Below, one piece after another: positions 1 to 64,000 of a stretch of 64,000 bases of DNA; the first letter of the stretch is position 1, and each line of letters starts with the position of its first letter. Under the pieces are notes generated by a model. That model saw nothing but the letters and a program-made list of their open reading frames with translations. It made no database searches and was not told where the DNA came from. Source of the stretch: Polyangiaceae bacterium (GTDB taxonomy: Bacteria > Myxococcota_A > Polyangia > Polyangiales > Polyangiaceae); NCBI GenBank assembly GCA_033763455.1, contig JANRKO010000080.1, positions 1 to 64,000 on the forward strand. Direction: 5' to 3'. The translations under genes and the position numbers were made by a program.

Positions 1-36
1 CAAAAGCAAAGTCTGGATTAAACTTTCGTCGGGCAT
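1..36 (-). CDS. 5' end of a CDS running off the left edge (MPDESLIQTLLL...), product unknown
   Basis: ATG at 36-34 with a GAGG Shine-Dalgarno-like motif about 7 nt upstream; frame open to the window edge; too short to assign. Confidence 0.35.
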   Translation of the reverse strand, partial: MPDESLIQTLLL

Positions 37-305
37 GGCTGGACCTCTGGCTCGGGGTTGTTGGTTCGCACCCAACCCGTCCCAGAAATCTCCCAGCCCT
101 GCCCAATTTTCCGACTACCCACCTTCTAGCGACAAGAGCCCGCTGGCTCGCATCTTTGATGCTTGCTGCGCGAGCGAATCCCTGTCCGCGGATGCTTCGT
201 AGAGGGCGCTCGGGGCCAAGTGCATGTACCGAAGCGTCATCGTGAGCGTACAATGCCGTTGAGTTGCGGTTACGGACGGAAGATGCATTCACTCAGGCCG
301 CTTCC

Positions 306-1007
306 TCAGGGAAGCATCGCCAAGCCAACGCCCACGCCGAGCCAGCTGAGATTGTATGTCAGATCATGTTGGGTTGAGGCAGCAGCCCCGTCCACCGATT
401 CGTAGCGCAGCTTGTGGTGAACTTGCTGGGTGGCCGCTTCGGTCTCAAAGAAGAAACCTGCTCGCGGCATGATCCGGAAGAGCCCCCCGAAGCCGAATCC
501 GAACCTGAAACCGATCCCGTTGTCGATGCGCTCTCTCACGCGGGTGCCGGGCGCCCCTGAGGCAAAGCTCCAGGTGAATGACGCTGGGACCGACACGAAG
601 AAGGATCCGCGACGGGCGTGACCCACGTGCCAATTGAGTGTTGGCGCCAGGCCAAAATCCCAGAGGCGCCTTTCTCCATAGCCGCCTTGCTCCGAAAGCT
701 CCGTGTGCCAACCCGTGCGGCGCACAAAGGCACGGGCTCCGACGGGAGAGAATAGGAGATTGTCGTAGTGAAGCCTGAAGTTGATATTGCTGCTTGCGGC
801 ACCTTCGTGCCCGCTTCGGGCGTCGCTCTCGGAGAGGTGGGTGCTCACCCGTGGGAACGCAACGCCCGCCATCAAGCCAACCCAGCCGTTCGGGCCTTCC
901 GCGGGAGCCAGCACGTTAGGTGGCGCTGCCGCGGGTGCGGTTCCTTCAGCCAAGGCACGAGCGCTGAAGGTCATCCAGAGCAGACCACACAAGAGGGCGC
1001 GCCGCAT
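306..1007 (-). CDS. Exported protein, probable small outer-membrane beta-barrel
   Basis: Signal peptide MRRALLCGLLWMTFSARALA; alternating-strand segments (GWVGLMAGV, WDFGLAPTLNW, GFRFGFGFGGLFR, YNLSWLGVGVGL); start overlaps the upstream stop (TGATG). Confidence 0.6.
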   Translation of the reverse strand: MRRALLCGLLWMTFSARALAEGTAPAAAPPNVLAPAEGPNGWVGLMAGVAFPRVSTHLSESDARSGHEGAASSNINFRLHYDNLLFSPVGARAFVRRTGWHTELSEQGGYGERRLWDFGLAPTLNWHVGHARRGSFFVSVPASFTWSFASGAPGTRVRERIDNGIGFRFGFGFGGLFRIMPRAGFFFETEAATQQVHHKLRYESVDGAAASTQHDLTYNLSWLGVGVGLAMLP

Positions 1008-2527
1008 CACAAGGAGAAGCACCCAGGCTCGTAGTTGGAGGGTGGCACCGGAGTCGCCCGGCAAATCTCACTGATGTTCTGACGCAAAAGGACCATTGTT
1101 CCCGCGTCGGCGTCGATGTCTGGATCGCTGAAGCGGCGCTTCCACTCTTCGATGCCCGGATCCATCATGTAACTTGCGCCGAGGGCCGACCCGCAGTCAC
1201 CCACTTCATACAAATCCAGCATCGTGCGGAGAGCGAGATACATGTTGAGCATCATGAACGCCTTGCCGTATTCGGGGTGAGAGAAGCTTGGCCAATTCTC
1301 AGTGGGGCGCTGGCCTGGCGCGAGCTGATTGGTCACCTCGGTTGAAAGCTTCACCGCGAGGTTCGTGTCGGCGTCCACGTACGAAGTGTCCAAATGAAAG
1401 GCGGGCTGGCCGGGAGCCATCTGTGCCCCCAGGGCGCTGTCAGCAAGGAGCTCCACAAAGAATCCTCCGCCTCCTCCGCGCCGCCCTTGCTCGACATCCT
1501 GCGCACCCGAGCGCGTACCCAAGAACAATGCGGGAGTGCGTAGCACCGCTCCACCATCCTCGACAAAGGCCCTACGCGCACCGTACACGCGACCCACTGT
1601 GTAGCCGGGGCTTGGCGTTATCTTGAGCTCGACATTCATAGCCAGCGGCAGGAGGCGCACGTTGCCTTCTTGTTGCACTAAGCGAACGAGATCTGCTGGA
1701 TCCTGTGCGTAGGCGTAGGTGCCTGCGCCCACATCCGCGAGCCTGCGCGGCAATTCGGCTTGAAAGTTGTCGCCGACACCGAGCACGCTCAATGGGGTGC
1801 CCTTGCTAACAATGGCGCTTGCCAACGCCTCGATGCGGTTCGCATCCGTGATGCCCGCGCTAGCCATACCCGAAGTGACCAAAACTATGCGGGATCCCCC
1901 TTGGAAATCCGTCGCCATCGCGAGCGCATCAGCGGCGGCAGCGATCCCACCGTAGAGATCGACGCCGTCGTCCGACGAACGCACCGGAAAAGTGAGATTG
2001 CGGAGCTGTGCCGCGCCGGGAGCTGCCGCTTGAAGCAAGCTCGACGCGGATGTGGCGTAGGCAACCACGCTGAGTCGATCTTCTGGAAGAAGGCTGCCAA
2101 GAAGATCACTTACAACCGATGAACTTGGTGCCGTAATTGCTTGAGTAGCCGCTGAAACCTCCACCGCGAGCACCAAATGCACGGGCTTACGGGGGCGTGT
2201 GTTGGGATCGACAGAGCTATTGAGGGAGACAAACGCCATCGTCCACGTTCCATCATCAAAGCGTGGCGCTACGGCGAGCATGGGATGCGCGCAAACTACC
2301 TCACCACAGGCTGCTGGAGGTTGATCGAGCGCGTGCTCGGCGAAGAACCCAACCTGATCCAAAACGCTCGGTTCTGGTACCTTTCCCTCCGCCACCAGGC
2401 TCCTAAAGTGGGCCGCATCTTGAGCACCCGCTTGCGTTACACCCACGGAGCCACTGGGCGTGCCACCGGCAAACGCGCCCTCCGCACAGCCCACCAACAT
2501 CAAACTGATCAGCCAGCACGCTTTCAT
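1007..2527 (-). CDS. VWA-domain lipoprotein (YfbK-like myxobacterial type)
   Basis: Lipobox LMLVGC; VWA pattern PVHLVLAVEVS...DRLSVVAY...DLYGGI...RIVLVTSG...LSVLGVG...GAGTYAY; ATGA overlap with the upstream gene. Confidence 0.75.
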   Translation of the reverse strand: MKACWLISLMLVGCAEGAFAGGTPSGSVGVTQAGAQDAAHFRSLVAEGKVPEPSVLDQVGFFAEHALDQPPAACGEVVCAHPMLAVAPRFDDGTWTMAFVSLNSSVDPNTRPRKPVHLVLAVEVSAATQAITAPSSSVVSDLLGSLLPEDRLSVVAYATSASSLLQAAAPGAAQLRNLTFPVRSSDDGVDLYGGIAAAADALAMATDFQGGSRIVLVTSGMASAGITDANRIEALASAIVSKGTPLSVLGVGDNFQAELPRRLADVGAGTYAYAQDPADLVRLVQQEGNVRLLPLAMNVELKITPSPGYTVGRVYGARRAFVEDGGAVLRTPALFLGTRSGAQDVEQGRRGGGGGFFVELLADSALGAQMAPGQPAFHLDTSYVDADTNLAVKLSTEVTNQLAPGQRPTENWPSFSHPEYGKAFMMLNMYLALRTMLDLYEVGDCGSALGASYMMDPGIEEWKRRFSDPDIDADAGTMVLLRQNISEICRATPVPPSNYEPGCFSL

Positions 2528-3714
2528 AATGCTTTCTCCCAGGTTTTCACTACTAGTAGGTCGACGTGAGCTCCAGCGCTCGAATACCCACCGGGGCAAG
2601 CACGGGGAGCGACCACCACTTGCTCTGCACGACCCAGCATAAAGTGCGTTGTTAGCCCGGCGTTTGAGACCTGAACCTCTTGCCCCGCTAGGAGCTCCCT
2701 CTTGAGCGGAAGCACCTCCACGGCCAGCGGGATGGTCTGCGCGCCGCAGCGGGTTCGGCTAGCAGGCTGGTCGATTGGAGTGAACTTGCTGAGAAATTGC
2801 TGATCCAGGGTCGAATGGTTGACCCACAGCTCCACCTTTGGGTCCGCCTCGGTGGCTCCTTGCATCAGAAGTTTTCGGTAGGCGGATCTCGTCACGCGGT
2901 AGTTGTAGCCGTCGTACTCATAGATTTCAGGCTGAAACAGCGTAAATCTCAGGCTATCTCCCACCTCATACGGAAAGCCCCAAGTAGGAACACAGAGGAA
3001 GAGTTTGGAGGAGCCGCCTGCTCCAAGCAGGCCCACACTCAAGCAACCATCTGCCAAGGTTTCCTTGCGCTCCACTGAGACGAGCCCAGGGGGAGGTTCG
3101 CCGGACCAACCGAACGAGATCGCCATAGGTACTGCAACCAGGTCCGACGGGCTCGCTGGCGGCAGGGCCGTCACCTCTAGGAGGGCGCCATTTGCTAGGA
3201 CGCGGTCTTCCCCGTCCCCCTCCAGGATCAGCGCTTGCTCTCGAAAGCCAGGCTTCGCCAAGGGCGCAAATTCAGTCTCGGTGGTGTGGGCGTAGAGCCG
3301 GTCTGACCAGAATACTAACTGGTCAGAAAAGCCTAGGATCTGAACTATCACCGCCCCGCAGCTCCGGGAGTCCAGCTCAAGCGGAAGCGCTGAGCCGGCT
3401 TGAAGCGTGTAGGTAGCCTGCGGCTCAAACAGATCTCGAGAAGCCAGCAGCTCCCGCGAGCGCCGGTTAACGTGAGTGCAGTCCATCTGCGCTTGAAGCG
3501 CCTGGATACGAACGGTGACCGGCTCGCGCGTGGCGTTAGCAAAGTAGGCCACGCTCGAGTAGTGGTAGCCTTCGCAGCCTGCCAACAGCAACGGGAGAAG
3601 GGCGCCGCACAGCCTCCCTATGCGCCTTCTGAACCCTTGGTGCGACTCGGCTGTCAGCCGGGCTCCTGATCCCCTGGCTCCTTTCTGCCTGGTTTGTTCG
3701 GCTGTGCCATCCAC
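2524..3714 (-). CDS. Hypothetical lipoprotein (start uncertain; GTG at 3714 chosen)
   Basis: Basic N-region then LCGALLPLLLAGC lipobox; Cys-containing mature region; coupled to the VWA gene. Confidence 0.6.
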   Translation of the reverse strand: MDGTAEQTRQKGARGSGARLTAESHQGFRRRIGRLCGALLPLLLAGCEGYHYSSVAYFANATREPVTVRIQALQAQMDCTHVNRRSRELLASRDLFEPQATYTLQAGSALPLELDSRSCGAVIVQILGFSDQLVFWSDRLYAHTTETEFAPLAKPGFREQALILEGDGEDRVLANGALLEVTALPPASPSDLVAVPMAISFGWSGEPPPGLVSVERKETLADGCLSVGLLGAGGSSKLFLCVPTWGFPYEVGDSLRFTLFQPEIYEYDGYNYRVTRSAYRKLLMQGATEADPKVELWVNHSTLDQQFLSKFTPIDQPASRTRCGAQTIPLAVEVLPLKRELLAGQEVQVSNAGLTTHFMLGRAEQVVVAPRACPGGYSSAGAHVDLLVVKTWEKAL

Positions 3715-3763
3715 GCGGCGCAGCCTTGCAAATCGTATGCCCTCAAATGACGACCTCCGAGCA

Positions 3764-3877
3764 GGCCACTCGGAGCGGGTGGCGTTTTCCTGTAGACGCC
3801 GAGGCTTCTGCCCATCCTGTGCGGGTCGCCGAATGGTCGACTCTGCTGTCCACCTTGAAGAATGTGTGCTGCCCGCC
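3764..3877 (+). pseudogene. Remnant of an IS91-family (rolling-circle) transposase zinc-binding domain
   Basis: Translates GHSERVAFSCRRRGFCPSCAGRRMVDSAVHLEECVLPA, matching the IS91/ISCR Zn-finger motif VAFSCKxRGFCPSCxxRRM; no HUH/Y2 catalytic part follows. Confidence 0.8.
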
Positions 3878-4137
3878 ATGTGCGTTGGGAAGTCCGTAGG
3901 CGTTGTTGTAGGGTCGCTTGACCCAAAACAGATACCCGGTGCGCCCGACAGGCCTTACCTTGCGAGTTAGATACTCTCGCCTCCACGCCAGCCCAGGGCA
4001 AGCGAGAAATACGGTTGCGTATTCCAGTCGCAGCCGCCACCACCGTTCCTGCTCACGGCCCCGCCGAGCCAGATCCCCCCGAGGAACCTTGGTCCCGGCG
4101 CGGTAGAGGAGAATTGAAGACGATTGGTGCAGCTTTA

Positions 4138-4401
4138 TTACACCGAGCGCGCACGGTGCTTGCACCCAGGCCAGCAGCACGGGCGGCGCTGACCCTCCTC
4201 CAGCTCCTCTTGCGTCCTACGAATGCGGCGCTCCCGTGTCTTGTTTTGCTTTGCGTCCTCCACCCAACAAATGAACTCGTTGCGTGCTAGCGGCGTAATG
4301 TCCTCCCAAGCCGCGAGGGCGATGCTGTTCGCGAGCAGCGCTGCTCGTAGGTCGTCGGGGAGCTGATGTACCACGCCGCCGGGAACGCGCTTGTTGGTCA
4401 C
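4138..4401 (-). CDS. YdeI/OmpD-associated family protein
   Basis: LPDDLRAAL...AWEDITPLARNEFICWVEDAKQNKTRERRI pattern with the C-terminal RRPCCWPGC tail. Confidence 0.85.
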   Translation of the reverse strand: MTNKRVPGGVVHQLPDDLRAALLANSIALAAWEDITPLARNEFICWVEDAKQNKTRERRIRRTQEELEEGQRRPCCWPGCKHRARSV

Positions 4402-4460
4402 GAAGAGAGTAAGAGCGCAAACACGCCACAGCGGTCAAGTAGTGCGCCCCACGCCCGCTT

Positions 4461-7400
4461 TCAGTGTGCCGTAGCCGCTAGCCCCCTCAGACGGCGCTCG
4501 GCAAGTTGAAAGCCAGTGCGCGCTGTGCTGTCTTTGGAGGGCGGGACCTGCGAGTACGCGTAGCTTGCGGCTTCAGGTAAGCCCAAGCCTTCTGCGATGC
4601 GACCGAGCACCAGCCATTCGTCACCTTTCGCAGCGCCGTCGTCGTCCTGCCCAACCAGGGATTCCAGAAGCCGGGAACGGGCACGGTCAAATTGCTTCAG
4701 CTCTGCGTGAAGCAAGGCCAAGGTGCGAAGCGTGTGACTGTCGGACTTGAGCTTCACCGCCGCCTCGGAGAGTTGGAGTGCTGTGGATGGGGCACCGTTT
4801 GAGAAAAGCGAGGCCCACGCCACTTCATCCAGCTCGTCCGCATCAGCCACGCCTTGGCCCAAGCGCTCCAACGTACGCTTTTCCACTTCACGATACTTTC
4901 CGGCGTCCAGATCAAGTCCATTTAGATATTTCATGATGGAGTGTTCGGTAGGGTTGGCGCTCTGGAATTTCTCAATCTCAGCGCGTGCCTCGGTACCTCG
5001 CTTCGCGCTGAGCAGCGTTTGGATGTATTTTGACCAGACGCCGAGATCTGCGGGCGTGGACGCATGTAGTGCCCGCAGAGACTGGATGGCCTTTTCCTTG
5101 TCTTTTTGGACTGAGCTTGCGGCATAGGTGAGCGCTTTATGTCGAGCAGATCCTGGTGTTGCCTTCGCGGCCTCGTTCAAGAGCTCATCGCTGAAAATGT
5201 CCGGGCTGTGCGCTAACACCGCGGTGGCGAGGCGTAACTCCTTGGCGTTGGTTCCCCATATAAACGTCCGATAAATGGCGCGAAAAGCCTCTGCATCGGT
5301 GTACCAATGGCGCCGTGAAGCTCCCGAAATTTGGTCAGCCCAATCAAGCCACTTGCGCGCTGCTTTTTCGTGGCCTGTGCGCAAGGCGGTGGCCGCAAGT
5401 TGGGCAAATGTGGCCGTGGAATCTTCGGTGAGCTGAATCAATACGTAGCCTTGAGCGGTGCGCGCCAGGTAGTATCTTTGGATTGCTCCTTTGAGCCAAG
5501 CGGGCGCAGTGACGACGACCCGCACCGCGCCATCGACCTCCTCGGTCTTCCACGTGTACGCGCACGCCATAATATTCGCCACGATAGGTGCGAGGCCACT
5601 CTCGCTTATCGCCCGACGTTGAGCTGCAGCCCAGGTGCGCATTGCCCAGCTGTCGATAGTAACGTTGGGCAAAGAGGGGTATTGGTGACGGAGGCCTTCC
5701 CTTAGCAGCGAAGGTGCAGAAAACGTCTTAGACGTGTACTCGTAGACGAGCTTTTCCGCCGGCGACAAACGCTTCACACACGTCGCGCTATCTCCGAGCT
5801 TCGTGTACAGTGCGGCACGCTCCTCGACAGGGTGGAGTAGCGTAGAAAGAAGGGGGGAATGAGCCAAATCAGAGGCCGTTTTGGCTTCGTTCAGTACCAG
5901 CAGGTTGGCAACGGCATTCGCTAACGCTTCGCTCGGGCTGTCTGGTGCAATATCCCGAGCTTTGGCTTCGGCGCGTTCACGCCCGCCCTGCTTTGCTACA
6001 ATGGCCAACCAAATGCCATTCGCGTCGCTGCTTTTTTGCATGGTGTCGGCGAAATCAAGCGCCTGCTTATAGTCGCGCTGCCAGATGAGATTCTGGAGGA
6101 GCGCAAGATCGGTTTCAGCATCTTTCCCATCTTCCCTTGCGGCTTGGCGCAGCGCGAGCGCCTTAACAAGCTCCGCTCCCGCGCCGAACCGGATTCCGTG
6201 TTTCCCAAACTCCGAATAGAACGCCACCTGCTGCTTGTAGGATGCACTTTGGGGCTCAAGCGCGAGTGCCCTAGAGTAGGCTTCCACCCCGTATCCGGCG
6301 TTCGGCAAAATCTCGGGCATCTGTCCAAAATCATCAACCTGGGCGGTCCATCCAGCGCTCGCCCAGACGCGCGCGGAGTCCGGAAAGCGTTGCAGATTTC
6401 GCTTTGCTAGCTGTCGCGCCCAAAAGCCCAAGCCGACGTGTGTGAGATCTTCGGCAAAACGCGCCATGATCACCGGCTCTTCGGGATGTTTGCGCAGAAG
6501 CTCTAAGTGCTTCCCAACCCCAGCTTCAAACTTTCCAGCAGAGATGAGCTCTGAAGCTTCGTGGGTAAACCTTAAGCTGATGTCGGCTTCCTGTCGAAAC
6601 TTGCGAATCAAGTCGCGCAGGTTCTTTTGGTCTTTGAAGCTGATTACGCGGCGCGCTAGGTTAAGGCTATACTGAACGCGCAGATGCCTTGCATCTATCG
6701 ATTCAACGGTGCGTCGGAGCGAGAAGTCCGCGTTGCCCAATTCGAAATCGCGCGGCGGCGCACCCAACACGAAGCTATCAGGCAAGGTGATGTGGTACGT
6801 CTGGGTGCTTCGATGCGGCTCACTCACGTAGAGCGAGAGTTCCGGTGCGGGAGCAAAGCGCTCATCGGTGATGCCCTTCTGGCCTTTCGCTTCATCGGCT
6901 TCGTCTTCAAGAAGTTCAGACGGCACGCGTTCGAGTAGAGCAACGGGGCTCAGGCGGATGAAACCACCGTCGTCGTAGGCTTCAAAGTAGGAGGCATTCT
7001 GTGCTTCGACGTCGAGCCTTATTGGATTTCCCAAATCGAGGGCGTCAGTGGCAACGGCAGAAGTTATCTGGGCACCGTACCTATCTTGCACGTATTTCCC
7101 GAGATCTCGAGCGAGCTGATCGGGGGTCTTGTGCCAATCGTCGCGCAGCGAAATATCGAACGTCCCGTTTGCTATGGTTGATTCCTTGACCCTAGCCAGG
7201 CCGGCCTCTGCAATATTGATGTAAACGTCTTCCTCTAGGCGATTGTCAGCGGCTGTAGAGGTAGACGTGTGCGTCAACCCCGTCGTGTTGGGTGATGCAA
7301 CAAGTGCCGAGCGATTCTGATCCATAGCGGGTAAAATGTTCAGCCCGGCGTAGCCGCTCGCGGGATCGATCCACTGCGAACTCAAACCGGAGACATGGAC

Positions 7401-8546
7401 AATCGCGTGATCAAAACGCCCTAGCCCGGGTATATTCTGCGACACGTCTAGCCCGGGGCCGGTACGCAGCAACGCAACGTTGGCCTTTAGCCCGAGGCTG
7501 CGAAGCAGTGCTACTAGCAAGGTCGACTTGTCTTTGCAGTCGCCAAACCGACGCTCCAAGGTTTCTTTGGGTGGCGTGGGAACAATGGAGCGCGCCCCGA
7601 GTTCGAGGCCTGTGTATCGGACCTCGCGGCTCATGAAAGCCAAAACCTTTGAGACCTTCTGCTGCAAAGTGTCGCTGGGCTGCGTGATGGAGGTTACCAA
7701 CGCCTTTGCGTCGAAGCCTTCCAATGCTCGGTCTACTTCTGCCGAGTAGGCGGCCGCCACGGCACGCCAAGATTTCGCTATCGAAAACTCCAGCGTTGGA
7801 ACCACAGCAATTTCGGGCTCCGTATCCGAAGGGGCAAAGCGCAACGGTTTCAATGCATATTGCGTGATGGAATAGGTGACGCGCTTTGCCTTTGTCACAA
7901 GCAACGGGAGCTTGCTGCCCGTCAATCGTGCCCGAAGGGGCACACCCTCGGGTGCGCTTACTCGAACGCGTGACACATCCGTGTACTTATCCACCCAAAA
8001 TCCCCAGAAGTGAGCGCCGCCGGCCACGAAAAAGGGTTCCTTGTCTGTGGTTATCGCCAACTCCTCCACTACCGCTCCCGGCTGCATGTTTGGCAACGGC
8101 CCACTCAGTTGTCGGGCGTCATCATACAGTGTTGGCTCGTTCCTTGCGGCGCCCTCGACGAGGGTCTTCGGATCGAGCTCTTGCGAGCTTCCCGATTTCG
8201 AGAGAACACGAGCGCGCAGTTGGGGCCGGAGCTGGTACCAGGGAGAAAATGTCGCACCTGTACTACCCCAATCTTCAGCTCCGTGTGCAGTTAACACCCG
8301 ATAGATTCGATGCACGGACTTGGTTGCCCGTCCGACGGCGTCGTAGTTGAAGCTCACATCCTCGAACAACACCTCGACATCTAGCCCTTTAGGTGTCGAT
8401 GCTGGCTGATACCGCACAAGCTCGGCCGCTCGGAGACTAAAGGGCGGGGCTTTCAGCAGGTCGTCTCGTGTTAACGCTGCTGCATGTTCCTGACAGAGCA
8501 TGCCAGCGAGCGCCATCAACAACAGAAGCCAGTTCTTTAGAGCCAC
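4461..8546 (-). CDS. DUF3857 / transglutaminase-like domain protein with TPR repeats, exported
   Basis: GTG start with GGGAGGA SD; signal peptide; DUF3857-type N-terminus; catalytic-triad motifs GDCKDK, FDHAI, WIDPA; helical TPR-like C-terminal half. Confidence 0.85.
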   Translation of the reverse strand: MALKNWLLLLMALAGMLCQEHAAALTRDDLLKAPPFSLRAAELVRYQPASTPKGLDVEVLFEDVSFNYDAVGRATKSVHRIYRVLTAHGAEDWGSTGATFSPWYQLRPQLRARVLSKSGSSQELDPKTLVEGAARNEPTLYDDARQLSGPLPNMQPGAVVEELAITTDKEPFFVAGGAHFWGFWVDKYTDVSRVRVSAPEGVPLRARLTGSKLPLLVTKAKRVTYSITQYALKPLRFAPSDTEPEIAVVPTLEFSIAKSWRAVAAAYSAEVDRALEGFDAKALVTSITQPSDTLQQKVSKVLAFMSREVRYTGLELGARSIVPTPPKETLERRFGDCKDKSTLLVALLRSLGLKANVALLRTGPGLDVSQNIPGLGRFDHAIVHVSGLSSQWIDPASGYAGLNILPAMDQNRSALVASPNTTGLTHTSTSTAADNRLEEDVYINIAEAGLARVKESTIANGTFDISLRDDWHKTPDQLARDLGKYVQDRYGAQITSAVATDALDLGNPIRLDVEAQNASYFEAYDDGGFIRLSPVALLERVPSELLEDEADEAKGQKGITDERFAPAPELSLYVSEPHRSTQTYHITLPDSFVLGAPPRDFELGNADFSLRRTVESIDARHLRVQYSLNLARRVISFKDQKNLRDLIRKFRQEADISLRFTHEASELISAGKFEAGVGKHLELLRKHPEEPVIMARFAEDLTHVGLGFWARQLAKRNLQRFPDSARVWASAGWTAQVDDFGQMPEILPNAGYGVEAYSRALALEPQSASYKQQVAFYSEFGKHGIRFGAGAELVKALALRQAAREDGKDAETDLALLQNLIWQRDYKQALDFADTMQKSSDANGIWLAIVAKQGGRERAEAKARDIAPDSPSEALANAVANLLVLNEAKTASDLAHSPLLSTLLHPVEERAALYTKLGDSATCVKRLSPAEKLVYEYTSKTFSAPSLLREGLRHQYPSLPNVTIDSWAMRTWAAAQRRAISESGLAPIVANIMACAYTWKTEEVDGAVRVVVTAPAWLKGAIQRYYLARTAQGYVLIQLTEDSTATFAQLAATALRTGHEKAARKWLDWADQISGASRRHWYTDAEAFRAIYRTFIWGTNAKELRLATAVLAHSPDIFSDELLNEAAKATPGSARHKALTYAASSVQKDKEKAIQSLRALHASTPADLGVWSKYIQTLLSAKRGTEARAEIEKFQSANPTEHSIMKYLNGLDLDAGKYREVEKRTLERLGQGVADADELDEVAWASLFSNGAPSTALQLSEAAVKLKSDSHTLRTLALLHAELKQFDRARSRLLESLVGQDDDGAAKGDEWLVLGRIAEGLGLPEAASYAYSQVPPSKDSTARTGFQLAERRLRGLAATAH

Positions 8547-8834
8547 ATCATCCTCCCGGTTACCAAGACATACCCGGCGACACGAACAGCCACCCTGGCC
8601 GTTGCGAGCCATAACATGGCTCGCGGGAAATTCCTCGTAGCTCACCCAGTTGGCGTTCCGAAGCGTGAAAAGCTCCAGGTTTTGTCACGGACTCGATGGT
8701 TTCCGTGGGCGATTGATCAGCTGTCGTGCCTCCGCTGAATTACGCCGAAAGGTGCGGCCTACAGCAAAAAGGCGCCTGAGCGCTGTGGTCTAAGGCGTGG
8801 ACACTCTGCCGAAACCTTCGTATGCGAGGATTCT

Positions 8835-10058
8835 ATGCGAACAGAACTGTTGGCCCGCATACGCGACCCGAATCTCTGGCGCATCTACCGTACCACTCTG
8901 GCGTTGGGCTTGGCCTACGGGCTTTCGATCTCCCTACTGGCAGTGTTTCTGGATCTGAAGGGTTTCAACAAATCCGATATCGGCTCACTCGCTGCCTGGT
9001 TTGCGTCAGGGATCGTCGCGGCTTCTATTCCAGCGGGTTACTTGATTCGCAGGTTCTCCGCCAAGGCTATGCTGGTAGTTTCTTTGACCGGCTATGCGCT
9101 GACGGTCACAGCTTTTCCTTTTGTGACCGACATTTGGAGCTTGTCGCTCTTGAGATTCGTTGACGGGGCTTTCTCCGTGGGCGCTTGGATAAGCCTGGAG
9201 ACATTGCTCCTGGCCCGGGCAGACGCGGATAGTAAAGCGTTTGTTACAAGCATTTACGCTGTGGCGATGGCCGTGGGCTATGTTGTTGGTCCGCTGGGAG
9301 CGCGGGCTTTGGCGGCAGTGCTACCTCTCTATTGGGGGTTTGTTTGTGCCGGAGTTATTGCGCTAGGCGCCGCCATCTACGTCGTTTTTGCAATGGGCCA
9401 GGACCCTTTAGCTACGCATTCAAGTGCAGCGGAGCCGCGGGGGGCTGGCGGCAAAAACCCAGATGGGAATGCCCTTCTGTGGCGGATAAAGACTTCTTGC
9501 TTAGGAACGTTTGCCTATGGATATTTCCAGGCGAGCGTGGTTCTGTTCCTGCCGCTTTTCTTGATGGGTGAGAAGGGGATTGCGCGAGAGCAAACGATTA
9601 TTATTCCCGCATTTTTCGCCTTCGGTATGTTGCTGTTTTCGAACTATGCCGGCAGGCTCGGTGATCGGTACGGGCATCTGATGTTAATGCGGGTGTTGGC
9701 TATCGTCGGTGGTAGCATGACCCTTGGCTTTGTTTTCTTAGACTCCTTCGCTTTGATGTGTTCGGCCGTATTCGTCGCGGGTGCGAGCCTTGCGAGCATT
9801 TCACCCCTTAGCCTCGCCCTCCAAGGCCTACAGACTGCGCCCGGGGAATACAGCCGAGCCACCGCACTCTATAACGCATTCTACGCTCTTGGGATGCTTG
9901 GTGGCCCCGTGATCTCTAGTCGAATTTTTGAGCACTCAGGTGGGGCGAGCATGCTCTATCACCTGGCACTGTTGTGGCTCACCTTCATCATCTTTACGAT
10001 GGTGTTCTATCGAGATGATCCCAGGGTGCAGGGTCAGGCGGCGCTTTCGTCTTCCTGA
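8835..10058 (+). CDS. MFS transporter
   Basis: About 12 hydrophobic segments; MFS motif-A-like GYLIRRFS and GRLGDRYG; GAGGA SD. Confidence 0.9.
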   Translation: MRTELLARIRDPNLWRIYRTTLALGLAYGLSISLLAVFLDLKGFNKSDIGSLAAWFASGIVAASIPAGYLIRRFSAKAMLVVSLTGYALTVTAFPFVTDIWSLSLLRFVDGAFSVGAWISLETLLLARADADSKAFVTSIYAVAMAVGYVVGPLGARALAAVLPLYWGFVCAGVIALGAAIYVVFAMGQDPLATHSSAAEPRGAGGKNPDGNALLWRIKTSCLGTFAYGYFQASVVLFLPLFLMGEKGIAREQTIIIPAFFAFGMLLFSNYAGRLGDRYGHLMLMRVLAIVGGSMTLGFVFLDSFALMCSAVFVAGASLASISPLSLALQGLQTAPGEYSRATALYNAFYALGMLGGPVISSRIFEHSGGASMLYHLALLWLTFIIFTMVFYRDDPRVQGQAALSSS

Positions 10059-10241
10059 GCGCGCTGCTCGCGGAGATGCTCACCTCTTGCACTTTTCCGC
10101 CTCGGCGGGGCCCCGCTTACTCTTGCGGCTCCCGCTGGTACGTGGTGTGACAAGCCTTTGATTTTCACCTGTTCTGCGGCTCTAACGGTGAAGTGAAGTG
10201 GGCTGTTTGCTTGAGAGTGCGACACCAGTATACTTCTTGGG

Positions 10242-11153
10242 ATGCTTCCTGCGTTCGGCGACATGCCGCAAGTCGACTTGCTCGCGGACATGGCCGCGTT
10301 CCCGTTGACTGCGTTCCCTGTCAAGAACCACCACCCGTTTGGCCTGCATAGCCACGGATCGCTGGTGGAGCTTGTGGTAGTGACGCATGGTAGCGGCAAG
10401 CACCTGCTCGAAAAGGGCTCCTTCCCCATTCGCCCGGGCGATGTCTTTTTCGTGCCAGCTGGGCTTCGGCATGGCTATGCAGATTGCAACCAGCTGGGGT
10501 TGGTCAACGCAATTTTGGATCCCGCACGTCTAGATCTACCAACGCTGCAGCTTAGGCGCATCCCTGGCTACAATGCCTTGGTTTCGCTTGAGCCGGAGCT
10601 TCGATGCCAGCATCGCTTTGAAAGCCGCCTGCACTTGGAGGAGAGCGTATTGCGCGAAGTGGTCGCGCAGCTCTGGGAGATGTACCAGGAGCTGCTGGCA
10701 AAAAAGCCCGGATACGAGCTCGTGGTACTGAGCCTCTTCACCGTGCTACTGAGCAAGCTCGCTCGCAAGTATGCAGAGCTCACAACACCCTCCTCGCAGG
10801 GCCTTACGCGACTCTCTGAATTGCTGGAGTGGCTGGATTTGCACTACCGTGAGCCAATCACAATTCCAGATCTTCTGCGCCGTGCGCACATGACGCGGAG
10901 CACACTGGAGCGCCATTTTCACGCTGCGTTCGGTGTGGCCCCTTGGACGTACGTGAGAGATTTGCGCCTGCGCAAGGCTTCGTTGCTACTCCGCAATACC
11001 GATGCGTCCGTGGGTGAGGTGGCGGTTCAGGTGGGGATGAAAGATGCCAATTACTTCTCTCGGGCGTTCCTCAAGTACACTGGTTTGAGCCCTACTGAGT
11101 ACCGTCGGCGGTCGGAAGCCAACGCTGTTGTTCCCTCCTTGAGTCCCGGTTGA
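10242..11153 (+). CDS. AraC-family transcriptional regulator (RhaR/RhaS-like, N-terminal cupin)
   Basis: Cupin HSH...ELVVV...GSGKH; C-terminal double HTH ending VGMKDANYFSRAFLKYTGLSPTEYR. Confidence 0.92.
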   Translation: MLPAFGDMPQVDLLADMAAFPLTAFPVKNHHPFGLHSHGSLVELVVVTHGSGKHLLEKGSFPIRPGDVFFVPAGLRHGYADCNQLGLVNAILDPARLDLPTLQLRRIPGYNALVSLEPELRCQHRFESRLHLEESVLREVVAQLWEMYQELLAKKPGYELVVLSLFTVLLSKLARKYAELTTPSSQGLTRLSELLEWLDLHYREPITIPDLLRRAHMTRSTLERHFHAAFGVAPWTYVRDLRLRKASLLLRNTDASVGEVAVQVGMKDANYFSRAFLKYTGLSPTEYRRRSEANAVVPSLSPG

Positions 11154-11202
11154 GTATCGATGCACGTTTCCCGTGCGCGTGTTATGTACCACCCCCTACG
11201 CG

Positions 11203-11233
11203 GTGGAGGGGTGCTAGAGTGCCCTCCACTTTG
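11203..11233 (+). terminator. Possible hairpin/terminator after the araC-family gene
   Basis: Inverted repeat GTGGAGGG (11203-10) / CCCTCCAC (11222-29) followed by a short TTT. Confidence 0.35.
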
Positions 11234-11270
11234 ACGCCCATATCCAGAGTGACCTCCATATGCTAGAGGT

Positions 11271-13037
11271 ATGGATCAGCCGCGTTTTCGCACGAGTGGG
11301 CAGCTGTTGGGCTCCACGCTCCTTCCTGTGGCGCTCTGCCTCGCGTGTACTGGTTCGGTGGGTTCTCCGAATGCTCGGAGGCAGCCTTCAACGAACGGTA
11401 CCCCGACAGATGGAAGCAACGTCGCGGCCGGAAACGGCACTGGCACTGGAGGTTCGGTGGGCGTCCCTGGGACTGGCGGCGCGGGCAACATGGGCACGGG
11501 AGCCACCCCCGCCACGGGAGGCCAAGCGCCTTTCGTTATCCCTGCCGGCGCTCCTGGCCCGACTGCCCTACGCCGCTTAACGAACGACGAGTATCGCACC
11601 ACGGTGCAGGAGCTCTTGGGGCTTGCCGCTCCGCCGGCTGACCCCTTGCAGCCTGAATCCCGCCAGCTTGGCTACAACAATTTTGCCTCTGTGCTCACCG
11701 TGCCAGCCGTCTTGGGCTCGCAATACGCAACGATGGCTGCGCGGCTTGCGAACGAAGCGGACATTTCGAAGCTGGCGCCCTGCGCGGCTCCCGCCGCAGA
11801 GTCAGAATGCGCGTACTCCTTCATTGACGCGTTCGGCAAACAGGTGCATCGCCAGCCGTTAACCGCCAAAGAGCAGCAGTCCTATCGTGGCCTCTACGAC
11901 CTAACTCGCACCACGGACACCTACGAAACGGGCATACGCCACGTCTTAGAGGTAATGCTCCAATCCCCTGCGCTGCTCTATCGCATGGAGTACGGCAGCG
12001 GCGCAGCGGAGCGCACGCTCTCCCCGTACGAAGTTGCGTCCGAGCTTTCTTACCTCTTCACCGGTACCAAGCCCGATGCCGAGTTGATGCAGGCTGCAGA
12101 CACCAATGCTCTCAGCACCCCCGCACAAATTGAGGCACAGGCGCGCCGCTTGCTCGCTCTGCCCCGCGCTCAAACCAGTGTTGGTAAGTTTTTGGAGCAA
12201 TGGTTCTTAGTTTCGGATCTCAGCCAGGTAGTCAAAGATCAAACCCTATTTCCCTCCTTCGCCACAGCACAGAAAGCTGCAATGGCAGCTTCCACGACGC
12301 GTTTCGTAGCGTCGGTGGTGGGTGAGGGCGATGGCACGGTGAAAAGCCTACTTTCCTCGCCGTTCGCTTTCGTGAACAGCAGCTTAGCGCCGGTTTATGG
12401 CGTTGCCGACCCTGGCCAGGGAGATACGCTCGTCAAGGTGGATGTCAGTGGGGTGAGCCGCGCGGGAATGGTCACTCTGCCCGCGGTGCTTGCCGTTCAG
12501 GGTAAGCAAAATGAGTCAGACCCGGTGAAGCGCGGCAAGTTTGTACTTACGCGCTTGCTCTGCTTGTCGTTGCCGCCGCCCCCGGCCAACGTCAAGATAG
12601 ATCCCCCCGCACCTGATCCGAATCTTACCACGCGCGAGCGATTTGCCGCCCACGCCGCGAACCCGTGCGCTTCCTGCCATACCCTTCTAGATCCGGTTGG
12701 TTTCGGCCTTGAATCGTATGACGCGATCGGTGCCTATCGAACCGTGGAAAATGGGCGCCCCATAGATGCAAGCGGGGAATTGAAGGGCACAGACGTAGAC
12801 GGCCCGTTTAATGGCGGTCTTGAACTAGCCACCCGGCTTTCCACAAGCGCACTCGCGCGACAGTGCGCGGCCACGAACGCAGCGCGTTTCGTCTACGGGC
12901 GGCCCGAGATCGAAACTGACACCCAACTCGCTGCCACACTCGAAACCCAGCTTGGAGCGTCGGGCATGGATGTGCGAGAGCTGCTCGTGGCTACCACCAA
13001 ATCACCGAGCTTTACCACGAGGACCTTCGTGCCATGA
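11271..13037 (+). CDS. DUF1592-family (DUF1587/1595/1592/1588/1585) lipoprotein with a CxxCH motif
   Basis: Lipobox LCLAC; LRRLTNDEY, LSPYEVASELSY, DPVKRGKFV, CASCH, DPVGFGLESYDAIG motifs. Confidence 0.9.
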   Translation: MDQPRFRTSGQLLGSTLLPVALCLACTGSVGSPNARRQPSTNGTPTDGSNVAAGNGTGTGGSVGVPGTGGAGNMGTGATPATGGQAPFVIPAGAPGPTALRRLTNDEYRTTVQELLGLAAPPADPLQPESRQLGYNNFASVLTVPAVLGSQYATMAARLANEADISKLAPCAAPAAESECAYSFIDAFGKQVHRQPLTAKEQQSYRGLYDLTRTTDTYETGIRHVLEVMLQSPALLYRMEYGSGAAERTLSPYEVASELSYLFTGTKPDAELMQAADTNALSTPAQIEAQARRLLALPRAQTSVGKFLEQWFLVSDLSQVVKDQTLFPSFATAQKAAMAASTTRFVASVVGEGDGTVKSLLSSPFAFVNSSLAPVYGVADPGQGDTLVKVDVSGVSRAGMVTLPAVLAVQGKQNESDPVKRGKFVLTRLLCLSLPPPPANVKIDPPAPDPNLTTRERFAAHAANPCASCHTLLDPVGFGLESYDAIGAYRTVENGRPIDASGELKGTDVDGPFNGGLELATRLSTSALARQCAATNAARFVYGRPEIETDTQLAATLETQLGASGMDVRELLVATTKSPSFTTRTFVP

Positions 13038-14416
13038 GCAATCCCTCTCACCCCTTGTCTGTAAGAAGCGGCTCTATGTCGAAATCCCTCATCAAGCGCA
13101 GAAGCCTCCTTAAAGCGCTGGGTGGTGCCAGCTTTCTAGCCGCGCCTGTGTTCCGAGCTTCACTGGCCGAGGCGCAGGCGGCACCGGTGCGTTTGCTCGT
13201 GTTGTACTTCGGTGGCGGTGGGATGCCGGGTAGCGAATACAGCGGCTTCACCTTCGACAAGGTGTTCTCGCCCCTTGCACCGTACAGCTCAGATATTCTC
13301 CTCCTGCAGAATATGAAGGATCCCCAGAGCAGCGGCGGGGTTGATTTCGGCCATGGAGGAGTGCGGGTTGCGCTCACCGGGGACGGCAGAGGTATCGAGG
13401 AGGACGTATTTGCGTTTGTTCCGCCGGGCATGACGTCCATTGACCAGACTATTGCGCAAAGTGTTGGCAAAAATACGAAATTTGCTTCGCTGCAATTCGG
13501 CGTCATGAGCGGTGGAGGTATCTCTGGGGAGGGTTGGGATCCCGTAAGCATTGTCTACTCCAATGGTGCCCCCGTGACGGCGGTGCAGGATCCGCAAACC
13601 ATGTTCACCCGGTTATTCAGCGGCGGAACGCCAGCTCCTGGCCCGGCTCCCACTGGATCTACGCCTGAAGATGCGGCTGCGTTAGCCAAGCTAAAAGCGC
13701 TCGCCGCGCAGCGTCGAAGCATGCTCGACATTCTGAAAGGTCAGGTGACCGATATCCAAGGCCTCGTGGGTTCTGCGGAGAAGTTGCGGCTGGAGGAGCA
13801 CCTGGCGTCACTCCGTGAACTTGAAAAGCAGATCATGGACCCGGCGGGTGGCCCGGGCGGTGGCCCCGCGCCCACCCCAGGCGCCTCATGTGCTGCTCCC
13901 AGCCTGGGATCGGGAACCGACTTCCCGGCGCTAAGTGCCACGATGAGTGAGCTGCTCTTCCAATCCATCAACTGTGACTCAACTCGCGTTGCCACCTTTC
14001 AGTTGGCCAACAGCGGAAGCCAGATGGTCTTCACGTGGCTCGGCCAAAATACTTCGCACCATGACATGCAGCATGCGCCAACCCCGGATCTGCTGGTTGC
14101 TCAGACCTGGTTGATCTCCCAGATTGCGGTCATCATCAAGCGCCTCAAAGACACCCCGGAAGGCGCGGGAAGTATGCTCGACAACTGCCTCGTGTACGTC
14201 ACGTCCGAGATGGGGGACGGTTCGTCGCACACCAACAACCCAGTGCCGGTGTTGCTGGCCGGTAAAGCTGGAGGTCAACTCAGAACTGGCCGCACGCTGG
14301 ACATGGGCGGCAAGGCTCGTACTAACCTCTCGCTCAATTTGGCGAACATGATGGGTGTGCCGCTCACAACGCATGGCGATCCAGCATGGATTACAGGGCC
14401 GCTGAACCTCGGATAA
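13034..14416 (+). CDS. DUF1552-family protein, Tat-exported
   Basis: KRRSLLKALGG twin-arginine signal; SIDQTIA, LEEHLASLRELE, CDSTRVAT, SMLDNCLV, PVLLAGKAGG; usual partner of DUF1592. Confidence 0.9.
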   Translation: MSNPSHPLSVRSGSMSKSLIKRRSLLKALGGASFLAAPVFRASLAEAQAAPVRLLVLYFGGGGMPGSEYSGFTFDKVFSPLAPYSSDILLLQNMKDPQSSGGVDFGHGGVRVALTGDGRGIEEDVFAFVPPGMTSIDQTIAQSVGKNTKFASLQFGVMSGGGISGEGWDPVSIVYSNGAPVTAVQDPQTMFTRLFSGGTPAPGPAPTGSTPEDAAALAKLKALAAQRRSMLDILKGQVTDIQGLVGSAEKLRLEEHLASLRELEKQIMDPAGGPGGGPAPTPGASCAAPSLGSGTDFPALSATMSELLFQSINCDSTRVATFQLANSGSQMVFTWLGQNTSHHDMQHAPTPDLLVAQTWLISQIAVIIKRLKDTPEGAGSMLDNCLVYVTSEMGDGSSHTNNPVPVLLAGKAGGQLRTGRTLDMGGKARTNLSLNLANMMGVPLTTHGDPAWITGPLNLG

Positions 14417-14494
14417 TCTAAAAGCGCTCAGTTCGATTTGTGGCGAGTACCTGTGTGGGCCTCGTGGGGCCGCGGGGTGCGGGTGAGCACTCAA

Positions 14495-14552
14495 CCGGTG
14501 CCGGTGTTGCTGGGGCATGGCTGGCGGCCAAGTTCGTACGGGTCGTACCTTC
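14495..14552 (+). pseudogene. Frameshifted remnant of a second DUF1552 3' end
   Basis: Reads PVPVLL / (frameshift) GMAGGQVRTGRTF versus PVPVLLAGKAGGQLRTGRTL in the adjacent gene (14240-14299). Confidence 0.6.
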
Positions 14553-14758
14553 GGCGCTGCCATGAAGACGGCGCGGATCTGCCATCAGCCTCTCCTGAGT
14601 CAATTTAGCACCCGCGTTTGATTGCCGCTTTAGTGCTAGCGCAGCGCCAATTTTGACGCACGTTTTCAGCCGACAACAGCTACGCTGAGCATTTCCAGTC
14701 CGAGAAGGATCGGACCGGAGAAAAGCAGAAAGTTGTTAGGCTAAGAGCGGAAATCCTT

Positions 14759-15664
14759 ATGCGTATCCCCGAAATGAAATTGGCTGAAGTGTGGGATCGA
14801 GGCTTCAGTGTAATCGAAGGCTTTCTTGACAAGGAGACGCTCAAGGAGGCGCAGGAAGGCTTGTGGAGCCTTTATCCGCGCCCAGAGGAGTACTTCGCGA
14901 ATCCGGAGAAGTACGCGAAGTTTTCGAGCACTCAGTTTTCGGGGTTGGAGTTGTTTCCGTATCCAGATTGGGCTTTGAATCGCTTGTGCGTACATCCGGA
15001 TTTGATTGATGGCGCCGAGCGCTTTTTGAGCAGCAAAGACCTCGAAATCTACAAGGTGGAGCTTTGGGCAAAGTACTCGGGTGCTATCAATTACGATCAG
15101 CCCCTTCATCGCGACTATGGTAACCACTCCCTCGTGGTGCCGAGGGCTGATGGCGCCAACACCCAAATGACGACGTTTATCCTGCTTTCGGACGTCACTG
15201 AACACGATGGGCCCACCAAGCTCGTGCCACTCGAGTACAGCCGAGACGTACCCAACTGGCCGGTGTGGCCCGCAACGACGGCTGCGGAGCTGCGAGAGAA
15301 GGAGGTAGCTGCAACAGCTCCCGCCGGCTCCCTGATGATCTACAAGACGGACGTGCTGCATCGCGGCTCCGAATTTACGCTTCCGAATCGTTCGCGCTTT
15401 TGCCTCCTGGTAGATTTCCAGGAACGCGGCCTACCGTGGACAGGCAAGATGAGTTGGCCAAGCCGCGCGCTCAGCCCCCTCATGGGCCAAGCTCTTTCGC
15501 GTATGACTCCACGCCAGCGAGATCTCTTTGGTTGGCCTCCCGCCGGTAGCCCCTACTGGAACGAGCAAACACTGCGTGACGTCGGCCTGCGCTACCCGGA
15601 AATGGATCTATCCCCGTACGCCGCGGGTGCACCGCGATCCATGCGCAAGGTGCAGGGGATCTAG
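14759..15664 (+). CDS. Phytanoyl-CoA dioxygenase (PhyH)-family Fe(II)/2OG oxygenase
   Basis: GFSVIEGFL start, HRD (HxD) and distal LHRG facial-triad motifs, conserved Arg in NRSR. Confidence 0.85.
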   Translation: MRIPEMKLAEVWDRGFSVIEGFLDKETLKEAQEGLWSLYPRPEEYFANPEKYAKFSSTQFSGLELFPYPDWALNRLCVHPDLIDGAERFLSSKDLEIYKVELWAKYSGAINYDQPLHRDYGNHSLVVPRADGANTQMTTFILLSDVTEHDGPTKLVPLEYSRDVPNWPVWPATTAAELREKEVAATAPAGSLMIYKTDVLHRGSEFTLPNRSRFCLLVDFQERGLPWTGKMSWPSRALSPLMGQALSRMTPRQRDLFGWPPAGSPYWNEQTLRDVGLRYPEMDLSPYAAGAPRSMRKVQGI

Positions 15665-15710
15665 CAGGCGCGTTGGGTTTACCGGGCGCCTTTTCCGTGG
15701 GTGGGTTCTG

Positions 15711-16601
15711 CTACACGTGAGCCTTGAAGCCATCGAGGCCAGGCGTAGTCGTGTCGAGTGTGAAGAGGGAACCTGCGAGTTGATCCGACTCGTCGGTGAG
15801 TATGCTTGCCGTGGTAATAAATAACGTGCGGAAGTCTGTGCCTCCAAACGCGCAAGTGGTGACGTTGCGGACGGGCAATTCGAGTACCCGATCTATTCGA
15901 CCTTCGGGCGTGACTCGCACGACGCAGCTGCCGCCAAATCGGCAATTCCACAAGCAACCCGCACTATCCACCGTCGAACCGTCCGGTGCGCCGCGTTCGT
16001 AGCCAGAAAAGAACGGGCGTTCATTCTGGATCTCACCCGTGTCCGAGTCGTAATCATAAGCCCAAATCATGTTCTCCTGGGTATCTCCGAAATAGAATGT
16101 GCGTTCGTCAGGCGACCAGCACACAGTGTTTGAGATACCCAGCTTAGATTTATGCGTCGTGGTGGGTGCACCGCGACGTACTCGAAAAAGCTCGCCGAGG
16201 CCGCGTTCGGCCTCCACCATTTCGCCGCGTGGGCCCACGTTGTTGGCCATTGAGCCCACCCAGAAGTCGCCGTTGGGTGCTGCTCGCCCGTCGTTGAGGC
16301 GAACCTTCGGCCACGACTTCAGGTGAAAGCCTTGGTCCCTCCGTTCATTGGTATCAGCTCGCCATAGGATCAGGCGTGAGCCTAGCGCCACCAAGAGCTC
16401 GCCTTCAGTATCGGTCAATGAAAGCGCGGTCACCGGCTCTTTGAAGAACCAGCTTTTCACCCCTCCGTCAGCTCCCATTCGGTGGATAAGAAACCTGTTA
16501 ACGTCGCACCAATAGAGCGCTTGCTCGCTGGAACTCCAGGTTGCTGCCTCGCCGCAGCGATCGCCTATCGGGGAAATACACTGAAGATCTGCGTCCGACA
16601 T
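15711..16601 (-). CDS. SMP-30/gluconolactonase/LRE family protein
   Basis: CGEAATW, RLNDG, GISNTVCWSPD, GAPDGSTVD, TTCAFGG motifs. Confidence 0.92.
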   Translation of the reverse strand: MSDADLQCISPIGDRCGEAATWSSSEQALYWCDVNRFLIHRMGADGGVKSWFFKEPVTALSLTDTEGELLVALGSRLILWRADTNERRDQGFHLKSWPKVRLNDGRAAPNGDFWVGSMANNVGPRGEMVEAERGLGELFRVRRGAPTTTHKSKLGISNTVCWSPDERTFYFGDTQENMIWAYDYDSDTGEIQNERPFFSGYERGAPDGSTVDSAGCLWNCRFGGSCVVRVTPEGRIDRVLELPVRNVTTCAFGGTDFRTLFITTASILTDESDQLAGSLFTLDTTTPGLDGFKAHV

Positions 16602-16779
16602 GGGCGGCAGCCTACTCCAAAGGGGGCCAGATTCGGGGACAAAACTAGCCCTCAAACACCACCTTTTTCGCTGTTGGGCTGGCGTAGATCGAGCCGAAAC
16701 CTGTTACCACCTTACGGTGCCGGCCGGGGCTGTAGGCCGGTGAGGCGTGTTAGCGGCGCAACACGTTTGCTGCACCAGC

Positions 16780-17160
16780 TCAGTCCCAGACGGCGTGTCT
16801 GAAGTTTTCGCGAATTGCCTGATCGCGGGTGACCAGCACGTTTTTTGCGAGGCTAGCTTGAGCCACGATGAAGCGATCAAACGGATCTCTGGTCCAAGAT
16901 AGAGCACGCGCTGCCTCTGCCACGTCGGCAAAGGGAAGCGGACACGTTTCAAGCTCGAAAGATTCGCGCAGCGCATCGATGAACGAGTTAGGGCTCACAT
17001 TGAGCCGCCCAATTTCGCGAAGCATTTGCAGTTCAAGAATAACCGCAGGGGAGATGCGAATCTTCTTTGCTCGGCGCAGAGTGTTGGCCGCGCTGCGGGG
17101 CAGCTTCTTGGCCGAATGAGTGATGAGAACCGCAACGTGCGTGTCGATATAGGCGATCAC
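16780..17160 (-). CDS. vapC: PIN-domain (VapC-like) toxin
   Basis: YIDTH, SPAVILE, RDPFDRFIVAQA, LVTRD PIN acidic motifs; GTGA overlap with the antitoxin stop. Confidence 0.88.
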   Translation of the reverse strand: MIAYIDTHVAVLITHSAKKLPRSAANTLRRAKKIRISPAVILELQMLREIGRLNVSPNSFIDALRESFELETCPLPFADVAEAARALSWTRDPFDRFIVAQASLAKNVLVTRDQAIRENFRHAVWD

Positions 17161-17396
17161 GGGCGCCACTCCCGGGACCAATCGATATCCAAAATATCAT
17201 CGACATCCCCATTTACCCACTCGGGGCGTGGCGTCGGCCAAGTGAAACGTTTTCTCGGCGCGTCGCTTTCGCTTTCGCTTTCATCGACGCAGATGAGAAG
17301 CCGGCGCCCATTGCGCTCGATCGCGACGGGCTTACCCGATAGGAGCACTTGATCCAGCACGCTGTAGAGGTCGGCTCGCAGCTTGGTGGCGTTCAT
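17157..17396 (-). CDS. Phd/YefM-family antitoxin
   Basis: MNATKLRADLYSVLDQV...GKPVAIERNG Phd/YefM N-terminus; acidic C-terminus; directly upstream of the PIN toxin. Confidence 0.85.
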   Translation of the reverse strand: MNATKLRADLYSVLDQVLLSGKPVAIERNGRRLLICVDESESESDAPRKRFTWPTPRPEWVNGDVDDILDIDWSREWRP

Positions 17397-17442
17397 TGCG
17401 CGAACCGGTAGCGAAATTGGACCTGAAATGTGCTCATTGTGA

Positions 17443-17472
17443 AGTGATAACGTACGTACGTACGTACGTCAA
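17443..17472 (-). promoter_or_regulatory. Sigma70-like promoter of the TA operon; spacer is an (ACGT)5 palindromic tandem repeat
   Basis: Minus strand TTGACG-17 nt (TACGTACGTACGTACGT)-TATCAC, about 50 nt upstream of the antitoxin ATG. Confidence 0.6.
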
Positions 17473-17611
17473 GCAACTCGCGAAGGATCGCCGGTGCGAG
17501 CGTGCAATCAATGCTTCAGAATCGGCTTCGTGATCACTTAGGAGGCTGGAGAATTTAGTCACGTCGGAACACTGGCTCCGCGGATGGCGCAAATGTATAC
17601 GTCTTGCCCAT

Positions 17612-19621
17612 ATGCCAACGGTTGCGCAGCAGACTCACATGCATGTCGGTGTTGACTACTATCCCGAGCACTGGCCGAGGGCCCGCTGGGAGACGGACGC
17701 TAAGCTGATGAAGAAGGCTGGGTTCAACACGGTGCGGCTCGCCGAGTTTGCCTGGGTGAAGATGGAACCCGAAGAGGGTAAGTATGACTTTGAATGGCTG
17801 GATGACGCCCTAGCGGTTCTGGGCAAGCAGGGGATCTCGGCGATCTTAGGCACGCCCACCGCGGTTATGCCGGCATGGATGGCGCACAAGTACCCTGAGA
17901 CGCTTCTTACCAACAAAGGCGGGGACCGTGCCGTTTGGGGTGTGCGCAAGAACAACTGTTTCACAAGTGGTGCGTACAGGCTGCTTTCGGATCGCATTAC
18001 GCTGGCCATGGCGGAACACTATCGCGACAACAAGTCTGTGATTGGTTGGCAAACGGACAACGAATTTCATGGTGGTGGGCAAGCTTGCTACTGCCACACG
18101 TGCCGCGCGGAGTTTCAGGAGTGGCTCCGCAAAAAGTATGGCGACATTGCCTCCCTGAATCAGCAATGGGGTGCCCATTTCTGGGGCCACCTTTATCGCG
18201 AATGGTCGGAGATCCAGCTGCCGGTCGACACCTCAGGGCACAACCCGGGGGCGTGTTTGGATTGGCACCGATTCGCATCATGGACCAACGTGCGCTTCCA
18301 GGCTGATCAAGTGCGGATATTGCGGCAGCATTGCCCTAAGCATTTTATCACGCACAATTTGATGGGCTTGTTCAAAGAGCTCGACTCTTTTGACCTCGCT
18401 AAGGATTTGGATTTTGCGAGCTGGGACAATTACCCGGTATGGGGAGATCAACCAGAGCTATCGCATTCATCCGCTCTTGCGGCCGATCTGATCCGCGGGC
18501 TGAAGAAGAAGAACTTCTGGATCATGGAGCAAACGGCTGGCCCCTGCGGCTGGGGTACCTTTGCTCGCAACCCACGCCCCGGGGAGATCCGCACCGTTTC
18601 CTATCAGCAGCTAGCACATGGTGCTGATGGGCAGATTTGGTTTCGTTGGAGAACCTGCACCGCGGGACGTGAACAATATTGGCACGGGCTCCTAGGGCAT
18701 GACGGCAAGGCACTCCGGCGGTACGACGAGGCTGCCCAAGTAGCGAAAGAATACCACCGCCTCTGGCCGCTCTTGGAGGGCACAACGGTGAAGTCTGACG
18801 TTGCCTTCATCTATGATTACGACAGCCTTTGGGTCACCATGTTCCAGAAGAGCTTCAATGGTAATGATTACCAAGCCTCTTTACTGCGTTGGTACAAGGC
18901 CCTCAGCAGGGCGGGGGTAAATGCTGATGTCGTTTCTTCGGGCGCTGACCTGAGCTCATATCGCCTAGTTTTTGCGCCTAATTTGCATGTTTTGCCCGAT
19001 GCGCTTGCGACCCGTTTGTTGGCGTACGTAGCCGCGGGTGGCGTGCTTTTGTGTGATTGCCGCACGGGTGTGAAGACAGAATCGAACCTCTGTTGGGATC
19101 GTACATTACCGGGTGCCTTGGCGCCGGTACTTGGCATCGAGATTGAGGAGTATGGTGCGCTCGACAACAATCAAGAGTTCTCAATAGAGGGTGAGAGCGA
19201 GCTGCCAGGTAGCTTCAACATTCACCAATATGTGGATTATGTGACTCCGAAGTCCGCTCAGGCGCTGGCCAGACACACTGCCTGGTTCTTAGAAAGCTTT
19301 GCGGCAGTCACGCGCAATGCGTATAAAAAAGGATCGGGCTGGTATGTAGGCGTCATCTCGAAGGATGATGCCTTCTATGCCGCGGTGACGGAGAAGCTGC
19401 TGGCGGACGCCGGGATTAAGCCGGTGGTTCGCCCCCCGCCAGAGGTTGAAGTCTCAATAAGGCAAGGGAAAAATTCCAAGTTGTTGTTCGTGATCAACCA
19501 TTCGGAGAACAAGAAAACTGTGAAGGTTCCGAAGGCCAAACTGGAGCTGCTCTCCGGTGTGATGACGACCGATACTTTGGAACTGGATCGCTTTGGGGTA
19601 GCGGTTATTCAGCTGCGCTGA
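17612..19621 (+). CDS. GH42 beta-galactosidase
   Basis: GVDYYPEHW, RLAEFAW, acid/base TDNE, Zn-binding CYCHTC, SWDNYP, nucleophile IMEQ, FRWRT...EQYWHG, trimerisation domain. Confidence 0.95.
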   Translation: MPTVAQQTHMHVGVDYYPEHWPRARWETDAKLMKKAGFNTVRLAEFAWVKMEPEEGKYDFEWLDDALAVLGKQGISAILGTPTAVMPAWMAHKYPETLLTNKGGDRAVWGVRKNNCFTSGAYRLLSDRITLAMAEHYRDNKSVIGWQTDNEFHGGGQACYCHTCRAEFQEWLRKKYGDIASLNQQWGAHFWGHLYREWSEIQLPVDTSGHNPGACLDWHRFASWTNVRFQADQVRILRQHCPKHFITHNLMGLFKELDSFDLAKDLDFASWDNYPVWGDQPELSHSSALAADLIRGLKKKNFWIMEQTAGPCGWGTFARNPRPGEIRTVSYQQLAHGADGQIWFRWRTCTAGREQYWHGLLGHDGKALRRYDEAAQVAKEYHRLWPLLEGTTVKSDVAFIYDYDSLWVTMFQKSFNGNDYQASLLRWYKALSRAGVNADVVSSGADLSSYRLVFAPNLHVLPDALATRLLAYVAAGGVLLCDCRTGVKTESNLCWDRTLPGALAPVLGIEIEEYGALDNNQEFSIEGESELPGSFNIHQYVDYVTPKSAQALARHTAWFLESFAAVTRNAYKKGSGWYVGVISKDDAFYAAVTEKLLADAGIKPVVRPPPEVEVSIRQGKNSKLLFVINHSENKKTVKVPKAKLELLSGVMTTDTLELDRFGVAVIQLR

Positions 19622-19654
19622 CGGGGTTAGGCGGGCGTGACAAGGCCATATCTG

Positions 19655-20044
19655 CTATGGCTGATTGATCATGTGAGTGGCCATTTGCATGAAGGCGGCA
19701 GTAAGCTCTTCCCTCAACGTAAGATCGGTGACCACATCATCCAGCGCCTTTTGCATACAAAGCATCCATTGATCCCGGTGTCTTGCGCTGATGGCAAACG
19801 GCAAGTGGCGTGCACGAAGGCGAGGGTGTCCGTACTTTTCAATGTAGAGGGAGGGCCCGCCAAGCCAACCGCTTAGGAACAGCCGTAGCTTTTCGCGTGC
19901 ACGATCTAGATCATCGTGAAGCGCCAGCGTCTCAGCCGCCTCAGGCAGCGCTTGCATGTGGTGATAGAAACGATCCACCAGGCGCCCAAGTGGCTCAGCG
20001 CCGCCCAGCAGATCATAGGGCGGGAGCGGTTCGGTATTGGACAT
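19655..20044 (-). CDS. Group II truncated hemoglobin
   Basis: YDLLGG, LVDRFY, FLSGWLGGPSLY, GHPRLRARHLPF, RDQWMLCM motifs. Confidence 0.93.
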   Translation of the reverse strand: MSNTEPLPPYDLLGGAEPLGRLVDRFYHHMQALPEAAETLALHDDLDRAREKLRLFLSGWLGGPSLYIEKYGHPRLRARHLPFAISARHRDQWMLCMQKALDDVVTDLTLREELTAAFMQMATHMINQP

Positions 20045-20057
20045 AGCGGATGCTCAC

Positions 20058-20990
20058 CTATAGCGTAGACGCGAGGAATTCGCGAACAGCCCGTATCGTT
20101 TCAGTGGGTTCTTCCTCGTGTGGCCAGTGTCCCGCGTTTGGAAGTTCCTTAATGTTGGCATGTGGAAATTCTGCGCGAAATTTGCTCAAGAAGGGTGGCC
20201 CGAATGCGTGATCCTTCATGCCCCAAAGGAGCAGCATCGGGACGTTGCGCAGGCACTCGCGCTGATGCCATAGGGCTTCATAGTAGGCATTCGACTGAGT
20301 GAGCGCGCGGGCGAGCGCCCACAGGACTTCTTCGCGCGGCCAGCGTGCGCGAAATGGCGCGAGGTACTGCTGCTGGATCTCCTTGGTAAGCTTGCGCTTG
20401 TCGCCCCATGCGGAGGGGCCGAGAATTCTTACCGAGAAATTCAGATACCGGTACAAAAAACGCGCGAACCCGCCGGCGGCGAGCTTCGCGCGTTTCTGCA
20501 TGACAGGATCATCGGTGAATCCCCACATCCAGCTGTTGATAATAACAATGCGCCGCACACGTAACGCAGGATCCAGGGCGAGTGGCAACCCGATGGGGCC
20601 ACCGAAGTCGTGAACGATCAGCGTGAAGTCTTGCAGCCCGAGGTGCTCCGTCAGTGCGCGCAGGCGTTTCGCATGCGCCTCGGGGCGGTAATCAGCGCCT
20701 GGTACTTGGTCGGAAAGTCCGAAACCCAGGTGGTCAGGGGCGATGCAACGGAAGTCACACCGTAGGGCTTTCACGAGGTGGCGATATTCAAACGACCACG
20801 TTGGGGTCCCGTGGACAAAGAGGATGGTGTGAGGTTCGGGCCTGGGTGGCGTGTTCGGAGCCCATGAGAACTCATCAAGGTAGTGCATTTGCCCCGATTC
20901 TCCGGGGGCCGTGAAGCTTTGCGCTGCGAAGGGATACGCGTCTTGATCCAGCCACTTTGGGCGCATTTTTTCTGGGTTTTTGGGGTTCAT
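20058..20990 (-). CDS. Alpha/beta hydrolase, haloalkane dehalogenase/OleB-like
   Basis: HGTPTWSF, APDHLGFGLSD, nucleophile VHDFGGPIG, LLWGMKD, AGHWPHEE. Confidence 0.88.
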   Translation of the reverse strand: MNPKNPEKMRPKWLDQDAYPFAAQSFTAPGESGQMHYLDEFSWAPNTPPRPEPHTILFVHGTPTWSFEYRHLVKALRCDFRCIAPDHLGFGLSDQVPGADYRPEAHAKRLRALTEHLGLQDFTLIVHDFGGPIGLPLALDPALRVRRIVIINSWMWGFTDDPVMQKRAKLAAGGFARFLYRYLNFSVRILGPSAWGDKRKLTKEIQQQYLAPFRARWPREEVLWALARALTQSNAYYEALWHQRECLRNVPMLLLWGMKDHAFGPPFLSKFRAEFPHANIKELPNAGHWPHEEEPTETIRAVREFLASTL

Positions 20991-20993
20991 GAC

Positions 20994-21036
20994 TTTTAGT
21001 CAATCACGATTGACTAAAATGTCAAGTGCGGTTGAC
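20994..21036. promoter_or_regulatory. Probable MarR operator(s) between the divergent hydrolase and marR genes
   Basis: Perfect 12-bp inverted repeat TTTTAGTCAATC-AC-GATTGACTAAAA (20994-21019), plus a second GTCAA-N6-TTGAC site at 21021-21036. Confidence 0.7.
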
Positions 21037-21060
21037 TACACGGACGGATATCATTGGCGC

Positions 21061-21642
21061 ATGAGGACCTCACGCGGGGCTATCAAGAAGCCGGTTTCCA
21101 CCTCAGCGAAAAGACACGCGAAGAGAGTGCCCCGGCTCGAAGAGCCAAGGTTGGCGGCGCAGGTTAATTCGGCGCGCGTTAGGAGCGAAATACAGACCAG
21201 CACCGCGCAGCTCTTGCTCCAGTGTGCGCGCCTTTGGGACGAGCGAGCCACGGCGATTGTAAGCGCAGAAGCTGGTCAGATAGTGCTTCGGCCAGCTCAT
21301 ACCAAGTTGTTTCCGCACATTGCCTTGGAGGGCGGTACTCGCATTGGCGTTCTGGCACAGAAACTCGGTGTGACCAAACAGGCAGTCAGTCAGCTGGTTG
21401 ATGATCTGGTGCAAGTTGGGGTGCTTGAAGTTGTTGCCGACAAAGAGGACGGGCGCGCGAAGTGTGCTCGCTTGACGCCCAAGGGATTCGCGGCAATTTC
21501 TCACGGCCTTGGCGTCTTGGGAGGAATCGAGTCCGCACTGGTCGAACGTGTTGGAGCAACCCCGCTGGCCGACTTGCGCCGCGCACTCACGGCTATATTG
21601 CCAGCGCTCGAAGCAATGGCCAACGAACCCCTCAAGTCCTGA
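21061..21642 (+). CDS. MarR-family transcriptional regulator
   Basis: wHTH LAQKLGVTKQAVSQLVDDL...DGRAKCARLTPKG. Confidence 0.88.
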   Translation: MRTSRGAIKKPVSTSAKRHAKRVPRLEEPRLAAQVNSARVRSEIQTSTAQLLLQCARLWDERATAIVSAEAGQIVLRPAHTKLFPHIALEGGTRIGVLAQKLGVTKQAVSQLVDDLVQVGVLEVVADKEDGRAKCARLTPKGFAAISHGLGVLGGIESALVERVGATPLADLRRALTAILPALEAMANEPLKS

Positions 21643-23001
21643 TTAGCTGGAGGTCAGCTGCGCAGCTTTCATTCGGCGCCACAACGTAGTTCGGCTTATT
21701 CCTAGGCTCTGGGCGGCCTGGTCGCGGTTGCCACTGGCTCGCTCCAACGCGCGTTGAAGGCGTTGTTTTTCTGGAGGTGGTGGCGGCGCGACCCCCGGCT
21801 CCGCGTGTGGTAGCCGATTGATCAGCGGGGGTATGCCAGCTTCAATGTTCGGATCTAATATCTCCGGCGGTAGATCAGCATCAACGATTACCGAGCCATC
21901 CCCAATAACAAATGCATATTCGAGCGCGTTGCGCAGCTCGCGCACATTGCCTGGCCAGGTGTAGCGTTCAAATGCCGCTTGTACTGAAGCCGAGAGCCTA
22001 GTGACCTGACGCTGGTTGCGAAGATTGAGCTGAGCGATGAGCTTTTCAGCCAGCAAAAGCACGTCCCCAGGCCTTGCGTGCAAAGGGGGCAAATGCAAGG
22101 GAACCACTCGCAGCCTGTACATGAGGTCGGCACGAAACCTGCCCGCTTGAACCTCTGCTCGCAGGCTTCTGTGGGTGGCCGCAACGATACGGACGTCCAC
22201 GGAAACTGGGTCCCGCCCGCCAACTGGTATTACCGAATGCGTTTCCAACACGCGCAGCAACTTGGCCTGCAATTCAAGGGGCATCTCTGCAATTTCGTCC
22301 AAGAACAGGGTGCCGCCTTCGGCTTGCCGAAAGTGCCCGGGGTTGTCGCGCACAGCTCCGGTGAACGCACCGCGTTCGTGCCCAAACAGCTCGCTTTCCA
22401 AGAGATTTGCGGGCAACGCAGCGCAATTGATCGCCCGAAAAGGCCCGAGTGCTCTGAGCGAGCGGGTGTGGAGCGCATGGGCCACCAGCTCCTTGCCCGC
22501 GCCCGTATCGCCACGCACCAACACACTAGATTCACTGGCCGCAACTCGCTCAATAAGCTGAAACAAACGTTTCATGGCTGGGTCGCGCGTCCACATTTGC
22601 TCGAAGCAAACAGGGGCGTCGACCTGATCGACAGCGGCGAGCTCCTCCCGCAGCAACAATACCCATCCGAGCCGACCCTTGGAGCTCTGCAATGGTGTTG
22701 CTCTAATGCCGATCAGCCGCTCGCCTCCGCCGACCATTGGGCGTGGCACTGATGCCACTACGGGGCGCCCGGCAGCTAGTGCCTCAGCGATGGGACGAGC
22801 CGTCGCCTGGCCGCACAGCAAGCGTGGTGCGGGGGTCTGAAGTGCAATAGGGCCGCCAAGCAAAATCTCAGCACTGGGAGTTGCAGCCGCAACCTTCAGG
22901 TCAGCGTCGAGGACAAGCGCTGCGCCGCCAAGCTCCTCCAGAGTGGCCAACAAGGGGGAAATGAGGCCAGCGCGCTTGAGCATTGCGGGTTCGTTTAGCA
23001 T
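21643..23001 (-). CDS. Sigma54-dependent enhancer-binding protein (PAS-like - AAA+ - Fis HTH)
   Basis: Walker [52 protein letters not shown]; start may be 22983. Confidence 0.93.
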
Positions 23002-23050
23002 GTTTCATGGCGTGTTTCAAGGTGTGAAACACGTGTTTCAATCTGTTTCA
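23001..23050. promoter_or_regulatory. Cluster of TGTTTCA/TGAAACA motifs; candidate upstream activator sequences
   Basis: Five copies at 23001, 23013, 23025 (inverted), 23034 and 23044, about 60-110 nt upstream of a sigma54 promoter. Confidence 0.6.
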
Positions 23051-23112
23051 GTCGTGATCGAGGCGGAGTGTATTTCTCGCAGAAACGTGGGGTTTCTGAG
23101 CTTGAAACGTGT

Positions 23113-23128
23113 TGGCACGGTCGTCGCT
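23113..23128 (+). promoter_or_regulatory. Sigma54 -24/-12 promoter of the sulfur operon
   Basis: TGGCACGGTCGTCGCT with canonical GG-N10-GC spacing, 27 nt upstream of the ATG at 23155; divergent EBP adjacent. Confidence 0.75.
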
Positions 23129-23154
23129 ATAGAGCTGGCAGGAGAAAAGCGACG

Positions 23155-24153
23155 ATGATCTTTAGACAGCTCTTTGATGCAGAAAGCTCCACCTACACGT
23201 ATTTGATAGCGGACCCGGAAACCCGACTAGCGGCGTTGGTCGATCCGGTGCGTGAGCAAATCGAGCGTGATCTCGCTCTTCTTGCGGACCTTGATTTGAA
23301 GCTTGCGTATGTTCTGGATACGCACGTTCATGCTGACCACGTCACCGCCGCTGGGACGTTGCGGCAGCGAACCGGCGCTCGTACCGTTGGTGGTGAGAAG
23401 GCCGCCCCGTGCGTGGACCTTAGGGTCAAACACGGTGGAGTGATTGAAGTTGGAGCCCTAAGAGTTACGCTACTGGAAACGCCAGGGCACACCGACGACA
23501 GCGTGAGTTACCTGGTTGGAGACTCTCTGTTTAGCGGAGACGCTTTGTTGGTCCGTGGTACAGGGCGTACAGACTTTCAGAACGGGAACCCTCGCGCGCT
23601 CTATCGTTCGATTACGCAGGTTCTGTTCGCTCTGCCTGATGAAACGCGCGTTTTTCCGGGGCACGATTACCGCGGCAACTCCGTCACCACGATCGGCGAA
23701 GAAAAGCGCTTCAATCCCCGTCTCGCCGGTAAAGATGAGGCGGCATTTGTGCAAATAATGAGCGAATTGGCCTTGCCTCCGCCCAAAAAGATCAACGAGG
23801 CGGTTCCCGCGAATCAAGCTTGTGGCATTCAAACGGGTTCGTACAAAGACGTTAGTCCCACGGATGCGCATGCGATGTGTACGCAAGTGCGATTGGTAGA
23901 CGTTCGGGAGCGGGAAGAGTGGACCGGCGACTTGGGGCACATCCCGAACGCGGAATTGGTGCCCCTCGCTACGTTGCCTCAGGCTGCAAGCGCATGGGAT
24001 CACGATAAGCCTGTGATGGTTGTTTGCCGCTCCGGGGGGCGTTCCTCTCGCGCCGCTCAGTGGCTGGTAAGCAATGGTTTTTCCGCTGTCTGGAATGTGG
24101 CTGGCGGCATGCTTGAATACCGTGCGGCTGGGCTCCCAGCGGTGAGGAGCTAA
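23155..24153 (+). CDS. Persulfide dioxygenase (ETHE1-like MBL) fused to rhodanese
   Basis: MIFRQLFDAESSTYTY, THVHADH, TPGHT, GRTDFQ, PGHDY; C-terminal rhodanese LVDVRE...VCRSGGRS. Confidence 0.92.
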   Translation: MIFRQLFDAESSTYTYLIADPETRLAALVDPVREQIERDLALLADLDLKLAYVLDTHVHADHVTAAGTLRQRTGARTVGGEKAAPCVDLRVKHGGVIEVGALRVTLLETPGHTDDSVSYLVGDSLFSGDALLVRGTGRTDFQNGNPRALYRSITQVLFALPDETRVFPGHDYRGNSVTTIGEEKRFNPRLAGKDEAAFVQIMSELALPPPKKINEAVPANQACGIQTGSYKDVSPTDAHAMCTQVRLVDVREREEWTGDLGHIPNAELVPLATLPQAASAWDHDKPVMVVCRSGGRSSRAAQWLVSNGFSAVWNVAGGMLEYRAAGLPAVRS

Positions 24154-24157
24154 AGCT

Positions 24158-25405
24158 ATGCTGCTCGCTGCTGCTCTCGCTGTTCTTGTCGGCCTTGCCG
24201 TGGGTATGTTGGGCGGTGGCGGCTCGATATTAACGGTCCCTATTTTGGTCTACGTCGCGCAGGTGGAGCCGAAGAGTGCCATCGCTACCTCGCTATTTGT
24301 GGTGTTGGTAACGAGCGTTGTGGCGGCGATTCCTCACGCGCTTGCCGGCCACGTCAAATGGCGCACCGCCTGGGTGTTTGGTGGTACGGGCCTCGTTGGG
24401 GCGTATTTCGGTGGCCGCTTGTCGTTTTTTTTGCCGGCCAGTATTCTGCTTTTGGCGTTTGGCGGGCTGATGCTTGTTACGGCCATAGCGATGATTCGTG
24501 GCCGCGCCAGCTCCGATATGAAGGGCGATATCTTCGTCCGGCAGAGTGGAACGCGCCTGCTGCGGTTTGGCGCGGAAGGGCTCGCGGTTGGGCTGGTGAC
24601 AGGGATCGTCGGGGCAGGGGGTGGGTTTGTTGTGGTTCCCGCTTTAGCGATGTTGGGCGGTTTGCCTATGGCGACGGCGGTTGGGACGTCCTTGGTGGTT
24701 ATTGCAATGAACTCATTCGCTGGGTTCGTTGGCCACGCTGCGGACGTGTCGATTCCGTGGTCCGTTGCCATTGCCGTGAGCGTTCCCGCCGTGATCGCGA
24801 GTGCCTTTGGCGCACGCCTTGCTCAGCGCATCTCTGATGCGTGGTTGAGGCCTATTTTCGGCTGGGTCGTGCTGTTGATGGCGGTGTTTATGATCGGGAG
24901 ACAGCTTCCGCATGCCTTGCGCGAGCACGCAGTGTTTTCTCTGGTATTCGTGGAACGATGGCCATTTTTGGTTAGCGGGCTAGCAATCGGGAGCACCGTG
25001 CTCGCGATGCTTTGGTATGACGATAAGTTGTTGGGAGTGTCGACAGGATGCGCAGAGTTGTGCAGGCTTCATCGCGACTCTGCTTTAAGAGGGTCTTGGC
25101 GCTTGTTGTTTCTTCTTGGTATCGTTTTTGGTGGATTCGTCGCTTCGACGTTCGCGGGAAAAGGCCTGACATGGACCCATGGCGCCTTTGACGCACTGGT
25201 TTCGTCGAGCCTCTACGTCAAAGCTCCGCTATTGCTGGTTGGAGGGGTCTTGATTGGATATGGTGCGCGCGTCGCGGGGGGCTGTACGTCGGGTCACAGC
25301 ATCGTGGGGATGGCGCAAGGTGCGCGTTCGAGTTTCGTGGCGAGTCTGGCGTTTATGACTGGGGGGTTTGCCACCACCACCCTCCTATTTTTCGCAACGA
25401 GGTGA
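24158..25405 (+). CDS. TauE/SafE (TSUP) exporter fused to a YeeE/YedE half-domain
   Basis: GMLGGGGSILTVP and GAGGGFVVVP TSUP repeats, then a YeeE-type domain with GGCTSGH. Confidence 0.85.
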   Translation: MLLAAALAVLVGLAVGMLGGGGSILTVPILVYVAQVEPKSAIATSLFVVLVTSVVAAIPHALAGHVKWRTAWVFGGTGLVGAYFGGRLSFFLPASILLLAFGGLMLVTAIAMIRGRASSDMKGDIFVRQSGTRLLRFGAEGLAVGLVTGIVGAGGGFVVVPALAMLGGLPMATAVGTSLVVIAMNSFAGFVGHAADVSIPWSVAIAVSVPAVIASAFGARLAQRISDAWLRPIFGWVVLLMAVFMIGRQLPHALREHAVFSLVFVERWPFLVSGLAIGSTVLAMLWYDDKLLGVSTGCAELCRLHRDSALRGSWRLLFLLGIVFGGFVASTFAGKGLTWTHGAFDALVSSSLYVKAPLLLVGGVLIGYGARVAGGCTSGHSIVGMAQGARSSFVASLAFMTGGFATTTLLFFATR

Positions 25406-25409
25406 GTTT

Positions 25410-25877
25410 ATGAAAAGCCGCTATATCTTCTTCGGTCTTGTTTTTGGCTTTGTTCTTTCACGTGCAGGGGCCACAGAATTCGACGCTATCTTGGGAATGT
25501 TTCGCCTCACCGATCTGCATTTGTTTGGTGTTATAGGAGTCGCGGTGGCTACCGCTGCCCTAGGGTTTGCTGCGTTTCGGCGGGGCATGGTTCACGCGAA
25601 AGGTGGCGGCGACGTGCATCTAACGGCCAAGCCCATGAGCAAAGGCCTGGTTCACGGGGGGTTGTTGTTCGGCGTCGGTTGGGCCGTCACAGGAACGTGT
25701 CCGGGTACGGCATTGGCGCAAATCGGTGAAGGGCACTTGGCCGGGTTGTTCACTTTTGCAGGCGTGCTCCTCGGCGTGTGGCTGCATTCGCTCAGCCAAG
25801 CGCCGATGTCGGCTTCGACTGGACGAGGAGCTTCGAAGTTAGGCCGGCTTGGCCATGTCGGCAAGACCGCGGGTTGA
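25410..25877 (+). CDS. YeeE/YedE-family sulfur-transport half protein
   Basis: FGLVFGFVL, GGLLFGVGWAVTGTCPG motif; GAGGTGA SD. Confidence 0.85.
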   Translation: MKSRYIFFGLVFGFVLSRAGATEFDAILGMFRLTDLHLFGVIGVAVATAALGFAAFRRGMVHAKGGGDVHLTAKPMSKGLVHGGLLFGVGWAVTGTCPGTALAQIGEGHLAGLFTFAGVLLGVWLHSLSQAPMSASTGRGASKLGRLGHVGKTAG

Positions 25878-25953
25878 ATCCTACCTTGTGTGACGTTACG
25901 TCGTTGTCGAGTTGTGAGGTGGTCAGCGACGAGCGCGACAGGCTGCCAGCGTC

Positions 25954-27810
25954 CTACTGTCGCGTTAGCTCGTACAGCCCACATCCGGGGTTGGCGTACA
26001 GCTTTCCGCCAGAGGTTACGACATGCATCGTTTGGGCGCCGATCGCCCAAAGATCAACTTCGCTTCCGCCTGCCTTCGGAACCGCCGCAACTCCCGTGCT
26101 TTCACGTGCCACGATGACCTCACTCGGGGCCATAACAAAACTAGTGATGATATTCCCCACCGTGCTGATGAGTGTGGCTTGGCCACCAGCGCGGGGGACC
26201 TTGTAGACCGCGTTGATATCCCCACCGGTAACCACGTACGCATCCGTTGAGTCGAGGCCTACGCCCACGATGCGATTGCCGAGCCTACTGCCGCCCGGCT
26301 GGATGACTTGTACTGGGAAGACGTCAGGCGTAGTCAGATCGCTGCGCCACAACATTGCGGGCGTCGACGTTCCTTGGGGGGAGTACGTGGCGAAGTAGAC
26401 GTCGTTACCATCTATTGCCACAGTACCTTCAGCAGCAAACGTGGTGCGTGCCACAGGCACAATTAGCTCCGATCCAACGGTAGGTGGGCGGATGAGCTGC
26501 AACCCTGCGGACCCTGGGACAAATACCAGGTTTGCTGTTGCCGTACATCCGGAGAGCGGCGAAAGGTTGGTTGCGATAGGGGTGCCCTGGGCAGCGTTGA
26601 CAGCCTGCGAGAATACGCTGCCGCCATCAAGAATGTACGCGGTGTTACCCTGTGCACACATGCCATAGGACGAGGCCGTACTGGCGAAATTCGTAACGCT
26701 CTTGGTGTTGAGGTCGATCTTGAGAATTTCTGTGCCAAATTCTGCGCTTGCTAGCACGAAGCCATCTCCCGCCACCGCGCCAACGAACGCACCGTCAACG
26801 AGTTTGGTACGGGTGGTTGCGCCCGTTCCGTCGGTTGCAGCAAGGCACGGTGTGAGGTTAACACCAGATCCAGTGCCGCCTGTTGCGTTCGCTCCTCCCG
26901 CGGCGGGAGCTCCCCCTGCTTCCCCGCCAGCGGGAGCTCCGCCCGTGCCTCCAGCGCTAGCTGGTTCTGAGCCGCCGGCTCCGGGCAAACCACCAGTGCC
27001 TGAGGCCCCGCCAACTCCGGAGGCCCCACCGACGCCAGGAGCGTTGGCAGCAGCGCACGGCCACCCACAGTGCGAAGCTGCCGCGTACAACACCTGCGTG
27101 GGTGAAAACACAAGTGCGCCCGGCAAGCGGAGCGGGCCCGACGATGTTGGCGACTTACCGCTGCTGCCAGCGTCACACGTGCAAAGGATTTCGGTCCCGT
27201 TGTTGGATGCCTGGCACTTGGCGCCAACGGTGCCATTGCTGGCCGAACACGAACCTGAGCAGCTCGAAGGTGGAAAGGAGTCACTCGGTGAGCAGGTAAG
27301 CTCGCAGGCATCCGGCACCAAGCAGCCAGTGTTGGCGAAGAACGAAAGCCGAGGCTTGGCGACATACCAGGTGGAAAACTCGTCAGCGACACCCGACACT
27401 GTTGCCCCGGCTGTATTGGCGGCAGCAATCATGACTGGGACGGAGCCGGCAGCAGGCTCACGCATGAGGAAAGCGGGGCCGCCTGCGCCGCTACCTGTGG
27501 GCAGGGTAACGCGCAGGACTTTTTTGAAGCGAACACCTTCGGGCTCAAGGCGATACGCCTTTCCGATGAGCTCCAGATCCGTTCCCACTGAGGTTGCTGC
27601 TGCCTCAGCGATCTTGAACGCCACGGGCTCACCAACGGCTCCCGGAGGGACTTCCACGGTCACCCCATCAGGCCCAGTAATGGTGCCGCCCTCTGGGCCG
27701 ATCAGTCGCGATACAGGCTGCGCCACGGGGGTGGTGGGCTTATCGCTGGTGCTACACGAAAGGACCAAGGCGTGAAGAGCAACGACAACAGGGAGCTTGA
27801 GTTTGGTCAT
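25954..27810 (-). CDS. Multidomain lipoprotein: ZU5-like, Cys-rich, Gly-rich linker, beta-propeller-like
   Basis: Lipobox LVLSC; IGPEGGTI...VEVPPGAV...EPEGVRF ZU5-like segment; GGASG repeats; propeller-type repeats (AIDGNDVYF, GLDSTDAYV, KVPRAGG). Confidence 0.7.
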   Translation of the reverse strand: MTKLKLPVVVALHALVLSCSTSDKPTTPVAQPVSRLIGPEGGTITGPDGVTVEVPPGAVGEPVAFKIAEAAATSVGTDLELIGKAYRLEPEGVRFKKVLRVTLPTGSGAGGPAFLMREPAAGSVPVMIAAANTAGATVSGVADEFSTWYVAKPRLSFFANTGCLVPDACELTCSPSDSFPPSSCSGSCSASNGTVGAKCQASNNGTEILCTCDAGSSGKSPTSSGPLRLPGALVFSPTQVLYAAASHCGWPCAAANAPGVGGASGVGGASGTGGLPGAGGSEPASAGGTGGAPAGGEAGGAPAAGGANATGGTGSGVNLTPCLAATDGTGATTRTKLVDGAFVGAVAGDGFVLASAEFGTEILKIDLNTKSVTNFASTASSYGMCAQGNTAYILDGGSVFSQAVNAAQGTPIATNLSPLSGCTATANLVFVPGSAGLQLIRPPTVGSELIVPVARTTFAAEGTVAIDGNDVYFATYSPQGTSTPAMLWRSDLTTPDVFPVQVIQPGGSRLGNRIVGVGLDSTDAYVVTGGDINAVYKVPRAGGQATLISTVGNIITSFVMAPSEVIVARESTGVAAVPKAGGSEVDLWAIGAQTMHVVTSGGKLYANPGCGLYELTRQ

Positions 27811-27910
27811 GGGATCTTTAAGCAAGAAGGAATTGGGAGTCTTGGGAGCTTACCGACAGTGCTCTCTTTTGAAAAGGCTTGGCCTGAGCGCTCTGCTTTA
27901 GTGGCTCACT

Positions 27911-28080
27911 TAGGGGCCACATGCGTGGCCAATTGCCGCCAGTGACATTCACGCCGTCGATCGTGTTGATCATGTCCCTCACATTGAGATCCGTTCCAGC
28001 CGCAGGTCCGCTCGGATCGATGAAGCTCACCTCCACGCGAAACGACGCGGGGTAAATCCTTAGGCAGCTGAGGCCCGAAT
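27911..28080 (-). pseudogene. Isolated PDZ-domain fragment (gene remnant)
   Basis: VEVSFIDPSGPAAGTDLNVRDMINTIDGVNVTG fits the PDZ pattern (V..GPA...L..GD.I..IDG..V) but has no proper start and degrades on both sides. Confidence 0.55.
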
Positions 28081-28386
28081 TGGCGCCAGAGCAACGTGGC
28101 GGTCCCGACAACGCGCCGGGCCAGCGGAAGTTGACGATCGAGCGTGGCTACATATTCACGAATTCTGTCACGGTTACGTCGATTATCCTTACCCACCCGC
28201 GGCCTTGTGGCCGAGAAGTAAACACAGGCTCTTGTTGCGTGAATCTGCGAGCTGAATCCAGAGTTGAGGGTTGCGGGATGCTGGTTGAGGTGTCTATCGT
28301 TCACGCCGTTTTCGGTGGAGGCACGGCTCCGCGTTCCTGCGGTGAGTGCGCCGAAACACATCACACAATAGGAGTGGCTCTTCAGT

Positions 28387-28875
28387 ATGTTTAAATCCAA
28401 AAAAACTCTTGCTCTCGTTCTCGGTGCAGCTTCCGTTCTGCTCGCATCTGGCTGCTACAAGCACAGCTTTACGGTGGGATCCGGCGGGGATGTCAATGGC
28501 ACCGCTGCCTACAGCAGCTGGGAATCACACTGGCTTTTCGGGATTATTGGTGAGCCAAGCGTTGATGTGAAGACGGTTTGCCCCTCTGGGAACGCCACGC
28601 TCAAGGACAAGGTCACCTTCCTCAATGGCCTCGTGGGGGCTTTCGTCGGAGCCATCTGGTATCCGACAACCGTCGAGGTTTATTGCGACAGCGGCAAGGC
28701 GGCCAAGGTCACATTTACCCCCGCGCAATTGCGAGCTGCCGCTCAGCGCCCGCAAGCGATGGAGTTTGCCCGAATGGTTTCCGACACGAAAGCGGTTGAA
28801 CTTCAGAGTGCGATCGACGCTTACACTGAAGCCACGAAAAACGTCGCTACGAGCGGAACGCCAACCAAGTTCTAA
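28387..28875 (+). CDS. Bor/Iss-like lipoprotein with a C-terminal helical extension
   Basis: AGGAG SD; lipobox LASGC; HWLFGII, VDVKTVC, TFLNGLVG, WYPTTVEVYC pattern of the Bor family. Confidence 0.75.
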   Translation: MFKSKKTLALVLGAASVLLASGCYKHSFTVGSGGDVNGTAAYSSWESHWLFGIIGEPSVDVKTVCPSGNATLKDKVTFLNGLVGAFVGAIWYPTTVEVYCDSGKAAKVTFTPAQLRAAAQRPQAMEFARMVSDTKAVELQSAIDAYTEATKNVATSGTPTKF

Positions 28876-28926
28876 ATTGCATCGTTTGTTCGGCTGAATT
28901 CGCCGAGCTTATTCGCTGAACACATC

Positions 28927-28975
28927 ACGCCCCGAGGCGCACACGGGTAACCGTTGCGTCGCGGGGCGTTTCTTC
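28927..28975 (+). terminator. Hairpin terminator between convergent genes
   Basis: ACGCCCCG...CGGGGCGT stem with further inner pairing, followed by TTCTTC. Confidence 0.55.
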
Positions 28976-29058
28976 TAAGTGCAGCTTGATTCAGTGGGAA
29001 GCCAGGTTGAGTGACAGCTCCGCAGCCGATCAGGCGTTCCTTCGAATCGACTGCCAAG

Positions 29059-31044
29059 TCACTTGAATGTGCAGGGGCAAGGAAAGCTTGCCCGCACGTC
29101 GTGGTTGCCTTTTTTGATCGAATCGCAGGAAGCGCCGAGGAGCTGCAGTTCGGTGGGGCTGTTCAGACGCCAGCCATCGCTGCCTTCGTGTGAGATCTTT
29201 ACGCCATCAACGGTAACCACGCCGAGATCTTCCTCGTCGGCGGCCACGCTGCCGTCTAGCGTGAATACGCACGAACGGACGCCTGTGACGATGTCCGACA
29301 ACGCATGGGTGAGGGAGCTCGTATCGTTCGCGCGGTAAAAGGGAGCCTGCTCGGCACCCCCACCTTCTAGACCCGCTCCAGCGTTAGCAAGATCCGAAAG
29401 GTGTTTTTCTCCGACTTCGTTGCCTACGCTGATCACGTAGACGGAGATGCCTTTTTGATAGGCCTTCCGTGCAGCTTCCAGCGACATTTGTCGGGAAATT
29501 TCATCGTGGGCGTCTGGAGCGGCGCAGCGATCCGGTTCTCCGTCAGTGGCCAAGATCACGGCCTTTGGTCCACTTGCGGCGTCCGCATCGAGCAGGGCAA
29601 CCACTTGGTCGAGGCTCTCGGCCGTCGGTGTGTCCCCAATGGGCTTTGCTTTAGAATACATTTCTGCGATGCGCGCGTAGTTGTCGAGTTCAAAATCTAC
29701 GGTGCTCAAGAGTGGGCAGGTGCTGGCTACACTGCGGTTATTGCTGTACAATCCGAGCCCAAAGCGGACGTCGCTCTGAAGTGTTGCCATGAGGCCAACT
29801 TTCGGATCGATCAACGAATCGCGCAGCGCCGCCCAGCGCGTGCGGTTGCCTTCCAGGAGCTTGCTCATGCTTGCTGACTGATCAACCAAAACCATGATGG
29901 TGGGCTGGGTGCGCTTGAGACTGATTTCACTCACCACGCAGTCATTCTGGCGCACGCATTCCTTGTATTCGTTGCAGCTCTGCATGGGTAGGCTGAATTC
30001 TGTAGAGGTTTGTCGCGGTCCGGAGCTCGTTGCTTCAGTCACGGTGATGCGCGCTTGGGTTGGGTCGCAGCTCGTGCGTTCGATACAGAATTCTGCAGCC
30101 TTGCTGACCTTTGCCGCCTTTTCGTTCAAGGCGGAAAGGAGATTGTCGTAGTCGGCGATCGACACATAATCTCCGCCGCTTTCGTGACTGAGCTGTGTGA
30201 GCGCTGCGGCATCCACGTCCTTTCCGACGCCTACCGTAAAGATCGGAGTGCGGGCTCCGTCGACCTCCAGCTTGAGCAAGTCATCTAAAGTTGTGGCAAT
30301 GCCATCCCCCGCTGCGTCGGTCGGGTGTTCGTCGGCAGAATTATTGTCCCCTCCGTCAGAGAAGACCACGATGGAGCGCAGGCCGCGCTCCATGCAGTTG
30401 GGCTTGCTGACGTTCGTTCCTACACCAGCAACCAGCGTCTCGTTGGCGAGTCGAATGCCGTCGTAGAGGGCCGTCCAGCCGTTGCTGATAAATAGATCTT
30501 CAACATGAGCGCTAGCTTGTGCGGCATCGTTCGTGAGATCTCCGCGGAGGGTTGCCACCGTGCTCACCCGCACCAGGCCCACCCGGTGCTCGGGGGAAAT
30601 CAAGAGGCCCTCGACGAAGCCGTGAGCCGCGCGGCGTATGCTCTTCCCCCGGTTGCGTTCACTTCCGCTATTGTCTGCTACGAGCATCGTGTCCACTTTG
30701 ACTGGGCCCGAGTTTACGGTGACGGTGGCGGGCACCCATTCGCCAAAAGCGTTCTGCACCTCAGCGGTGACTACAGCATCACCGCCTAGTGGCTTAGAGA
30801 CACCGTCGGCGTCCTGAATGTACATGGCGCCGCCCACCTGTGGGCCATCGGATTCGGTCAAATGTGCGACCTGTACGGCTGATGGCTCTTCGCCTTTGCT
30901 GGACGTACAAGCGATCCCTGCTAACAGAAGGGCTAATACGGGATTGCAACGGAGGCCACGCGCTAGTTGGATAGATACGGTGCTTCGATATCGGTCGTGG
31001 TTCGCGCGTACTGCCATTGCCTTAAGCATGACGTTGATGGGCAT
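29059..31044 (-). CDS. Tandem double-VWA lipoprotein (start uncertain)
   Basis: Lipobox LLAGIAC; two MIDAS sets DNSGS/TALYD/SDG and DQSAS/TPT/TDG. Confidence 0.8.
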   Translation of the reverse strand: MPINVMLKAMAVRANHDRYRSTVSIQLARGLRCNPVLALLLAGIACTSSKGEEPSAVQVAHLTESDGPQVGGAMYIQDADGVSKPLGGDAVVTAEVQNAFGEWVPATVTVNSGPVKVDTMLVADNSGSERNRGKSIRRAAHGFVEGLLISPEHRVGLVRVSTVATLRGDLTNDAAQASAHVEDLFISNGWTALYDGIRLANETLVAGVGTNVSKPNCMERGLRSIVVFSDGGDNNSADEHPTDAAGDGIATTLDDLLKLEVDGARTPIFTVGVGKDVDAAALTQLSHESGGDYVSIADYDNLLSALNEKAAKVSKAAEFCIERTSCDPTQARITVTEATSSGPRQTSTEFSLPMQSCNEYKECVRQNDCVVSEISLKRTQPTIMVLVDQSASMSKLLEGNRTRWAALRDSLIDPKVGLMATLQSDVRFGLGLYSNNRSVASTCPLLSTVDFELDNYARIAEMYSKAKPIGDTPTAESLDQVVALLDADAASGPKAVILATDGEPDRCAAPDAHDEISRQMSLEAARKAYQKGISVYVISVGNEVGEKHLSDLANAGAGLEGGGAEQAPFYRANDTSSLTHALSDIVTGVRSCVFTLDGSVAADEEDLGVVTVDGVKISHEGSDGWRLNSPTELQLLGASCDSIKKGNHDVRASFPCPCTFK

Positions 31045-31170
31045 TCGGACTCGAACAATCCACCCTCGCCGTGCAAATGACTCCCACCTTTGGCTGGGAT
31101 ACTTAACGTCGTCGGTTTCCGGTATCCTATCGGTGCGGCTCTGCTCGTTGGTGCGATATCGGCGCAGCCA

Positions 31171-33630
31171 TCAATGCTGAACTTTCGGTTTCCGTAAAGG
31201 AACAATGTCGGCGCCGGGTTCGGTGGAAATCTTGGGGTGGGCACGGAGCAGGCTGATAATGAGGCTCGTTCCCCAACCTTCTTCGCTACGCAGTGTGAGC
31301 CGGCCGTGGCTATTTTCGACAGCCGCTGCCAACGCCCCGAGGCTCGCAAGCCCTGCGGGGGGATCTGCTGGCGCTGTCAACGTGCGTTTCAGCGCAGCTG
31401 TCGGCACGTCCAATCGTAGATCAAGGAGTGAGACTTCCACCCTCAGGTGTCGCTCACGGATAGTGACGACGGGTCCCGTGCCCGAGCCCTCCCGCGCTGC
31501 CGCTTCGACTAAAAATTGCTCCAATGTTGCGCTGAGTTCCGGGCGATGACCGATGACTTGAGCAACGACACGGGGGGCTTGAAGGCGGATATTCCCCTGG
31601 TTACGTCGCGCCACGGTATCTACAACGTCCGTTATTACCTGCGCCATGGAAAACACGGTGAGCACGTCCCGTCGCTCCGGAAATGCTTGAACATTGTCGC
31701 CTTCCTCACTCACCTGATGGCGCTGCACTTCCACCACAGACCCCACGAAGCCGGCTCCGCCTTGTTCCTCGCTCTCCATCGCCTTGACTGAAATCACGAG
31801 CGCTCGCTGGCTTCCGTCACGTCCGAGTGTTGGCAGTTCCACTAGCCAGCCCTTATCGGCCACTTCACTGAGGCTTGGTGCTGGCAGGCTGAGGCGGGAG
31901 CTTACCGCGCCGAGTAGGCGCGTGAGGGGCAATGTGCGCACAGGGATCATGCCGCTAGGTCCGGCCTCCGGAAGCTCGAGCTCACAATACCTCAACAGAT
32001 CGAGCACTGCGCGGCCCGCGATGCGAATGTCGCCAAAGGCGTCAGCATACATTAGCCCCACCGGTGCCGACCGCAAAACGCTGCTGAAGAGCTGAAGTTC
32101 GTCCAGTGCGGTGCGGGCCTGTGTGATCAAATTGTGAGAGTCCGCTCCAGCTTCGCCGACTAAAAGCCCGGCGGTACGCCGCCAATCATCCTGACGCCCG
32201 CGCTCAATTCGGCGTTTTCTTATTAGCTCGGCAACATCGTTACCAAGCCGCAACGACAATTCTGGCTTTTTCGCGTAGGAATCTGCGGCGTTCTTGCCGA
32301 TCAAGAAGATGTAGCCTTCGAGTTCGCCCGCTGCCTCCAGGGGGATAAACAGCATCGGCACTCCCGCCATCACCACGTAGTCGTGCAGCACCTTGATGGC
32401 GCGCGCGCCAGTCTCGTCGACGTACGGAGTGCGGCGAACGTCTCTGCGTCGTTCGCGAATAATGGACTCGTTGAGGTCGCCGTGTGGCCACACTTTCAAG
32501 CGCCAACTAAACGCAGGGAGCTCCGCAACAAGGACTGCGTCCGCCGGGTGAGATTGCGCGATTCTGTCAGCTAGGCGCTCAAAGAATTCAGCGTCTGGGA
32601 GTGCGTGTGTTCCTGGTGTGCCCAAGGTTGCGCCTGCGAGCAGCTTCTCGGCGCTGCTTCTCGCACGGCGTTGAGCGAACACGCGGGGAGCGTGAAGCGT
32701 GGCAGTGTGCACAAGCAACGCGAGGCCAAGGCTTGGAAGTGGCCACAAAACGCCAATTCCGCGGGCTCCAAAGAGCGAGGCCGAAACGAGTAGCAAGTAG
32801 ATCGCGAGAGGAGGCAGGTGCCCGAGCGAACGCCACCGCCTATGCCGCCCGAGGAACAGGAGAAAAGCGCCCGTTCCAACTGCTACGAGGGCAACTTGCC
32901 AAAACACCGCCGGCTCGCGTGGCCCTTCCTCGATGGCACCCGCCATGGAAGCTGCCACTCGGGCACTCAAGGGGCCAAGTGCGTTCACGTGATTTCCGTC
33001 GATGAGTGCGTCGTCCAGTGAAAGCAGCGCGATCCGCCGCTTCAAGACGTCCGCTTCGACCCGACCCTCGCGTAGATCGGTCAACGAGATGCGTGGCACC
33101 GATTCCCAAGGGCGCGGGGAAACCCAGCGTGTTCGGGCGAACCCTAAGGGTTTCAGGCGATGGAAATCTGCAGGGGGCGCGTAGAATCCCAATATCCTTC
33201 CGTCGCTGTCACGCAGCAGCGTTGGAGCGGGCAGCACTGCTAGGTTCGACACCACGGCGTCGCCTTGCGGTCCGCACAGTTTGTCGAGTGGAGGCAACAG
33301 TAGGCTGAAGCGCGCCCCCCCAACGTGTGCGGCTTTCACTACCGAAGTAAAACAGTCGGAGCGGTGCGCCTCGCTTGCGTCGACGGATACCACGACAACG
33401 CTCGTTGGCGGTTCGCGCTTGGCCGTCAGCTCCAAAAGGGTGCGGTGTAGCCAGTGGTCAACGAACCCGAGCGGAGAACTGACCGCGACGAGTACGAGCA
33501 AGGTTGCTGCTAGAGCATCGAGTGAGACGTAGTCCCAGAACGGGTGCTGTCGTCGAACCGCGGACGCCATAGGGCGCGGCAGCAAGAACTTGCGCGGCAC
33601 CTTTCCCGGCTTCGAACGGAACCATTTCAT
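31171..33630 (-). CDS. CHASE2-domain membrane sensor with a degenerate histidine-kinase-like C-terminus
   Basis: TM, then PPTSVVVVSVD...LKRRIALL CHASE2-like region, three TMs, GAF/PAS-like segments, HATPase-like tail (ENSHGRLTLRSEEGWGTSLIISL) without a recognisable H-box or N-box. Confidence 0.65.
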   Translation of the reverse strand: MKWFRSKPGKVPRKFLLPRPMASAVRRQHPFWDYVSLDALAATLLVLVAVSSPLGFVDHWLHRTLLELTAKREPPTSVVVVSVDASEAHRSDCFTSVVKAAHVGGARFSLLLPPLDKLCGPQGDAVVSNLAVLPAPTLLRDSDGRILGFYAPPADFHRLKPLGFARTRWVSPRPWESVPRISLTDLREGRVEADVLKRRIALLSLDDALIDGNHVNALGPLSARVAASMAGAIEEGPREPAVFWQVALVAVGTGAFLLFLGRHRRWRSLGHLPPLAIYLLLVSASLFGARGIGVLWPLPSLGLALLVHTATLHAPRVFAQRRARSSAEKLLAGATLGTPGTHALPDAEFFERLADRIAQSHPADAVLVAELPAFSWRLKVWPHGDLNESIIRERRRDVRRTPYVDETGARAIKVLHDYVVMAGVPMLFIPLEAAGELEGYIFLIGKNAADSYAKKPELSLRLGNDVAELIRKRRIERGRQDDWRRTAGLLVGEAGADSHNLITQARTALDELQLFSSVLRSAPVGLMYADAFGDIRIAGRAVLDLLRYCELELPEAGPSGMIPVRTLPLTRLLGAVSSRLSLPAPSLSEVADKGWLVELPTLGRDGSQRALVISVKAMESEEQGGAGFVGSVVEVQRHQVSEEGDNVQAFPERRDVLTVFSMAQVITDVVDTVARRNQGNIRLQAPRVVAQVIGHRPELSATLEQFLVEAAAREGSGTGPVVTIRERHLRVEVSLLDLRLDVPTAALKRTLTAPADPPAGLASLGALAAAVENSHGRLTLRSEEGWGTSLIISLLRAHPKISTEPGADIVPLRKPKVQH

Positions 33631-33701
33631 AGGGGGCTACCAGGACTCCTACGGCCGGGTTCGGCTATTTTTTGGGGGTCTTCTGCCGATTGAGCTCCGC
33701 A

Positions 33702-33717
33702 TGGCCGGTTTGTCGCT
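33702..33717 (+). promoter_or_regulatory. Candidate sigma54 promoter for the cap-like operon
   Basis: TGGCCGGTTTGTCGCT with GG-N10-GC spacing and the same TCGCT -12 element as the sulfur-operon promoter; weak match. Confidence 0.3.
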
Positions 33718-33779
33718 TCGCTAAGTGACGGGCAAAGCAGGGACGGCGCCGCCTGGGGGGCGAAACCGCACTTATCTCA

Positions 33780-36700
33780 GTGCGCGGATCTGCCGAAGTG
33801 GAGGACACGCTTGTGTTGGAATTTCTCGGGATAGGCACCTCCCACGCCTGGAACGTATTTCCGGACAACGGTTTGGACCGGAGCTTGCACGCGCCGATCT
33901 TGATCGGGCTTTTGTTCCTCACGTTTTTCCGAGAAACGTTCGGCTGGAGCTACGCGGGATTGGTCGTGCCCGGCTACCTCGCCGTGGTGGCGCTTTCGGC
34001 ACCTGTTACCGGTGCTCTCATCGTTGGAGAAGCGATCTTGGCTTACTGGTTGGCGTACGCCGTTGGGCGTCTCCTACCGCGGTTGGGGCTGTGGTCGCCA
34101 CTATTTGGCAGAGAGCGATTCCTGCTGATCATACTGGCCTCTTTGGTGGTGCGGCTTGCGCTGGAAGGATACTGGATCAGTTGGTTGGTAAATCGCTACG
34201 GACTCACCCATTCTCGCGAGCTCCATAGCATTGGGCTGGTGCTCGTGGCCCTTTTGGCCAACGCGTTCTGGAATTCAGGGTTCGTTGCAGTCTTACCGCG
34301 ACTCGGCTTGGTCGTAGGGGCTACGTACTTGGTTGTTGGCCAGGTATTGCTTGCCCATACAAACTTCACGCTAGCGCGCTTTCAAGTAGCCAATGAGAGC
34401 GTGTCCCTCGCTTTTCTGGAGACGCCCCACGCCCACATTATTTTGGCGCTCGGTGCCATCATGGCAGCGCGGGATAACGTCCGCTACGGGTGGGATTATA
34501 ACGGAATTCTAGTGCCCGCCCTCCTGGCGGTAGCCTGGTATTCGCCCACCAAGCTCCTAACAACCGTCTTGGAGGCGCTGCTGGTGTTGTGGCTCTCCAA
34601 GCTCGTCACGCAATATGGGCCGCTTGCGCGCGTGCTGATGGTTGGCTCGCGGCGTATGTTGGTTGCCTATTCCGTTGGGTTCTTTACCAAATGGGTGGTT
34701 GGTTTTGCGATGATGCGGCTTCTGCCGGGCGTGCAACTATTGGATTTTTTCGGGTTCGGATACCTATTGCCGTCGCTCTTGGCGATCAAAATGTGGAACA
34801 CGGGGCGCATTCCCACCGTTATTATGCCGACGCTTCAGGTTTCGCTGGGTGCCTTCATCGCGGGAAACGCCCTGGCTTATAGCCTTCGTTTGGCTGAAAA
34901 CGCGTTGGCTTCTGCGCAGCCCGGATCGACGATTGAAACATCACGCTCCGTTGCCTGGGATCTTCTACGCGCGGACAGTGCACCGGAGCCGCGCCCACAG
35001 GCCCTGCGAGTGTTTGAGAGATCACCCGCTCAACAGGTGCTGCAAGTTATCGAGGCGATTCCTGGGGCGAGCGCAGATCTTGGAGGCATCGAATGGGAGC
35101 CGAGCATTCGAGTCGCTAAAACCCCAGATAAATGGTGGGTTTTGGGCCCGCGCTCGCTCGACCCGGACAACGATTGGGTATGCCCTCGTGTCGCGCTATC
35201 GTTCGATAGCAAGCAGAACTGGCTCGTAGTGGCCGAAACTTCCGAGGCCGCTTCTGCTAACATCGTTGTGGCATCTGAGCTTGCGAAGAGGATCTCTGCC
35301 AGAGCTGTAGTGGTGCGTTCCACACAGCCGGCGTTGGCACCCTTTGACGATGCCTTCATTGACGAGCTAAACCAACGTCTCAATATCGAGTTGGTGATCA
35401 TTGTGCGCCAGAGTGCGGGGCCCGCTCGGCTGGAGCTTTCCGGCAAGTTGCCTGAGGGGCTCGATGCGGCGTGGATGCGGCGGACTGTGGGCGGGCAGTT
35501 GGCGCTTACCTGGCGTGCGCCGAGCGTGGGGAAAAGTCCCACGGACAACGCCCCGATCCTGTTGATTGACCGAGCAACCGCCGAGACAACTGCGGCGGCT
35601 TTGCTTTCCGCGCCGGAACCGGAACTTTGGGGCCCGAGCTTGCGCGAGGTGTTGGACGTGAAAATGCCAGCACTCACCTCCGTACTTCCCGGCCACCACA
35701 GGAATCCAACCATCGAAGAGCTTCGCATTTTCTCCAAAGGTGTTGGTCGAACCTTCCTCCGCTTCGCTAGAGGTGAGGCAGCCCCGACGGCCTATAGTCG
35801 AGCGATAGCTGCAGAGCTCGGGCTTAGAACGGCCAAGGTCAGCGATCCGACTGGAGACATGTGGGCGTTGTTCTCCCCACCGGGCGAAGAACGAGAGGGG
35901 CATGCTACGTGGATAGTTCGAGGTCCAGGGAAGGTTGAAGATCGAGGCCGGCGGCCGGTATTGCTCGAAGTTCCGAGTCCGCTGTGGGAACGGGGAACGC
36001 TTAGCGCCGCGCTGTCGTTCTCTCGCGCGCTTGGTTCACAATCGATGCTCCTATCCGGTTCCTTTCCCACGGCCACCCCAGATGGCAGTGCGGACGTGCG
36101 TAGTGTTTTCGGCAAGCGTTCTTACTTTCAACATATTCACGAGCTTTGGATACAACAGCAGGGCTTGGTTCTGAGCGTTCAAGGCATTGCACCTTCTCGT
36201 ATCGCGAATGCTGACGTGATCGTGACGTTGCCGCAGGACTTGAGCGACTTCGGTCGCGCACCCAGCTGGGCACATCCGCTACTGCAACTTCTAAAAGGCA
36301 GTGGGCTGGAGGTAGCGCCGGTCGATGGCTCCCTTGAAAGAGCGCCATTCGAAGCCACGGCTCAACCGACGATGGCCTACGCCCGGCGCTTCGGCGATCA
36401 ACAAATGCTGATTGCCTGGCTCACCGCCGAGACGCGACTACGCTTTGTCGCTGCGGACGAACAAGACGCCTTGACGCAGGCTAGGTTGCTGCGAATGGGC
36501 AAGCCCGTGGCCGCTCTCTCTGTGGCGGAGCGGGCCCGGTTCCTGGCTGTGTGTAAGGCCGGCGTTAGCGGCTGCCCGAGCCTTGGCTCCGAATGTTCTC
36601 TCGACACTCAAGCCCTCGCGATTGGAAGTTATGTGCGTGAACGCAATCCGTACTGGTTACGGAGTGTGCTTTCAGCAGAGCGAGGCTGCTTTGCCGAAGT

Positions 36701-36881
36701 TGCGCAGGATGCTGCGGGGGGAACGCTCTTTGCGCTTTTGGCTAACGCCAAAGAGGTTCGTTTGGTTCCACTGCGTACTGGGAGTCTGATGACGCTCGGG
36801 CGCCCCCTGCGGGACCCACCCAATCTTGAGCAGGCGGTTGCGCTAGGGCTCTCGGCCATCGCCATTGGGGCTGTGCGATGA
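33780..36881 (+). CDS. capC: Poly-gamma-glutamate synthesis CapC/PgsC tandem-domain fusion with a large C-terminal extramembrane region (start uncertain)
   Basis: AGLVVPGYLA, LFGRERF and SIGLVLVALLAN match CapC motifs; second repeat NGILVPALLA, VGSRRM, GFGYLLPSLLA; about 660 extra aa. Confidence 0.85.
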   Translation: MRGSAEVEDTLVLEFLGIGTSHAWNVFPDNGLDRSLHAPILIGLLFLTFFRETFGWSYAGLVVPGYLAVVALSAPVTGALIVGEAILAYWLAYAVGRLLPRLGLWSPLFGRERFLLIILASLVVRLALEGYWISWLVNRYGLTHSRELHSIGLVLVALLANAFWNSGFVAVLPRLGLVVGATYLVVGQVLLAHTNFTLARFQVANESVSLAFLETPHAHIILALGAIMAARDNVRYGWDYNGILVPALLAVAWYSPTKLLTTVLEALLVLWLSKLVTQYGPLARVLMVGSRRMLVAYSVGFFTKWVVGFAMMRLLPGVQLLDFFGFGYLLPSLLAIKMWNTGRIPTVIMPTLQVSLGAFIAGNALAYSLRLAENALASAQPGSTIETSRSVAWDLLRADSAPEPRPQALRVFERSPAQQVLQVIEAIPGASADLGGIEWEPSIRVAKTPDKWWVLGPRSLDPDNDWVCPRVALSFDSKQNWLVVAETSEAASANIVVASELAKRISARAVVVRSTQPALAPFDDAFIDELNQRLNIELVIIVRQSAGPARLELSGKLPEGLDAAWMRRTVGGQLALTWRAPSVGKSPTDNAPILLIDRATAETTAAALLSAPEPELWGPSLREVLDVKMPALTSVLPGHHRNPTIEELRIFSKGVGRTFLRFARGEAAPTAYSRAIAAELGLRTAKVSDPTGDMWALFSPPGEEREGHATWIVRGPGKVEDRGRRPVLLEVPSPLWERGTLSAALSFSRALGSQSMLLSGSFPTATPDGSADVRSVFGKRSYFQHIHELWIQQQGLVLSVQGIAPSRIANADVIVTLPQDLSDFGRAPSWAHPLLQLLKGSGLEVAPVDGSLERAPFEATAQPTMAYARRFGDQQMLIAWLTAETRLRFVAADEQDALTQARLLRMGKPVAALSVAERARFLAVCKAGVSGCPSLGSECSLDTQALAIGSYVRERNPYWLRSVLSAERGCFAEVAQDAAGGTLFALLANAKEVRLVPLRTGSLMTLGRPLRDPPNLEQAVALGLSAIAIGAVR

Positions 36882-39307
36882 TTCGCTGGGTTGGTGTGAC
36901 ATTGGTCGTCTTGTTAACTGCGCTGGTGCTGTACAAAGTGCGAGAGCACGAGGGGGATACCGAGCTCGTAGATGAGATCCTCGCTTACGAATTGGTTCCA
37001 GGTCGCGCCTTGGAGGTTCCCCTCTATTCCGACATGACCGAAGTCAACTTTACCAGTTGGATGCTCTTGCCGGATTCTTATAGCCGCGATCCCTCGCAAA
37101 GATTCGAGTATGGCGTGCAGCTCTCCCTGATCGATGCCGCAGGGCATATGCTGAGCCAGCAGGTGATTCGTTTGGTGAGTCGGGTCAGCGGAGATCCAGC
37201 TGAACCAGCTGAGCTTGGTAGATTCTCCGCTCGGCTCGTGGATGGTTCCGAACGGGTCACCGACTCACGCACCAAGGTCGTGGATACGAGTGCACTGAAC
37301 GGGCGTGGGCGTCTCCGCCTCACCACTGTGCCAGGTGAACCGGATACAGTGCTGGTGCGCTTGGCTTACCCCGAGGAAAGAAGCGAGCTCATGCAGCGGA
37401 TCGCCGCCCGAACGTTAGCCCTCGGCAAGCGTCGCCGGCTGGTTGAGCAGAGCTTCAGTCTTGGCTTTTCCGATCTGCCAGAAGAAGCACGTTTGCGCGC
37501 AGTCACGGCCTGGGGCAGACGCCTTACTGCGGCTGGGCGCGCGGATACTGATTACGTGACGAGGCGGCTCCTGCTGGGATCGCTTCGCTCCGATACTGCG
37601 CCATACCAAGCAGAGCAGGTGGGTGTTCCGCTGGGCCCACTCCACAACGCCACATTTAATCTCAAGCATAGTGTCACGTTGCGTATTGAGGCGGAGCCCG
37701 GTCGTCAATTTTCCGTACGCGAGGGGGACGCGAAGCCAAGAGAGGTGTTAGTTGGCGACAGTGGGCGAGTCGAACTGAAGGCTTCTGGTGAGGTTCCGCG
37801 TACACTCAATATCGAATCCAAGAGCAACTTGAACGCGCAGTTCAGCCTACCCGCTAGCGATTCATCGGCCCTCATTGGCGATCTTGAGCCGATGTTGAAA
37901 GGTGGCCGTCTCTGGCTATCTCCGGACGTGCGGAACGCTCGCTTCTATCGGCTGGATCCTGCTGAACCTGTCCAATTCTCGATTGCGCCTCTGCAAGCCG
38001 TTCTGAGGTTGGTGGTGCGTGGGCTCGTTTTTGACTCCACGGCGCCTAAGCCTGTGTGGGTAAGAGTATTGTGGGATGGCCAGGCTCCAGACCAAGTTCC
38101 CGAGCTACAAGCCGAGCTCCCAGTCAGTCCCACTGATGACGCAGATGGAAGTCACGTGACGGCTGAGAAGAAGGTGTTGCTGCGCCTTCCGGCCCATGTG
38201 CGAAAGGTACGCGTCGTAGGCGACGGCAGTACCGTTGTGGCGGCTTTCAGCGAAGAACCGGGAGTTGCCGAGAGTCGCATTCACCCGGCGTATGATGTGC
38301 CTCTGGCGGCCAACCAGGTGTGGCGCGCTGCCCCCTACGATATCCGGCGCTTCGCCGGCCTGCGCCCTTCCAACGAAGAAGCACTTGTTGGGGCGGCTAG
38401 AGTTGCGCGCGTAGGGTCTCAGGTTCGCATCGAATCCTTGGCGGAAGGTGTAGGCGAGCGCATTGCAGAACGCGTCCTCATTCCTCTAGCGGCACCGATG
38501 GTGCGTTCCCTTTACACACCCACTTGGGCGGCACGCGGGCGACCTTCAATGGAGGCGATCTGGAGCGTGCAGCAGGGAGAACCAACAAGCGAGCAAGTCT
38601 ACTGGGTTCCTCAGTCGGGGGAGAGAGCCGCTCGGATGCCGTTGATCTACAGGGCGGATCCACGAAGCCTTGGCGGAACACTTCGGGTCACGAGTGCTCA
38701 GAAGTCGATCGCTGAGCGCCCGCTCCTTGCTCTCGATGGTGAGCTCACGTTACGGGGCCTGCCGGCGAGCCTTCCGCTCGGTGTCTCGGGCTTGGGTGCG
38801 GGCGGCATACTTCTAATCGGTGCCGCCCCGGACGCAGGTGGCAAAGTTATAGTGCGAAGCCAGAAGGTCTTCGAGCTGACCTCCCAGCGGCCCTTGCTTT
38901 TCTCCTTTCAGGTGAAGGAAGGGGAGCTGCTGTCGGCCTGGCTCAACCTAACCTCTTTGAACAAGCGCCAAAGCTACCGAGTAAAGTACGCGATCGACCG
39001 GGGCAAGCCTCGACCCGCGCCGCAGCGCTTCTTTCGCAGGATGAGCCAATGGGAGGGTGAGCTTTTGGGTTCGACGGGAAGCAAGCTCGGCCTGATCTGG
39101 GAGGCTCCGCGAGAAGGCGAAGTTAACGCGCTGTTCTTGGATCACATCGGGCTGGCGCGCATTGAGTTGGGTGATGACTTGGCGCCCGGTGTGCATACTT
39201 TGGAGCTTCGGCTAATCGGACCGGAGCCCTTGTGGGTACGGGCCGTGCTTGCGGGGCGAGTGGCCGCCCCATCAGAAGATTTGCCTGCGCTTGCTGAGGA
39301 GGAATGA
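36878..39307 (+). CDS. Hypothetical N-terminally membrane-anchored, beta-rich protein of the cap-like operon
   Basis: Single N-terminal hydrophobic helix; ATGA overlaps with both neighbours; 809-aa ORF. Confidence 0.75.
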   Translation: MIRWVGVTLVVLLTALVLYKVREHEGDTELVDEILAYELVPGRALEVPLYSDMTEVNFTSWMLLPDSYSRDPSQRFEYGVQLSLIDAAGHMLSQQVIRLVSRVSGDPAEPAELGRFSARLVDGSERVTDSRTKVVDTSALNGRGRLRLTTVPGEPDTVLVRLAYPEERSELMQRIAARTLALGKRRRLVEQSFSLGFSDLPEEARLRAVTAWGRRLTAAGRADTDYVTRRLLLGSLRSDTAPYQAEQVGVPLGPLHNATFNLKHSVTLRIEAEPGRQFSVREGDAKPREVLVGDSGRVELKASGEVPRTLNIESKSNLNAQFSLPASDSSALIGDLEPMLKGGRLWLSPDVRNARFYRLDPAEPVQFSIAPLQAVLRLVVRGLVFDSTAPKPVWVRVLWDGQAPDQVPELQAELPVSPTDDADGSHVTAEKKVLLRLPAHVRKVRVVGDGSTVVAAFSEEPGVAESRIHPAYDVPLAANQVWRAAPYDIRRFAGLRPSNEEALVGAARVARVGSQVRIESLAEGVGERIAERVLIPLAAPMVRSLYTPTWAARGRPSMEAIWSVQQGEPTSEQVYWVPQSGERAARMPLIYRADPRSLGGTLRVTSAQKSIAERPLLALDGELTLRGLPASLPLGVSGLGAGGILLIGAAPDAGGKVIVRSQKVFELTSQRPLLFSFQVKEGELLSAWLNLTSLNKRQSYRVKYAIDRGKPRPAPQRFFRRMSQWEGELLGSTGSKLGLIWEAPREGEVNALFLDHIGLARIELGDDLAPGVHTLELRLIGPEPLWVRAVLAGRVAAPSEDLPALAEEE

Positions 39308-40326
39308 TGAATGCTTGGAAGCTTACTGCTGTGTCCTTAGCCGTCGTTCTCACCGGCTGTCGCGGTTGCGAGCCGGACAAACGTGACGAATCCACCGAGA
39401 TGACTCCGCCGCCCCCAGCTTCGTCAGCTCCGCCTGTGCCGTCTGCCACTTTAGGCGAGGAAAAGCCGCAAGCCGGCCCCCTTCCGCTACTGGAGCATTT
39501 GCGCTTCAGCCGCCGCAGCGAAGGCGTGCAGTTCGTGAATCCAACGCCTGAGGAAGGTCGAGCCTTTGTCGGTTGGGTAACGGCGGTGAGCCGAGCTGCT
39601 TGGTCGGATCGACTACCCGGCGCGGCCCCACCGGATGGCTTCGAAGGTGTGTTGACCCAGCTTGGAACGCTCTGGCTGCTGCGGGAGAAATCAGACCAGC
39701 GGCGTGGTGCGGGCGCGTACGTACTTCGGGCAAGCGCGGGGCGTCCGCTCATCCTGCAGGCGCCCCACACCTTCTTCGATGCAGGCACTCTGCCCATTGC
39801 TACGCGACTCTTCGAACGGCTGCAAGCCAAAGCCCTGTTGATCAACACCGTGCATCGATCGGGTGGCCAAGAAGGCGAAGGCGAGGAGGAAAAAGAGAAA
39901 GCCCGGAGCGGTAAGTCAGAAGCTGATGTCGCTCACAACCGTGAGAGCTTCTATTCGTTGGTTCATGAATCGTTGCTCACGGTAGATCCCACGCTGTTGG
40001 TTATTCAAATTCATGGTTTTCGAGATGCCAAAGTGCCCGGTGTCGATCTTGTGGTGAGCGCAGCAGACACGCAGGCTGATATCAGACCGATGGGGAGAAT
40101 CATGAAAGGCCTGCTGGGTGCGAACCGAGTTCGACTCTATCCCGAAGAAATTAAGCTTCTCGGTGGAACCACGAACGCTCAGGCGTTTATCAGCCGCAAA
40201 AAGCGAACCGCCTTCATTCACCTTGAGCTGTCCGCAAAGCTCCGAAAAGCGCTCGAAAAGGACGACATTTTCTTCGCAAAATTCCTCCGAGCATTTTCTC
40301 AGGCAATCCCGGAGGGCCGTCGTTGA
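39304..40326 (+). CDS. Lipoprotein with a Zn-dependent amidohydrolase fold (gamma-PGA hydrolase/N-formylglutamate amidohydrolase-like)
   Basis: Lipobox VLTGC; Pro-rich linker; QAPHTFFD, IQIHGF and FIHLELS give the His/Asp/His metal ligands and catalytic Glu arrangement of this fold. Confidence 0.65.
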   Translation: MMNAWKLTAVSLAVVLTGCRGCEPDKRDESTEMTPPPPASSAPPVPSATLGEEKPQAGPLPLLEHLRFSRRSEGVQFVNPTPEEGRAFVGWVTAVSRAAWSDRLPGAAPPDGFEGVLTQLGTLWLLREKSDQRRGAGAYVLRASAGRPLILQAPHTFFDAGTLPIATRLFERLQAKALLINTVHRSGGQEGEGEEEKEKARSGKSEADVAHNRESFYSLVHESLLTVDPTLLVIQIHGFRDAKVPGVDLVVSAADTQADIRPMGRIMKGLLGANRVRLYPEEIKLLGGTTNAQAFISRKKRTAFIHLELSAKLRKALEKDDIFFAKFLRAFSQAIPEGRR

Positions 40327-43300
40327 CGATGCGGTTGAACGCTCGTGTTGCCCGCCACCTGTTCGTGAGTTTGGTCTTTATTGTAGGCTGGCTTACGTCG
40401 CAGCGTGCGAACGCCTGGGACGCTCTCGCCTGGGGTGTGCCGCAGCAGGTGCGCGTGTTTCGCTGGGAGGATGCACGCATGCCTGCCATGCTACTGCGAA
40501 GCGTCGATCCACTGGTGGATGCCGAGCTGTTGGATCAAGAGCTTTTGCTCTCTCCAGTGAAACCGGGGCAAGAGGTGCGTATCTTTGGTGATCCGGTTGA
40601 AGTTGGCCTCGGAAGTGGTAGTCGAGACTTACCAGACGTGATCACCTGGCAAGCTCCCGGGGCGTGGTTGCGGCGAGTTGCTGCAGGTGTGCATGAGCTC
40701 AGAGTCCCCACCTATGAGAGTGCGCGTTGGGTGGTCGTGCGCTCGCCATACCCGAAAACCAGAGTACGCTTGGAGGTCGCTTTGCCGGAGGTCAGCAATA
40801 TCCTCTGGTACCGTGCAGAAGAGAATGTGTGGCGCATGCTCGAAGGCGGACCCGTGCCAACGCTTTTGGGACCTCTAGCATCGCACCAGAGCGAAATACG
40901 CTTTCTCGACGCGGCGCGCCGAGCATTCCCCGAAGGCGTGGGCAGGGAGTTCCTGCAGAGCCATTGGCTCGAATTCGCGTGGCAGGAAAGGGGATTGGGG
41001 CGACCCTACTTCGTGTCGGCACAGGTGGGCCCTGCGCCGGCGCCGGTGCCGTTGTTGCAGCAAGCGAGCGCACCATGGGTCCCGCAGCCCGATGGCTCCT
41101 GGGTCACTTCGCTGACTGAGGGGCACACCGCAGCAGTGCATTCCGATGAGGCCGAGGTCGTAACGCTCTTCGTCCGCGCCCACGCAGTAGGTCAGATCCG
41201 GATCGTCGTCCGCCAAGGCGCGGGGCTCGTCGCTGTCATGAAGCAGGACATTGCCAGGAATGCAGAAGATCCCGCGAGGCTGACTCCAGCGACAAGATTT
41301 CGGTTGCCGATGGCTCCTGGTACGCCAATTTCGATCCAAGTTCAGCGAGGAACTGCGGAGCTCAGCATTTCGGGGTACCGAGCGCGGCCAAGCATCACTG
41401 ACGGCACTCCGATACGGCAACGCACCGAGCTCCTGCGATTGGGCATGCGGGGCAAAGGGGCTTCAGCCGCAGAGCGTGTGGCGCGTGTTCTCTCTAAGCT
41501 AGCGCTGTGTCGTTGCCCAGAAGCGGTAGAGGAAGGGCAAGAGCTGCTAACCATAACAACCGGAAAGGTACGGGCGTTGGTCCTGTTTGAGCTGATCTAT
41601 CAGGGGATTGGCTTGGTGGATGTGAATGTGCTCCTGCCGCAATTTTGGAAGGCGACGGCCGGGCTCGAGGAAACTGACCGCTTAGCATTTCGGCGACAAC
41701 TCTTGCAGCGTCTCACGGAGGTCGATGCTGAGCCCCTACAGGTGGAGCATCTGGAGGATGTGGCGATTCGCTCCGGTTTTGTCGAAACCGAAGCACTGAG
41801 TGAAGACGCGTTCGCCACCGCGGCACTGGCCGAGATGATCGCCGTTCCTCGGGACGGTGCACGTCCGTGGTTCGCTGCAGCCGCAGAGGTGCGGGCGGCA
41901 GAGAGGCCCGAGCGGGCGGATCTTGTCGAGCTCGGACGTCGCTCTTGGTTTCGCACGGCGCCATGGTCGTGGATCGATCCAAGCGGCAGCGAAACGATCT
42001 CCAGGGTGCGCAATGTATATGGGGCTCGCCCCGAAGAGCTCTGCGAGAGCCAAGGAGATCGCGGCCCGCGCTGGCTCAGGCTAAGCCATACGCCAGAACC
42101 CCTCGCGATAAGAGCCGATAGTGGCACCCATGCGCGCGTGCTGCTGCGGAGCGAGGCGGAGGTTCCGGCAGCGGACACAAGCGTGCAGGTGGGCGCTACT
42201 CAGATTCATGTTCACGCGGGTATAGGCCTTTACTCAAGCATGGGGCTTGCACCCGGCACACACGAAATTCATGTCCAAAGTGGCCCGGACATCCTCGCCC
42301 AGCTTCCACTTGCCCAGCCGGTGCCGTGCGGGAGGTTGCGTGAGATTGAGCGTTGGGTTCCCATACGCCAGAGCGTGCACTTCGCGATCACCCGCGGTGA
42401 GGTGGGTACGGTCGGTAGGCTCCTTCTAGATCTAGATCAGGCCAACCCCAAATTCGGCGAAGTCGAGGTGCGTGTACAGAACGAAGTGCACCGTGCGTGG
42501 GCGCGTGCACCTGCAACAGGAGCCGTGGAGTTTCCGCTGCCGAAGGATGTTGAGGCGTTTGAGGTTCGGTCTGGCGAACCAGTCCTCGTGCGTGCTCTCC
42601 AGCGATTGCACAAGATGCCAAAGGCCCAAGCTCCGCGGGCACTTGCCAAGCTTGACGTCCCCTTGAACGAACCCGAGCTCCTGGCTCAGGTTCGGCGGAG
42701 CACGCGTGCCCTTGGCACCTCTAAGTCTGCCAAGGAGCGAGCTACCCTGCGTTTGGCTCGCGCGAAAGCTCTACAAGATCTAGGTTACTTGCGCCTCGCG
42801 GCGGTGGATCGAGTGCGCGCGAATCAGCCGGAATCCGATACGGACCGGTCGGATGCCACAGCTGAGTGGTTGCTTCTTCCTCCGGGTAGTCCACCCGTGG
42901 TGGCGTTGAACCTCTTAGCTAAAATCCCGCCCCTACCGCTGCCAATTCCAAGCAAGACACTAGAGCTCGCGTTCCGGCAACGCCAGCTGGGCGCTCCTCC
43001 GGTCGATGTTATCTCCACGTTGGGCGCGTCCGCACAGTACTCCAGTGCCGTGGACGCCTTGCTACTGGCTGTGCTTGCCGAACAGCTCGGACTGCTAGAG
43101 GTGTCGGCTTCGGCGTACGAGCGAATTGGCCACGCGCTGCGCTCGGGCCATGCGTTGGCTCACTCGGCAGAGCTGCGAGCAGATTTCGCCGAAAAAGAAC
43201 AAAGCCTCGACCAAACGATGACCGCCTACATCACGGCAAGGCAAGCCGAGGCGTCGCTCGTGCCGGCGGGGGATGTTCTAGCGCGCATGGATCGCGCGAT

Positions 43301-45152
43301 TGAGTGGGTAAACGTATCCGTTCAAGGGGCTGCGGGGGTTCGTTGGCTCGAAAACGAAGGCCGTGGCGATGGCAACACCACTCTTGGGGAACGCACGCGC
43401 AGAGCGCTGACGGACGCCCCAGCGGAAGCAACCAGCAGCGGGAAAGATCCCATTGAGATTAGCCTTTTGGGGATGAAATCGAGAAGTTTGAGAGTGCATT
43501 CCTTGTGCCACGCCAGCGATGGTCAAAACGAATACTGCAGTTTCCGCTTTGAAATAGATCATCGCCCTGTCGTTTGCGGCGCATCGCCCGTAGCCTCAAG
43601 TGCGCGGGACTTCGTTGCTCTCCCTACGGAGTGTGAACTGACGGTTCCGGAGGGGGCAGCACGCTTAAGCGTGTTTCCGCCAGCGGACCGCGACGTCTTC
43701 GGGTGGATAAACGCGCAGGAGAAGACCGTTACGGGTTTTGCACCCTTGGTTCGAGCCACTCGGTGGACGGAGATCGACGTTCCTCGACCCATGGAGTTCC
43801 AGGTGGTTGGGCCAACGGTACTCAAGATCCAGACACGTGGTTTGATCCCAGGACCGCCAAGCTTTCGTGTGGACATAGTAGAGCCCGGTGGGCAGAGCTC
43901 AGAAGCCATGGAGCCAGTGTTGTCCTCCGCGGTAGATCCGGTGTCTGTATTGAGGGATGTGGGCTCGCAGGTGACCGTGGCTGGGCGACAATACGTAACG
44001 CTCCCACTCAAGGGACAATATCGCGTTCGTCTGTCCACACCGAGCGGGCGTATTTTGGCAAAGGTCGAAGCGGCTTTTGCCAAAGGCTTTCCGCGTGCGC
44101 GGACCGAGGATCCGAAGGAGGATGCTGCACCTGTCGTGCAGAGTGGCGCGGCTCCAGGGCCTGCAGTTTGGCCGGCGATTGGGCTGGATCCGAAGCCAGG
44201 AGCACTCACGTTAACAGCATTTTCGAAGTACATCGATGACCGGCGCTTGCTCGACGAGGACGCTGTTTTACGCACGAATTACGCCGAGTTGGGTGTCGGC
44301 GCGGGGCGTGAAGTCATCGACGGAACGTTGTTGGGGGCAGTCTCCCTAGCTCGACGTTTTCGCGCCGGGAGCGACAGCACCCACGCACGTTCGAGTTGGT
44401 CACTCTCTTTGGGCAATGGCTTACCCGGTGCTTGGCTCGACACTTCCTTTACCGTCCAGCGATTGCAAGAATGGCGTTGGGGTGCGGCGCTGGGCACAGG
44501 CGTATCTTACGGCGTCCCAGTTACCGAGGACTTTAAACTGATACCCGAACTAGCGCTCGCGTTGCGGAGAGTCGATGCAGGCGCCAGAGGTAACGGTGAA
44601 GTTGATTCGGATGTCTACTCCCCTTACGGCAGAACGCGGCCCGCGACGTACGACGCCATCCTGAGCGCGTTGCACCAGCCCTGGGTCGACGCGAAAATGA
44701 GTTACCGAGCTCGCGCACGGCTTTTGCCCTCATTCCAGGGGCTCGACCGCGTCGATGGCCGAGCGCGCTTCAACGCTCTCGTTTTGCGTGATTACTTTCC
44801 TTGGCTAGGTGCGGACTTGGAACTCAGCTACCGTCCCGTTTCACCATTGCGAACGCTGAGCTTTTGGCGTGCCGAGGTTAGCCCTGGGGCGTCGTTCTGG
44901 TGTTGGACGCATGCCTCGGGTCGCTTCGTACTGAGCGGATTGTTGGCCTATTCTGAAGACTTCCCGCGCAGTAGGGGTCGCGGTCGAGAGTTGTCGGCTC
45001 AACTCGGACTTCGCTATGACATGACTTGGCTTCGCGGTCTCTCGGATTACAGCGCCGACGAGCGGCCTTTTCAAGACAGGCTTGAGGAAGGTTCAGCGCC
45101 ACCTCGTCGGGGAGTTGCTCCGCGGGATCCGAACTGGAGCGAGCCGCCGTGA
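40323..45152 (+). CDS. Large exported protein with TPR-like helices and a probable C-terminal outer-membrane beta-barrel
   Basis: Signal peptide ending ANA-W; helical TPR-like stretches; from about 44205, amphipathic strands (YAELGVGAG, WLDTSFT, LGADLELSY, LSAQLGLRY); overlaps both neighbours (start TTG 40323 or ATG 40329). Confidence 0.65.
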   Translation: MTMRLNARVARHLFVSLVFIVGWLTSQRANAWDALAWGVPQQVRVFRWEDARMPAMLLRSVDPLVDAELLDQELLLSPVKPGQEVRIFGDPVEVGLGSGSRDLPDVITWQAPGAWLRRVAAGVHELRVPTYESARWVVVRSPYPKTRVRLEVALPEVSNILWYRAEENVWRMLEGGPVPTLLGPLASHQSEIRFLDAARRAFPEGVGREFLQSHWLEFAWQERGLGRPYFVSAQVGPAPAPVPLLQQASAPWVPQPDGSWVTSLTEGHTAAVHSDEAEVVTLFVRAHAVGQIRIVVRQGAGLVAVMKQDIARNAEDPARLTPATRFRLPMAPGTPISIQVQRGTAELSISGYRARPSITDGTPIRQRTELLRLGMRGKGASAAERVARVLSKLALCRCPEAVEEGQELLTITTGKVRALVLFELIYQGIGLVDVNVLLPQFWKATAGLEETDRLAFRRQLLQRLTEVDAEPLQVEHLEDVAIRSGFVETEALSEDAFATAALAEMIAVPRDGARPWFAAAAEVRAAERPERADLVELGRRSWFRTAPWSWIDPSGSETISRVRNVYGARPEELCESQGDRGPRWLRLSHTPEPLAIRADSGTHARVLLRSEAEVPAADTSVQVGATQIHVHAGIGLYSSMGLAPGTHEIHVQSGPDILAQLPLAQPVPCGRLREIERWVPIRQSVHFAITRGEVGTVGRLLLDLDQANPKFGEVEVRVQNEVHRAWARAPATGAVEFPLPKDVEAFEVRSGEPVLVRALQRLHKMPKAQAPRALAKLDVPLNEPELLAQVRRSTRALGTSKSAKERATLRLARAKALQDLGYLRLAAVDRVRANQPESDTDRSDATAEWLLLPPGSPPVVALNLLAKIPPLPLPIPSKTLELAFRQRQLGAPPVDVISTLGASAQYSSAVDALLLAVLAEQLGLLEVSASAYERIGHALRSGHALAHSAELRADFAEKEQSLDQTMTAYITARQAEASLVPAGDVLARMDRAIEWVNVSVQGAAGVRWLENEGRGDGNTTLGERTRRALTDAPAEATSSGKDPIEISLLGMKSRSLRVHSLCHASDGQNEYCSFRFEIDHRPVVCGASPVASSARDFVALPTECELTVPEGAARLSVFPPADRDVFGWINAQEKTVTGFAPLVRATRWTEIDVPRPMEFQVVGPTVLKIQTRGLIPGPPSFRVDIVEPGGQSSEAMEPVLSSAVDPVSVLRDVGSQVTVAGRQYVTLPLKGQYRVRLSTPSGRILAKVEAAFAKGFPRARTEDPKEDAAPVVQSGAAPGPAVWPAIGLDPKPGALTLTAFSKYIDDRRLLDEDAVLRTNYAELGVGAGREVIDGTLLGAVSLARRFRAGSDSTHARSSWSLSLGNGLPGAWLDTSFTVQRLQEWRWGAALGTGVSYGVPVTEDFKLIPELALALRRVDAGARGNGEVDSDVYSPYGRTRPATYDAILSALHQPWVDAKMSYRARARLLPSFQGLDRVDGRARFNALVLRDYFPWLGADLELSYRPVSPLRTLSFWRAEVSPGASFWCWTHASGRFVLSGLLAYSEDFPRSRGRGRELSAQLGLRYDMTWLRGLSDYSADERPFQDRLEEGSAPPRRGVAPRDPNWSEPP

Positions 45153-48100
45153 GCCTGGACGCGTTAGCTGAAGATCTGGCTCGGCGCCTCACGCCGCTAT
45201 TGCCACTATTAGATGCTAGAGTGCGCCAGCCGGCGCTGTTGGCTGTCACCGGGCGCGCCGTGATGCTCAACCATGGCCACGTGGAAACCTCATCTAGGCT
45301 GCTCGTGGGTCTGGTTCGAGCCGCTGCCGAAGCTTGTTCTGCTTTGGCGCAACATAGGAAGCAACGAGAACAAATCATCCAAACGTACCATGGCAAGGAG
45401 AGCCCAGAGGAAAGGCGCCAGGTCATTACCGACGCGCTTCCGGCACTCGCATCCTCGCCCGCCCAGTTGGCCGCCGATCTAGCAGCTACGCGGCGAAACT
45501 TAGGTATCGAAGCCCTGATGGAGCGCCTACAAGAGCGCCTCTCCGATGACGTGGACCAGGTGGAAGTCGCCTACAAGGCAGCGCGCGCCGTCGTAGCGCT
45601 CATCTCAGCCGAGGCGCAGAGTCTTGCCGGACATGAAGTCGAGGCCCTTTTGGCCCTCGCATTCAAACACGTGTGCGCGAACCACCACGATGCCATATCG
45701 ATTGTGGCTTTGGAGTTTACCGAAGCACTTCTCGGTACTTTGCGAGCGAACGACCGCTTACTCGTGCTCACGCCGGATCGTTACACAGCTTTTCGCAAGC
45801 TCGCCTTAGAGCCGAACCTCAATCCATGGGTCCGCGTGGCAGCTCTGGGCGCATGTATTGTGGCGGCTCCGAAGCATGGCGTAGCGCTTCTCGAACAGGT
45901 ACTCGATGACCGAACGGGTAGGGACGCCCAGATCCTGCGACATCGGGCGGTAAAACGCCTACTCGAGGTGGAACCAGAGAGGTCGCGGCTACTCGCCCTC
46001 ATTCGGCAGATCCGAAGCGATCCGAGCGAACACGTGCGCCAAGGCCTCTGCTGGTTTCTGGCGCGAACGAACGATGGCGCACCAAATCTCGGAGCGCTGT
46101 GTCTGAGTGATCCGAGCCCGAGCGTACGTGGCTACGCGTTGCGCGAACTTTCTCGAAGTGCGGCGGCAAGCGGACAGGGCTTGGATGTCCTCTTGGCGAC
46201 GGTTCTTGAACTACTGAAGAAGGCGGCAACCGGCACGGACGCCCCCATCGTTCTGCGCGTCTTACTGGAAGAAATTACCCGGCACGCGACGGCATCGCCA
46301 CGGGCCTTTCCGCTGACGCCTTTCGTGAAGCCTCTAGAGGCGCTACTTGCGGCGACGTCAGTCGCGAGCAGCCTCAAGGCCAACGTCGCTGAGCTGCTCC
46401 TCAAGCTTGAGATATACTCGGATGCCGAGTTGTTAGATCTCTGTCGCGAGTTTGAGGCCCATCTTGAGGAGCTTGAGGAAGGGCAGAGCCGGATCGTGGA
46501 TTTGCCGAGCCAGGCTTCCGAAGAGCAGGTGGAAAAGGCTCTTATGGTGGCCGGCAGGCATGATTTGTCTATTTCCGCTCGCTGGGCAGGCTCCGGAAGT
46601 CTCGTCATTATGCGCGGTGAGCCAAGAGGCTGGCGCCTTTGGCGGACGCTTTTCGAAGTCAGAACTCCGGCACCCGATAAACGCCAGGGGTATGCTCACT
46701 CCAAAGCACGGGTTCGGTTTGGTACCATCTACATTGCTCCTCGCGGCTTGGCTGAGGTAACGCCCACGCGGGTTCCTGGTGAACGCCAATGGTACCCGGA
46801 CCTAGGCGGTTGGGGGGAATTTCTGCCGAGGGTCGATGACCTCCTGTTCGTTTCTGGCCTGAGCGCACGCGCACGGCGAATCGTCACCGCATTTGGGACG
46901 TTGGTGATCTCCCCTCCCGTAAGTTTCTACAGAAGGCTCAAGAACTACTTTCAGCTCACCTTCCATTACGAGCGCTGGAGCCAGCTGCGCGAACGATCTC
47001 TCCGAGCAAAGCAGCCGGATGAGCGGCTTCAGTTTTCTGAGCACGTTGCCTCGTTGGGGTACACTGTCCGGCTATCTAATACCGAAAGCGAAGCCTCTGG
47101 TGTAAAGTGCGATAGGCGCCCAGCTCACGCTGAGCATTACCTATCCTTGGCCCTGCCATTCTGGTTCGACGACTTGATCAACTCGGGGCTCTCGTCGTCC
47201 GGCAACAGTGCCTGGCATCTGGCGATTGTTATCTGGCTAGCATTTTGTGGAATGATCGTGCGTTCGGCATGGATTCGGCGAAATATCGAGCGGGCGCGGA
47301 GGCGCATACCCCTCAGGATCGGAGGTTGGGGTAGCCGAGGAAAGAGTGGCACCGAGCGGATCAAAGCCGCCCTGTTCCATGCCATGCGCTATGAAACAGT
47401 CGTAAAAACGACAGGCTGTGAGGCAATGTTCATTCATGCGCGGCGTGATCAGCCCGCGCGCGAGATGTTTGTCTACCGACCGTACGACAAGGCAACCATT
47501 TGGGAACAGCGCAATGTGCTTGAGACGGCTTCGCGCCTCAAGGCGCAGGTGTTCTTATGGGAGTGCATGGCCTTGCAACCTGTATTTGTGCGTCAGCTCA
47601 TGCTCGATTGGATGCAAGATAAGCTGGCTACGCTCACCAACGCCTATCCAGATCACGAAGACATCATGGGCCCCTCAGGGGAAGATGTAGCGCGGGTGAT
47701 TGCGAGCTTTATGCCCGAAAATGGCGTTGCCTTCACCGCGGAAGACCAAATGTTTCCGATCATTGCCGATTCGGCACGGCGCCGCCATACCGAGCTTCAC
47801 ACGGTGACCGACACGGATGCGCAACTCTTGCCTAAAGATCTGCTCGATCGCTTCCCCTATCAGGAGCACCCAAAGAACATCGCACTCGTTTTGGCGCTGG
47901 CTGCCCATCTCGGAGTTGAGCCTGATTGGGCCATGGTAAAGATGGCTGATTACGTTGTTCCGGATCTGGGGGTGTTGAAAACTTATCCGGAAATCGTCGT
48001 CAGAAATCGAAAGATGAAGTTCTCTAACGGCATGAGCGCCAACGAACGTGCGGGGTTTCTGTCCAACTGGCAGCGGCTTGGTTTTGATGTTTTGGACGCG

Positions 48101-49411
48101 GAAAATCAGCCTGAAATCGTCAGTGTGGCCGTTGTGAACAACCGAGCTGACCGGGTGCCGCGCTCACGGGTGTTCGCTGAGCTCCTGGTAAAAGATGCCG
48201 CGTGCGACGTCATTGTTCTTATCAATTCAAATTTGATCGCGATGCGACGGTTCCTTCTGGAGAATGTTGCGCAGGTAACCCTTGGCGTCGCGTTTCAGGC
48301 CACAGGAGGCCCTGCGGCCGTCGCCCAGGCAACCTCGGTATTAGACGAGCTTTGGCAGAGGTTCCGCATTCTGAATAAGCGTTCGGTGGTTCGACGCAAG
48401 TTGGAGCTTATTGTTCTCGCGAGCGGCCTCGACATTGCTCTCGTTGAAAAGCTCTGTGAAAAACTCGATGAAGTGTCGGTGCCCGAGATCGAGGGCCTCG
48501 TGCGTGCGGCGAGTCCGGCGGCTCCGCCAGGTTCGGAGGCGCTGGACCCAAGTGTTCCATCTTCGCTCCCAAGTGACGAAGACACGCTTCGTCACATCGT
48601 CCAAATGGTGGAGTCTTATCAGATCGCCGTGCAGGCGCGGCAGGCCGTTCTTTCGGCCGTTGAACAAGGTCAAGCTGGGCAAGCGCGACGAAAGCTGGAT
48701 GAGGCGCTTTTGAAGCTTCTAGAGCGGCGAATTTGCGTTCTCATGGACGTGCGCGCCAATGGCGATCAGGTAATCGACTTCATCGCCGACCAGGTGCCTC
48801 CCGGGCACCGTGCACATTTGCTTGGGTGCCAGAACATCAAGGGAACCGGGCTTGATTTCGTCTATCGCTGGATCTCTATGGAGCAGGTGTTTCGTACTCT
48901 GGAGGGCCTTCGGTCAGAGCCGGATCGGCGCGCGGACCACTTGCAGGCACTCATCGAACACACTGACTACGGTTACTTCGATGCGCGGGACGCCCACGCA
49001 CGGCTCTTAGAGTTGGCACACGACCCGGGGTTTGATGGCCTCCGGGCAGAGTTGAGCGTAGCGGAGCGGCACCTAGCCGGAGTTGTGGCTGCGCGCCTTG
49101 CCAAGCTCAAGGGGGGCTCGACAACAACACGGCTGAGCCAAGTACTCGGACACATCGAGCCCTGGTTCGACCACCTGGACTCCATCCATCGCACGCGGTT
49201 CGCTCAGCGCGTATTGCGCCAGCTTTGCGCACAGCAGATCGGGCAGGGGCGCGCGGCAGAACTTCTGCGAGAGGTCACGGCACGTGGGAAAGGCGGGTGG
49301 CTGTACGCGATGGCCAAAAGTAGGCTGCCTCGGCTCACCGCAAAAGGGGCCCCAAAAACAAGAGGGGCCCCAAAAGCAAAAGAGGCCCCGAAGAAGTCCG
49401 ACCGAGGTTAA
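45149..49411 (+). CDS. capB: Poly-gamma-glutamate synthase CapB/PgsB (Mur-ligase fold) fused to an N-terminal HEAT-repeat region
   Basis: RIPLRIGGWGSRGKS P-loop (47330), VKTTG, WECMALQP, TNAYPDHEDIMGP, NGMSANE, NNRADRVPRS and LGCQNIKG are collinear with CapB motifs; HEAT motifs DPSEHVRQG and DPSPSVRGYA. Confidence 0.88.
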   Translation: MSLDALAEDLARRLTPLLPLLDARVRQPALLAVTGRAVMLNHGHVETSSRLLVGLVRAAAEACSALAQHRKQREQIIQTYHGKESPEERRQVITDALPALASSPAQLAADLAATRRNLGIEALMERLQERLSDDVDQVEVAYKAARAVVALISAEAQSLAGHEVEALLALAFKHVCANHHDAISIVALEFTEALLGTLRANDRLLVLTPDRYTAFRKLALEPNLNPWVRVAALGACIVAAPKHGVALLEQVLDDRTGRDAQILRHRAVKRLLEVEPERSRLLALIRQIRSDPSEHVRQGLCWFLARTNDGAPNLGALCLSDPSPSVRGYALRELSRSAAASGQGLDVLLATVLELLKKAATGTDAPIVLRVLLEEITRHATASPRAFPLTPFVKPLEALLAATSVASSLKANVAELLLKLEIYSDAELLDLCREFEAHLEELEEGQSRIVDLPSQASEEQVEKALMVAGRHDLSISARWAGSGSLVIMRGEPRGWRLWRTLFEVRTPAPDKRQGYAHSKARVRFGTIYIAPRGLAEVTPTRVPGERQWYPDLGGWGEFLPRVDDLLFVSGLSARARRIVTAFGTLVISPPVSFYRRLKNYFQLTFHYERWSQLRERSLRAKQPDERLQFSEHVASLGYTVRLSNTESEASGVKCDRRPAHAEHYLSLALPFWFDDLINSGLSSSGNSAWHLAIVIWLAFCGMIVRSAWIRRNIERARRRIPLRIGGWGSRGKSGTERIKAALFHAMRYETVVKTTGCEAMFIHARRDQPAREMFVYRPYDKATIWEQRNVLETASRLKAQVFLWECMALQPVFVRQLMLDWMQDKLATLTNAYPDHEDIMGPSGEDVARVIASFMPENGVAFTAEDQMFPIIADSARRRHTELHTVTDTDAQLLPKDLLDRFPYQEHPKNIALVLALAAHLGVEPDWAMVKMADYVVPDLGVLKTYPEIVVRNRKMKFSNGMSANERAGFLSNWQRLGFDVLDAENQPEIVSVAVVNNRADRVPRSRVFAELLVKDAACDVIVLINSNLIAMRRFLLENVAQVTLGVAFQATGGPAAVAQATSVLDELWQRFRILNKRSVVRRKLELIVLASGLDIALVEKLCEKLDEVSVPEIEGLVRAASPAAPPGSEALDPSVPSSLPSDEDTLRHIVQMVESYQIAVQARQAVLSAVEQGQAGQARRKLDEALLKLLERRICVLMDVRANGDQVIDFIADQVPPGHRAHLLGCQNIKGTGLDFVYRWISMEQVFRTLEGLRSEPDRRADHLQALIEHTDYGYFDARDAHARLLELAHDPGFDGLRAELSVAERHLAGVVAARLAKLKGGSTTTRLSQVLGHIEPWFDHLDSIHRTRFAQRVLRQLCAQQIGQGRAAELLREVTARGKGGWLYAMAKSRLPRLTAKGAPKTRGAPKAKEAPKKSDRG
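49343..49396 (+). repeat. Imperfect 18-bp tandem repeat x3 at the capB 3' end (KGAPKT/RGAPKA/KEAPKK)
   Basis: aaaggggccccaaaaaca / agaggggccccaaaagca / aaagaggccccgaagaag. Confidence 0.75.
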
Positions 49412-49412
49412 C

Positions 49413-50795
49413 TTAGATGGGGGCTGGTTTTTGTTCCAGCGCCTTAGCCATCAGTGCAGGCAGCTTACCCATACGCTCTGCAACCGCCGAAAGGCGCGTT
49501 TCTTGGAAAGTTGCAAGCGTTGAGTGGATCGTGTTGTTGAAGGGTTGAAGCCAGCGTGGCTCTAGGCTGCCGGGTTCGTGGAATGCGCCGAGAATGGAGC
49601 CACAGGTGCAGCCAAAGCTGTCAGTATCGTTGCCTTGCGATACCTGCATGCAGATGCCCTCGCCAACATTTTTGGCGAAGCGGAGCGTGTTCATCACGGT
49701 GCCGATCTCCTGGTAGATCCTACAGTTACCAAAATCGCCGTACGCGTTGTGGACGCGCTCGTACCCCTCCAGCCAATTTGAGGATGTTTCCACCAGCTTC
49801 AGGCAATTGCGGTAGGCATCTGCGAAGCGGCTATTCTGCGGTACATATTGGCCTGCGATGCGGAAGATCTCCAAAGGATCTTTCACGACGAAGGCCGCGG
49901 CAATGGCAGCAGCTGTGAACATGGTCCCATAGATGCCGGTGCGCGTGTGCGTGAAGCTAGCGTCTCGCCAGGCGAGCTCGGATGCCAGAGCCGGGTTGCC
50001 CGCGCACGCATAGCCATAAGCGTCGGCACGAATCAGCGCTCCACAGAATTCATCGTGCGGGTTCAACAGGCTCACCCATTCATCGTAGGGAGCATCCGCA
50101 TCGTAAAACGGGAACTCCGGATCATGGTGCATCGACCAAAGGCTGGCGCTGATGTTGACTACACGCTCGGGGCCCCAGCACCACCATGTTGCTAGGTTCT
50201 TAATCCAGGCATCCGCAAGGTGTTTTCGCTCCAGATTAAGCCCGTGTTTCTCCAGCAGCAACATCCCAAGAATCGAGTAGTTGATGTCATCATCGGGTGC
50301 CACAAAAGTGATGCGCTCGCGCACTGTAACCGGCCAATCCGGGTGCCGATAGGCGAGTGGTTCCAACATGGCCTCCGTGATGTAGTCGTTGAGTGGCCAG
50401 GCTCCAACCTTTTCGGCCGCACTTCTGATCGTAGGAAGGTCGAGCCAACCCTCGATGGGTTTCCCCAAAATGCATCCCGCCACGGAGCTCAAGAACGCGG
50501 CCTCCACGCATGGCGCAATCTGAACAGGATCTACGACAACGAGCGGGCGAAGAGCCCGTTTGGGATCGCTTTCGGCCTGGATGCTCAAAAGGTCATCGGG
50601 CTCAACATACTTCCAATCGGGGCGCATCGGTTGCTTCACCAAGCGCTGAGCTAGCTCCATGAGGGCGTCGTAGCTTTTTTGGGGAGCTAGGCGCTCAAGC
50701 TCTTCGTCAAAGCCATCAATGACATGGCCTTGGCTGCCTTTGCTTTTGATCATGCCTTTGATTTGCTTAACAACGAGCTCAATGGACGGCATCAT
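49413..50795 (-). CDS. ADP-ribosylglycohydrolase-family protein
   Basis: GCILGKPIE, PDDDINY, CGALIRAD, DASFTH, GNDTDSFG metal-binding motifs. Confidence 0.88.
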   Translation of the reverse strand: MMPSIELVVKQIKGMIKSKGSQGHVIDGFDEELERLAPQKSYDALMELAQRLVKQPMRPDWKYVEPDDLLSIQAESDPKRALRPLVVVDPVQIAPCVEAAFLSSVAGCILGKPIEGWLDLPTIRSAAEKVGAWPLNDYITEAMLEPLAYRHPDWPVTVRERITFVAPDDDINYSILGMLLLEKHGLNLERKHLADAWIKNLATWWCWGPERVVNISASLWSMHHDPEFPFYDADAPYDEWVSLLNPHDEFCGALIRADAYGYACAGNPALASELAWRDASFTHTRTGIYGTMFTAAAIAAAFVVKDPLEIFRIAGQYVPQNSRFADAYRNCLKLVETSSNWLEGYERVHNAYGDFGNCRIYQEIGTVMNTLRFAKNVGEGICMQVSQGNDTDSFGCTCGSILGAFHEPGSLEPRWLQPFNNTIHSTLATFQETRLSAVAERMGKLPALMAKALEQKPAPI

Positions 50796-50866
50796 GGCGT
50801 TGCACCTTTGAAGGAGGGGAATGTTCGCGGTCGCGCACTTCACACCTAGCGCGTTCTTCGGGCAAT

Positions 50867-51361
50867 TCAAAGCTTCCGCTGTGGGTAAGGAGCACCGGCC
50901 TTGTTGGCCCACGTCCATTTGCCGTCGAGCAGGAGCCCCTTTAGGTCGTCGTCGGGGTAGGTCGCTTCGTCGCCTGGTGAGCGATCCCCAATCTCCAGGT
51001 ACACCACTTCTTCGGTGCTGGTGTTAGCCAGACAGTGTGCGTTGCCGGTTCCTGCCTTAAAGCCAGCGCACATTCCTGGGCAAAGTTGGGTATCGCCTTC
51101 ATCTGTTCGCAAAGTGGGTTGCCCTTGCAGGATGTAGACGAATTCGTCCTGAGTCTTATGGGCGTGGCGCAGCGCGGAGACGGCTCCTGGCGCCAGCCGT
51201 GTTAGGTTTACTCCGAAGTTGGTCAGGCCAAAGATGCTGCCAAGTACGCGTTTCTCACGACCAATCATACGTGAGGCGAAGGGCTCAGGGTACACAGAAG
51301 GTGTGGTGCGGAGGGGCGCTTCGGCCGCCACTATGGCAGTGGGTAGTTTTGCGTCAGTCAT
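50867..51361 (-). CDS. Cupin-domain protein
   Basis: SVYPEPF, GLTNFGVNL, HAHKTQDEFVYILQG, GNAHCL, YLEIGDR motifs; AAGGA SD. Confidence 0.88.
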   Translation of the reverse strand: MTDAKLPTAIVAAEAPLRTTPSVYPEPFASRMIGREKRVLGSIFGLTNFGVNLTRLAPGAVSALRHAHKTQDEFVYILQGQPTLRTDEGDTQLCPGMCAGFKAGTGNAHCLANTSTEEVVYLEIGDRSPGDEATYPDDDLKGLLLDGKWTWANKAGAPYPQRKL

Positions 51362-51543
51362 GTCGTTGTCCTTGGTTGATGCCCCAAAGTTGCGCTGTTT
51401 GCGTGCCATCGGTGATTGAAAGCACGTTGTTTAGGCGTCTTGGTCGCCGGAAACAAGCCAGGCACCGCACGTGCCTTGCTTGGCCTAATATCAGTTGCTA
51501 GTGCGTGTGCCGCAAGCAACTCCCCCATTGGAGCTACCCCGAA

Positions 51544-52437
51544 ATGCGTTTTACACCGGAACACGTCTCGCAATGGCGAGAAGAAGGCTTCACAGTAATT
51601 GAGAATTTCTTCTCGGCGGAGGAGTGTGCGCCAGTTTTGGCCGACTATGAGGCGCTATATGGGCACATTCCCCAGGCGCTTGCGGCAAAAAGTAATGAGG
51701 GCACCCCGGTAAATGAGTCGCAGTTTCAGCACATCGATTCATTGCCGTTTCGCGGTTCTAGCGCCATCAACCTCATGCCGCTGCACCCTCAACTCATAGC
51801 TTTTGCCAAGGCGCTGCTCGGGGTGGATGAGGTTCACCTCTACCAGGCGCATACTTGGGCGAAGTTTACGGGTGCTACCGACTATGATCAGAAGTTTCAC
51901 TGTGATTTTGGAAACCACACGTTAACTGTTCCGTCTGAAGACGTGAGTCAGCGCACGGTAGATTTTATCTTCTACTTCACCGATGTTACACGCGCGCACG
52001 GCGCGCTTCGTTACGTTACCAAGCCCGACGTGATCGCGACGCTCGGGCACCTGGGGCTAGAGCGCCCGAACGATGAGGAAAATCAGCGTTTGTTGCAGAA
52101 AGAGCGCGCGGTTGAGGTCCCCGCCGGCTCGCTGGTTGCCCATGGCATTGATACCATGCACCGAGGGAGCAACCTTACCGCGCCGAACGGGCGCAGATTC
52201 TCGATGACAGTGGGGTACAAAGCCGCGGGCAACGACAATATCGGCTTTCACGTCTGGCAAGTTCAGCCCAACAGCACCTGGCCGTTGGTGTTCAAACATG
52301 CGAGCCCGGAGCAATTGGCATGCCTTGGCATTCCGAGGCCTGGCGCTCCTTTTTGGACCCAGTGGACGCTTGAGCAGACTCAGGCTCGTTGGCCCGATTG
52401 GGACATGCGGGAATACTTCGCTCAGCGAAGTCGCTGA
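51544..52437 (+). CDS. PhyH-family Fe(II)/2OG oxygenase (paralogue of 14759-15664)
   Basis: EGFTVIENFF, HCD (HxD), MHRG; shares WAK...YDQ..H.D.GNH with the first copy. Confidence 0.85.
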   Translation: MRFTPEHVSQWREEGFTVIENFFSAEECAPVLADYEALYGHIPQALAAKSNEGTPVNESQFQHIDSLPFRGSSAINLMPLHPQLIAFAKALLGVDEVHLYQAHTWAKFTGATDYDQKFHCDFGNHTLTVPSEDVSQRTVDFIFYFTDVTRAHGALRYVTKPDVIATLGHLGLERPNDEENQRLLQKERAVEVPAGSLVAHGIDTMHRGSNLTAPNGRRFSMTVGYKAAGNDNIGFHVWQVQPNSTWPLVFKHASPEQLACLGIPRPGAPFWTQWTLEQTQARWPDWDMREYFAQRSR

Positions 52438-52446
52438 GCCTGCTCG

Positions 52447-52755
52447 TTAGGCGCTTGCGCTCAGCGCTTGCGGCGGTACGGCGACGGCGAGAGTCGGCAT
52501 TGCAACGTCGCGCATGTCGATAGTCCCCGACGCGTGAGAGGTGAGCGCCATCGCTCGCACCATCAGCTCGATCCGATTCGAGCACTCCGCCTTTTTGAGG
52601 ATGCGCGTGATGTGTGCCTCTACTGTCTTGATTGAGCGGCTCAATTCGCGCGCGATGGTGCTATTGGGCGTCCCCGTCACAAGTAGGTGGACAACGATTT
52701 TCTCCACTTCCGTAAGGTTCCAGTGGCTTGAAAGTTCTTCGATTGCGATTGACAT
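52447..52755 (-). CDS. Stand-alone LuxR-type HTH regulator
   Basis: LTEVEKIVVHLLVTGTPNSTIARELSRSIKTVEAHITRILKK; GGAGG SD. Confidence 0.85.
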   Translation of the reverse strand: MSIAIEELSSHWNLTEVEKIVVHLLVTGTPNSTIARELSRSIKTVEAHITRILKKAECSNRIELMVRAMALTSHASGTIDMRDVAMPTLAVAVPPQALSASA

Positions 52756-52809
52756 GGTGCCTCCCTGATTGTGCTTAAAGCCTGCGTGGCTCTGAGGTGC
52801 CTGGGCTTA

Positions 52810-52825
52810 AGCATGGGTTGTGCCA
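52810..52825 (-). promoter_or_regulatory. Sigma54 -24/-12 promoter for the LuxR-type gene
   Basis: Minus strand TGGCACAACCCATGCT with GG-N10-GC spacing, 55 nt upstream of the ATG. Confidence 0.6.
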
Positions 52826-53134
52826 ATGCATTCTGCGCACTGAATTGGGCTCAATTGGCGGAGGTGAGCCAGGATGTGGCACATCAGAAGGGGCCTCGGA
52901 AGTGTGCCAATGTTGTGCCAAATCCGCGCCCACCGTCGTGGTACGCGGCGGAGTGCGGCCCCCATTTTTTCGTCGTCGTGGGTACTTAGCATGACAAGTA
53001 TCGCTTGGCAGAACCGCAGGCGACCCAGGCGTCGACGCGTTGTGCCGCGAGCGGCAAGTTGTGCTTACCCCAGGAGTTCGATCGTGAACGGCGGCGCTTT
53101 ACCAGAGGGGCACGCTGAAGCAACATGCAGAACA

Positions 53135-54316
53135 ATGCCATTGCGACGGCCTCGCGTCGGGAACCGCCGGAAGACCGCGAAGGTTGCGGGCTGCACGCTG
53201 GTCGCTGCGGCCCTCGGCAGTTGCTGGGTGAGCATTGCTCCGCCCGCGGAGGATCTACCTTTCGGGCTAGCTGGTACCGGTTCTCTGGACACCGGTGGTG
53301 CTGCCGTGGTTTTGGGAGGCGGTGGGAGCATGTCCACCACCGGCGGCGCTGACGGCGTGGGTGGTGCCAACAGTGCGGGTGGCTCGGAGCCAGCAAATTC
53401 GGTCGACTGCAAAGCCGACGAAAAGGTTTGCGGCGGTCGTTGTGTAAAGCTTGTTGATCCACTCACGGGATGCGCCGATCCCGATTGCGCACCCTGCAAT
53501 CTGCACGGGGATGCTTCCTGCAACAATATGGGGGCATGTGTCGTCGAAAGCTGTGCCTCAGGCTGGGCCAACTGTGACGGAAGTGCTCGGAACGGTTGTG
53601 AACACCAATTTGGGGACTCTGTGCTGGACACAAGCCCTGGCTCACCGCTTCTCGTTAGCGAAATTGCTTTACCGCCGATGGCAAGCGATTGGGCTATAGT
53701 GCCGCTAGCTCCAGTGGCAAAAGCGTGCGCTGGGTGCATCGCAAGCATGCCCGGTGGCAAAAATGAGCCAGCAATCGTGAACGTTGGAGAAGCTCCTCCG
53801 TGGAACGATATTTCAGCATATTTTCGCTTGGGCCATAACGCCAACGCGCTATATCTGGAGGCTCTGGTGTTCGACAATGAGTTGATTGCGGGCAGCTCCG
53901 CGCTCCCGCTCCCGCCTCTTGAGCAAGACTCTATCCTGGTGCTGTTCGACGGCAAACACGATGGAGGTGGATATGGCGCTGACGACCACTACCTCCAGCT
54001 CGGGCTCAATGGCGCGGTCAACGAGCAGGAAAGGGCGAGCGATCCCGCCGGGGTCACCCTCGGGATCGAGAGCCTAGGGCCCGCGTGCTACCGGATGCAG
54101 GCCACGTTCACCTGGGCTTTCATCTCCGGGCTGGTTGGTACGCCCAACGTGCGCCCTCCGCCGGGTACCACCCTTGGTTTTGACGTCATGGCGAATGACG
54201 TAGATAGAAACCCAGAGAACAACATGCCGGAGCGCCAATCGTTGCTATTTTGGCAACTGCCGGGAACTACGTTTGCTTACAATACGGATGGCTTCCCGGC
54301 GATCACGTTGCAGTAG
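53135..54316 (+). CDS. Lipoprotein with Cys-rich repeats and a C-terminal CBM9/DOMON-like sugar-binding domain (start uncertain)
   Basis: AALGSC lipobox; Gly-rich linker; CGGRCV...CASGWANCDG...NGCE; DISAYFRLG...LYLEALVFD...DSILVLFDG...GFDVMANDVD. Confidence 0.65.
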   Translation: MPLRRPRVGNRRKTAKVAGCTLVAAALGSCWVSIAPPAEDLPFGLAGTGSLDTGGAAVVLGGGGSMSTTGGADGVGGANSAGGSEPANSVDCKADEKVCGGRCVKLVDPLTGCADPDCAPCNLHGDASCNNMGACVVESCASGWANCDGSARNGCEHQFGDSVLDTSPGSPLLVSEIALPPMASDWAIVPLAPVAKACAGCIASMPGGKNEPAIVNVGEAPPWNDISAYFRLGHNANALYLEALVFDNELIAGSSALPLPPLEQDSILVLFDGKHDGGGYGADDHYLQLGLNGAVNEQERASDPAGVTLGIESLGPACYRMQATFTWAFISGLVGTPNVRPPPGTTLGFDVMANDVDRNPENNMPERQSLLFWQLPGTTFAYNTDGFPAITLQ

Positions 54317-54325
54317 GCCAAAATG

Positions 54326-54362
54326 CCAAATCGCCGCGGGCGGGGAGCCGGCGGCGACTTGG
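54326..54362. terminator. Hairpin between convergent lipoprotein genes
   Basis: CCAAATCGCCGC ... GCGGCGACTTGG imperfect inverted repeat. Confidence 0.45.
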
Positions 54363-54381
54363 GGTTACGAACGCTGAGCGA

Positions 54382-55248
54382 TTACTGGGTGATTGCCTTC
54401 AGATTTTCAATGCAGAAGTCGAATGCAACAGCTCCCTGCATGGTGGAAGGGATCTGAAACTGGATCGACAATACTTGCGAAGCATCGATAGGTGTCTTGG
54501 TGGTGACCCAGCTGCCTTGCATCGCCTCGGTGAAAAGGACGGTATTTTGTCCCACAACGCCGGCTTTGAAGTTGGAGTCCGTTGCCGTACTTGGGGTGGG
54601 TAGATTCACGCGGAGGCCCGGCGCCGTTCCTGTGAGCGTGAACGAGAAGCCCTTCACACCTTTGGACGCTGCGTTGTACGGAAGCTTCATAGCCATGGCT
54701 CCGCCGGAATTGTTCAGGTCGAGTGCGATGCCGGCGCCCCACTTGGTGGAGAATTCGGTAGGGGCCTTCACCTGAGCGGTGGTGCCGCTCGTGCACATCT
54801 TGCCGCCCACATTCGCGAACTCGCCCTTGGGAGGCATGTGGTTCGTCGTGCAATCACTGGGCGAGTCGTTGCAGTCGTTGTACGAGTACCAGGGGCCCTG
54901 GATACCGAGCGTGTTGCTGCCAGCGTCGACCCAACCGGTGGCGGTCGGAGTGAGGGCCTGTCCGCCCGTTGGGGCGGGAACCACGGGCGTGGTGCCGGTG
55001 GTGGTGGGCGTGACGTTCGGGGAGGTTGTCGTCGTGGTGGGGGCCGGCGTGGTGGGGGCTCCTGTGCCGGTGGGCACCGGAACTACGGTTGTGCCGGTTG
55101 GGACTGCGCCGGTAGTCATCGAACCTGTGGGGGCAGTCATTGCACGGTTGGGGTTTTGGTAGGCGTCGTCGCCTGCGCTACAGCCAGCGAGCGTTGTGGC
55201 CGTGAAGCCAAGCAGAAGGAACGTGGACGCGGAAGTTATGTGCTGCAT
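54382..55248 (-). CDS. Lipoprotein with a Pro/Thr linker and a galactose-binding-like (CBM11-like) domain
   Basis: TLAGC lipobox; PT-rich linker; GPWYSYND, WGAGIALDLN, GVKGFSF, LSIQFQI, FDFCIENL beta-sandwich pattern. Confidence 0.65.
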   Translation of the reverse strand: MQHITSASTFLLLGFTATTLAGCSAGDDAYQNPNRAMTAPTGSMTTGAVPTGTTVVPVPTGTGAPTTPAPTTTTTSPNVTPTTTGTTPVVPAPTGGQALTPTATGWVDAGSNTLGIQGPWYSYNDCNDSPSDCTTNHMPPKGEFANVGGKMCTSGTTAQVKAPTEFSTKWGAGIALDLNNSGGAMAMKLPYNAASKGVKGFSFTLTGTAPGLRVNLPTPSTATDSNFKAGVVGQNTVLFTEAMQGSWVTTKTPIDASQVLSIQFQIPSTMQGAVAFDFCIENLKAITQ

Positions 55249-55501
55249 AGTGTCTCCGATCGGGGAATAGCCCAGGTAAGCTGTGCCCTGGGTCGAAGTT
55301 GAATGTTCGACGCGCGCCCGGTTCGCGGTGTGCTGCGCCGACCCTGAGCGTTTTAGCTGCAGCTTAGCGACTTACAAGATGATCGATGTGATCGTCCCGG
55401 AGCTTGGCGGTTGCGTGGCGCTAACGTCGATGAAAATGAGGGAATCAAGTCGATTCGATGCGCCTGCGATCTACCGGATCGCTTCGTTTAGCCGTCGAAA
55501 T

Positions 55502-56416
55502 CTAAAATTCGAACTTCGGCGAGCTGAGCAGCAAGAGCCCGGTTCCCGTCGAGGCTGCAGCGCCCGCCCAGGCGAGATTCGTAAAAAGCCGAAGGCTGTG
55601 CGCTTGCGATTCCTTGCCCTTATCGCGATTGCCGGAGTCGTCCCAGGCTTGATTGGCCTGGAGGAACTTCACTCCTAATACTACAGCACCTCCAGCTAAC
55701 ACCGCTCCGGTGCCGACCCCAAACCAGCCCCAAAACTGCCTGTTGCTATCCGTTCTTGGTTGCTCCGGTCTAGGTGCGGTGAAAGCTGCCATGGGCGCAG
55801 CTTTTTGCGCGTTGTGCGACGTGGGCTGGGGTGAAGGTGCCGGCGCATTTGTCGGGCTGGCCTCGGCGTTCGTGGTGGGCGAAGTGCTTGGCAGGTTGAG
55901 CGTCTGCGCTTCGCCCGCAGCAAGCTTAATTTGTTTCGATAGGGTGGCGCCGTTCGGGTACACGATGCGGACCAGGTACGTTCCGGCGCCTAGGTGCGTG
56001 CGCACTGGAATCGACACGCGTTCCAAGTGGCCCACCGAAAGCTGCCCGCCGACCGGCTCAGGCACTAGCAGATAGCCGAGCGTCCGCTTCAGAACCTCCA
56101 AACGCGAACGCGCCTGGTCAAGGTTGGGCTCCTCCAGGCCACCAACGGCGAGCGCTGTTTCGAAGTTGTTTGCTGCTCGTTCGGGTTCGTTCGCCTCTTG
56201 CCACGCAACGGCTGCGTTGAAGAGGGCTTGGGCACGTGGGGCGAGGCGATACGCCTCCTCGAAAAGCCGAGCGGCTTCGGCATGGGCTCCTCGCTCGTGA
56301 GCTTCGGCGGCTTCATGGAAGCGCTCTTTGGCCAACGAGAGTTGCTCCGAACTCTCCGCGGCCTCGGCCCGGAGGGCGCACAACGTCACGAAAAGAAAAC
56401 AGGTGAAGGCGCGCAT
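55502..56416 (-). CDS. Exported TPR + PEGA-like protein of myxobacterial kinase clusters
   Basis: Signal peptide; TPR (AARLFEEAYRLAP..ALFNAA); PEGA-like beta segment; two C-terminal hydrophobic segments. Confidence 0.75.
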   Translation of the reverse strand: MRAFTCFLFVTLCALRAEAAESSEQLSLAKERFHEAAEAHERGAHAEAARLFEEAYRLAPRAQALFNAAVAWQEANEPERAANNFETALAVGGLEEPNLDQARSRLEVLKRTLGYLLVPEPVGGQLSVGHLERVSIPVRTHLGAGTYLVRIVYPNGATLSKQIKLAAGEAQTLNLPSTSPTTNAEASPTNAPAPSPQPTSHNAQKAAPMAAFTAPRPEQPRTDSNRQFWGWFGVGTGAVLAGGAVVLGVKFLQANQAWDDSGNRDKGKESQAHSLRLFTNLAWAGAAASTGTGLLLLSSPKFEF

Positions 56417-56419
56417 GAG

Positions 56420-57982
56420 CTAGTAAGGATCTTTGGCAAGGCTGAGCCCAGGTTCAACCGCCCTCGGCTTCTTAACAACTTTTTGCGGCGCTGGTGCGTC
56501 CGCGGCGGGCCTGACCTTCTGTGGTTGGGGGGTCACGACGGCCGGTGGTGCAACCGGTGGCGGCGCCTCGGGGGGCGGCGCGGTCGGCGTCAGGCTGCTC
56601 GCAGGTGGCTGAACTTCGACCCGAACCATGTTGGGCTCCGGAGCCGAACCAGCAGAAGGTCCAGCCGGCTGCTCCGGGCGACGAATCAACGCAAGCAAAC
56701 CCAGAATCAGGATAACGCCTACGGCTGATAACGCCACAAGCATCGGTGTGCGCTTCTTCGGCGGGCTAACCGAGGCCGCTGAGATGGTGCTCTCCGTAAC
56801 TTCGCGCGGAGCTCGGGCGAAGTTGGCGCTGGCCTTCGAAAGAGGCGTCGGGTTCCACTCAATGTTCCCGGGTGCCGCAGCGTGTTGGTAAACGGGAAGC
56901 TCGCCCTCGCGTTGTGGCGCAAGCTCGAGCTCGCGTGGGGTGGCGCTTTGGGGGCCTGCATCGCGAGCTATCTCCACCATGCGTTTTCGTAACTCTTGCA
57001 CCTCGGCAATGCGTTGGCGCTGCGTGCGCAGGCGCTCTCCCACGAGCTCCGACACAAATGCCGCTACTTCCTCGCGGTCCGCGATGCCGTCGTGTTTTAG
57101 CCAAAACCGTTCCAGGTTCTTTCGAAGCTCAACGGCACTTGGGCAGCGCGTTTCCACGTCCATGCTGAGCGCACTCGCGACGATATCGTCGAGCTCGGGA
57201 GAAACTTCGGGAAGCACCGTGGAGAGGCGAGGCGGCGCTTCCGTAACGATTTTGAGCAATGTGGATACGGCATCGCTCTTGGGGAATAGCCTCCGGCTAG
57301 CTGCTAATTCCCACAAAACCACGCCTGCCGCCCATACGTCGCAGCGGCGGTCGAGCGCGTGCCCGCGCGCCTGCTCGGGGGACATATAGCCGATCTTTCC
57401 CTTAACCATACCGGTGCGCGTGCGCACGGCGCGGTCGCTCGCTTTGGCGACGCTAAAATCTGTGAGGCGAGCGACACCATCTACGCCCACCATGATGTTG
57501 TGCGGTGAGAAGTCGCGGTGCACGAGGCCGAGAAATGCGCCATCTTCACCCTTAAGTCCATGCGCTTCTTCCAGCCCGCACAAGGCATCGCTCATGATGC
57601 GCGCCAAAAGGCGGTTCTGCTTTTTGGCATCCATGTCGGGCCACACCCGCAATAGGCCCGCCAGGCTGTCACCCTCAACGTACTCCAGCACCAAATAAAG
57701 CCCGAACGCCTCATCGCCGACCTCCAAAACCGGCACAACGTTGGGGTGCCGTATGCGGGCCGCCAAGCGGGCTTCATCTAGAAGATGGAGCTTGGATTCC
57801 TCATCCTCACGCAGGTGTGCATGCATCACCTTGACGGCCACGTCGCGCTCGAAGCCACCCGCACCTCGGTAGCGCCCGAGGTACACCGTAGCCATCCCGC
57901 CGCTGCCGATGGGAAGCAACAGCTCATAGCGACCCAAGCGTTCGGGGAAAGCCAGACTCGGGTCAGAAGGGGATATGGACAC
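56420..57982 (-). CDS. Hanks-type Ser/Thr protein kinase with a C-terminal TM helix
   Basis: IGSGGMATVY, VAVK, HRDFSPHN, DFS (for DFG), GYMSPEQ, DVWAAG; TM near the C-terminus. Confidence 0.93.
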   Translation of the reverse strand: MSISPSDPSLAFPERLGRYELLLPIGSGGMATVYLGRYRGAGGFERDVAVKVMHAHLREDEESKLHLLDEARLAARIRHPNVVPVLEVGDEAFGLYLVLEYVEGDSLAGLLRVWPDMDAKKQNRLLARIMSDALCGLEEAHGLKGEDGAFLGLVHRDFSPHNIMVGVDGVARLTDFSVAKASDRAVRTRTGMVKGKIGYMSPEQARGHALDRRCDVWAAGVVLWELAASRRLFPKSDAVSTLLKIVTEAPPRLSTVLPEVSPELDDIVASALSMDVETRCPSAVELRKNLERFWLKHDGIADREEVAAFVSELVGERLRTQRQRIAEVQELRKRMVEIARDAGPQSATPRELELAPQREGELPVYQHAAAPGNIEWNPTPLSKASANFARAPREVTESTISAASVSPPKKRTPMLVALSAVGVILILGLLALIRRPEQPAGPSAGSAPEPNMVRVEVQPPASSLTPTAPPPEAPPPVAPPAVVTPQPQKVRPAADAPAPQKVVKKPRAVEPGLSLAKDPY

Positions 57983-57985
57983 TGA

Positions 57986-59392
57986 TTAGCCTGCCGGAGC
58001 CTTACCTAGCTTGGCTTTTAGCACTTGAAAGTAGCGGCGTGCCACCTGAGCGCCTTCGGCGGCCCGCGTGACGTTCCCCCCATGTTTGCTCATCATGCGA
58101 CGAACGTAGGCTCTTTCGAACTGTTCCACGACACGTTGGCGAGCATCCCCGAGCGGAAGTTCGAGCGCCTCATCGAGGACGCGAGCCAGGGCGGCCCCGT
58201 CCGCTGGAGAAGAAGAGGGCGGTGCGTCCTCGTCGCCGGAGGCTCGCTCCATCAACTCAAGGCTTGCAAGCTCTCCGAGCGCAAGGTGTCGTGCGACAGT
58301 GTTCCTAAGTTCTCGGATATTTCCCGGCCATGGGAGCTCCTCCCAGCGGGCGATGAGGCTTTGGCTGATGAGGGCGGGGTCTCCGCCGAGCTCTTCGCAG
58401 AAGTGTTGAACCAGCACCGCGATATCACCGCGCCTTCGATTCAGTGGTGGTAGCTCGATGCGCGCAACTGCCAAGCGGTGGAAGAGATCATCGCGGAAGC
58501 GACCACTTTGGACTTCACGATCAAGGTCGCGCCGTGTGGCGGCAATGATCCGCACATCCACCTTGACCACCCGCTCCCCCCCGATTGGGCGGAATTCTCC
58601 CCGCTCCATCGCTCTCAAAAGCTTCGGTTGAAGGGAAAGATCGAGATCCCCGATTTCGTCGATCAGCAACGTGCCGCCGTGTGCCTGCTCAAGCACACCA
58701 CGACGCGAGCTAACGGCACCGGTGAAGGCGCCGCGTTCATGCCCAAAGAGCTCCGTTTCGATCAGATTTACTGGCACCGCCGTGCAGTCGAAAACAAGGA
58801 ACGGGGCTGCTGCGCGCGGGCCTTGTTCATGAATCGCCTCGGCTAGTAGTTCCTTTCCGGTGCCGGTCTCGCCTTCAATGATCACCGGGACACTGCTGGC
58901 CGCGAGGCGTTCGCATAAGGGGTACAAGCGGCGCATTTCTGTGCTCGCACCGAGCACTCGCCCAAATCCCATTGCCTGGGAAAGGCGTGGAGCTGAAGCG
59001 GCCCCTTCGGCTTCCAACCTGAACAGCGTGGACCCCACACGCACGAGCTCGCCCCCTTGAAGAAAGGCGTCAAGTATGGGGAGCTCACCCACGAAGGTGC
59101 CGTTCTTGGAGCCAAGATCCACGATTCTCACGCGTTGCCCCGTGGGCTCTAGAGCGACGTGGCGCCGCGATACCATCGGATCGGTTAATCGAATGTCACA
59201 CGCCGGACCTTGCCCCACCAGGATCCGTGACGCTTGGGATCCATCCAGCCGAATCTCTAGCCCTTTGTCCGGCCCATCCACGACCTTTAGCCTGAAGGCT
59301 TTGGATGCTGGCGTTGGGTCGAACCGTGCATGCATGACGGTAGAGTTCTCGTCACCAAGGCTTCTAAGGTCGTTGGTATCAGCGAATGGCAT
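57986..59392 (-). CDS. FHA-domain sigma54-dependent enhancer-binding protein
   Basis: FHA (VSRRH, DLGSKNGT), [32 protein letters not shown]-terminal HTH. Confidence 0.93.
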   Translation of the reverse strand: MPFADTNDLRSLGDENSTVMHARFDPTPASKAFRLKVVDGPDKGLEIRLDGSQASRILVGQGPACDIRLTDPMVSRRHVALEPTGQRVRIVDLGSKNGTFVGELPILDAFLQGGELVRVGSTLFRLEAEGAASAPRLSQAMGFGRVLGASTEMRRLYPLCERLAASSVPVIIEGETGTGKELLAEAIHEQGPRAAAPFLVFDCTAVPVNLIETELFGHERGAFTGAVSSRRGVLEQAHGGTLLIDEIGDLDLSLQPKLLRAMERGEFRPIGGERVVKVDVRIIAATRRDLDREVQSGRFRDDLFHRLAVARIELPPLNRRRGDIAVLVQHFCEELGGDPALISQSLIARWEELPWPGNIRELRNTVARHLALGELASLELMERASGDEDAPPSSSPADGAALARVLDEALELPLGDARQRVVEQFERAYVRRMMSKHGGNVTRAAEGAQVARRYFQVLKAKLGKAPAG

Positions 59393-59597
59393 GGTGCGTG
59401 GATCCTCTGTGGTAACAGCGGCGAGCGAACGGAAGTGCTCTCGTTCTTTTGCCGAGTATAGCGATCGCCCTTCGAAAATCGATGAGTCTGATGGGATATC
59501 GACGCCACAAGAGGTCTCGGTTTGGGACGAGCGCAGATCACCTATCGTGCATGTTTGCTGCCTGCATGTGATCTCGGCGCTCTAGCGTGATGGCGAT

Positions 59598-59622
59598 AGG
59601 TGCGATCTCGGACTTCGCACCT
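59598..59622. promoter_or_regulatory. Palindromic candidate activator-binding site upstream of the porin promoter
   Basis: AGGTGCGA-N9-TCGCACCT, about 70-90 nt upstream of the sigma54 element. Confidence 0.4.
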
Positions 59623-59690
59623 CGTCATTTTGAGGTCTCAAATGTGCCGTTTTGTCGGCCAAAACGCATGTAGCTGAGTCGCTCTATTGC

Positions 59691-59706
59691 TGGCCCGTTC
59701 CTTGCG
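59691..59706 (+). promoter_or_regulatory. Sigma54 -24/-12 promoter of the porin-like gene
   Basis: TGGCCCGTTCCTTGCG (TGGC-CG-N4-TTGC) about 75 nt upstream of the ATG at 59782. Confidence 0.7.
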
Positions 59707-59781
59707 TACGCGGCGCGCAACGAGCGAGCGAGGCGACCTCGACGGCGCTCTTTAGAAAAACGCACAGGAGAGTTCTGACTC

Positions 59782-61476
59782 ATGAAATTATTCGTGCCCA
59801 CCGTCACATCCACACTGGTTCTCTTGCCAAGCTTTGCTTTGGCACAGGGGGCCACCGCCAGCGCATCCGCGGCCGCGACACCCGAAGTGGTTCAGATGAC
59901 GGACACACGCTCCGCTTCCGCCACGACCCCCGCGGAGGCGGCGAAATCTGAAAGCACGGTAACTACGAGCGGAGGTGGGCCCGCGGCGAACTCTGACGGC
60001 TGGGACTTTGAGTACCACGGCTACTTTCGCGCTCCGATGCGCGTCGGCATAGCAAGCCGGGACACCCGGGCCCCCGGTCAGGGCAAAACTACGTACCACA
60101 CGCCCATTGTGCCCGATGATCAGTACCTCAGTTGGCAACACACGCGGCACTCGCAGCGGTCCTGGGCCGAGGCCTTTCTTTCGGTAGGAAATAAGCTTGC
60201 CAAGGGCACCATTGCGCTCCAGGGCTTTCAGCTCACCGATGCTGCGTGGGTAGACCCAAGCTCGAACTTTGGGATCTCTCAGGCTTTCATCACGCTCACG
60301 CCTGACACGGGCTACGAGAACATGCGGTTGGTGGGCAAGGTTGGTAGCTTCTGGAATTCGTACGGTAAAGCTGGCCGTTACGATGCTGGTGCCTACGACA
60401 CGTATCTCTTCGGGCGCACGCATGCACTCGGGGGCACGCTTCGCGGAGAGCTCGATACGGAGGGGACCACCCTCTGGGGCGAATGGGGCGTGGGCGCCAA
60501 GGAGCCGAACCCGAATGCGTACAACCGCTCGCAGTTCACACTTTTGAACCACCTGCACGCGGGGATCAAGATCGGCAGCTTGGCGGAATTGGGCTTACAT
60601 TACTTAGACTCCTTCGCGAAAAGCGAGTTTCGCCCTGGTTCTATGACGCCGGATGTGAACCCCAACACGCCCGACGGCAGCCTCAGCGTGTACGGCGTGG
60701 AAGGCCGTGTGGAAGGCGGAATGTACGGCTACGGGTACCTCGGCTTCTCCCATGTAAGTGCGAAAGATGCCATCACGGTAGGACCAGCTATCGAGGTGAT
60801 TCACGCCTTCGGCGGAGGTGACTTCTCGCTTGGGGTTAACGATCAGTACTTGAATGCTCCGGGCTGCGCTGCGCGTATGCAATGCAGCAACGGCAACGGG
60901 AGCGTGAACACCTTGCTCGGCCAATACGAGTTCAGCTTGGTGAACTTCACCCAAGGGCTCGAGGGGAAAGGCCAATTCTGGGGAGAGGGCCAAGATCTAA
61001 AGGCCACTTTGTACGGCATGTACAACATGGTGGCGAGCGATGACCCCGCGCAGGACGGTGTGAAGAAGCTCAAATTCGGAGCTGATCTTGAAGTGTCCGC
61101 GCTGCCCTGGTTGGCAGCGGGCCTACGCATGGACAGGCTGTCGCCAAATTCCAAGGTGCCCGAGCAGAAGTTTAGCGTTATCTCTCCGCGGGTCGTTTTC
61201 CGTTCGAAGTGGGTCACGAAGGAAGAAATAAGCCTGCAATATAGCCGCTATATCTACAATCAGCGCACTTGTGCCACGGCCTTGGATCCAACGGCAACAC
61301 CTGCAGACGGCGTGTACACGGTGGGCGATGAACGCTGTGTGCAGCCGCCGAGCGCTCCCGTTTTGCCGGCTGGCTTCGGTGCCACTACCACCAACCAAGA
61401 CGCTGGCAATCGCGCGACGGGTACGGCCCGCCCGGATGTAGATGTCGTTGCGCTCACCGCTACGATGTGGTGGTGA
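59782..61476 (+). CDS. Outer-membrane beta-barrel, putative carbohydrate porin
   Basis: Signal peptide; FEYHGYFRA (LamB-like first strand); many amphipathic strands; C-terminal aromatic LTATMWW; AGGAG SD. Confidence 0.7.
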   Translation: MKLFVPTVTSTLVLLPSFALAQGATASASAAATPEVVQMTDTRSASATTPAEAAKSESTVTTSGGGPAANSDGWDFEYHGYFRAPMRVGIASRDTRAPGQGKTTYHTPIVPDDQYLSWQHTRHSQRSWAEAFLSVGNKLAKGTIALQGFQLTDAAWVDPSSNFGISQAFITLTPDTGYENMRLVGKVGSFWNSYGKAGRYDAGAYDTYLFGRTHALGGTLRGELDTEGTTLWGEWGVGAKEPNPNAYNRSQFTLLNHLHAGIKIGSLAELGLHYLDSFAKSEFRPGSMTPDVNPNTPDGSLSVYGVEGRVEGGMYGYGYLGFSHVSAKDAITVGPAIEVIHAFGGGDFSLGVNDQYLNAPGCAARMQCSNGNGSVNTLLGQYEFSLVNFTQGLEGKGQFWGEGQDLKATLYGMYNMVASDDPAQDGVKKLKFGADLEVSALPWLAAGLRMDRLSPNSKVPEQKFSVISPRVVFRSKWVTKEEISLQYSRYIYNQRTCATALDPTATPADGVYTVGDERCVQPPSAPVLPAGFGATTTNQDAGNRATGTARPDVDVVALTATMWW

Positions 61477-61510
61477 GCTGAACCGGAGGGGGGGCGGGGG
61501 AGTTAGCGCA

Positions 61511-61542
61511 CGCCTGAGTCTGCTAAAGCGGCGACTCAGGCG
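61511..61542. terminator. Hairpin between the convergent porin and GH9 genes
   Basis: Perfect 10-bp stem CGCCTGAGTC / GACTCAGGCG. Confidence 0.55.
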
Positions 61543-61550
61543 CGGAGGCG

Positions 61551-63875
61551 TTAGCGTGCGGCTTGGTCTAGGAAGGCCGTGACCCAAGCGAGGGGAGCGT
61601 TCCAGTTGATCGTGATCTCGTTGACGGACCAAGCCTCAATGTTGTCTACGTAGCACTTTTCTGGGGCGCAGCCCTTCAGGCCTGCGGCTTTAACGTAAGG
61701 ATCCTCAAGGCCAGAGTTGGGCCCTCCCGAAATCGCGCCGGGGGGTGCCATCGGATATTTGGCGTTGACCTGATGGGACCAGAAGCGATGGTGGGGATTC
61801 TCAACAGCGTGCTCCCCGTAGCCGGTGACATACGAGAGGCTCATGGGGTTGCGCCCCAAAAGGTAGTCCATGCCGGTGATAGTGGCAGCAAGGAAACGTT
61901 GATCGTGGCTGAGATCGTAGGCTGCACCCAGAATGATCAAATTGTTGAGCACAAAAGAGTTCGAGCCCCAGGGAAAACGCCCGCCTGAGCCGCCCTGGAA
62001 TGGGAGCCCATAGCCCTGCTTTTTCGCTGTTGCGAGGTATTCCTCGGCCGCTGTGGTGAGCTGAATCTCAAGGGCTGTGCGCTCTGCCTGCGAAAGGGTG
62101 CTTTCGGCCGTAAGGAGCGAGAGCTTCCCCAATGTGTCGGTACGCGCCCAGTTCATGGACGAGAGCGCACTGCCGGCATTCATGGTGAAACTCTTATGAT
62201 GAGGCGAACGCACCAAAAAATCCCGATACACCGCGTTGCCCGTGGTGATGAAAAGCTCGGCCGCAGCCCAATAGAAATCATCACTCACTTGTGGGTCGTC
62301 ATACGCGCCGCCTCCCGAGCTGTCGCTTGCCGGTGCGATCATGTCCGGGTGCGCTTCTGCTGCACGCCAGGCTCGCTCAGCTGCCTTCAAACACTTTGCG
62401 GCAAAATCTTTATCGAAAGGGCCGTAGAGGCGTGCTGCCTGAGCTAAGGTGGCCGCTGTGTTCAGCGTTGCTGCTGTGCTCACCGGCCGCAGGTAACGCT
62501 TCATTTGGCTCTCATGCGGCGCCATACCGAGGGCCGTCCACGCCTCGTCGTGGATCTTGTGGTGCACCATTCCTGAAAGCGGATTGCCCTCGGGAACCTG
62601 CATCTTCATGAAGAATTCCAGCTCAAAACGAGCTTCATCCAGGAGATCCGGCACTTGGTTGCTGTTCTCCGGAATGCTGAGCTTGCCGTCGTGGAAGGCA
62701 GCCGTTTGGTGAAGCTTGTGTGCGCGCTCGTAGAGGTTCAGGAGTGTCCACACGCTGATCCCACCATTTACGACGTATTTCCCGTGGTCCCCTGCGTCGT
62801 ACCAGCCACCGGAGACATCCAGGCTGTAGCTGCAGCCTGCATCTTTTGCACAGCTCACCTTGCTATCGGATAGGTGCCCAGCTGGGCGCGCCCATTCGGC
62901 TTTCTTGACGAACGGAAGCTTTATCTCGATGCCACTTCGATTGTGGTAGAAATAGGCCAACGCATCGTACTTGAGCTCCGCATAGAGATCGTTCGCTATC
63001 TTAAACGGCGGGCTTTCTTCCGTGCCCACGCGCACTCGATAGCCTGCGCCAGGCTTCTGTAGCGTCGAAAAGTCAATGATGTGTAGGGGCTCTCCCGAGT
63101 CGCGATCGAGCCCAAATACCTTCGTTTTGCCTGTCTGAACCACAGCGCCATCGGCGTCAACTACAGAAAAATCCACCGAGCTTGAGGCTGGGCTCACTAG
63201 TGTTGCGAGCTTTTCGCGCTTCGGAAAATAGCCCACCTGGTTAACTCGCACGAGCGCCGCCGCTTGCTCGTGTTCGCGAGGCTTGGCAGTAAAGGCTGGG
63301 TCCGAAAGGCTCACATCGTCCACACAAAGCTCAAGCGGAGCACCAGCGGCCAGATTCCCCCCCACGTGAAACGCAAGCTCCGCGGTGGGGTCGTTGTCAG
63401 ATGCCATAGTGAAGCCGCCTTGAAACAGGCGCGGAGCAGTTGTGAGGTCGATCGTGCTCGTCCAATATTCTGCGTACGGAGGCCCCGCCATACCGATCTT
63501 GGCACGGACTTTTGTGGCTCGATTGGCTCGGGCCACGAAGCTTACCGAGTAGGCGTGCCCCTTCTCTAGAATCATCTCGCGGTGACGCACCTGCGCGTCC
63601 CAAGGGTTCTTGCCAACCTCGACGACATTCAGGCAAAGCGCTCCCTCCTTCACACTCGCTTCACCCGTGGCCGGAGCAGAGAAGGAGGTTGTCCAGGGGA
63701 GGCTCGTTCCGTCCTCGAAGGTGCTGTTCTTCAGCAGATTGTTCTGGGGCGAAAGCGCGGCAGTTGCGGAACTTCCAGGGCTCGCGGCAGCTTTGGTGGC
63801 TTGGGGCGCGCAGCTTGTGAGGCTTGAAAAAAGTGGCGAACAAAACGCAAGGTAGCTGAAGCGGCGTAGTATCAT
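61551..63875 (-). CDS. GH9 cellulase lipoprotein: CBM4/9 - Ig-like (CelD_N) - GH9
   Basis: LTSC lipobox; NLLKNSTFE...NPWDAQ CBM4; VRVNQVGY; GGWYDAGDHGKY, HHRF, NEITINWNA catalytic motifs. Confidence 0.93.
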   Translation of the reverse strand: MILRRFSYLAFCSPLFSSLTSCAPQATKAAASPGSSATAALSPQNNLLKNSTFEDGTSLPWTTSFSAPATGEASVKEGALCLNVVEVGKNPWDAQVRHREMILEKGHAYSVSFVARANRATKVRAKIGMAGPPYAEYWTSTIDLTTAPRLFQGGFTMASDNDPTAELAFHVGGNLAAGAPLELCVDDVSLSDPAFTAKPREHEQAAALVRVNQVGYFPKREKLATLVSPASSSVDFSVVDADGAVVQTGKTKVFGLDRDSGEPLHIIDFSTLQKPGAGYRVRVGTEESPPFKIANDLYAELKYDALAYFYHNRSGIEIKLPFVKKAEWARPAGHLSDSKVSCAKDAGCSYSLDVSGGWYDAGDHGKYVVNGGISVWTLLNLYERAHKLHQTAAFHDGKLSIPENSNQVPDLLDEARFELEFFMKMQVPEGNPLSGMVHHKIHDEAWTALGMAPHESQMKRYLRPVSTAATLNTAATLAQAARLYGPFDKDFAAKCLKAAERAWRAAEAHPDMIAPASDSSGGGAYDDPQVSDDFYWAAAELFITTGNAVYRDFLVRSPHHKSFTMNAGSALSSMNWARTDTLGKLSLLTAESTLSQAERTALEIQLTTAAEEYLATAKKQGYGLPFQGGSGGRFPWGSNSFVLNNLIILGAAYDLSHDQRFLAATITGMDYLLGRNPMSLSYVTGYGEHAVENPHHRFWSHQVNAKYPMAPPGAISGGPNSGLEDPYVKAAGLKGCAPEKCYVDNIEAWSVNEITINWNAPLAWVTAFLDQAAR

Positions 63876-64000
63876 GGGTTTTTCTTTTCTTCGAAGAGCC
63901 AGCCGTAGGTGCCGTAGGCCAACGCTAGGTGTGCTTGAGCCCAGAAGCGGTGGTACTTGAATTCCGGTGGGGCGCCGCCATCCAGGTATTTCTGAACTTT
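63872..64000 (-). CDS. 3' end of a GH48 cellulase (partial, not in the ORF track)
   Basis: Translates KVQKYLDGGAPPEFKYHRFWAQAHLALAYGTYGWLFEEKKNP*; YHRFWAQ is the GH48 C-terminal signature; ATGA overlap with the GH9 start. Confidence 0.85.
   Translation of the reverse strand, partial: KVQKYLDGGAPPEFKYHRFWAQAHLALAYGTYGWLFEEKKNP

Follow-up and report, generated by a model that had tools for sequence, protein, structure and literature searches.

A Conserved Six-Gene Locus That Probably Makes and Exports Poly-γ-Glutamate in Two-Membrane Bacteria

In Bacillus, PgsB and PgsC of the PgsBCAE/CapBCADE system (TIGR04012, TIGR04011, and PF09587) polymerise poly-γ-glutamate (PGA), and transport is credited to PgsA and PgsE (PMC5751247). 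Fusobacterium nucleatum has been cited as the first Gram-negative producer (in PMC4497714), and a preprint on Cloacimonadota presents a three-gene operon, capB-capC-pgsF, as typical of Gram-negative producers (10.1101/2025.11.11.687785). Bacteria with two membranes, including members of the phylum considered here, also carry a pgsB-pgsC-pgsW cassette (TIGR04332), in which CapB is short and stand-alone and PgsW came next after capC in 12 of 12 loci tested. Francisella does not need capB and capC for its polysaccharide capsule, and what the two genes do there is unsettled (PMC4688374). PGA systems are modelled on CapABCDE alone in a capsule survey (PMC5542703). CapB proteins of 1,051–1,414 aa from Sorangium, Chondromyces, Haliangium, Plesiocystis, and Methylovulum appear in a supplement published in 2015 (PMC4497714); these entries are absent from the main text of that paper, so the core has already been tabulated and the system has not.

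The synthase-dependent exporters of polysaccharides (BcsABZC, PgaABCD, Pel, and alginate) combine an inner-membrane synthase, an anchored periplasmic partner, and a periplasmic hydrolase with helical repeats and a C-terminal barrel. The periplasmic hydrolases of the cellulose, PNAG, Pel, and alginate systems act on the chain; the exporter barrels have 16 or 18 strands, and BcsC and PelB are laid out as a helical-repeat periplasmic arm followed by the barrel exporter.

The locus described here, from a Polyangiaceae bacterium, resembles both groups of systems in part, and the conserved six-gene set to which it belongs probably makes PGA and exports it from the cell. The literature searched, chiefly open-access, contains no description of the locus or of an outer-membrane route for PGA, in agreement with an earlier note on this DNA, which knew of no such route.

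Locus Layout and Synthase Genes

The window analysed is a stretch of 64,000 nucleotides (assembly GCA_033763455.1, contig JANRKO010000080.1), and the locus consists of six open reading frames (ORFs), A–F. Gene A lies on the reverse strand (31171..33630). The earlier note had placed five coupled forward-strand genes at 33780..49411, and genes B–F are found there, with a four-nucleotide overlap at every junction (B/C, ATGA; C/D, ATGA; D/E, TTGA; and E/F, GTGA). A, C, D, and E have no significant Pfam or NCBIfam match, and none of the six proteins matches a glycosyltransferase. Sequence searches against solved structures gave nothing significant for D, the D alignment, B, or the CapB domain.

Gene F (45149..49411, forward strand; 1420 aa) encodes a HEAT-repeat region, a conserved domain without known role (residues ∼490–620), one membrane helix (691–709), and an ATP-dependent CapB/PgsB ligase. 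The HEAT–CapB fusion claimed earlier is borne out by a HEAT_2 match in the N-terminal region and by the PgsB domain, which aligns with 22 canonical PgsB proteins over 329 columns with every motif collinear (HHalign, 100%); a 150-aa insertion precedes the last ligase motif. The score of F against TIGR04012 (PgsB) is 217.8 bits, under the curated cut-off of 222.7, and scores were below the cut-off in all five long CapB proteins tested (171–201 bits in the four relatives). In four loci the counterpart of F is naturally split into a HEAT gene and a ligase gene.

The closest CapB relatives of F are those of other Polyangiaceae. In a tree of 65 ligase domains, midpoint-rooted for drawing only, the 43 long forms make up a single clade (support 100/100). 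The other members are 20 short forms and a pair of reference PgsB proteins on long branches, and about four changes per site lie between these and the long clade. The distance of the long CapB branch from canonical PgsB, together with the sub-cut-off TIGR04012 scores, indicates that the substrate may differ.

Gene B (33780..36881, forward strand; 1033 aa) probably starts at a GTG at 33813, behind a GGAGG site, giving a protein of about 1022 aa. It encodes two tandem CapC domains followed by two catalytically dead PghP-like periplasmic domains. PF14102 (CapC) matches in two stretches (E 5.9e-45; 153 bits, against a cut-off of 27), and family-averaged hydrophobicity has nine peaks between residues 32 and 365; the TIGR04011 score, 75.8 bits, is under the curated cut-off of 96.45. 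The reading of the two end genes as CapC-like and CapB-like, with collinear motifs, thus stands.

The locus resembles the Bacillus system in its CapB ligase and CapC membrane domains. It differs in that CapC occurs twice and is joined to two dead hydrolase domains, CapB is fused to HEAT repeats and the domain without known role and falls in a separate clade, and a scaffold, a PghP-like hydrolase, and an outer-membrane barrel are added. It also lacks accessory genes: as had been noted, capA, ggt, and racemase genes are missing from the window, where the CapA, GGT, and racemase families had no match among the larger ORFs, those above the size of a capE, that were scanned (10, then 24). The source genome, which is 93.7% complete, has no CapA (PF09587) match (the control was positive in 7 of 14) and no linked GGT; it contains two ggt genes and one racemase gene, all on contigs other than that of the locus. 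Membership in CapBCA was ruled out on the absence of CapA.

PgsW (TIGR04332) had no match in the six locus proteins at E 0.1, and a genome search was likewise negative, with a silent control. Short-CapB loci of the pgsB-pgsC-pgsW type contain C, D, or E in 0 of 20 cases, and their CapB proteins lie in a clade separate from that of the long form. Membership in pgsBCW was ruled out on the lack of a PgsW match in the locus proteins and on the separate CapB clades; the separate long clade and the short-form loci devoid of C, D, and E set the present locus apart as a PGA locus of its own kind.

Hydrolase, Scaffold, Barrel, and Sensor

Gene D (39304..40326, forward strand; 340 aa) encodes a lipoprotein zinc hydrolase with the PghP/PghL–FGase fold that likely trims or releases the polymer. 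The best structural matches (VIA) of the D model (pLDDT 88) are two FGase-family proteins, phage PghP, and PghL, with Z scores of 13.1–14.2 and the next match at 10.7; against the PghP and PghL structures (3a9l and 5onj) Z is 13.2–13.4, and amidases and carboxypeptidases follow at Z 9–10.7. By structure, D is tied between FGase, whose substrate has an amide bond to a glutamate amino group, and PghP. By sequence profile, D aligns with proteins of the PghP/PghL family PF05908 (six rows; HHalign, 91.2%) better than with FGase (N-formylglutamate amidohydrolase, PF05013; 2.7% with 29 rows and 1.3%–1.8% with five six-row subsets). Among 141 relatives of D, PF05908 is also the family matched most often (by 13 of them, with a best E of 0.0011), the window D itself being under Pfam detection.

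In the 141-row alignment of D, H155, H237, and R314 are invariant and D159, T182, and E308 are at least 90% conserved. By motif alignment, H155, D159, T182, H237, E308, and R314 correspond to His41, Glu46, Thr79, His102, Glu165, and Arg171 of PghL. D thus shares with PghP and PghL the fold, the metal ligands, the catalytic Glu, the Thr, and an Arg six residues past the Glu; the second metal ligand is Asp in place of the Glu of PghL, with a spacing shorter by one residue. His77 and Ser80 of PghL are not conserved, so that Thr (T182) alone is kept of the His77-Thr79-Ser80 substrate motif, and the invariant Arg185 of D sits where FGase also has an Arg. Arg171 of PghL holds a carboxylate of the polymer in place, and without this residue the enzyme no longer cleaves (PMC6506827). 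Unlike PghP and PghL, D has an extra N-terminal region, is secreted, and is encoded within a synthesis operon. The earlier identification of a zinc-hydrolase lipoprotein therefore holds for the hydrolase, which is PghP-like, and less well for the lipoprotein, since a lipobox occurs in only five of 21 relatives.

The periplasmic half of B consists of two copies of the D fold, at residues ∼385–620 and 620–900 (HHalign to D, 98.2% and 99.5%). Both copies have lost the zinc ligands and the catalytic Glu; the equivalent of Arg314 is retained in 57 of 65 rows of the second. The simplest reading of these sequences is that the two domains would bind the polymer without cutting it.

Gene C (36878..39307, forward strand; 809 aa) has a single hydrophobic segment, at its N-terminus, consistent with the membrane anchor ascribed to it earlier, and about five periplasmic β-sandwich modules; it is likely a scaffold. 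Its modules resemble one another and those of E (HHalign, up to 95%), and its top 30 Atlas matches are to unnamed clusters only. In four loci the C counterpart is shortened to ∼260–290 aa. Natural fusions of C with D occur in five loci and of D with E in one, probably two, which places D between C and E. A complex prediction for B (residues 21–630) with C (1–250) scored 0.15, against a mark of 0.32.

Gene E (40323..45152, forward strand; 1609 aa), the likely exporter, encodes a signal peptide, β-sandwich modules, a helical block, and a barrel. Residues 775–1609, modelled from 80 sequences (pLDDT 87.9), form a 12-helix block (∼783–990), two β-sandwiches, a linker, 14 long strands, and a conserved C-terminal tail. 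The presence of a barrel, a test set in advance by the earlier note, is confidently modelled: 14 strands at residues 1296–1567, with pLDDT mostly above 90. A 16-strand barrel of the BcsC/PgaA type was ruled out on this strand count, which also differs from the 16 or 18 of polysaccharide exporters. As to the TPR-like exporter arm of the earlier label, the periplasmic part is mostly β-sandwich modules, a weak TPR_9 match was found in one of 26 relatives, and a Foldseek search with the E model returned barrels, with no TPR protein among the matches listed. E has no Pfam match to exporter families, and its own family, 1,175 clusters at 50% identity (E 1e-10), is without a Pfam name.

The best matches of the barrel (VIA) are the 14-strand uptake channels CymA (Z 18.7, rmsd 4.2, 263 residues aligned) and OmpG (Z 17.2, rmsd 3.6, 231 aligned), which rank above the polymer exporters; 4y25 (14.6), PelBC (14.4), and BcsC (14.1) come next, and CdiB and FhaC also fall at 14.1–14.6. 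Likeness of the modelled barrel fold alone gives no function for E. The barrel strands alternate, and on their inward side basic residues outnumber acidic ones (17.4 to 11.9 on average), with several conserved Arg among them. This basic face is weakly suggestive of polyanion passage, GC-rich genomes also favouring Arg.

Gene A (31171..33630, reverse strand; 819 aa) appears to be a CHASE2-type periplasmic sensor with membrane helices, PAS-like and (we infer) GAF-like regions, and a degenerate HisKA/HATPase portion; it is likely a regulator. A itself has no Pfam match. Among the ten relatives scanned, CHASE2 is above the cut-off in three and weak in three more, and all HisKA and HATPase matches fall under the cut-off. 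The 31-row alignment has no conserved H-box His or N-box Asn, and a RRD..R.PY motif is conserved at 395–403. An active sensor kinase was ruled out on the unconserved phospho-His and N-box and the sub-cut-off kinase domains; from its sequence, A looks like a pseudo-kinase. Of the divergent CHASE2 sensor proposed earlier, the CHASE2 domain is found in relatives and the divergent orientation applies here and in Polyangiaceae; in relatives the gene is usually upstream on the same strand. We would guess, by a loose analogy with PelD, that A is a pseudo-kinase regulator.

Co-Conservation and Distribution

A search of 401 Myxococcota genomes found CapB matches in at least 122 (strict first pass) and the long form, defined by E of at most 1e-70, in 43, the source genome counted. 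Forty long-form loci were retrieved for neighbourhood comparison. Profiles from position-matched genes of relatives match C (E 2e-81), D (1e-56), E (2e-67), and A (3e-30) of the window, those for C, D, and E over nearly their full length; a chance neighbourhood was ruled out on these matches. Thirty-three loci extend 8.5 kb or more upstream of F. B and C are each present in 31 of them, D in 28, and E in 32, with the four together in 28, as scored with profiles largely built from these same loci. The source genome also holds a second copy of the system, split across two contigs (C5 and C65).

Species genomes were also scanned with the CapB alignment as seed. This gave a second set, with at least 568 relatives confirmed and 80 loci retrieved, from which seven duplicates of the first set were removed. 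Among the 50 loci with enough upstream DNA, 30 have C, D, and E together. The remaining 20 comprise 13 from Sorangium, one from Chondromyces apiculatus, and six others. Two scattered cases, Sorangium So ce56 and C. apiculatus, were followed up, and each genome carries the full set of six genes, up to megabases apart.

Gene E occurs in 43 of the 401 Myxococcota genomes, and 42 of these have a long CapB; it is found in one of 79 genomes with weaker CapB matches only and in none of 279 without a CapB match, in a count where many of the genomes had fed the E alignment (eight had not), two candidates were scored per genome, and kin are not independent. Co-conservation of the middle genes with the CapB and CapC fusions, another test set in advance, is thus seen in the profiles, in both sets of loci, and in the genome counts.

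Beyond Myxococcota, the system is also present in Pseudomonadota and Acidobacteriota. Among the carriers with a genus name are Polyangium, Chondromyces, Acanthopleuribacter, Methylovulum, Qipengyuania, Nitrosomonas, and Entotheonella. A search of plasmids gave only CapB matches of short coverage and less than 60% identity (94 records, mostly Bacillus). Relatives of D occur in 17 of 401 Pseudomonadota and three of 201 Acidobacteriota genomes. Another component lies near D in ten of 16 D-anchored Pseudomonadota loci and none in six, two of these near contig ends; four Pseudomonadota genomes with a D relative and no neighbouring component have no long CapB genome-wide. The genome of Qipengyuania zhejiangensis encodes A, B, D, F, and a C of 257 aa, and contains no E. 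In both Qipengyuania loci a stand-alone outer-membrane barrel gene faces F, its product having no detectable likeness to the E barrel (1.6%, two sequences).

Proposed Mechanism and Alternatives

We consider it likely that the locus is a synthase-dependent, two-membrane PGA secretion system, and the interpretation given in the earlier note is in that sense supported. This reading draws on the collinear CapB motifs, the doubled CapC, the PghL-like residues of D, the gene order, the genome profile, the fusions, and the barrel model. Like the polysaccharide exporters, the locus has an inner-membrane synthase, an anchored periplasmic partner, a periplasmic hydrolase, a modelled helical block, and a predicted C-terminal barrel (Z 14.1–14.6 to BcsC, PelBC, and 4y25); in contrast to them, it has an amide ligase in place of a glycosyltransferase, a hydrolase of peptidase fold, and an exporter arm rich in β-sandwiches. 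A broader description, only a little less probable, is an envelope-spanning secretion machine for a non-ribosomal polyamide, convergent with the polysaccharide exporters, that would have pseudo-hydrolase guides, a β-sandwich bridge, a PghP-like trimming enzyme, a 14-strand barrel, and pseudo-kinase control; it would be found in roughly one in ten of the Myxococcota sampled, as well as in other phyla, and its product may even be an undescribed polyamide.

In the mechanism proposed for PGA secretion, the F ligase, to judge from its homology to PgsB, would spend ATP at the inner membrane to add glutamate to a γ-linked chain. The two CapC domains of B would provide the passage through the membrane, and the dead hydrolase domains would take over from CapA or PgsW by binding the polyanion as it emerges. 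One β-sandwich module recurs throughout C and the periplasmic part of E, and the two may form a putative bridge that spans the periplasm. D, given its fold and residues and the example of the polysaccharide hydrolases, may cut the chain, serving length control, release, or the clearing of stalled polymer, and the chain would leave through the predicted 14-strand barrel of E. A and the HEAT region of F could, more speculatively, regulate synthesis allosterically.

The points against the PGA reading are the long CapB branch, the TIGR04012 scores under the cut-off, the fold tie of D, its missing His77 and Ser80 equivalents, the uptake-channel matches of the barrel, Q. zhejiangensis without E, D relatives without a long CapB, and the unsettled role of capB and capC in Francisella. 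A first alternative is the same export machine with another product, either a mixed or non-glutamate polyamide or short γ-glutamyl chains on a lipid, glycan, or surface-protein acceptor, exported or displayed by E. The separate CapB branch, the extra conserved domains of F without known role, and a D with Arg185 as in FGase and without two PghL specificity residues lean that way; yet the ligase motifs agree with PgsB throughout, both families nearest to D cleave an amide at the glutamate amino group, and the Arg171 equivalent is retained in D and in the second dead domain of B, and we regard another product as unlikely. It is likewise unlikely that the polymer is made and E is not its exit, with E anchoring polymer on the surface, as Wzi anchors capsule, or importing fragments cut by D, and the chain staying in the periplasm or using another pore. 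Although the barrel resembles CymA and OmpG most closely, and Q. zhejiangensis has an unrelated-looking barrel gene beside F and no E, translation of E is coupled to that of F, E is hardly ever found where a long CapB is missing, and the modules of its long periplasmic arm recur in C, which is anchored in the inner membrane, a layout like that of BcsC and PelB, both among the top barrel matches.

The locus might also make no polymer, CapB, CapC, and the hydrolase acting in envelope or amino-acid metabolism (for example, in peptidoglycan or glutamyl-amide turnover) and C and E forming a co-regulated surface structure. The lack of a settled product for capBCA in Francisella, the D relatives in genomes without CapB, and the amidases and carboxypeptidases next in the D fold list (Z 9–10.7) are compatible with this. 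Against them, a PgsB-like ligase, a PghP-like hydrolase, and two pseudo-hydrolase domains converge on one γ-glutamyl substrate, and co-inheritance is tight across phyla, which makes the absence of a polymer very improbable.

The system is real, widespread, and apparently undescribed, with a known synthase core and design principle, a new combination, and three unnamed families. CapB and CapC genes have been listed for many diderms, and to these the locus adds candidates for the pore, the bridge, and the trimming enzyme. The export question is directly testable in the cultured hosts Sorangium cellulosum So ce56, Polyangium, Chondromyces, Methylovulum miyakonense, and Acanthopleuribacter pedis. 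If the reading is correct, it would assign three large unnamed protein families, offer export parts for polymer production in Gram-negative hosts, widen synthase-dependent secretion from sugars to polyamides, and indicate a glutamate polymer in the matrices of myxobacteria and methanotrophs.

Other genes in the window

The gene for a double-VWA protein similar to the gliding lipoprotein CglB (29059-31044) immediately follows gene A (the CHASE2 pseudo-kinase) on the same strand. At the other end, an ADP-ribosylglycohydrolase gene is convergent with gene F (the HEAT-CapB ligase, or long CapB), with one base between them, and is followed by cupin and PhyH genes; these genes (49413-52437) show no sign of membership in the conserved system. 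The window also encodes a 1394-aa DUF3857/transglutaminase-like/TPR protein (4461-8645).

A paralogous system in the same genome

The genome that supplied the window encodes a second, paralogous system, divided between contigs C5 (L174:42-11647) and C65 (L069:2304-6344). In it, B (the tandem CapC protein with two dead PghP-like domains) is present as two separate ORFs, C (the likely scaffold) is shorter, and E (the likely exporter) lacks a complete barrel and stops where the contig ends. The copy of D (the PghP-like zinc hydrolase) is 81% identical, an additional D-like hydrolase lies on the opposite strand, and F is located at the end of C65.

Variation among related loci

An Arg/Pro-rich domain of F (residues 490-620; window 46610-47010), which follows the HEAT repeats and precedes the membrane helix, is strongly conserved and confined to the long CapB clade; it gave no family matches. 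In L049, L050, L060, and L070, separate genes encode the HEAT and ligase parts of F. A 270-aa C is paired with a 1782-aa E in L049 and L050, and the usual D position holds no separate D gene in L034, L060, and L070. Both Qipengyuania loci lack an adjacent E; facing the F end in each (L151:13544-15206 and L162:3571-5270) are a receiver-Hpt gene and a gene for a stand-alone outer-membrane barrel, a possible candidate for the pore in place of E. DUF4136 genes are found beside the short-CapB pgsB-pgsC-pgsW cassettes of two genomes (L178:11091-11735 and L180:9298-9873).

D relatives away from the system

Sorangium So ce56 has a second, more distant D relative (L155:10289-11449), far from the remaining system genes. 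Genome-wide searches found no long CapB in the four Pseudomonadota genomes represented by L203, L206, L209, and L210, each of which carries a D-family hydrolase; these hydrolases may be enzymes that scavenge the polymer.

Follow-up and report, generated by a model that had tools for sequence, protein, structure and literature searches.

How could a bacterium with two membranes bring a glutamate polymer to its surface? This question is raised by a group of five genes in the window, i.e. the whole stretch of 64,000 nucleotides of Polyangiaceae DNA that was analysed. Poly-gamma-glutamate (gamma-PGA, or PGA) is a polymer of capsules and biofilms and an industrial material. What is understood of its biosynthesis comes, to our knowledge, almost entirely from Gram-positive Bacillus, a cell with nothing beyond the cytoplasmic membrane. 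Genes for CapB and CapC have been detected by bioinformatics in many diderm phyla, with a detection model that, as presented in PMC5542703, includes no outer-membrane component, and a 2026 review of surface biogenesis describes PGA synthesis only via CapBCE (PMC13721041). The route of such a polyanionic polyamide through the periplasm and the outer membrane of diderms is thus a question to which these two sources give no answer. Here, we show that the five genes are a real, conserved and largely unannotated system. Our main reading, to which we give a probability of roughly 0.55, is that they form a conserved and translationally coupled operon of Polyangia, encoding an envelope-spanning machine built on a polyamide synthase of the PgsB/PgsC type, which most probably makes poly-gamma-glutamate or a closely related polymer.

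The five genes are tightly packed on the + strand between positions 33780 and 49411. They encode, in this order, a CapC fusion with two CapC domains (1033 aa, 33780-36881), p809 (809 aa, 36878-39307), p340 (340 aa, 39304-40326), p1609 (1609 aa, 40323-45152) and a CapB/PgsB fusion (1420 aa, 45149-49411), and the four junctions between them are 4-nt overlaps of start and stop codons (ATGA, ATGA, TTGA and GTGA, in gene order). A membrane protein of 819 aa is encoded divergently on the - strand (31171-33630), and the 149 bp in between (33631-33779) are presumably the promoter region of both transcription units. All six open reading frames, the five overlapping ones and the divergent sixth, lie where a preliminary description of this DNA had placed them. 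The intergenic region contains terminator-like hairpins (33643-33666) and no match to the sigma-70 consensus; a scan of positions 33400-34000 gave no Rfam match at E<=1. Four of the protein families of the operon have no Pfam assignment.

We collected 65 loci through the middle gene, p340. All five genes are present in the same order and strand in 25 of these loci, 12 others are cut by contig ends and consistent with the five-gene order, and two are variants; gene by gene, the CapC fusion is found in 34 loci, p809 in 38, p1609 in 36 and the CapB fusion in 27. Since 25 of the 65 related loci repeat five genes in order and strand, the arrangement is far beyond chance. The loci that we call class 2 keep the gene order at only 16-22 % identity, and the distance matrices of the proteins are correlated for all 10 pairs (Mantel r 0.93-0.97). 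The association of the three middle genes with the capB/capC fusions, on which the preliminary description was built, is thus borne out by the complete loci, by the cut ones and by the correlations. One might nevertheless regard the locus as an ordinary capBC pair that happens to lie beside unrelated envelope genes, and p340 homologues do occur alone, away from any synthase and in unrelated neighbourhoods, in 26 of the 65 loci. This is very improbable and already contradicted by the co-conservation data: the genes overlap at four junctions, 25 loci have them in the same order, even where identity falls to 16-22 %, natural fusions join p809 to p340, and a paralogue of p340 is found inside the CapC fusion. 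Moreover, 23 lone p340 copies passed the length filter for a quick tree, where 16 of them fall into a single clade, mostly from Sorangium, that branches from within the operon-linked genes. Linkage is not obligatory, given these 26 loci and given that in Sorangium full-length relatives of CapB and p1609 are located elsewhere. The operon is spread within one myxobacterial class, Polyangia; cultured strains of Polyangium have it, and Sorangium has relatives of it.

The genes at the two ends are those of the putative synthase. The CapB fusion consists of a HEAT-like N-domain (a HEAT_2 match at residues 283-369, 27.8 bits for a cutoff of 27.7), a hydrophobic helix, a Mur-type amide ligase and an extra C-terminal domain. 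The ligase domain (residues 694-1039, 47228-48265, + strand) matches the PgsB model TIGR04012 with 217.8 bits over model positions 2-332 of 380, and this is the sole NCBIfam match of the protein (E 1.8e-64), as it is in 14/14 orthologues. The helix (691-709) lies directly before the ligase, is followed by 7 Lys/Arg and occurs in 41 of 48 relatives; besides the window protein, there are 47 database relatives. Right after the helix comes GSRGKSG, which we take to be a P-loop-like motif. The positive-inside rule and PhoA data on Bacillus PgsB (PMC7490850) suggest that the ligase domain is cytoplasmic. In the CapC fusion, two complete CapC domains in tandem, each of which exceeds the 27-bit gathering threshold of PF14102, precede a C-terminal extension of ~630 aa. 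The first copy spans residues 42-170 (33903-34289, + strand; 87.3 bits) and the second residues 224-347 (34449-34820, + strand; 81.6 bits), and they are 29 % identical (E 2e-08). The first gene of the operon is thus CapC-like and the last one CapB-like, as had been proposed from the motifs; that these proteins are stand-alone in Bacillus and fused here is correct as well, and the identity of CapB is already in public annotation, several relatives being named 'capsule biosynthesis protein CapB' or 'poly-gamma-glutamate synthase PgsB/CapB'.

Neither protein reaches the NCBI equivalog cutoffs. The CapB fusion stays under that of TIGR04012 (222.7 bits), and so do 14/14 orthologues (184.9-219.7 bits), and in 15/15 CapB fusions the match breaks off at model position ~320-332 of 380. 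The CapC fusion scores 75.8 bits with the PgsC model TIGR04011 for a cutoff of 96.45, under which 5/5 of its orthologues also fall (52.2-81.5 bits). By sequence, then, both fusions score as relatives of PgsB and PgsC just under the NCBI cutoffs, which is a new finding, and the product may therefore differ from classical gamma-PGA. The fusions might be a sister subfamily of PgsB/PgsC whose ligase, instead of free gamma-PGA, makes another amide-linked product, such as a different poly- or oligo-amino acid, or adds chains of glutamyl residues to a protein or cell-wall acceptor, and p340 would be the matching amidase. Besides the scores (15/15 CapB and 6/6 CapC fusions under the cutoffs) and the last ~50 unmatched positions of the PgsB model, the large extra domains of the CapB fusion are in line with this view, as are the lack of racemase, CapA or CapD in the window or the class 2 flanks, and the fold group of p340, which includes N-formylglutamate amidohydrolases and cell-wall amidases. 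Yet, the matches to PgsB and PgsC/CapC are strong (E 1.8e-64 and 5.9e-45) and are the sole family matches, the nearest functional relatives of p340 include three PGA hydrolases with aligned catalytic motifs, and Bacillus needs no more than pgsBC to make PGA (PMC6029982). We thus consider a different kind of product unlikely.

Under our main reading, with PGA or a close relative as the product, the comparison with the PgsBCA(E)/CapBCA(D)(E) systems of Bacillus puts forward both similarities and differences. In both cases a Mur-family ligase of the PgsB type with a preceding helix and its CapC/PgsC partner are in one operon, and the locus includes a hydrolase gene, that for PgdS in the case of B. 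subtilis (PMC5751247). Unlike in Bacillus, CapC is here duplicated in tandem and extended by its long tail, CapB is part of a 1420-aa protein, the order is C...B and not B-C-A, with three large orphan envelope proteins in between, and the host is a diderm. PgsA/CapA, CapD and a detectable CapE are also missing. No PgsA/CapA Pfam family is found among the 41 window ORFs of at least 90 aa, and the preliminary description had rightly noted the lack of CapA/PgsA, gamma-glutamyltransferase and glutamate racemase, since none is among the 35 other window ORFs scanned with this cutoff of 90 aa, below which CapE falls. In class 2 loci, too, the 27 ORFs of the flanks include no racemase, GGT/CapD or CapA. 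The absence of PgsA seems tolerable, because pgsBC alone is reported to over-produce PGA in B. subtilis (PMC6029982).

The tail of the CapC fusion contains a pseudo-hydrolase domain (residues ~625-893, 35652-36458, + strand), i.e. a paralogue of p340 with its catalytic residues replaced. Residues 692-840 match p340 by BLASTP (E 9e-07), and hhalign aligns the two domains with 98.5 % (E 3.2e-15). A p340 HMM made of stand-alone proteins only scores no more than 10.2 bits against the window fusion. The equivalent of His155 is kept in 1/10 alignable orthologues and the position of Asp159 is Glu in 9/10. Judged from these residues, the CapC fusion bears a catalytically dead copy of the hydrolase, which had not been described before. 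Because the C-terminus of PgsC is periplasmic by PhoA/GFP fusions (PMC7490850), we presume that this tail lies in the periplasm.

What does the intact copy do? The claim that p340 is a Zn-hydrolase lipoprotein is supported at the level of the fold, and the window protein has a lipobox (LTG/C19) as export signal. The structure model (pLDDT 82, pTM 0.79) has as top Foldseek folds 2odf, 2q7s, 5onj (YndL/PghL with PGA) and 3a9l (PghP), the same set of neighbours as that given for PghL in PMC6506827; 21dc is a further match. The N-formylglutamate amidohydrolase-like proteins 2odf and 2q7s have the best E values (2.3e-05 to 9.2e-05), with modest TM-scores (0.36 by query, 0.44-0.48 by target). Such proteins act on N-acyl-glutamate amide bonds; they are cytoplasmic enzymes of small molecules, unlike p340, which is exported and shares its operon with a polymer synthase. 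For the fold neighbourhood of the PGA hydrolases, the probability is 1.0 and the TM-scores by target are 0.53-0.55 (5onj_A, E 9.2e-05, 0.55; 3a9l_A, E 1.3e-04, 0.55; 21dc itself has 0.53), and the PGA hydrolase of phage Bobb ranks fifth in BFVD for this model (TM 0.54). Similar scores are obtained with general Zn carboxypeptidases and with FGases, and the fold therefore does not fix specificity. The signature H155, D159, R185, D208, H211, H237, H306 and E308 is intact in 40/40 operon-linked copies. In PghL, the Zn ligands are His41, Glu46 and His102, and the catalytic residues His77 and Glu165 (PMC6506827). H155, D159, H211, H237 and E308 of p340 align with the motif H, E, H, H, E of YoqZ over 145 collinear columns, in a weak hhalign match (3.1 %, E 0.014). 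SPbeta YoqZ, used as control, is a true member of PF05908 (245 bits); the window p340 matches zero Pfam families even at E<=1, PF05908 included, and this family, weakly matched by 2/24 members of the p340 family (best E 0.0036), is the sole Pfam family matching more than one of them. The p340 profile has no sequence-level match among PDB chains. Overall, p340 resembles PghP, PghL (YndL) and YoqZ in its fold neighbourhood and, as far as the weak alignment goes, in the collinear order of the putative Zn and catalytic residues (H...D/E...H...H...E). It differs from them in that Asp replaces the Zn-ligand Glu, in a further subdomain at the N-terminus and in an insert of variable length or sequence; relative to these phage-type enzymes, it also bears signals for export and is encoded on the chromosome of a diderm. 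We propose that p340 is an exported protein of Zn-amidohydrolase fold and a candidate gamma-glutamyl hydrolase.

The product of the preceding gene, p809, belongs to an orphan family; it is rich in beta structure and periplasmic, with an anchor in the inner membrane. Its N-terminal hydrophobic segment (1-19) is found in 95/101 full-length relatives, it has no Pfam or NCBIfam match, and its relatives make up 873 representative clusters at E<=0.001. Among the best 150 of these relatives, 6 are natural p809-p340 fusions, which are new and because of which we regard the two proteins as functionally linked. The comparison with BcsB gave no sequence relationship (hhalign 0.2 %).

The largest of the middle proteins, p1609, alternates beta-rich and helical regions, has no TM helix or lipobox and starts with a signal-peptide-like segment that ends in ANA/WD and is also found in 4/4 relatives; four Cys are conserved in 67-85 %. 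Envelope targeting signals are in fact family-wide, in p809, in p1609 and in the helix of the CapB fusion. Beta periodicity extends over residues 1020-1560, and in the C-terminal 280 residues, where we place a putative beta-barrel (residues ~1291-1570, 44193-45032, + strand), there are about 16 amphipathic strand-like segments, a signal that is the same in the preceding region and would fit a sandwich as well as a barrel. Among named Atlas clusters, those of TPR and PgaA_barrel come nearest (0.79-0.81, with 0.79 for PgaA_barrel, below the bar of 0.9). The window protein has no Pfam match and no relationship to any PDB entry, no Pfam family, TPR models included, is found in more than 1/27 orthologues at E<=1, and hhalign shows no sequence homology to PgaA (0.4 %) or BcsC (0.3 %). 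We propose p1609 as a secreted protein and a candidate for the component that spans the periplasm and the outer membrane; the label 'TPR-like/beta-barrel' of the preliminary description is an interpretation of this kind.

One might argue that a gamma-PGA-like polymer is made and that p1609 is no channel. The polymer would then stay in the periplasm, lie on the cell or spore surface or take a general way out of the cell, with p809 and p1609 as beta-rich scaffolds or matrix proteins binding the polymer. Indeed, p1609 is without homology to known porins, it has a tail of ~45 residues behind its last predicted strand, where PgaA has an aromatic residue at its very end, and it seems to share with p809 a beta module of soluble type (hhalign 76 % and 54 %). 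Furthermore, in one locus whose flanks are complete (L018), p1609 is missing and CapB comes directly after p340, and E. coli carrying PgsBCAE is reported to release PGA to the supernatant without a dedicated exporter (PMC7490850). But p1609 belongs to each of the 25 complete loci, its divergence follows that of the synthase (r 0.93-0.97), and it bears a signal peptide with neither lipobox nor TM helix; it also has the strand-like segments in its C-terminal 280 residues, and its Atlas neighbours, even if below threshold, are TPR proteins and PgaA barrels. A polymer without its own channel seems rather doubtful to us, and export through p1609 plausible but unproven. The periplasmic proteins have no net positive charge suited to a polyanion.

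The envelope-spanning machine that we favour would be similar, by functional analogy only, to PgaABCD, BcsABZC, alginate Alg8/44/K/E/L and Pel, of which we inspected the E. coli pga and bcs operons for comparison. Like them, it would have an inner-membrane synthase, an anchored periplasmic protein, a periplasmic cleaving enzyme and, in the same operon, a very large secreted protein that is helical and beta-rich. Unlike these systems, the synthase would here make a polyamide by an ATP-dependent ligase with CapC, with no processive glycosyltransferase, and no c-di-GMP receptor domain is seen in this operon. The membrane-held ligase of the CapB fusion would polymerise glutamate with ATP, by homology with PgsB, and the tandem CapC domains would be the membrane partner for the chain leaving the cytoplasm. 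The periplasmic tail with its dead hydrolase might hold or guide the nascent chain and so replace the missing PgsA. Anchored p809 and exported p340 would work together, the latter trimming, releasing or clearing the polymer, as BcsZ, PgaB, AlgL and PelA do, and PgdS in Bacillus. Finally, p1609 would cross the periplasm and end in an outer-membrane barrel as the exit of the polymer. Whether all this amounts to a new class of trans-envelope machine, the first for a polyamide, with a novel outer-membrane pore and convergent with Pga, Bcs, Alg and Pel from unrelated parts, is a tentative idea with somewhat less than even chances. Even so, the operon is a concrete, conserved and genetically tractable candidate for the export of gamma-PGA in diderms, where it may be the first dedicated route, and it is an unusual element of design that the synthase carries, as a fusion, a pseudo-enzyme version of the hydrolase of the same system. 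Even if the export model fails, Polyangia are predicted to make a gamma-PGA-like polymer, of which we found no report in the searchable literature.

The divergent gene might encode a regulator of the operon, which is a guess. It is found in 24 of the 65 loci, always divergent from the operon and in one subclass only. The label of CHASE2 sensor given to its product by the preliminary description finds no support, since at E<=1 a CHASE2 match is found in 0/13 proteins (the window copy and 12 orthologues); at the same E value none of the 13 has any Pfam match or recognisable output domain, and the profile finds nothing among PDB sequences. The topology is sensor-like, with one TM, a loop of ~180 aa, three TM and ~500 cytoplasmic residues (hydrophobic segments 39-57 and 242-312), and this 1 + 3 pattern is presumably all that resembles CHASE2 proteins. 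Cys93 and Cys119 are invariant in 13/13 copies.

The five plus-strand genes at 33780-49411, encoding a CapC fusion (1033 aa), the proteins p809, p340 and p1609 (named for their lengths) and a CapB fusion (1420 aa), overlap by 4 nt, start on stop codon, at each of their four junctions (ATGA, ATGA, TTGA and GTGA), a classic sign of translational coupling. A gap of 149 bp separates them from the divergent gene of an 819-aa membrane protein, and all six open reading frames lie where the preliminary description had placed them. GC content is even across the region, at 0.58-0.61. Our favoured reading, to which we give a probability of roughly 0.55, is that the operon encodes an envelope-spanning machine for a polymer resembling poly-gamma-glutamate (PGA). 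The cytoplasmic CapB ligase would make the polymer, a tandem CapC membrane unit would carry a periplasmic pseudo-hydrolase as guide, the anchored scaffold p809 would work with the live hydrolase p340, and the large secreted p1609 would form the outer leg.

That these genes are merely neighbours seems very improbable. Among 65 loci with 10-kb flanks, fetched via relatives of p340 and searched by tblastn and iterated profile HMMs, 25 carry all five genes in the same order and strand, 16 of them together with the divergent 819-aa gene, and another 12, cut by a contig end, are consistent as far as they reach. The middle genes, on whose co-conservation with the fusions the first proposal had been made to depend, are thus collinear with them. 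Among the complete loci is a deeply diverged class (L029, L032, L034, L035, L038, L045, L046 and L051, from Labilithrix, Sandaracinaceae and other Polyangia), in which the middle proteins are 16-22 % identical to those of the window and gene order and sizes are kept. The distance matrices of the five proteins in the 25 complete loci and the window correlate with r of 0.93-0.97 in all ten pairs (Mantel p 0.001), which, in a comparison without unlinked-gene control, speaks of shared history rather than of interaction. One further locus, L017, has about 5 kb of additional DNA between p340 and p1609. The locus L018 (JAXLYM010000007.1, 10001-15180, a Polyangiaceae MAG) has full flanks and carries the CapC fusion, p809, p340 and the CapB fusion, the last directly after p340, with no p1609; there are two readings of it, a natural knockout of the proposed exporter and a relocation. 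On the side of mere neighbourhood one may place the other 26 loci, which hold a p340 homologue only, in unrelated neighbourhoods.

These lone genes were considered as a separate paralogue family, an idea rejected on a quick maximum-likelihood tree with SH-aLRT support only: of the 23 lone copies left after length filtering, 16 make up a single clade, dominated by Sorangium and nested among the operon-linked genes of Polyangiaceae. Sorangium has full-length relatives of the CapB fusion and of p1609 elsewhere in the genome, and the pattern fits relocation of p340 in this one lineage. Both L018 and the Sorangium arrangement count against the envelope-machine model. The same tree holds two minor curiosities. 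A lone homologue at L023:9578-10771 (NZ_LMDI01000045.1, from the betaproteobacterial isolate Rhizobacter sp. Root1221) falls inside the Polyangiaceae part; it has ordinary neighbours (MarR, ABM monooxygenase, DUF1330 and DUF3616) and could have been acquired by horizontal transfer. In two loci of the diverged class, the CapC fusion is immediately preceded by an extra p340 paralogue of very divergent sequence (L032:3967-5220 and L038:3706-4914); these two form a long separate branch with support of 100, and their last catalytic pair is unaligned (signature HDRDHH--).

In the CapC fusion, the Pfam CapC model matches twice over its full length, with 87.3 bits at residues 42-170 and 81.6 bits at 224-347 (cutoff 27), and the two domains align with each other at 29 % identity (E 2e-08). 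The CapB fusion matches HEAT_2 at residues 283-369 and the PgsB model TIGR04012 at 694-1039 with 217.8 bits. Immediately ahead of the ligase domain lies a helix of strong hydrophobicity (691-709), with seven Lys/Arg after it; the helix is present in 41 of 48 relatives and stand-alone PgsB has one in the same place. A sequence search of the PDB gave no match for either fusion. Of the CapB fusions, all 15 tested lie at 185-220 bits, below the NCBI equivalog cutoff of 222.7, with a match that always stops at model position ~320-332 of 380, and all six CapC fusions tested score 52-82 bits, below the cutoff of 96.45. With such family-wide scores just under the equivalog cutoffs, these proteins form a coherent sister subfamily of PgsB/PgsC. 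The scores also count against our model, and one might speculate that the ligase makes another amide product. We think this unlikely; gamma-PGA is the best inference for the product from these homologies, not a certainty. The identity of the synthase is not new, since in the public annotation of Polyangium and Sorangium such proteins already bear the name 'capsule biosynthesis protein CapB' or 'poly-gamma-glutamate synthase PgsB/CapB'.

An AlphaFold2 model of p340 from 24 sequences is confident (pLDDT 82, pTM 0.79). Its best PDB matches are 2odf and 2q7s, of the N-formylglutamate amidohydrolase type, then 5onj (YndL/PghL with bound PGA), 3a9l (phage PghP) and 21dc (the PGA hydrolase of phage PM1), followed by carboxypeptidases; in a viral structure library, a Bacillus phage PGA hydrolase ranks fifth. 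This is exactly the neighbour set reported for PghL itself, namely PghP, then 2odf, 2q7s and carboxypeptidase A, in a paper that gives His41, Glu46 and His102 as zinc ligands and His77 and Glu165 as catalytic (PMC6506827). The p340 family has the invariant residues H155, D159, H211, H237, H306 and E308, a signature that all 40 operon-linked copies keep complete, as do 21 of the 23 lone ones and 4 of the 6 fused to p809. We aligned the family profile by hhalign to YoqZ of phage SPbeta, a genuine PF05908 member (245 bits). The match to this single-sequence template is weak (probability 3.1 %, E 0.014) and collinear over 145 columns; it pairs H155 and D159 with the His and Glu of APHGGGIEGGT, H211 with the His of LHITS, H237 with the His of SIHGY and E308 with the Glu of IQLEIS. 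Independently, two of 24 p340 relatives match PF05908 at E<=1, and no other Pfam family is matched by more than one of them. Against membership of PF05908, the window's p340 has no Pfam match, the profile matches no PDB sequence, and the fold is shared with enzymes of other specificity. From its model, p340 is a Zn-amidohydrolase-fold enzyme and probably a gamma-glutamyl hydrolase. It had been described as a zinc hydrolase lipoprotein. The fold bears out the first part and the window protein does have a lipobox (LTG|C19); lipidation does not extend to the family, where 78 of 108 N-termini are hydrophobic and 35 of 108 have a lipobox-like motif, so that export is general and lipidation is not.

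In iterated searches, the profile of the CapC fusion and that of p340 recruited each other. Since iteration can drift, we checked the relationship directly. BLASTP aligns the two window proteins with E 9e-07 over residues 692-840, and hhalign of the stand-alone p340 alignment against 18 CapC-fusion tails gives a probability of 98.5 % (E 3.2e-15, 243 columns). A profile of stand-alone p340 only gives just 10.2 bits on the window tail, and the signal thus comes mainly from the comparison of families. The catalytic positions are replaced, the His155 equivalent being kept in 1 of 10 alignable sequences and Asp159 changed to Glu in 9 of 10. By sequence, then, the CapC fusion carries a catalytically dead paralogue of p340. 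PhoA/GFP fusions are reported to show a periplasmic C-terminus for PgsC of Bacillus, and likewise for PgsA (PMC7490850), and by analogy the tail would be periplasmic. It could replace the missing PgsA as the chain-holding domain. In B. subtilis, pgsBC is reported to over-produce PGA even without pgsA (PMC6029982). Comparison of the tail with p809 by hhalign found no relationship.

The putative scaffold p809 has an N-terminal anchor, as do 95 of 101 relatives, and no known domain in Pfam, NCBIfam or the Atlas of protein clusters. Its family is large: E-value limits of 0.001, 1e-10 and 1e-30 give 873, 708 and 335 representative clusters. Natural p809-p340 fusions, six among the best 150 representatives, are Rosetta-stone evidence that scaffold and hydrolase act together in one compartment. 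Five of these 150 have the C-terminal module in tandem: P0246, P0260, P0263, P0267 and P0312, database relatives of 1651-2085 aa, carry between two and four copies of it (profile ~245-790), with three copies in four of these proteins, and the three giants scanned (P0246, P0260, P0263) have no Pfam domain.

The outer leg is the most conjectural part. A signal peptide is present in p1609 and in 4 of 4 relatives. p1609 has no transmembrane helix, and four of its cysteines are kept in 67-85 % of the orthologues, which were taken from the loci for these comparisons. Residues 780-990 appear alpha-helical and 1020-1560 have beta periodicity. In the Atlas, the named clusters that come nearest, with 0.79-0.81 against a bar of 0.9, hold TPR proteins and PgaA_barrel porins. 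By analogy, p1609 may be an outer-membrane channel. The alternative that the polymer is made and p1609 is a scaffold, not a pore, is improbable in our view, if the best of the rivals. The last ~280 residues of p1609 hold ~16 amphipathic strand-like segments, a count that does not separate them from the preceding region, which has the same. The beta module of p809 (~535-694) aligns by hhalign with p1609 at ~582-704 (76 %, E 2.3e-5) and ~1019-1187 (54 %, E 1.3e-4), a recurrence that is probable, not established. There is no sequence homology of p1609 to E. coli PgaA or BcsC by hhalign or to any PDB chain, no Pfam family is matched in more than one of 27 orthologues, and E. coli BcsB shows no relationship by hhalign to p809. 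A BAM beta-signal pattern, matched by 3 of the 27 orthologues, was discarded, with 0 matches in the positive controls PgaA and BcsC.

If p1609 is the channel, the operon would work like the Pga, Bcs, Alg and Pel synthase-dependent polysaccharide systems. It is not a member of that group: a ligase serves as its synthase, and none of its parts has a homologue among theirs. Its two catalytic components relate it to Bacillus PgsBCA, though both score too low for the curated equivalog assignment and PgsA is missing. Perhaps it is a new class of secretion machine, a suggestion towards which we are rather more doubtful than confident. Two further observations count against the envelope-machine model: the periplasmic components have no basic bias in a net-charge test, and in E. 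coli expressing PgsBCAE, PGA is reported to reach the supernatant without a dedicated exporter (PMC7490850). In the PGA model of a capsule survey, only CapB and CapC are required and there is no outer-membrane part (PMC5542703). A literature search, mostly without subscription journals and with the supplementary tables of PMC4497714 and PMC5542703 outside it, found no report of gamma-PGA in myxobacteria; nor did it find an outer-membrane export route for PGA, in agreement with the preliminary description. Among the papers listed, judged by titles and the starts of abstracts, there was no myxobacterial PGA producer and no relevant work that joins PGA with 'synthase-dependent' systems, and 'capsule biosynthesis protein CapB' never occurred together with Sorangium. 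Racemase, CapA and GGT genes, already noted as missing, were sought in the window and in the flanks of the diverged class, and none was found.

The divergent 819-aa gene is kept, and always divergent, in 24 of the 65 loci, all of the closer class. Hydrophobic segments suggest one transmembrane helix, a loop with two invariant cysteines, three more helices and ~500 cytoplasmic residues. Its earlier label as a CHASE2 sensor is rejected, with no CHASE2 match at E<=1 in any of 13 orthologues; its profile matches no solved structure either, and 'sensor' thus only describes its topology. The divergent intergenic region gave no Rfam match in a riboswitch scan and no sigma-70 consensus in a promoter scan. 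It contains terminator-like hairpins followed by a T-run (33643-33666, plus strand) just upstream of the CapC-fusion start, which might be an attenuator or a protein-binding site; there are three such hairpins within 33400-34000 for 0.8 expected. At one locus only, of the diverged class, a receiver-EAL gene (c-di-GMP phosphodiesterase; L029:3309-4496) immediately precedes the operon, in the same orientation, which hints at c-di-GMP control as in polysaccharide systems.

The flanking genes of the window (a Ser/Thr kinase, FHA-sigma54 activators and PSD/DUF1592 proteins) fit a myxobacterial genome, and p340 has its nearest database relative, beyond the cluster of the window itself, in a Polyangiaceae MAG (81 % identity). 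Relatives of p340 also occur in Planctomycetota and Myxococcia. An ADP-ribosylglycohydrolase-family gene (49413-50918, minus strand) converges on the CapB fusion with one base between the stop codons, and has no homologue among the related loci. Just downstream of the 819-aa gene lies the gene of a double-VWA protein (29059-31044, minus strand). Homologues lie beside the operon, in other positions, in 3 of 65 loci (L010:19752-20519, L026:19885-20754 and L025:278-835), a count to be read with care since most flanks are too short to judge. The strongest strand-composition skew of the window (24001-26000; GC skew 0.174, AT skew -0.339) lies over TauE/sulfur-transport membrane genes, and a gene at 4461-8645 on the minus strand encodes a 1394-aa protein that combines DUF3857, a transglutaminase core and TPR repeats.

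Follow-up and report, generated by a model that had tools for sequence, protein, structure and literature searches.

PgsC/CapC is the least understood subunit of polyglutamate synthetase and has been studied only as the small partner of PgsB in Bacillus and its relatives, within systems of the PgsBCA(E)/CapBCADE type; in Bacillus, PgsA/CapA (PF09587) serves as the extracytoplasmic partner of CapC. Phage-type zinc hydrolases of poly-γ-glutamate (PGA), such as PghP and PghL (YndL), belong to a fold group that also takes in FGase and is represented by the structures 3a9l, 21dc, 5onj, 2odf and 2q7s. Two further kinds of envelope system offer useful parallels. Degenerate hydrolase domains control active cell-wall hydrolases, as EnvC and NlpD do together with FtsEX and the amidases, and the synthase-dependent secretion operons for cellulose, alginate, Pel and PNAG include a periplasmic polymer-cleaving enzyme.

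The locus described here lies in a 64-kb stretch of DNA from a Polyangiaceae bacterium—hereafter the window—and centers on a gene whose product carries the same membrane domain as PgsC/CapC, far above the Pfam threshold. Unlike in PgsC/CapC, this domain is duplicated in tandem and followed by some 650 extra residues; the fused protein falls under the cutoff of the PgsC equivalog model TIGR04011, has no PgsB ligase next to it, either in the window or at 15 related loci, and occurs in diderm Myxococcota, Gammaproteobacteria and Campylobacterota, not in Bacillus. Two domains of the extra region (D1 and D2) and a lipoprotein encoded two genes downstream are predicted to share the fold of the PghP/PghL and FGase group. 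The lipoprotein is about 130 residues longer than PghP/PghL and lipid-anchored, whereas D1 and D2 differ from these enzymes in having neither the zinc ligands nor the catalytic Glu. PgsA/CapA, whose role a preliminary description of this locus had proposed for D1/D2, shows no sequence or fold kinship to the C-terminal region, the structural neighbors of which are carboxypeptidase-like. As with EnvC/NlpD, a dead hydrolase-fold domain, probably periplasmic, sits on or is held by a membrane protein and the active hydrolase is encoded separately; in those systems, however, the fold is LytM rather than carboxypeptidase-like, and the membrane partner is of the ABC type rather than CapC. The locus also follows a logic similar to that of the synthase-dependent operons—an inner-membrane component, periplasmic and secreted giants, a repeat-rich scaffold and a dedicated hydrolase—but no synthase or ligase was found, there is no sequence kinship, and the HEAT-repeat protein encoded here lacks a signal peptide.

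Domain architecture and topology of the fused protein

The fused open reading frame (ORF) spans positions 33780..36881 on the plus strand and would encode 1033 amino acids if translated from GTG 33780, the codon from which residues are numbered throughout. GTG 33813 is the likelier start, because a GGAGGA box (33801-33806) lies 7 nt upstream of this second GTG and the database protein P0001 has 1022 amino acids, the length expected from this codon. PF14102 was found twice in the ORF (E 5.9e-45; 153 bits, with the cutoff at 27), with the best stretch in repeat 1 (residues 42-170; 33903..34289, plus strand) and the second in repeat 2 (residues ~217-358; 34428..34853, plus strand). The two CapC repeats recognized in the preliminary description are thus genuine, and homologous to one another (29% identity, BLASTP E 2e-8); the motifs quoted there could all be located as described, i.e., at residues 59-68 (nt 33954), 241-250 (nt 34500), 480 onward (nt 35217) and 725 onward (nt 35952). 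All 46 relatives of the full alignment contain PF14102 and two CapC stretches each, as do 23 of 24 sampled relatives for the paired stretches, and these repeats contain the majority of the family's invariant columns. Against TIGR04011, the NCBIfam model for PgsC equivalogs, the fused protein scored 75.8 bits, under the cutoff of 96.45.

Downstream of the membrane repeats, D1 (residues ~440-607; 35097..35600, plus strand) is a strongly degenerate hydrolase-like domain supported by hhalign and by the order of secondary-structure elements in the AlphaFold2 (AF2) model, and it takes in a stretch at 35215-35325 that had already been singled out as a possible repeat. D2 (residues ~692-891; 35853..36452, plus strand), a hydrolase-like pseudo-enzyme domain, is supported by BLASTP, hhalign and Foldseek. 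An α/β tail (residues ~892-1033; 36453..36878, plus strand) completes the protein; it shows no match to the lipoprotein family in hhalign and has no recognized relatives, and the AF2 model of the C-terminal region (pTM 0.93) confidently places it within a single compact body. The cysteines of the tail are only partly conserved (17-22 of 46 sequences), and on that account they were set aside as a sign of periplasmic disulfides. Taken together, these proteins form a large family of inner-membrane proteins in which two tandem CapC/PgsC domains are joined to a compact region of ~650 residues comprising D1, D2 and the tail. No Pfam family matched the C-terminal 650 residues in any of the 46 relatives, PF09587 included. 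Sequence searches of the PDB with the fused protein returned nothing usable, scans of the region for Rfam families, tRNAs, terminators and promoters gave nothing relevant, and the ESM Atlas labels read only "hypothetical" or "PgsC/CapC family / membrane protein".

The C-terminal region is inferred to be periplasmic, based on three lines of evidence. Across 46 sequences, the predicted inner loops between twelve hand-drawn hydrophobic segments carry on average 8.3 K+R against 2.1 D+E, and the predicted outer loops 3.6 against 6.9; in B. subtilis, PhoA fusions to PgsC showed that its C-terminus lies outside the membrane (PMC7490850), so that the fused protein would share the topology of PgsC/CapC; and the paralogue of D1 and D2 is itself a lipoprotein.

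Relationship of D1 and D2 to the downstream lipoprotein

The likeness between the C-terminal region and the lipoprotein at 39304, first noted by eye, clearly exceeds chance. Residues 692-840 of D2 align with residues 121-269 of the lipoprotein at 18% identity (BLASTP E 9e-7), and D2 as a single sequence matches the lipoprotein family profile with a probability of 92 (E 6.5e-7); in the hhalign profile-profile comparison, the probability rises to 99.6 (E 2.8e-24, 185 columns). The suspected "more eroded repeat" (residues 480-515, within D1) proved real as well: D1 escapes single-sequence comparisons and is detected by profiles alone, matching the lipoprotein family with a probability of 97.4 (E 9.4e-12, profile-profile) and D2 with a probability of 97.9 (E 3.2e-13). 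Moreover, a lipoprotein HMM found two matches on the fused ORF in 6 of 80 related loci and one match in 17 more. D1 and D2 are ancient paralogues of this lipoprotein, whose gene is the second after that of the fused protein.

Structure prediction, which gave confident models for both, points in the same direction. The AlphaFold model of the C-terminal region (pLDDT 91.7, pTM 0.93) matched the phage PGA hydrolases 21dc (target TM 0.50) and 3a9l (0.52) and YndL/PghL 5onj (0.45) in Foldseek, with probabilities of 0.99-1.00, and additionally matched succinylglutamate desuccinylase, Csd4 and FGase. The AF2 model of the lipoprotein (pLDDT 84) matched 2odf (E 2.8e-5), 5onj (7.4e-5) and 3a9l (1.3e-4, target TM 0.55), with further matches to 21dc, 2q7s and carboxypeptidases. 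In these models the secondary-structure elements follow the same order in the lipoprotein, D2 and D1, and D1 and D2 are predicted to adopt the PghP/N-formylglutamate-amidohydrolase (zinc carboxypeptidase-like) fold. The folds of D2 and the lipoprotein match, and the absence of likeness that would have spoken against the preliminary description was not seen. A complex prediction for the C-terminal region with the mature lipoprotein (score 0.00, mark 0.32) is neither support nor contrary evidence for an interaction.

The proposal that the fused domain is an inactivated copy of the neighbor holds in part. It is a homologue whose metal site has gone; it is not, however, the product of recent or local decay, because dead fused domains are found alongside the live enzyme in Myxococcota, Gammaproteobacteria and Campylobacterota. 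A neighbor-joining tree separated the free-standing enzymes from all fused domains in 100/100 bootstraps—a crude tree with distances near saturation, in which D1 was not recovered as a group (16/100). In addition, the replacements at the dead-site positions are themselves conserved, as Arg/Arg/Trp.

Conservation of active-site residues

The PghL study (PMC6506827) gives His41, Glu46 and His102 as zinc ligands, Glu165 as the counterpart of Glu270 of carboxypeptidase A, and Arg171 as the anchor for a PGA carboxylate. In the lipoprotein the order is likewise His, acidic residue, His, with a catalytic Glu after them and, six residues beyond it, an Arg; H155, D159, H237, E308 and R314 are kept in 58/58 free-standing homologues, and the spacing from E308 to R314 equals that from Glu165 to Arg171 of PghL. 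The first two ligands are spaced His-x3-Asp in the lipoprotein, not His-x4-Glu as in PghL. With equivalence to PghL set by sequence pattern and spacing rather than by residue-level superposition, the lipoprotein appears to keep every residue expected of a zinc γ-glutamyl hydrolase, and its assignment as a PghP/FGase-type zinc hydrolase, made earlier for this neighbor, agrees with both its fold and its conserved active-site residues.

The hhalign alignment of window D2 with the lipoprotein tells a different story. Its key positions are S733 (nt 35976), E737 (35988), Q801 (36180), W880 (36417) and R886 (36435), and the substitutions read H155->S733, D159->E737, H237->Q801 and E308->W880—the replaced metal ligands that had been described before, with the loss of the catalytic Glu in addition. 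Column counts could be scored for 135 of the 149 listed relatives, and the metal site is incomplete in every one: both zinc His occur together in 0/135 fused proteins. The residues at position 733 include 85 R, 30 A and 8 H, and those at position 801 include 106 R, 13 Q and 11 H; at position 880, that of the catalytic Glu, W occurs in 123/135. By comparison, position 737 holds E in 118 and D in 9, position 886 holds R in 127/135, and H762 is kept in 83/135, with Phe at 762 in the window protein. E737 and D772 are conserved in D2, and the alignment puts them, together with H762, around the former pocket. The Myxococcota clade mostly carries Ala at position 733, and in the window protein Ser and Gln take the ligand positions instead of Arg; D1 keeps no pocket residue. 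Judged from these alignments, both zinc histidines and the catalytic Glu are gone from D1 and D2 throughout the family.

Gene neighborhood and distribution

The fused gene opens a series of overlapping genes on the plus strand. The following gene (36878..39307), whose start overlaps its stop, encodes an 809-aa protein with an N-terminal membrane anchor and no known family, which is syntenic in most loci and weakly resembles the protein at the same position of a Chromatiaceae locus (E 3e-4). The lipoprotein gene (39304..40326; lipobox LTGC) comes next. Its product has 266 homologues, all unnamed or "hypothetical", and no PF05908 match in Pfam; this family was weakly matched by 2/26 members of the lipoprotein family (best E 0.0036), and PDB sequence searches with the lipoprotein and its profile returned nothing usable. 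Overlapping the lipoprotein stop, a gene at 40323..45152 encodes a 1609-aa secreted protein of no known family, with a signal peptide ending in ANA; its place in the cluster is supported by synteny, with proteins of 1511-1849 aa at this position in distant loci, one of them carrying a SPOR domain. The last gene of the series (45149..49411) encodes a 1420-aa HEAT-repeat protein without a signal peptide, homologues of which come next in many loci of Polyangiaceae and in two of Campylobacterota. On the other side, an 819-aa membrane protein is divergently transcribed (31171..33630, minus strand) and syntenic in 50/80 loci by tblastn. It has no Pfam match itself and is the counterpart of CHASE2/GAF/HATPase_c sensor proteins encoded ahead of the fused gene in other phyla, with a BLASTP match (E 1e-4) to the CHASE2 protein of locus L061. 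PDB sequence searches with the 1609-aa, 1420-aa and 819-aa neighbors gave nothing usable.

An exhaustive representative search yielded 220 representative relatives of the fused protein at E<=1e-3, and 572 genome loci with the fused gene were confirmed, among them Sorangium, Corallococcus and Arenicellales chromosomes; a word-indexed search with residues 380-1033, scored for the 8000 candidates with the most words in common, retrieved the query alone. The same architecture and gene neighborhood were seen in loci of Myxococcota, Gammaproteobacteria and Campylobacterota, as assigned from the titles of the genome records. In 52/80 loci, some of them from Gammaproteobacteria and Campylobacterota, a free-standing hydrolase is encoded no more than 10 kb from the fused gene; it is absent from this range in 22 of 74 sufficiently long loci, almost all from Sorangium and Chondromyces; the pairing of dead and live paralogues is therefore not obligatory in cis.

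Pfam scans revealed no ligase of the CapB/PgsB Mur-ligase type in the 64-kb window, where they covered 32 of the 43 ORFs that reach 200 aa, the other 11 being shorter ORFs that overlap these. The same held for 36 of 47 ORFs picked from 4 related loci and, in 11 further loci, for 84 of the 103 ORFs with a length of 280 aa or more (19 ORFs of L056 left out). Two of these 15 loci, L051 and L009, have a CapA-family (PF09587) gene next to the fused gene, whereas none adjoins it in the window or in the other 13. Genes for c-di-GMP and response-regulator proteins occur near the fused gene in L002, L061 and L070. Our literature search found no publication on the fused protein, its dead domains or the free-standing hydrolase family, and no report of PGA in these lineages.

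Discussion

On balance, D2 is probably a non-catalytic periplasmic binding module within a conserved envelope gene module. On the outer side of the CapC-type membrane domain it would hold a ligand that contains glutamate or is rich in carboxylates in some other way, a reading based on the retention of E737, D772 and R886, the last aligned with the carboxylate anchor of PghL, and on the arginines that usually fill the metal site—mainly in the non-Myxococcota clade rather than in the window protein. The module would consist of the CHASE2-type sensor, the fused protein, the ~810-aa anchored protein, the hydrolase lipoprotein and the secreted protein of 1500-1850 aa, and the active lipoprotein paralogue may cut what the dead domains hold, candidate ligands being a polyglutamate-like polymer or a γ-glutamyl peptide derived from peptidoglycan. 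A broader version of this idea, which we put forward tentatively, is that the fused protein forms the inner-membrane core of an unrecognized envelope-spanning apparatus handling a γ-glutamyl-linked polymer or peptide, with CapC working without PgsB and the dead domains acting as a periplasmic substrate clamp. Such an apparatus, hosted by diderm Myxococcota, sulfur-oxidizing Gammaproteobacteria and Campylobacterota, might also comprise the CHASE2-type sensor, the ~810-aa protein, the lipoprotein, the secreted giant and, in some lineages, the HEAT-repeat protein.

Two other accounts assign the dead domains different tasks. If the dead domains bound no substrate, they could instead dock, position or switch on the active lipoprotein at the membrane protein, an arrangement that would parallel the degenerate LytM factors EnvC/NlpD with FtsEX and would suit the joint encoding of dead and live paralogues across phyla, the strong conservation of the dead domains in their own right and the periplasmic placement of both partners, given the lipobox of the lipoprotein. 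We consider it rather unlikely: 22/74 of the sufficiently long loci have no free-standing enzyme nearby, and the carboxylate-anchoring Arg and acidic pocket residue retained by D2 fit ligand binding better. The preliminary description saw here the membrane core of a true poly-γ-glutamate synthetase, with CapB encoded elsewhere and D1/D2 guiding the nascent chain in place of CapA. The strength of the CapC matches and the PGA hydrolases as nearest solved folds of both dead and live domains speak for this reading, as does the loose tie to PGA-type genes provided by the two loci with CapA-family neighbors, and the secreted giant protein and hydrolase may recall polymer-secretion operons. It is nonetheless unlikely. 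Threading of a polymer presupposes a polyglutamate synthetase, and no Mur-ligase/CapB-type gene turned up among the scanned ORFs of the window and the 15 loci; the PgsC equivalog cutoff is not reached; PGA went unreported for these lineages in the literature found; and CapA, where present, comes in addition to D1/D2, which argues against simple replacement. With no CapB ligase nearby, participation in polyglutamate synthesis, or substitution for CapA, is thus unproven.

A sensory role, in which the periplasmic region would detect a glutamyl compound of envelope or external origin and signal to the CHASE2/GAF/kinase-like protein while CapC served mainly as a scaffold, draws on the CHASE2-type protein as a constant upstream neighbor in distant phyla, with its divergently transcribed counterpart in the window, and on the c-di-GMP and response-regulator genes at three loci. 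We judge it quite improbable: the concentration of invariant columns in the CapC repeats points to a function of CapC's own, and three further large conserved proteins would be left unexplained. Highly improbable is the idea that D2 is still an enzyme, with a non-canonical site built from His762, Glu737 and Asp772 in the non-Myxococcota clade or with a metal-free mechanism. The conservation of these pocket residues (H762 in its 83 proteins) would favor it, but the general-base Glu has given way to Trp in nearly all members, the two zinc His never occur together, and the window protein carries Phe at 762.

The duplication of the CapC domain in a large family without a ligase nearby suggests that CapC has a membrane function of its own, perhaps as a channel, in translocation or as a scaffold, and the pseudo-hydrolase domains offer a concrete handle on that function, as their ligand would reveal the substrate of the cluster. 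Pfam has no entry for the C-terminal domains or for the free-standing hydrolase family, and their description would close an annotation gap that extends over at least 572 genomes. Finally, the dead and live paralogues, kept together across phyla, present a clean case for pseudoenzyme retention.

The fused gene and its membrane domain

In the window, which is myxobacterial in appearance (G+C content ~59%), the fused open reading frame (ORF) spans positions 33780-36881 of the forward strand and encodes 1033 aa counted from a GTG codon—two CapC repeats, two hydrolase-like domains (D1 and D2) and a tail. A GGAGGA box (33801-33806) lies 7 bases upstream of another in-frame GTG, at 33813, and P0001, a database protein of identical sequence, is 1022 residues long; hence, 33813 is probably the true start. 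Residue numbers of the fused protein are counted from 33780 throughout. This ORF opens a series of five genes with overlapping stops and starts (33780-36881, 36878-39307, 39304-40326, 40323-45152 and 45149-49411), a layout that suggests a single transcription unit, and a gene for an 819-aa protein (31171-33630) is transcribed divergently upstream. Among the matches listed, Polyangiaceae provide the nearest relatives of these genes. At the distal end of the series, 2.7 copies of an 18-base repeat, whose core is GGGGCCCC, occupy 49341-49389 in the 3′-terminal part of the gene for the 1420-aa protein (gene end at 49411); a convergent ADP-ribosylglycohydrolase gene follows (49413-50918).

PF14102 matches the fused protein twice (Pfam, E 5.9e-45), and the two halves of its membrane region share 29% sequence identity (E 2e-8). 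The score against the PgsC equivalog model of NCBIfam (75.8 bits) falls below the cutoff of 96.45. Taken together, these results show that the membrane domain is CapC-like, yet that the fused protein is no ordinary PgsC. Two CapC stretches were present in 23 of 24 sampled representatives and in all 46 aligned proteins. With six hydrophobic segments per repeat marked by hand in these 46 sequences, the predicted cytoplasmic loops carry on average 8.3 Lys+Arg versus 2.1 Asp+Glu, and the predicted outward loops 3.6 versus 6.9—a charge distribution that gives a predicted N-out, C-out topology. In Bacillus subtilis PgsC, PhoA fusions locate the C-terminus outside and a central segment inside (PMC7490850), consistent with the prediction. 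The paralogue encoded at 39304-40326 bears a lipoprotein signal (LTGC), and D1, D2 and the tail would likewise be periplasmic.

Two domains homologous to the neighboring hydrolase

The preliminary description had noted, by eye, a likeness between the C-terminus of the fused protein and this lipoprotein, together with a possible, more eroded repeat further upstream; both proved real. By BLASTP, residues 692-840 of the fused protein resemble lipoprotein residues 121-269 (E 9e-7). For profile comparisons, 266 lipoprotein homologues (all unnamed or "hypothetical") were collected and 26 aligned, while an exhaustive search with residues 380-1033 yielded 220 representative clusters, from which 46 full-length proteins were aligned. 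Profile-profile alignment matched D2 (residues ~692-891) to the lipoprotein family over 185 columns (probability 99.6, E 2.8e-24) and D1 (residues ~440-607), the eroded repeat, with a probability of 97.4 (E 9.4e-12); D1 and D2 also matched each other (97.9, E 3.2e-13). No match to the lipoprotein family was obtained for the final ~130 residues. D1 went undetected in single-sequence comparisons. Independent evidence came from an HMM built for the lipoprotein family: among six-frame ORFs from 80 related loci, it matched the fused ORF twice in six loci and once in 17. No Pfam family was found in the C-terminal 650 residues of any of the 46 aligned relatives.

Structure predictions, which the preliminary description had proposed, led to the same group of enzymes for both proteins. 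The lipoprotein model (pLDDT 84.1) had as its best PDB match Atu2144 (2odf, E 2.8e-5), a protein named alongside N-formylglutamate amidohydrolase in the PghL report (PMC6506827). The model also matched the polyglutamate-bound structure of YndL/PghL (5onj), two phage polyglutamate hydrolases (PghP, 3a9l, target TM 0.55; and 21dc) and N-formylglutamate amidohydrolase (2q7s), with classical zinc carboxypeptidases and aminopeptidases ranking lower. The model of residues 380-1033 was very confident (pLDDT 91.7, pTM 0.93) and matched 21dc (target TM 0.50), 3a9l (0.52) and 5onj (0.45), as well as succinylglutamate desuccinylase, the peptidoglycan carboxypeptidase Csd4 and 2q7s. Some two-domain aminopeptidase matches of this model were set aside, having an rmsd of >20 Å. 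In the models, the lipoprotein and D2 share their order of helices and strands, and so does D1 minus one helix.

Replaced active-site residues

As described in the PghL report (PMC6506827), zinc is bound by His41, Glu46 and His102, Glu165 is equivalent to Glu270, which serves as general base in carboxypeptidase A, and the carboxylates of polyglutamate are held by His77 and Arg171, with an Arg171Ser exchange abolishing activity. The lipoprotein family has H155-x3-D159 after the first core strand, H237 at the end of another strand, E308 within the last strand and R314 six residues on; judged by pattern and spacing, these residues would map onto the PghL active site. H155, D159, R185, D208, H237, H306, E308 and R314 were present in all 58 free-standing homologues (from 52 loci).

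The aligned residues in D2 of the window are S733, E737, Q801, W880 and R886. Counts were made on the 135 of 149 relatives listed from the exhaustive search that had both ligand columns. At the positions of the putative zinc ligands, 733 (H155 in the lipoprotein) was Arg in 85, Ala in 30 and His in eight; 737 (D159) was Glu in 118 and Asp in nine; and 801 (H237) was Arg in 106, Gln in 13 and His in 11. Position 880, corresponding to the catalytic Glu (E308), was Trp in 123, and the anchoring Arg (R314) was kept at 886 in 127. No relative had His at both ligand positions (0 of 135), which bears out the earlier remark that the metal ligands are replaced. In D1, every one of these active-site residues is gone, and D1 of the window has decayed further than its family consensus. 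D1 and D2 are therefore both pseudo-enzymes in which the replacement residues are themselves conserved, and the two pocket residues that are kept would suit carboxylate binding.

The domains had been described as an inactivated copy of the neighboring hydrolase. The pseudo-enzyme paralogy stands, but recent decay does not: the dead fused domains and the live enzyme both occur in Myxococcota-type and non-Myxococcota-type systems, and in a crude neighbor-joining tree (52 sequences, 203 columns, distances near saturation) the free-standing enzymes fell on one side of a single split in all 100 bootstrap replicates. Support for a single split in the same tree was 66/100 for D2 and 16/100 for D1. 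Hence, the dead domains are old paralogues rather than a recently decayed neighbor copy.

Distribution and gene neighborhood

A genome scan matched at least 599 stretches, 572 of which encode a relative of the fused protein, and the best 80 loci were analyzed. Their hosts include Polyangiaceae, Sorangium, Polyangium, Chondromyces, Corallococcus, Labilithrix and Sandaracinaceae, and also Chromatiaceae, Arenicellales, Thiodiazotropha, Thiobacillus, Sulfurovum and other Campylobacterota. Complete genomes among the carriers of the fused gene include Sorangium cellulosum So ce56, Corallococcus coralloides KYC2213 and Arenicellales chromosomes. Polyangiaceae loci repeat the entire gene order of the window. 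In four low-G+C loci from other phyla, a CHASE2/GAF/HATPase_c protein (857-909 aa) is followed by the fused protein, an 802-824-aa protein, the hydrolase and a 1511-1849-aa protein. Between the 819-aa and 809-aa proteins of the window and the proteins at the equivalent positions, similarity is weak (E 1e-4 and E 3e-4, respectively), and it was undetectable for the 1609-aa protein. One of the four 1511-1849-aa proteins, in Arenicellales (L063:16322-21868, +), contains a peptidoglycan-binding SPOR domain (E 1.1e-13), which hints at cell-wall contact.

Other genes recur near the module. In six Corallococcus loci (L069, L072, L074, L076, L077 and L078; ~8000-9750, +), a second free-standing hydrolase paralogue lies just upstream of the fused gene, with intact zinc ligands and Asn at the His184 position. 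A sedolisin-type peptidase with a Pro-kumamolisin activation domain is encoded directly upstream in Sorangium, Polyangium and Corallococcus (L018:7948-9909, L031:6581-8617 and L069:6447-8327, all +), with an additional subtilase domain in L018 and L069. Genes linked to c-di-GMP, encoding response regulator-GGDEF, Ser/Thr kinase-PilZ and CHASE2-GGDEF-EAL proteins, lie a few kb from the module in L002:3305-5860, L061:1376-3019 and L070:2027-4513.

Within the window itself, a 661-aa protein (29059-31044, −) has two VWA domains and ~80 C-terminal residues that resemble CglB, a gliding-motility lipoprotein (NF033757, E 7e-20, falling far short of the cutoff); tblastn placed its relatives near the fused gene in L009, L042, L043, L049 and L052. 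The strongest base skews (24001-26000; GC skew 0.174, AT skew −0.339) coincide with a fused TauE/sulfur-transport membrane gene (23068-25405) that adjoins a metallo-beta-lactamase-rhodanese gene. Two further large, uncharacterized features are unrelated to the fused gene: a 1394-aa DUF3857-transglutaminase-DUF3858-TPR protein (4461-8645, −) and a DUF1592/1588/1587/1595/1585 plus DUF1552 gene pair (11271-14416, +).

Possible functions

Database labels for the family read "PgsC/CapC family protein" or "membrane protein", and a full-text search of the non-subscription literature returned nothing on tandem CapC proteins, their C-terminal domains or the gene cluster. A less likely reading is a true polyglutamate synthetase with its ligase encoded at a distance. 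Scans for a PgsB/CapB-type ligase (Mur-ligase family) turned up none in 32 of the 43 window ORFs that reach 200 aa (the remaining 11 being shorter ORFs that overlap these), in 36 ORFs of four loci or in 84 ORFs of 11 further loci. CapA-family genes (PF09587, PGA_cap) adjoin the fused gene only in L051 (6160-8631, +, 824 aa, E 9e-58, with an HD-domain protein intervening) and L009 (4929-7211, −, 761 aa, E 1e-50) among the loci scanned.

The dead domains might instead dock or activate the live paralogue. A free-standing hydrolase lies inside the fetched flanks in 52 of the best 80 loci and is absent from 22 despite at least 7 kb of downstream sequence, six being too short to score; these 22 are nearly all Sorangium, plus Chondromyces, species of which do encode lipoprotein homologues somewhere. 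Further candidates are signal sensing in connection with the CHASE2 protein and residual catalysis.

The analysis establishes the domain architecture, that D1 and D2 are pseudo-enzymes and paralogues of an intact neighbor, and that the module is conserved; a periplasmic location and, for D2, ligand binding without catalysis are the readings we favor. Gamma-glutamyl or N-acyl-glutamate bonds are the targets of the nearest solved enzymes, so a polyglutamate-like polymer and cell-wall gamma-D-glutamyl peptides would fit equally well as the ligand of D2—on which the live lipoprotein would also act.
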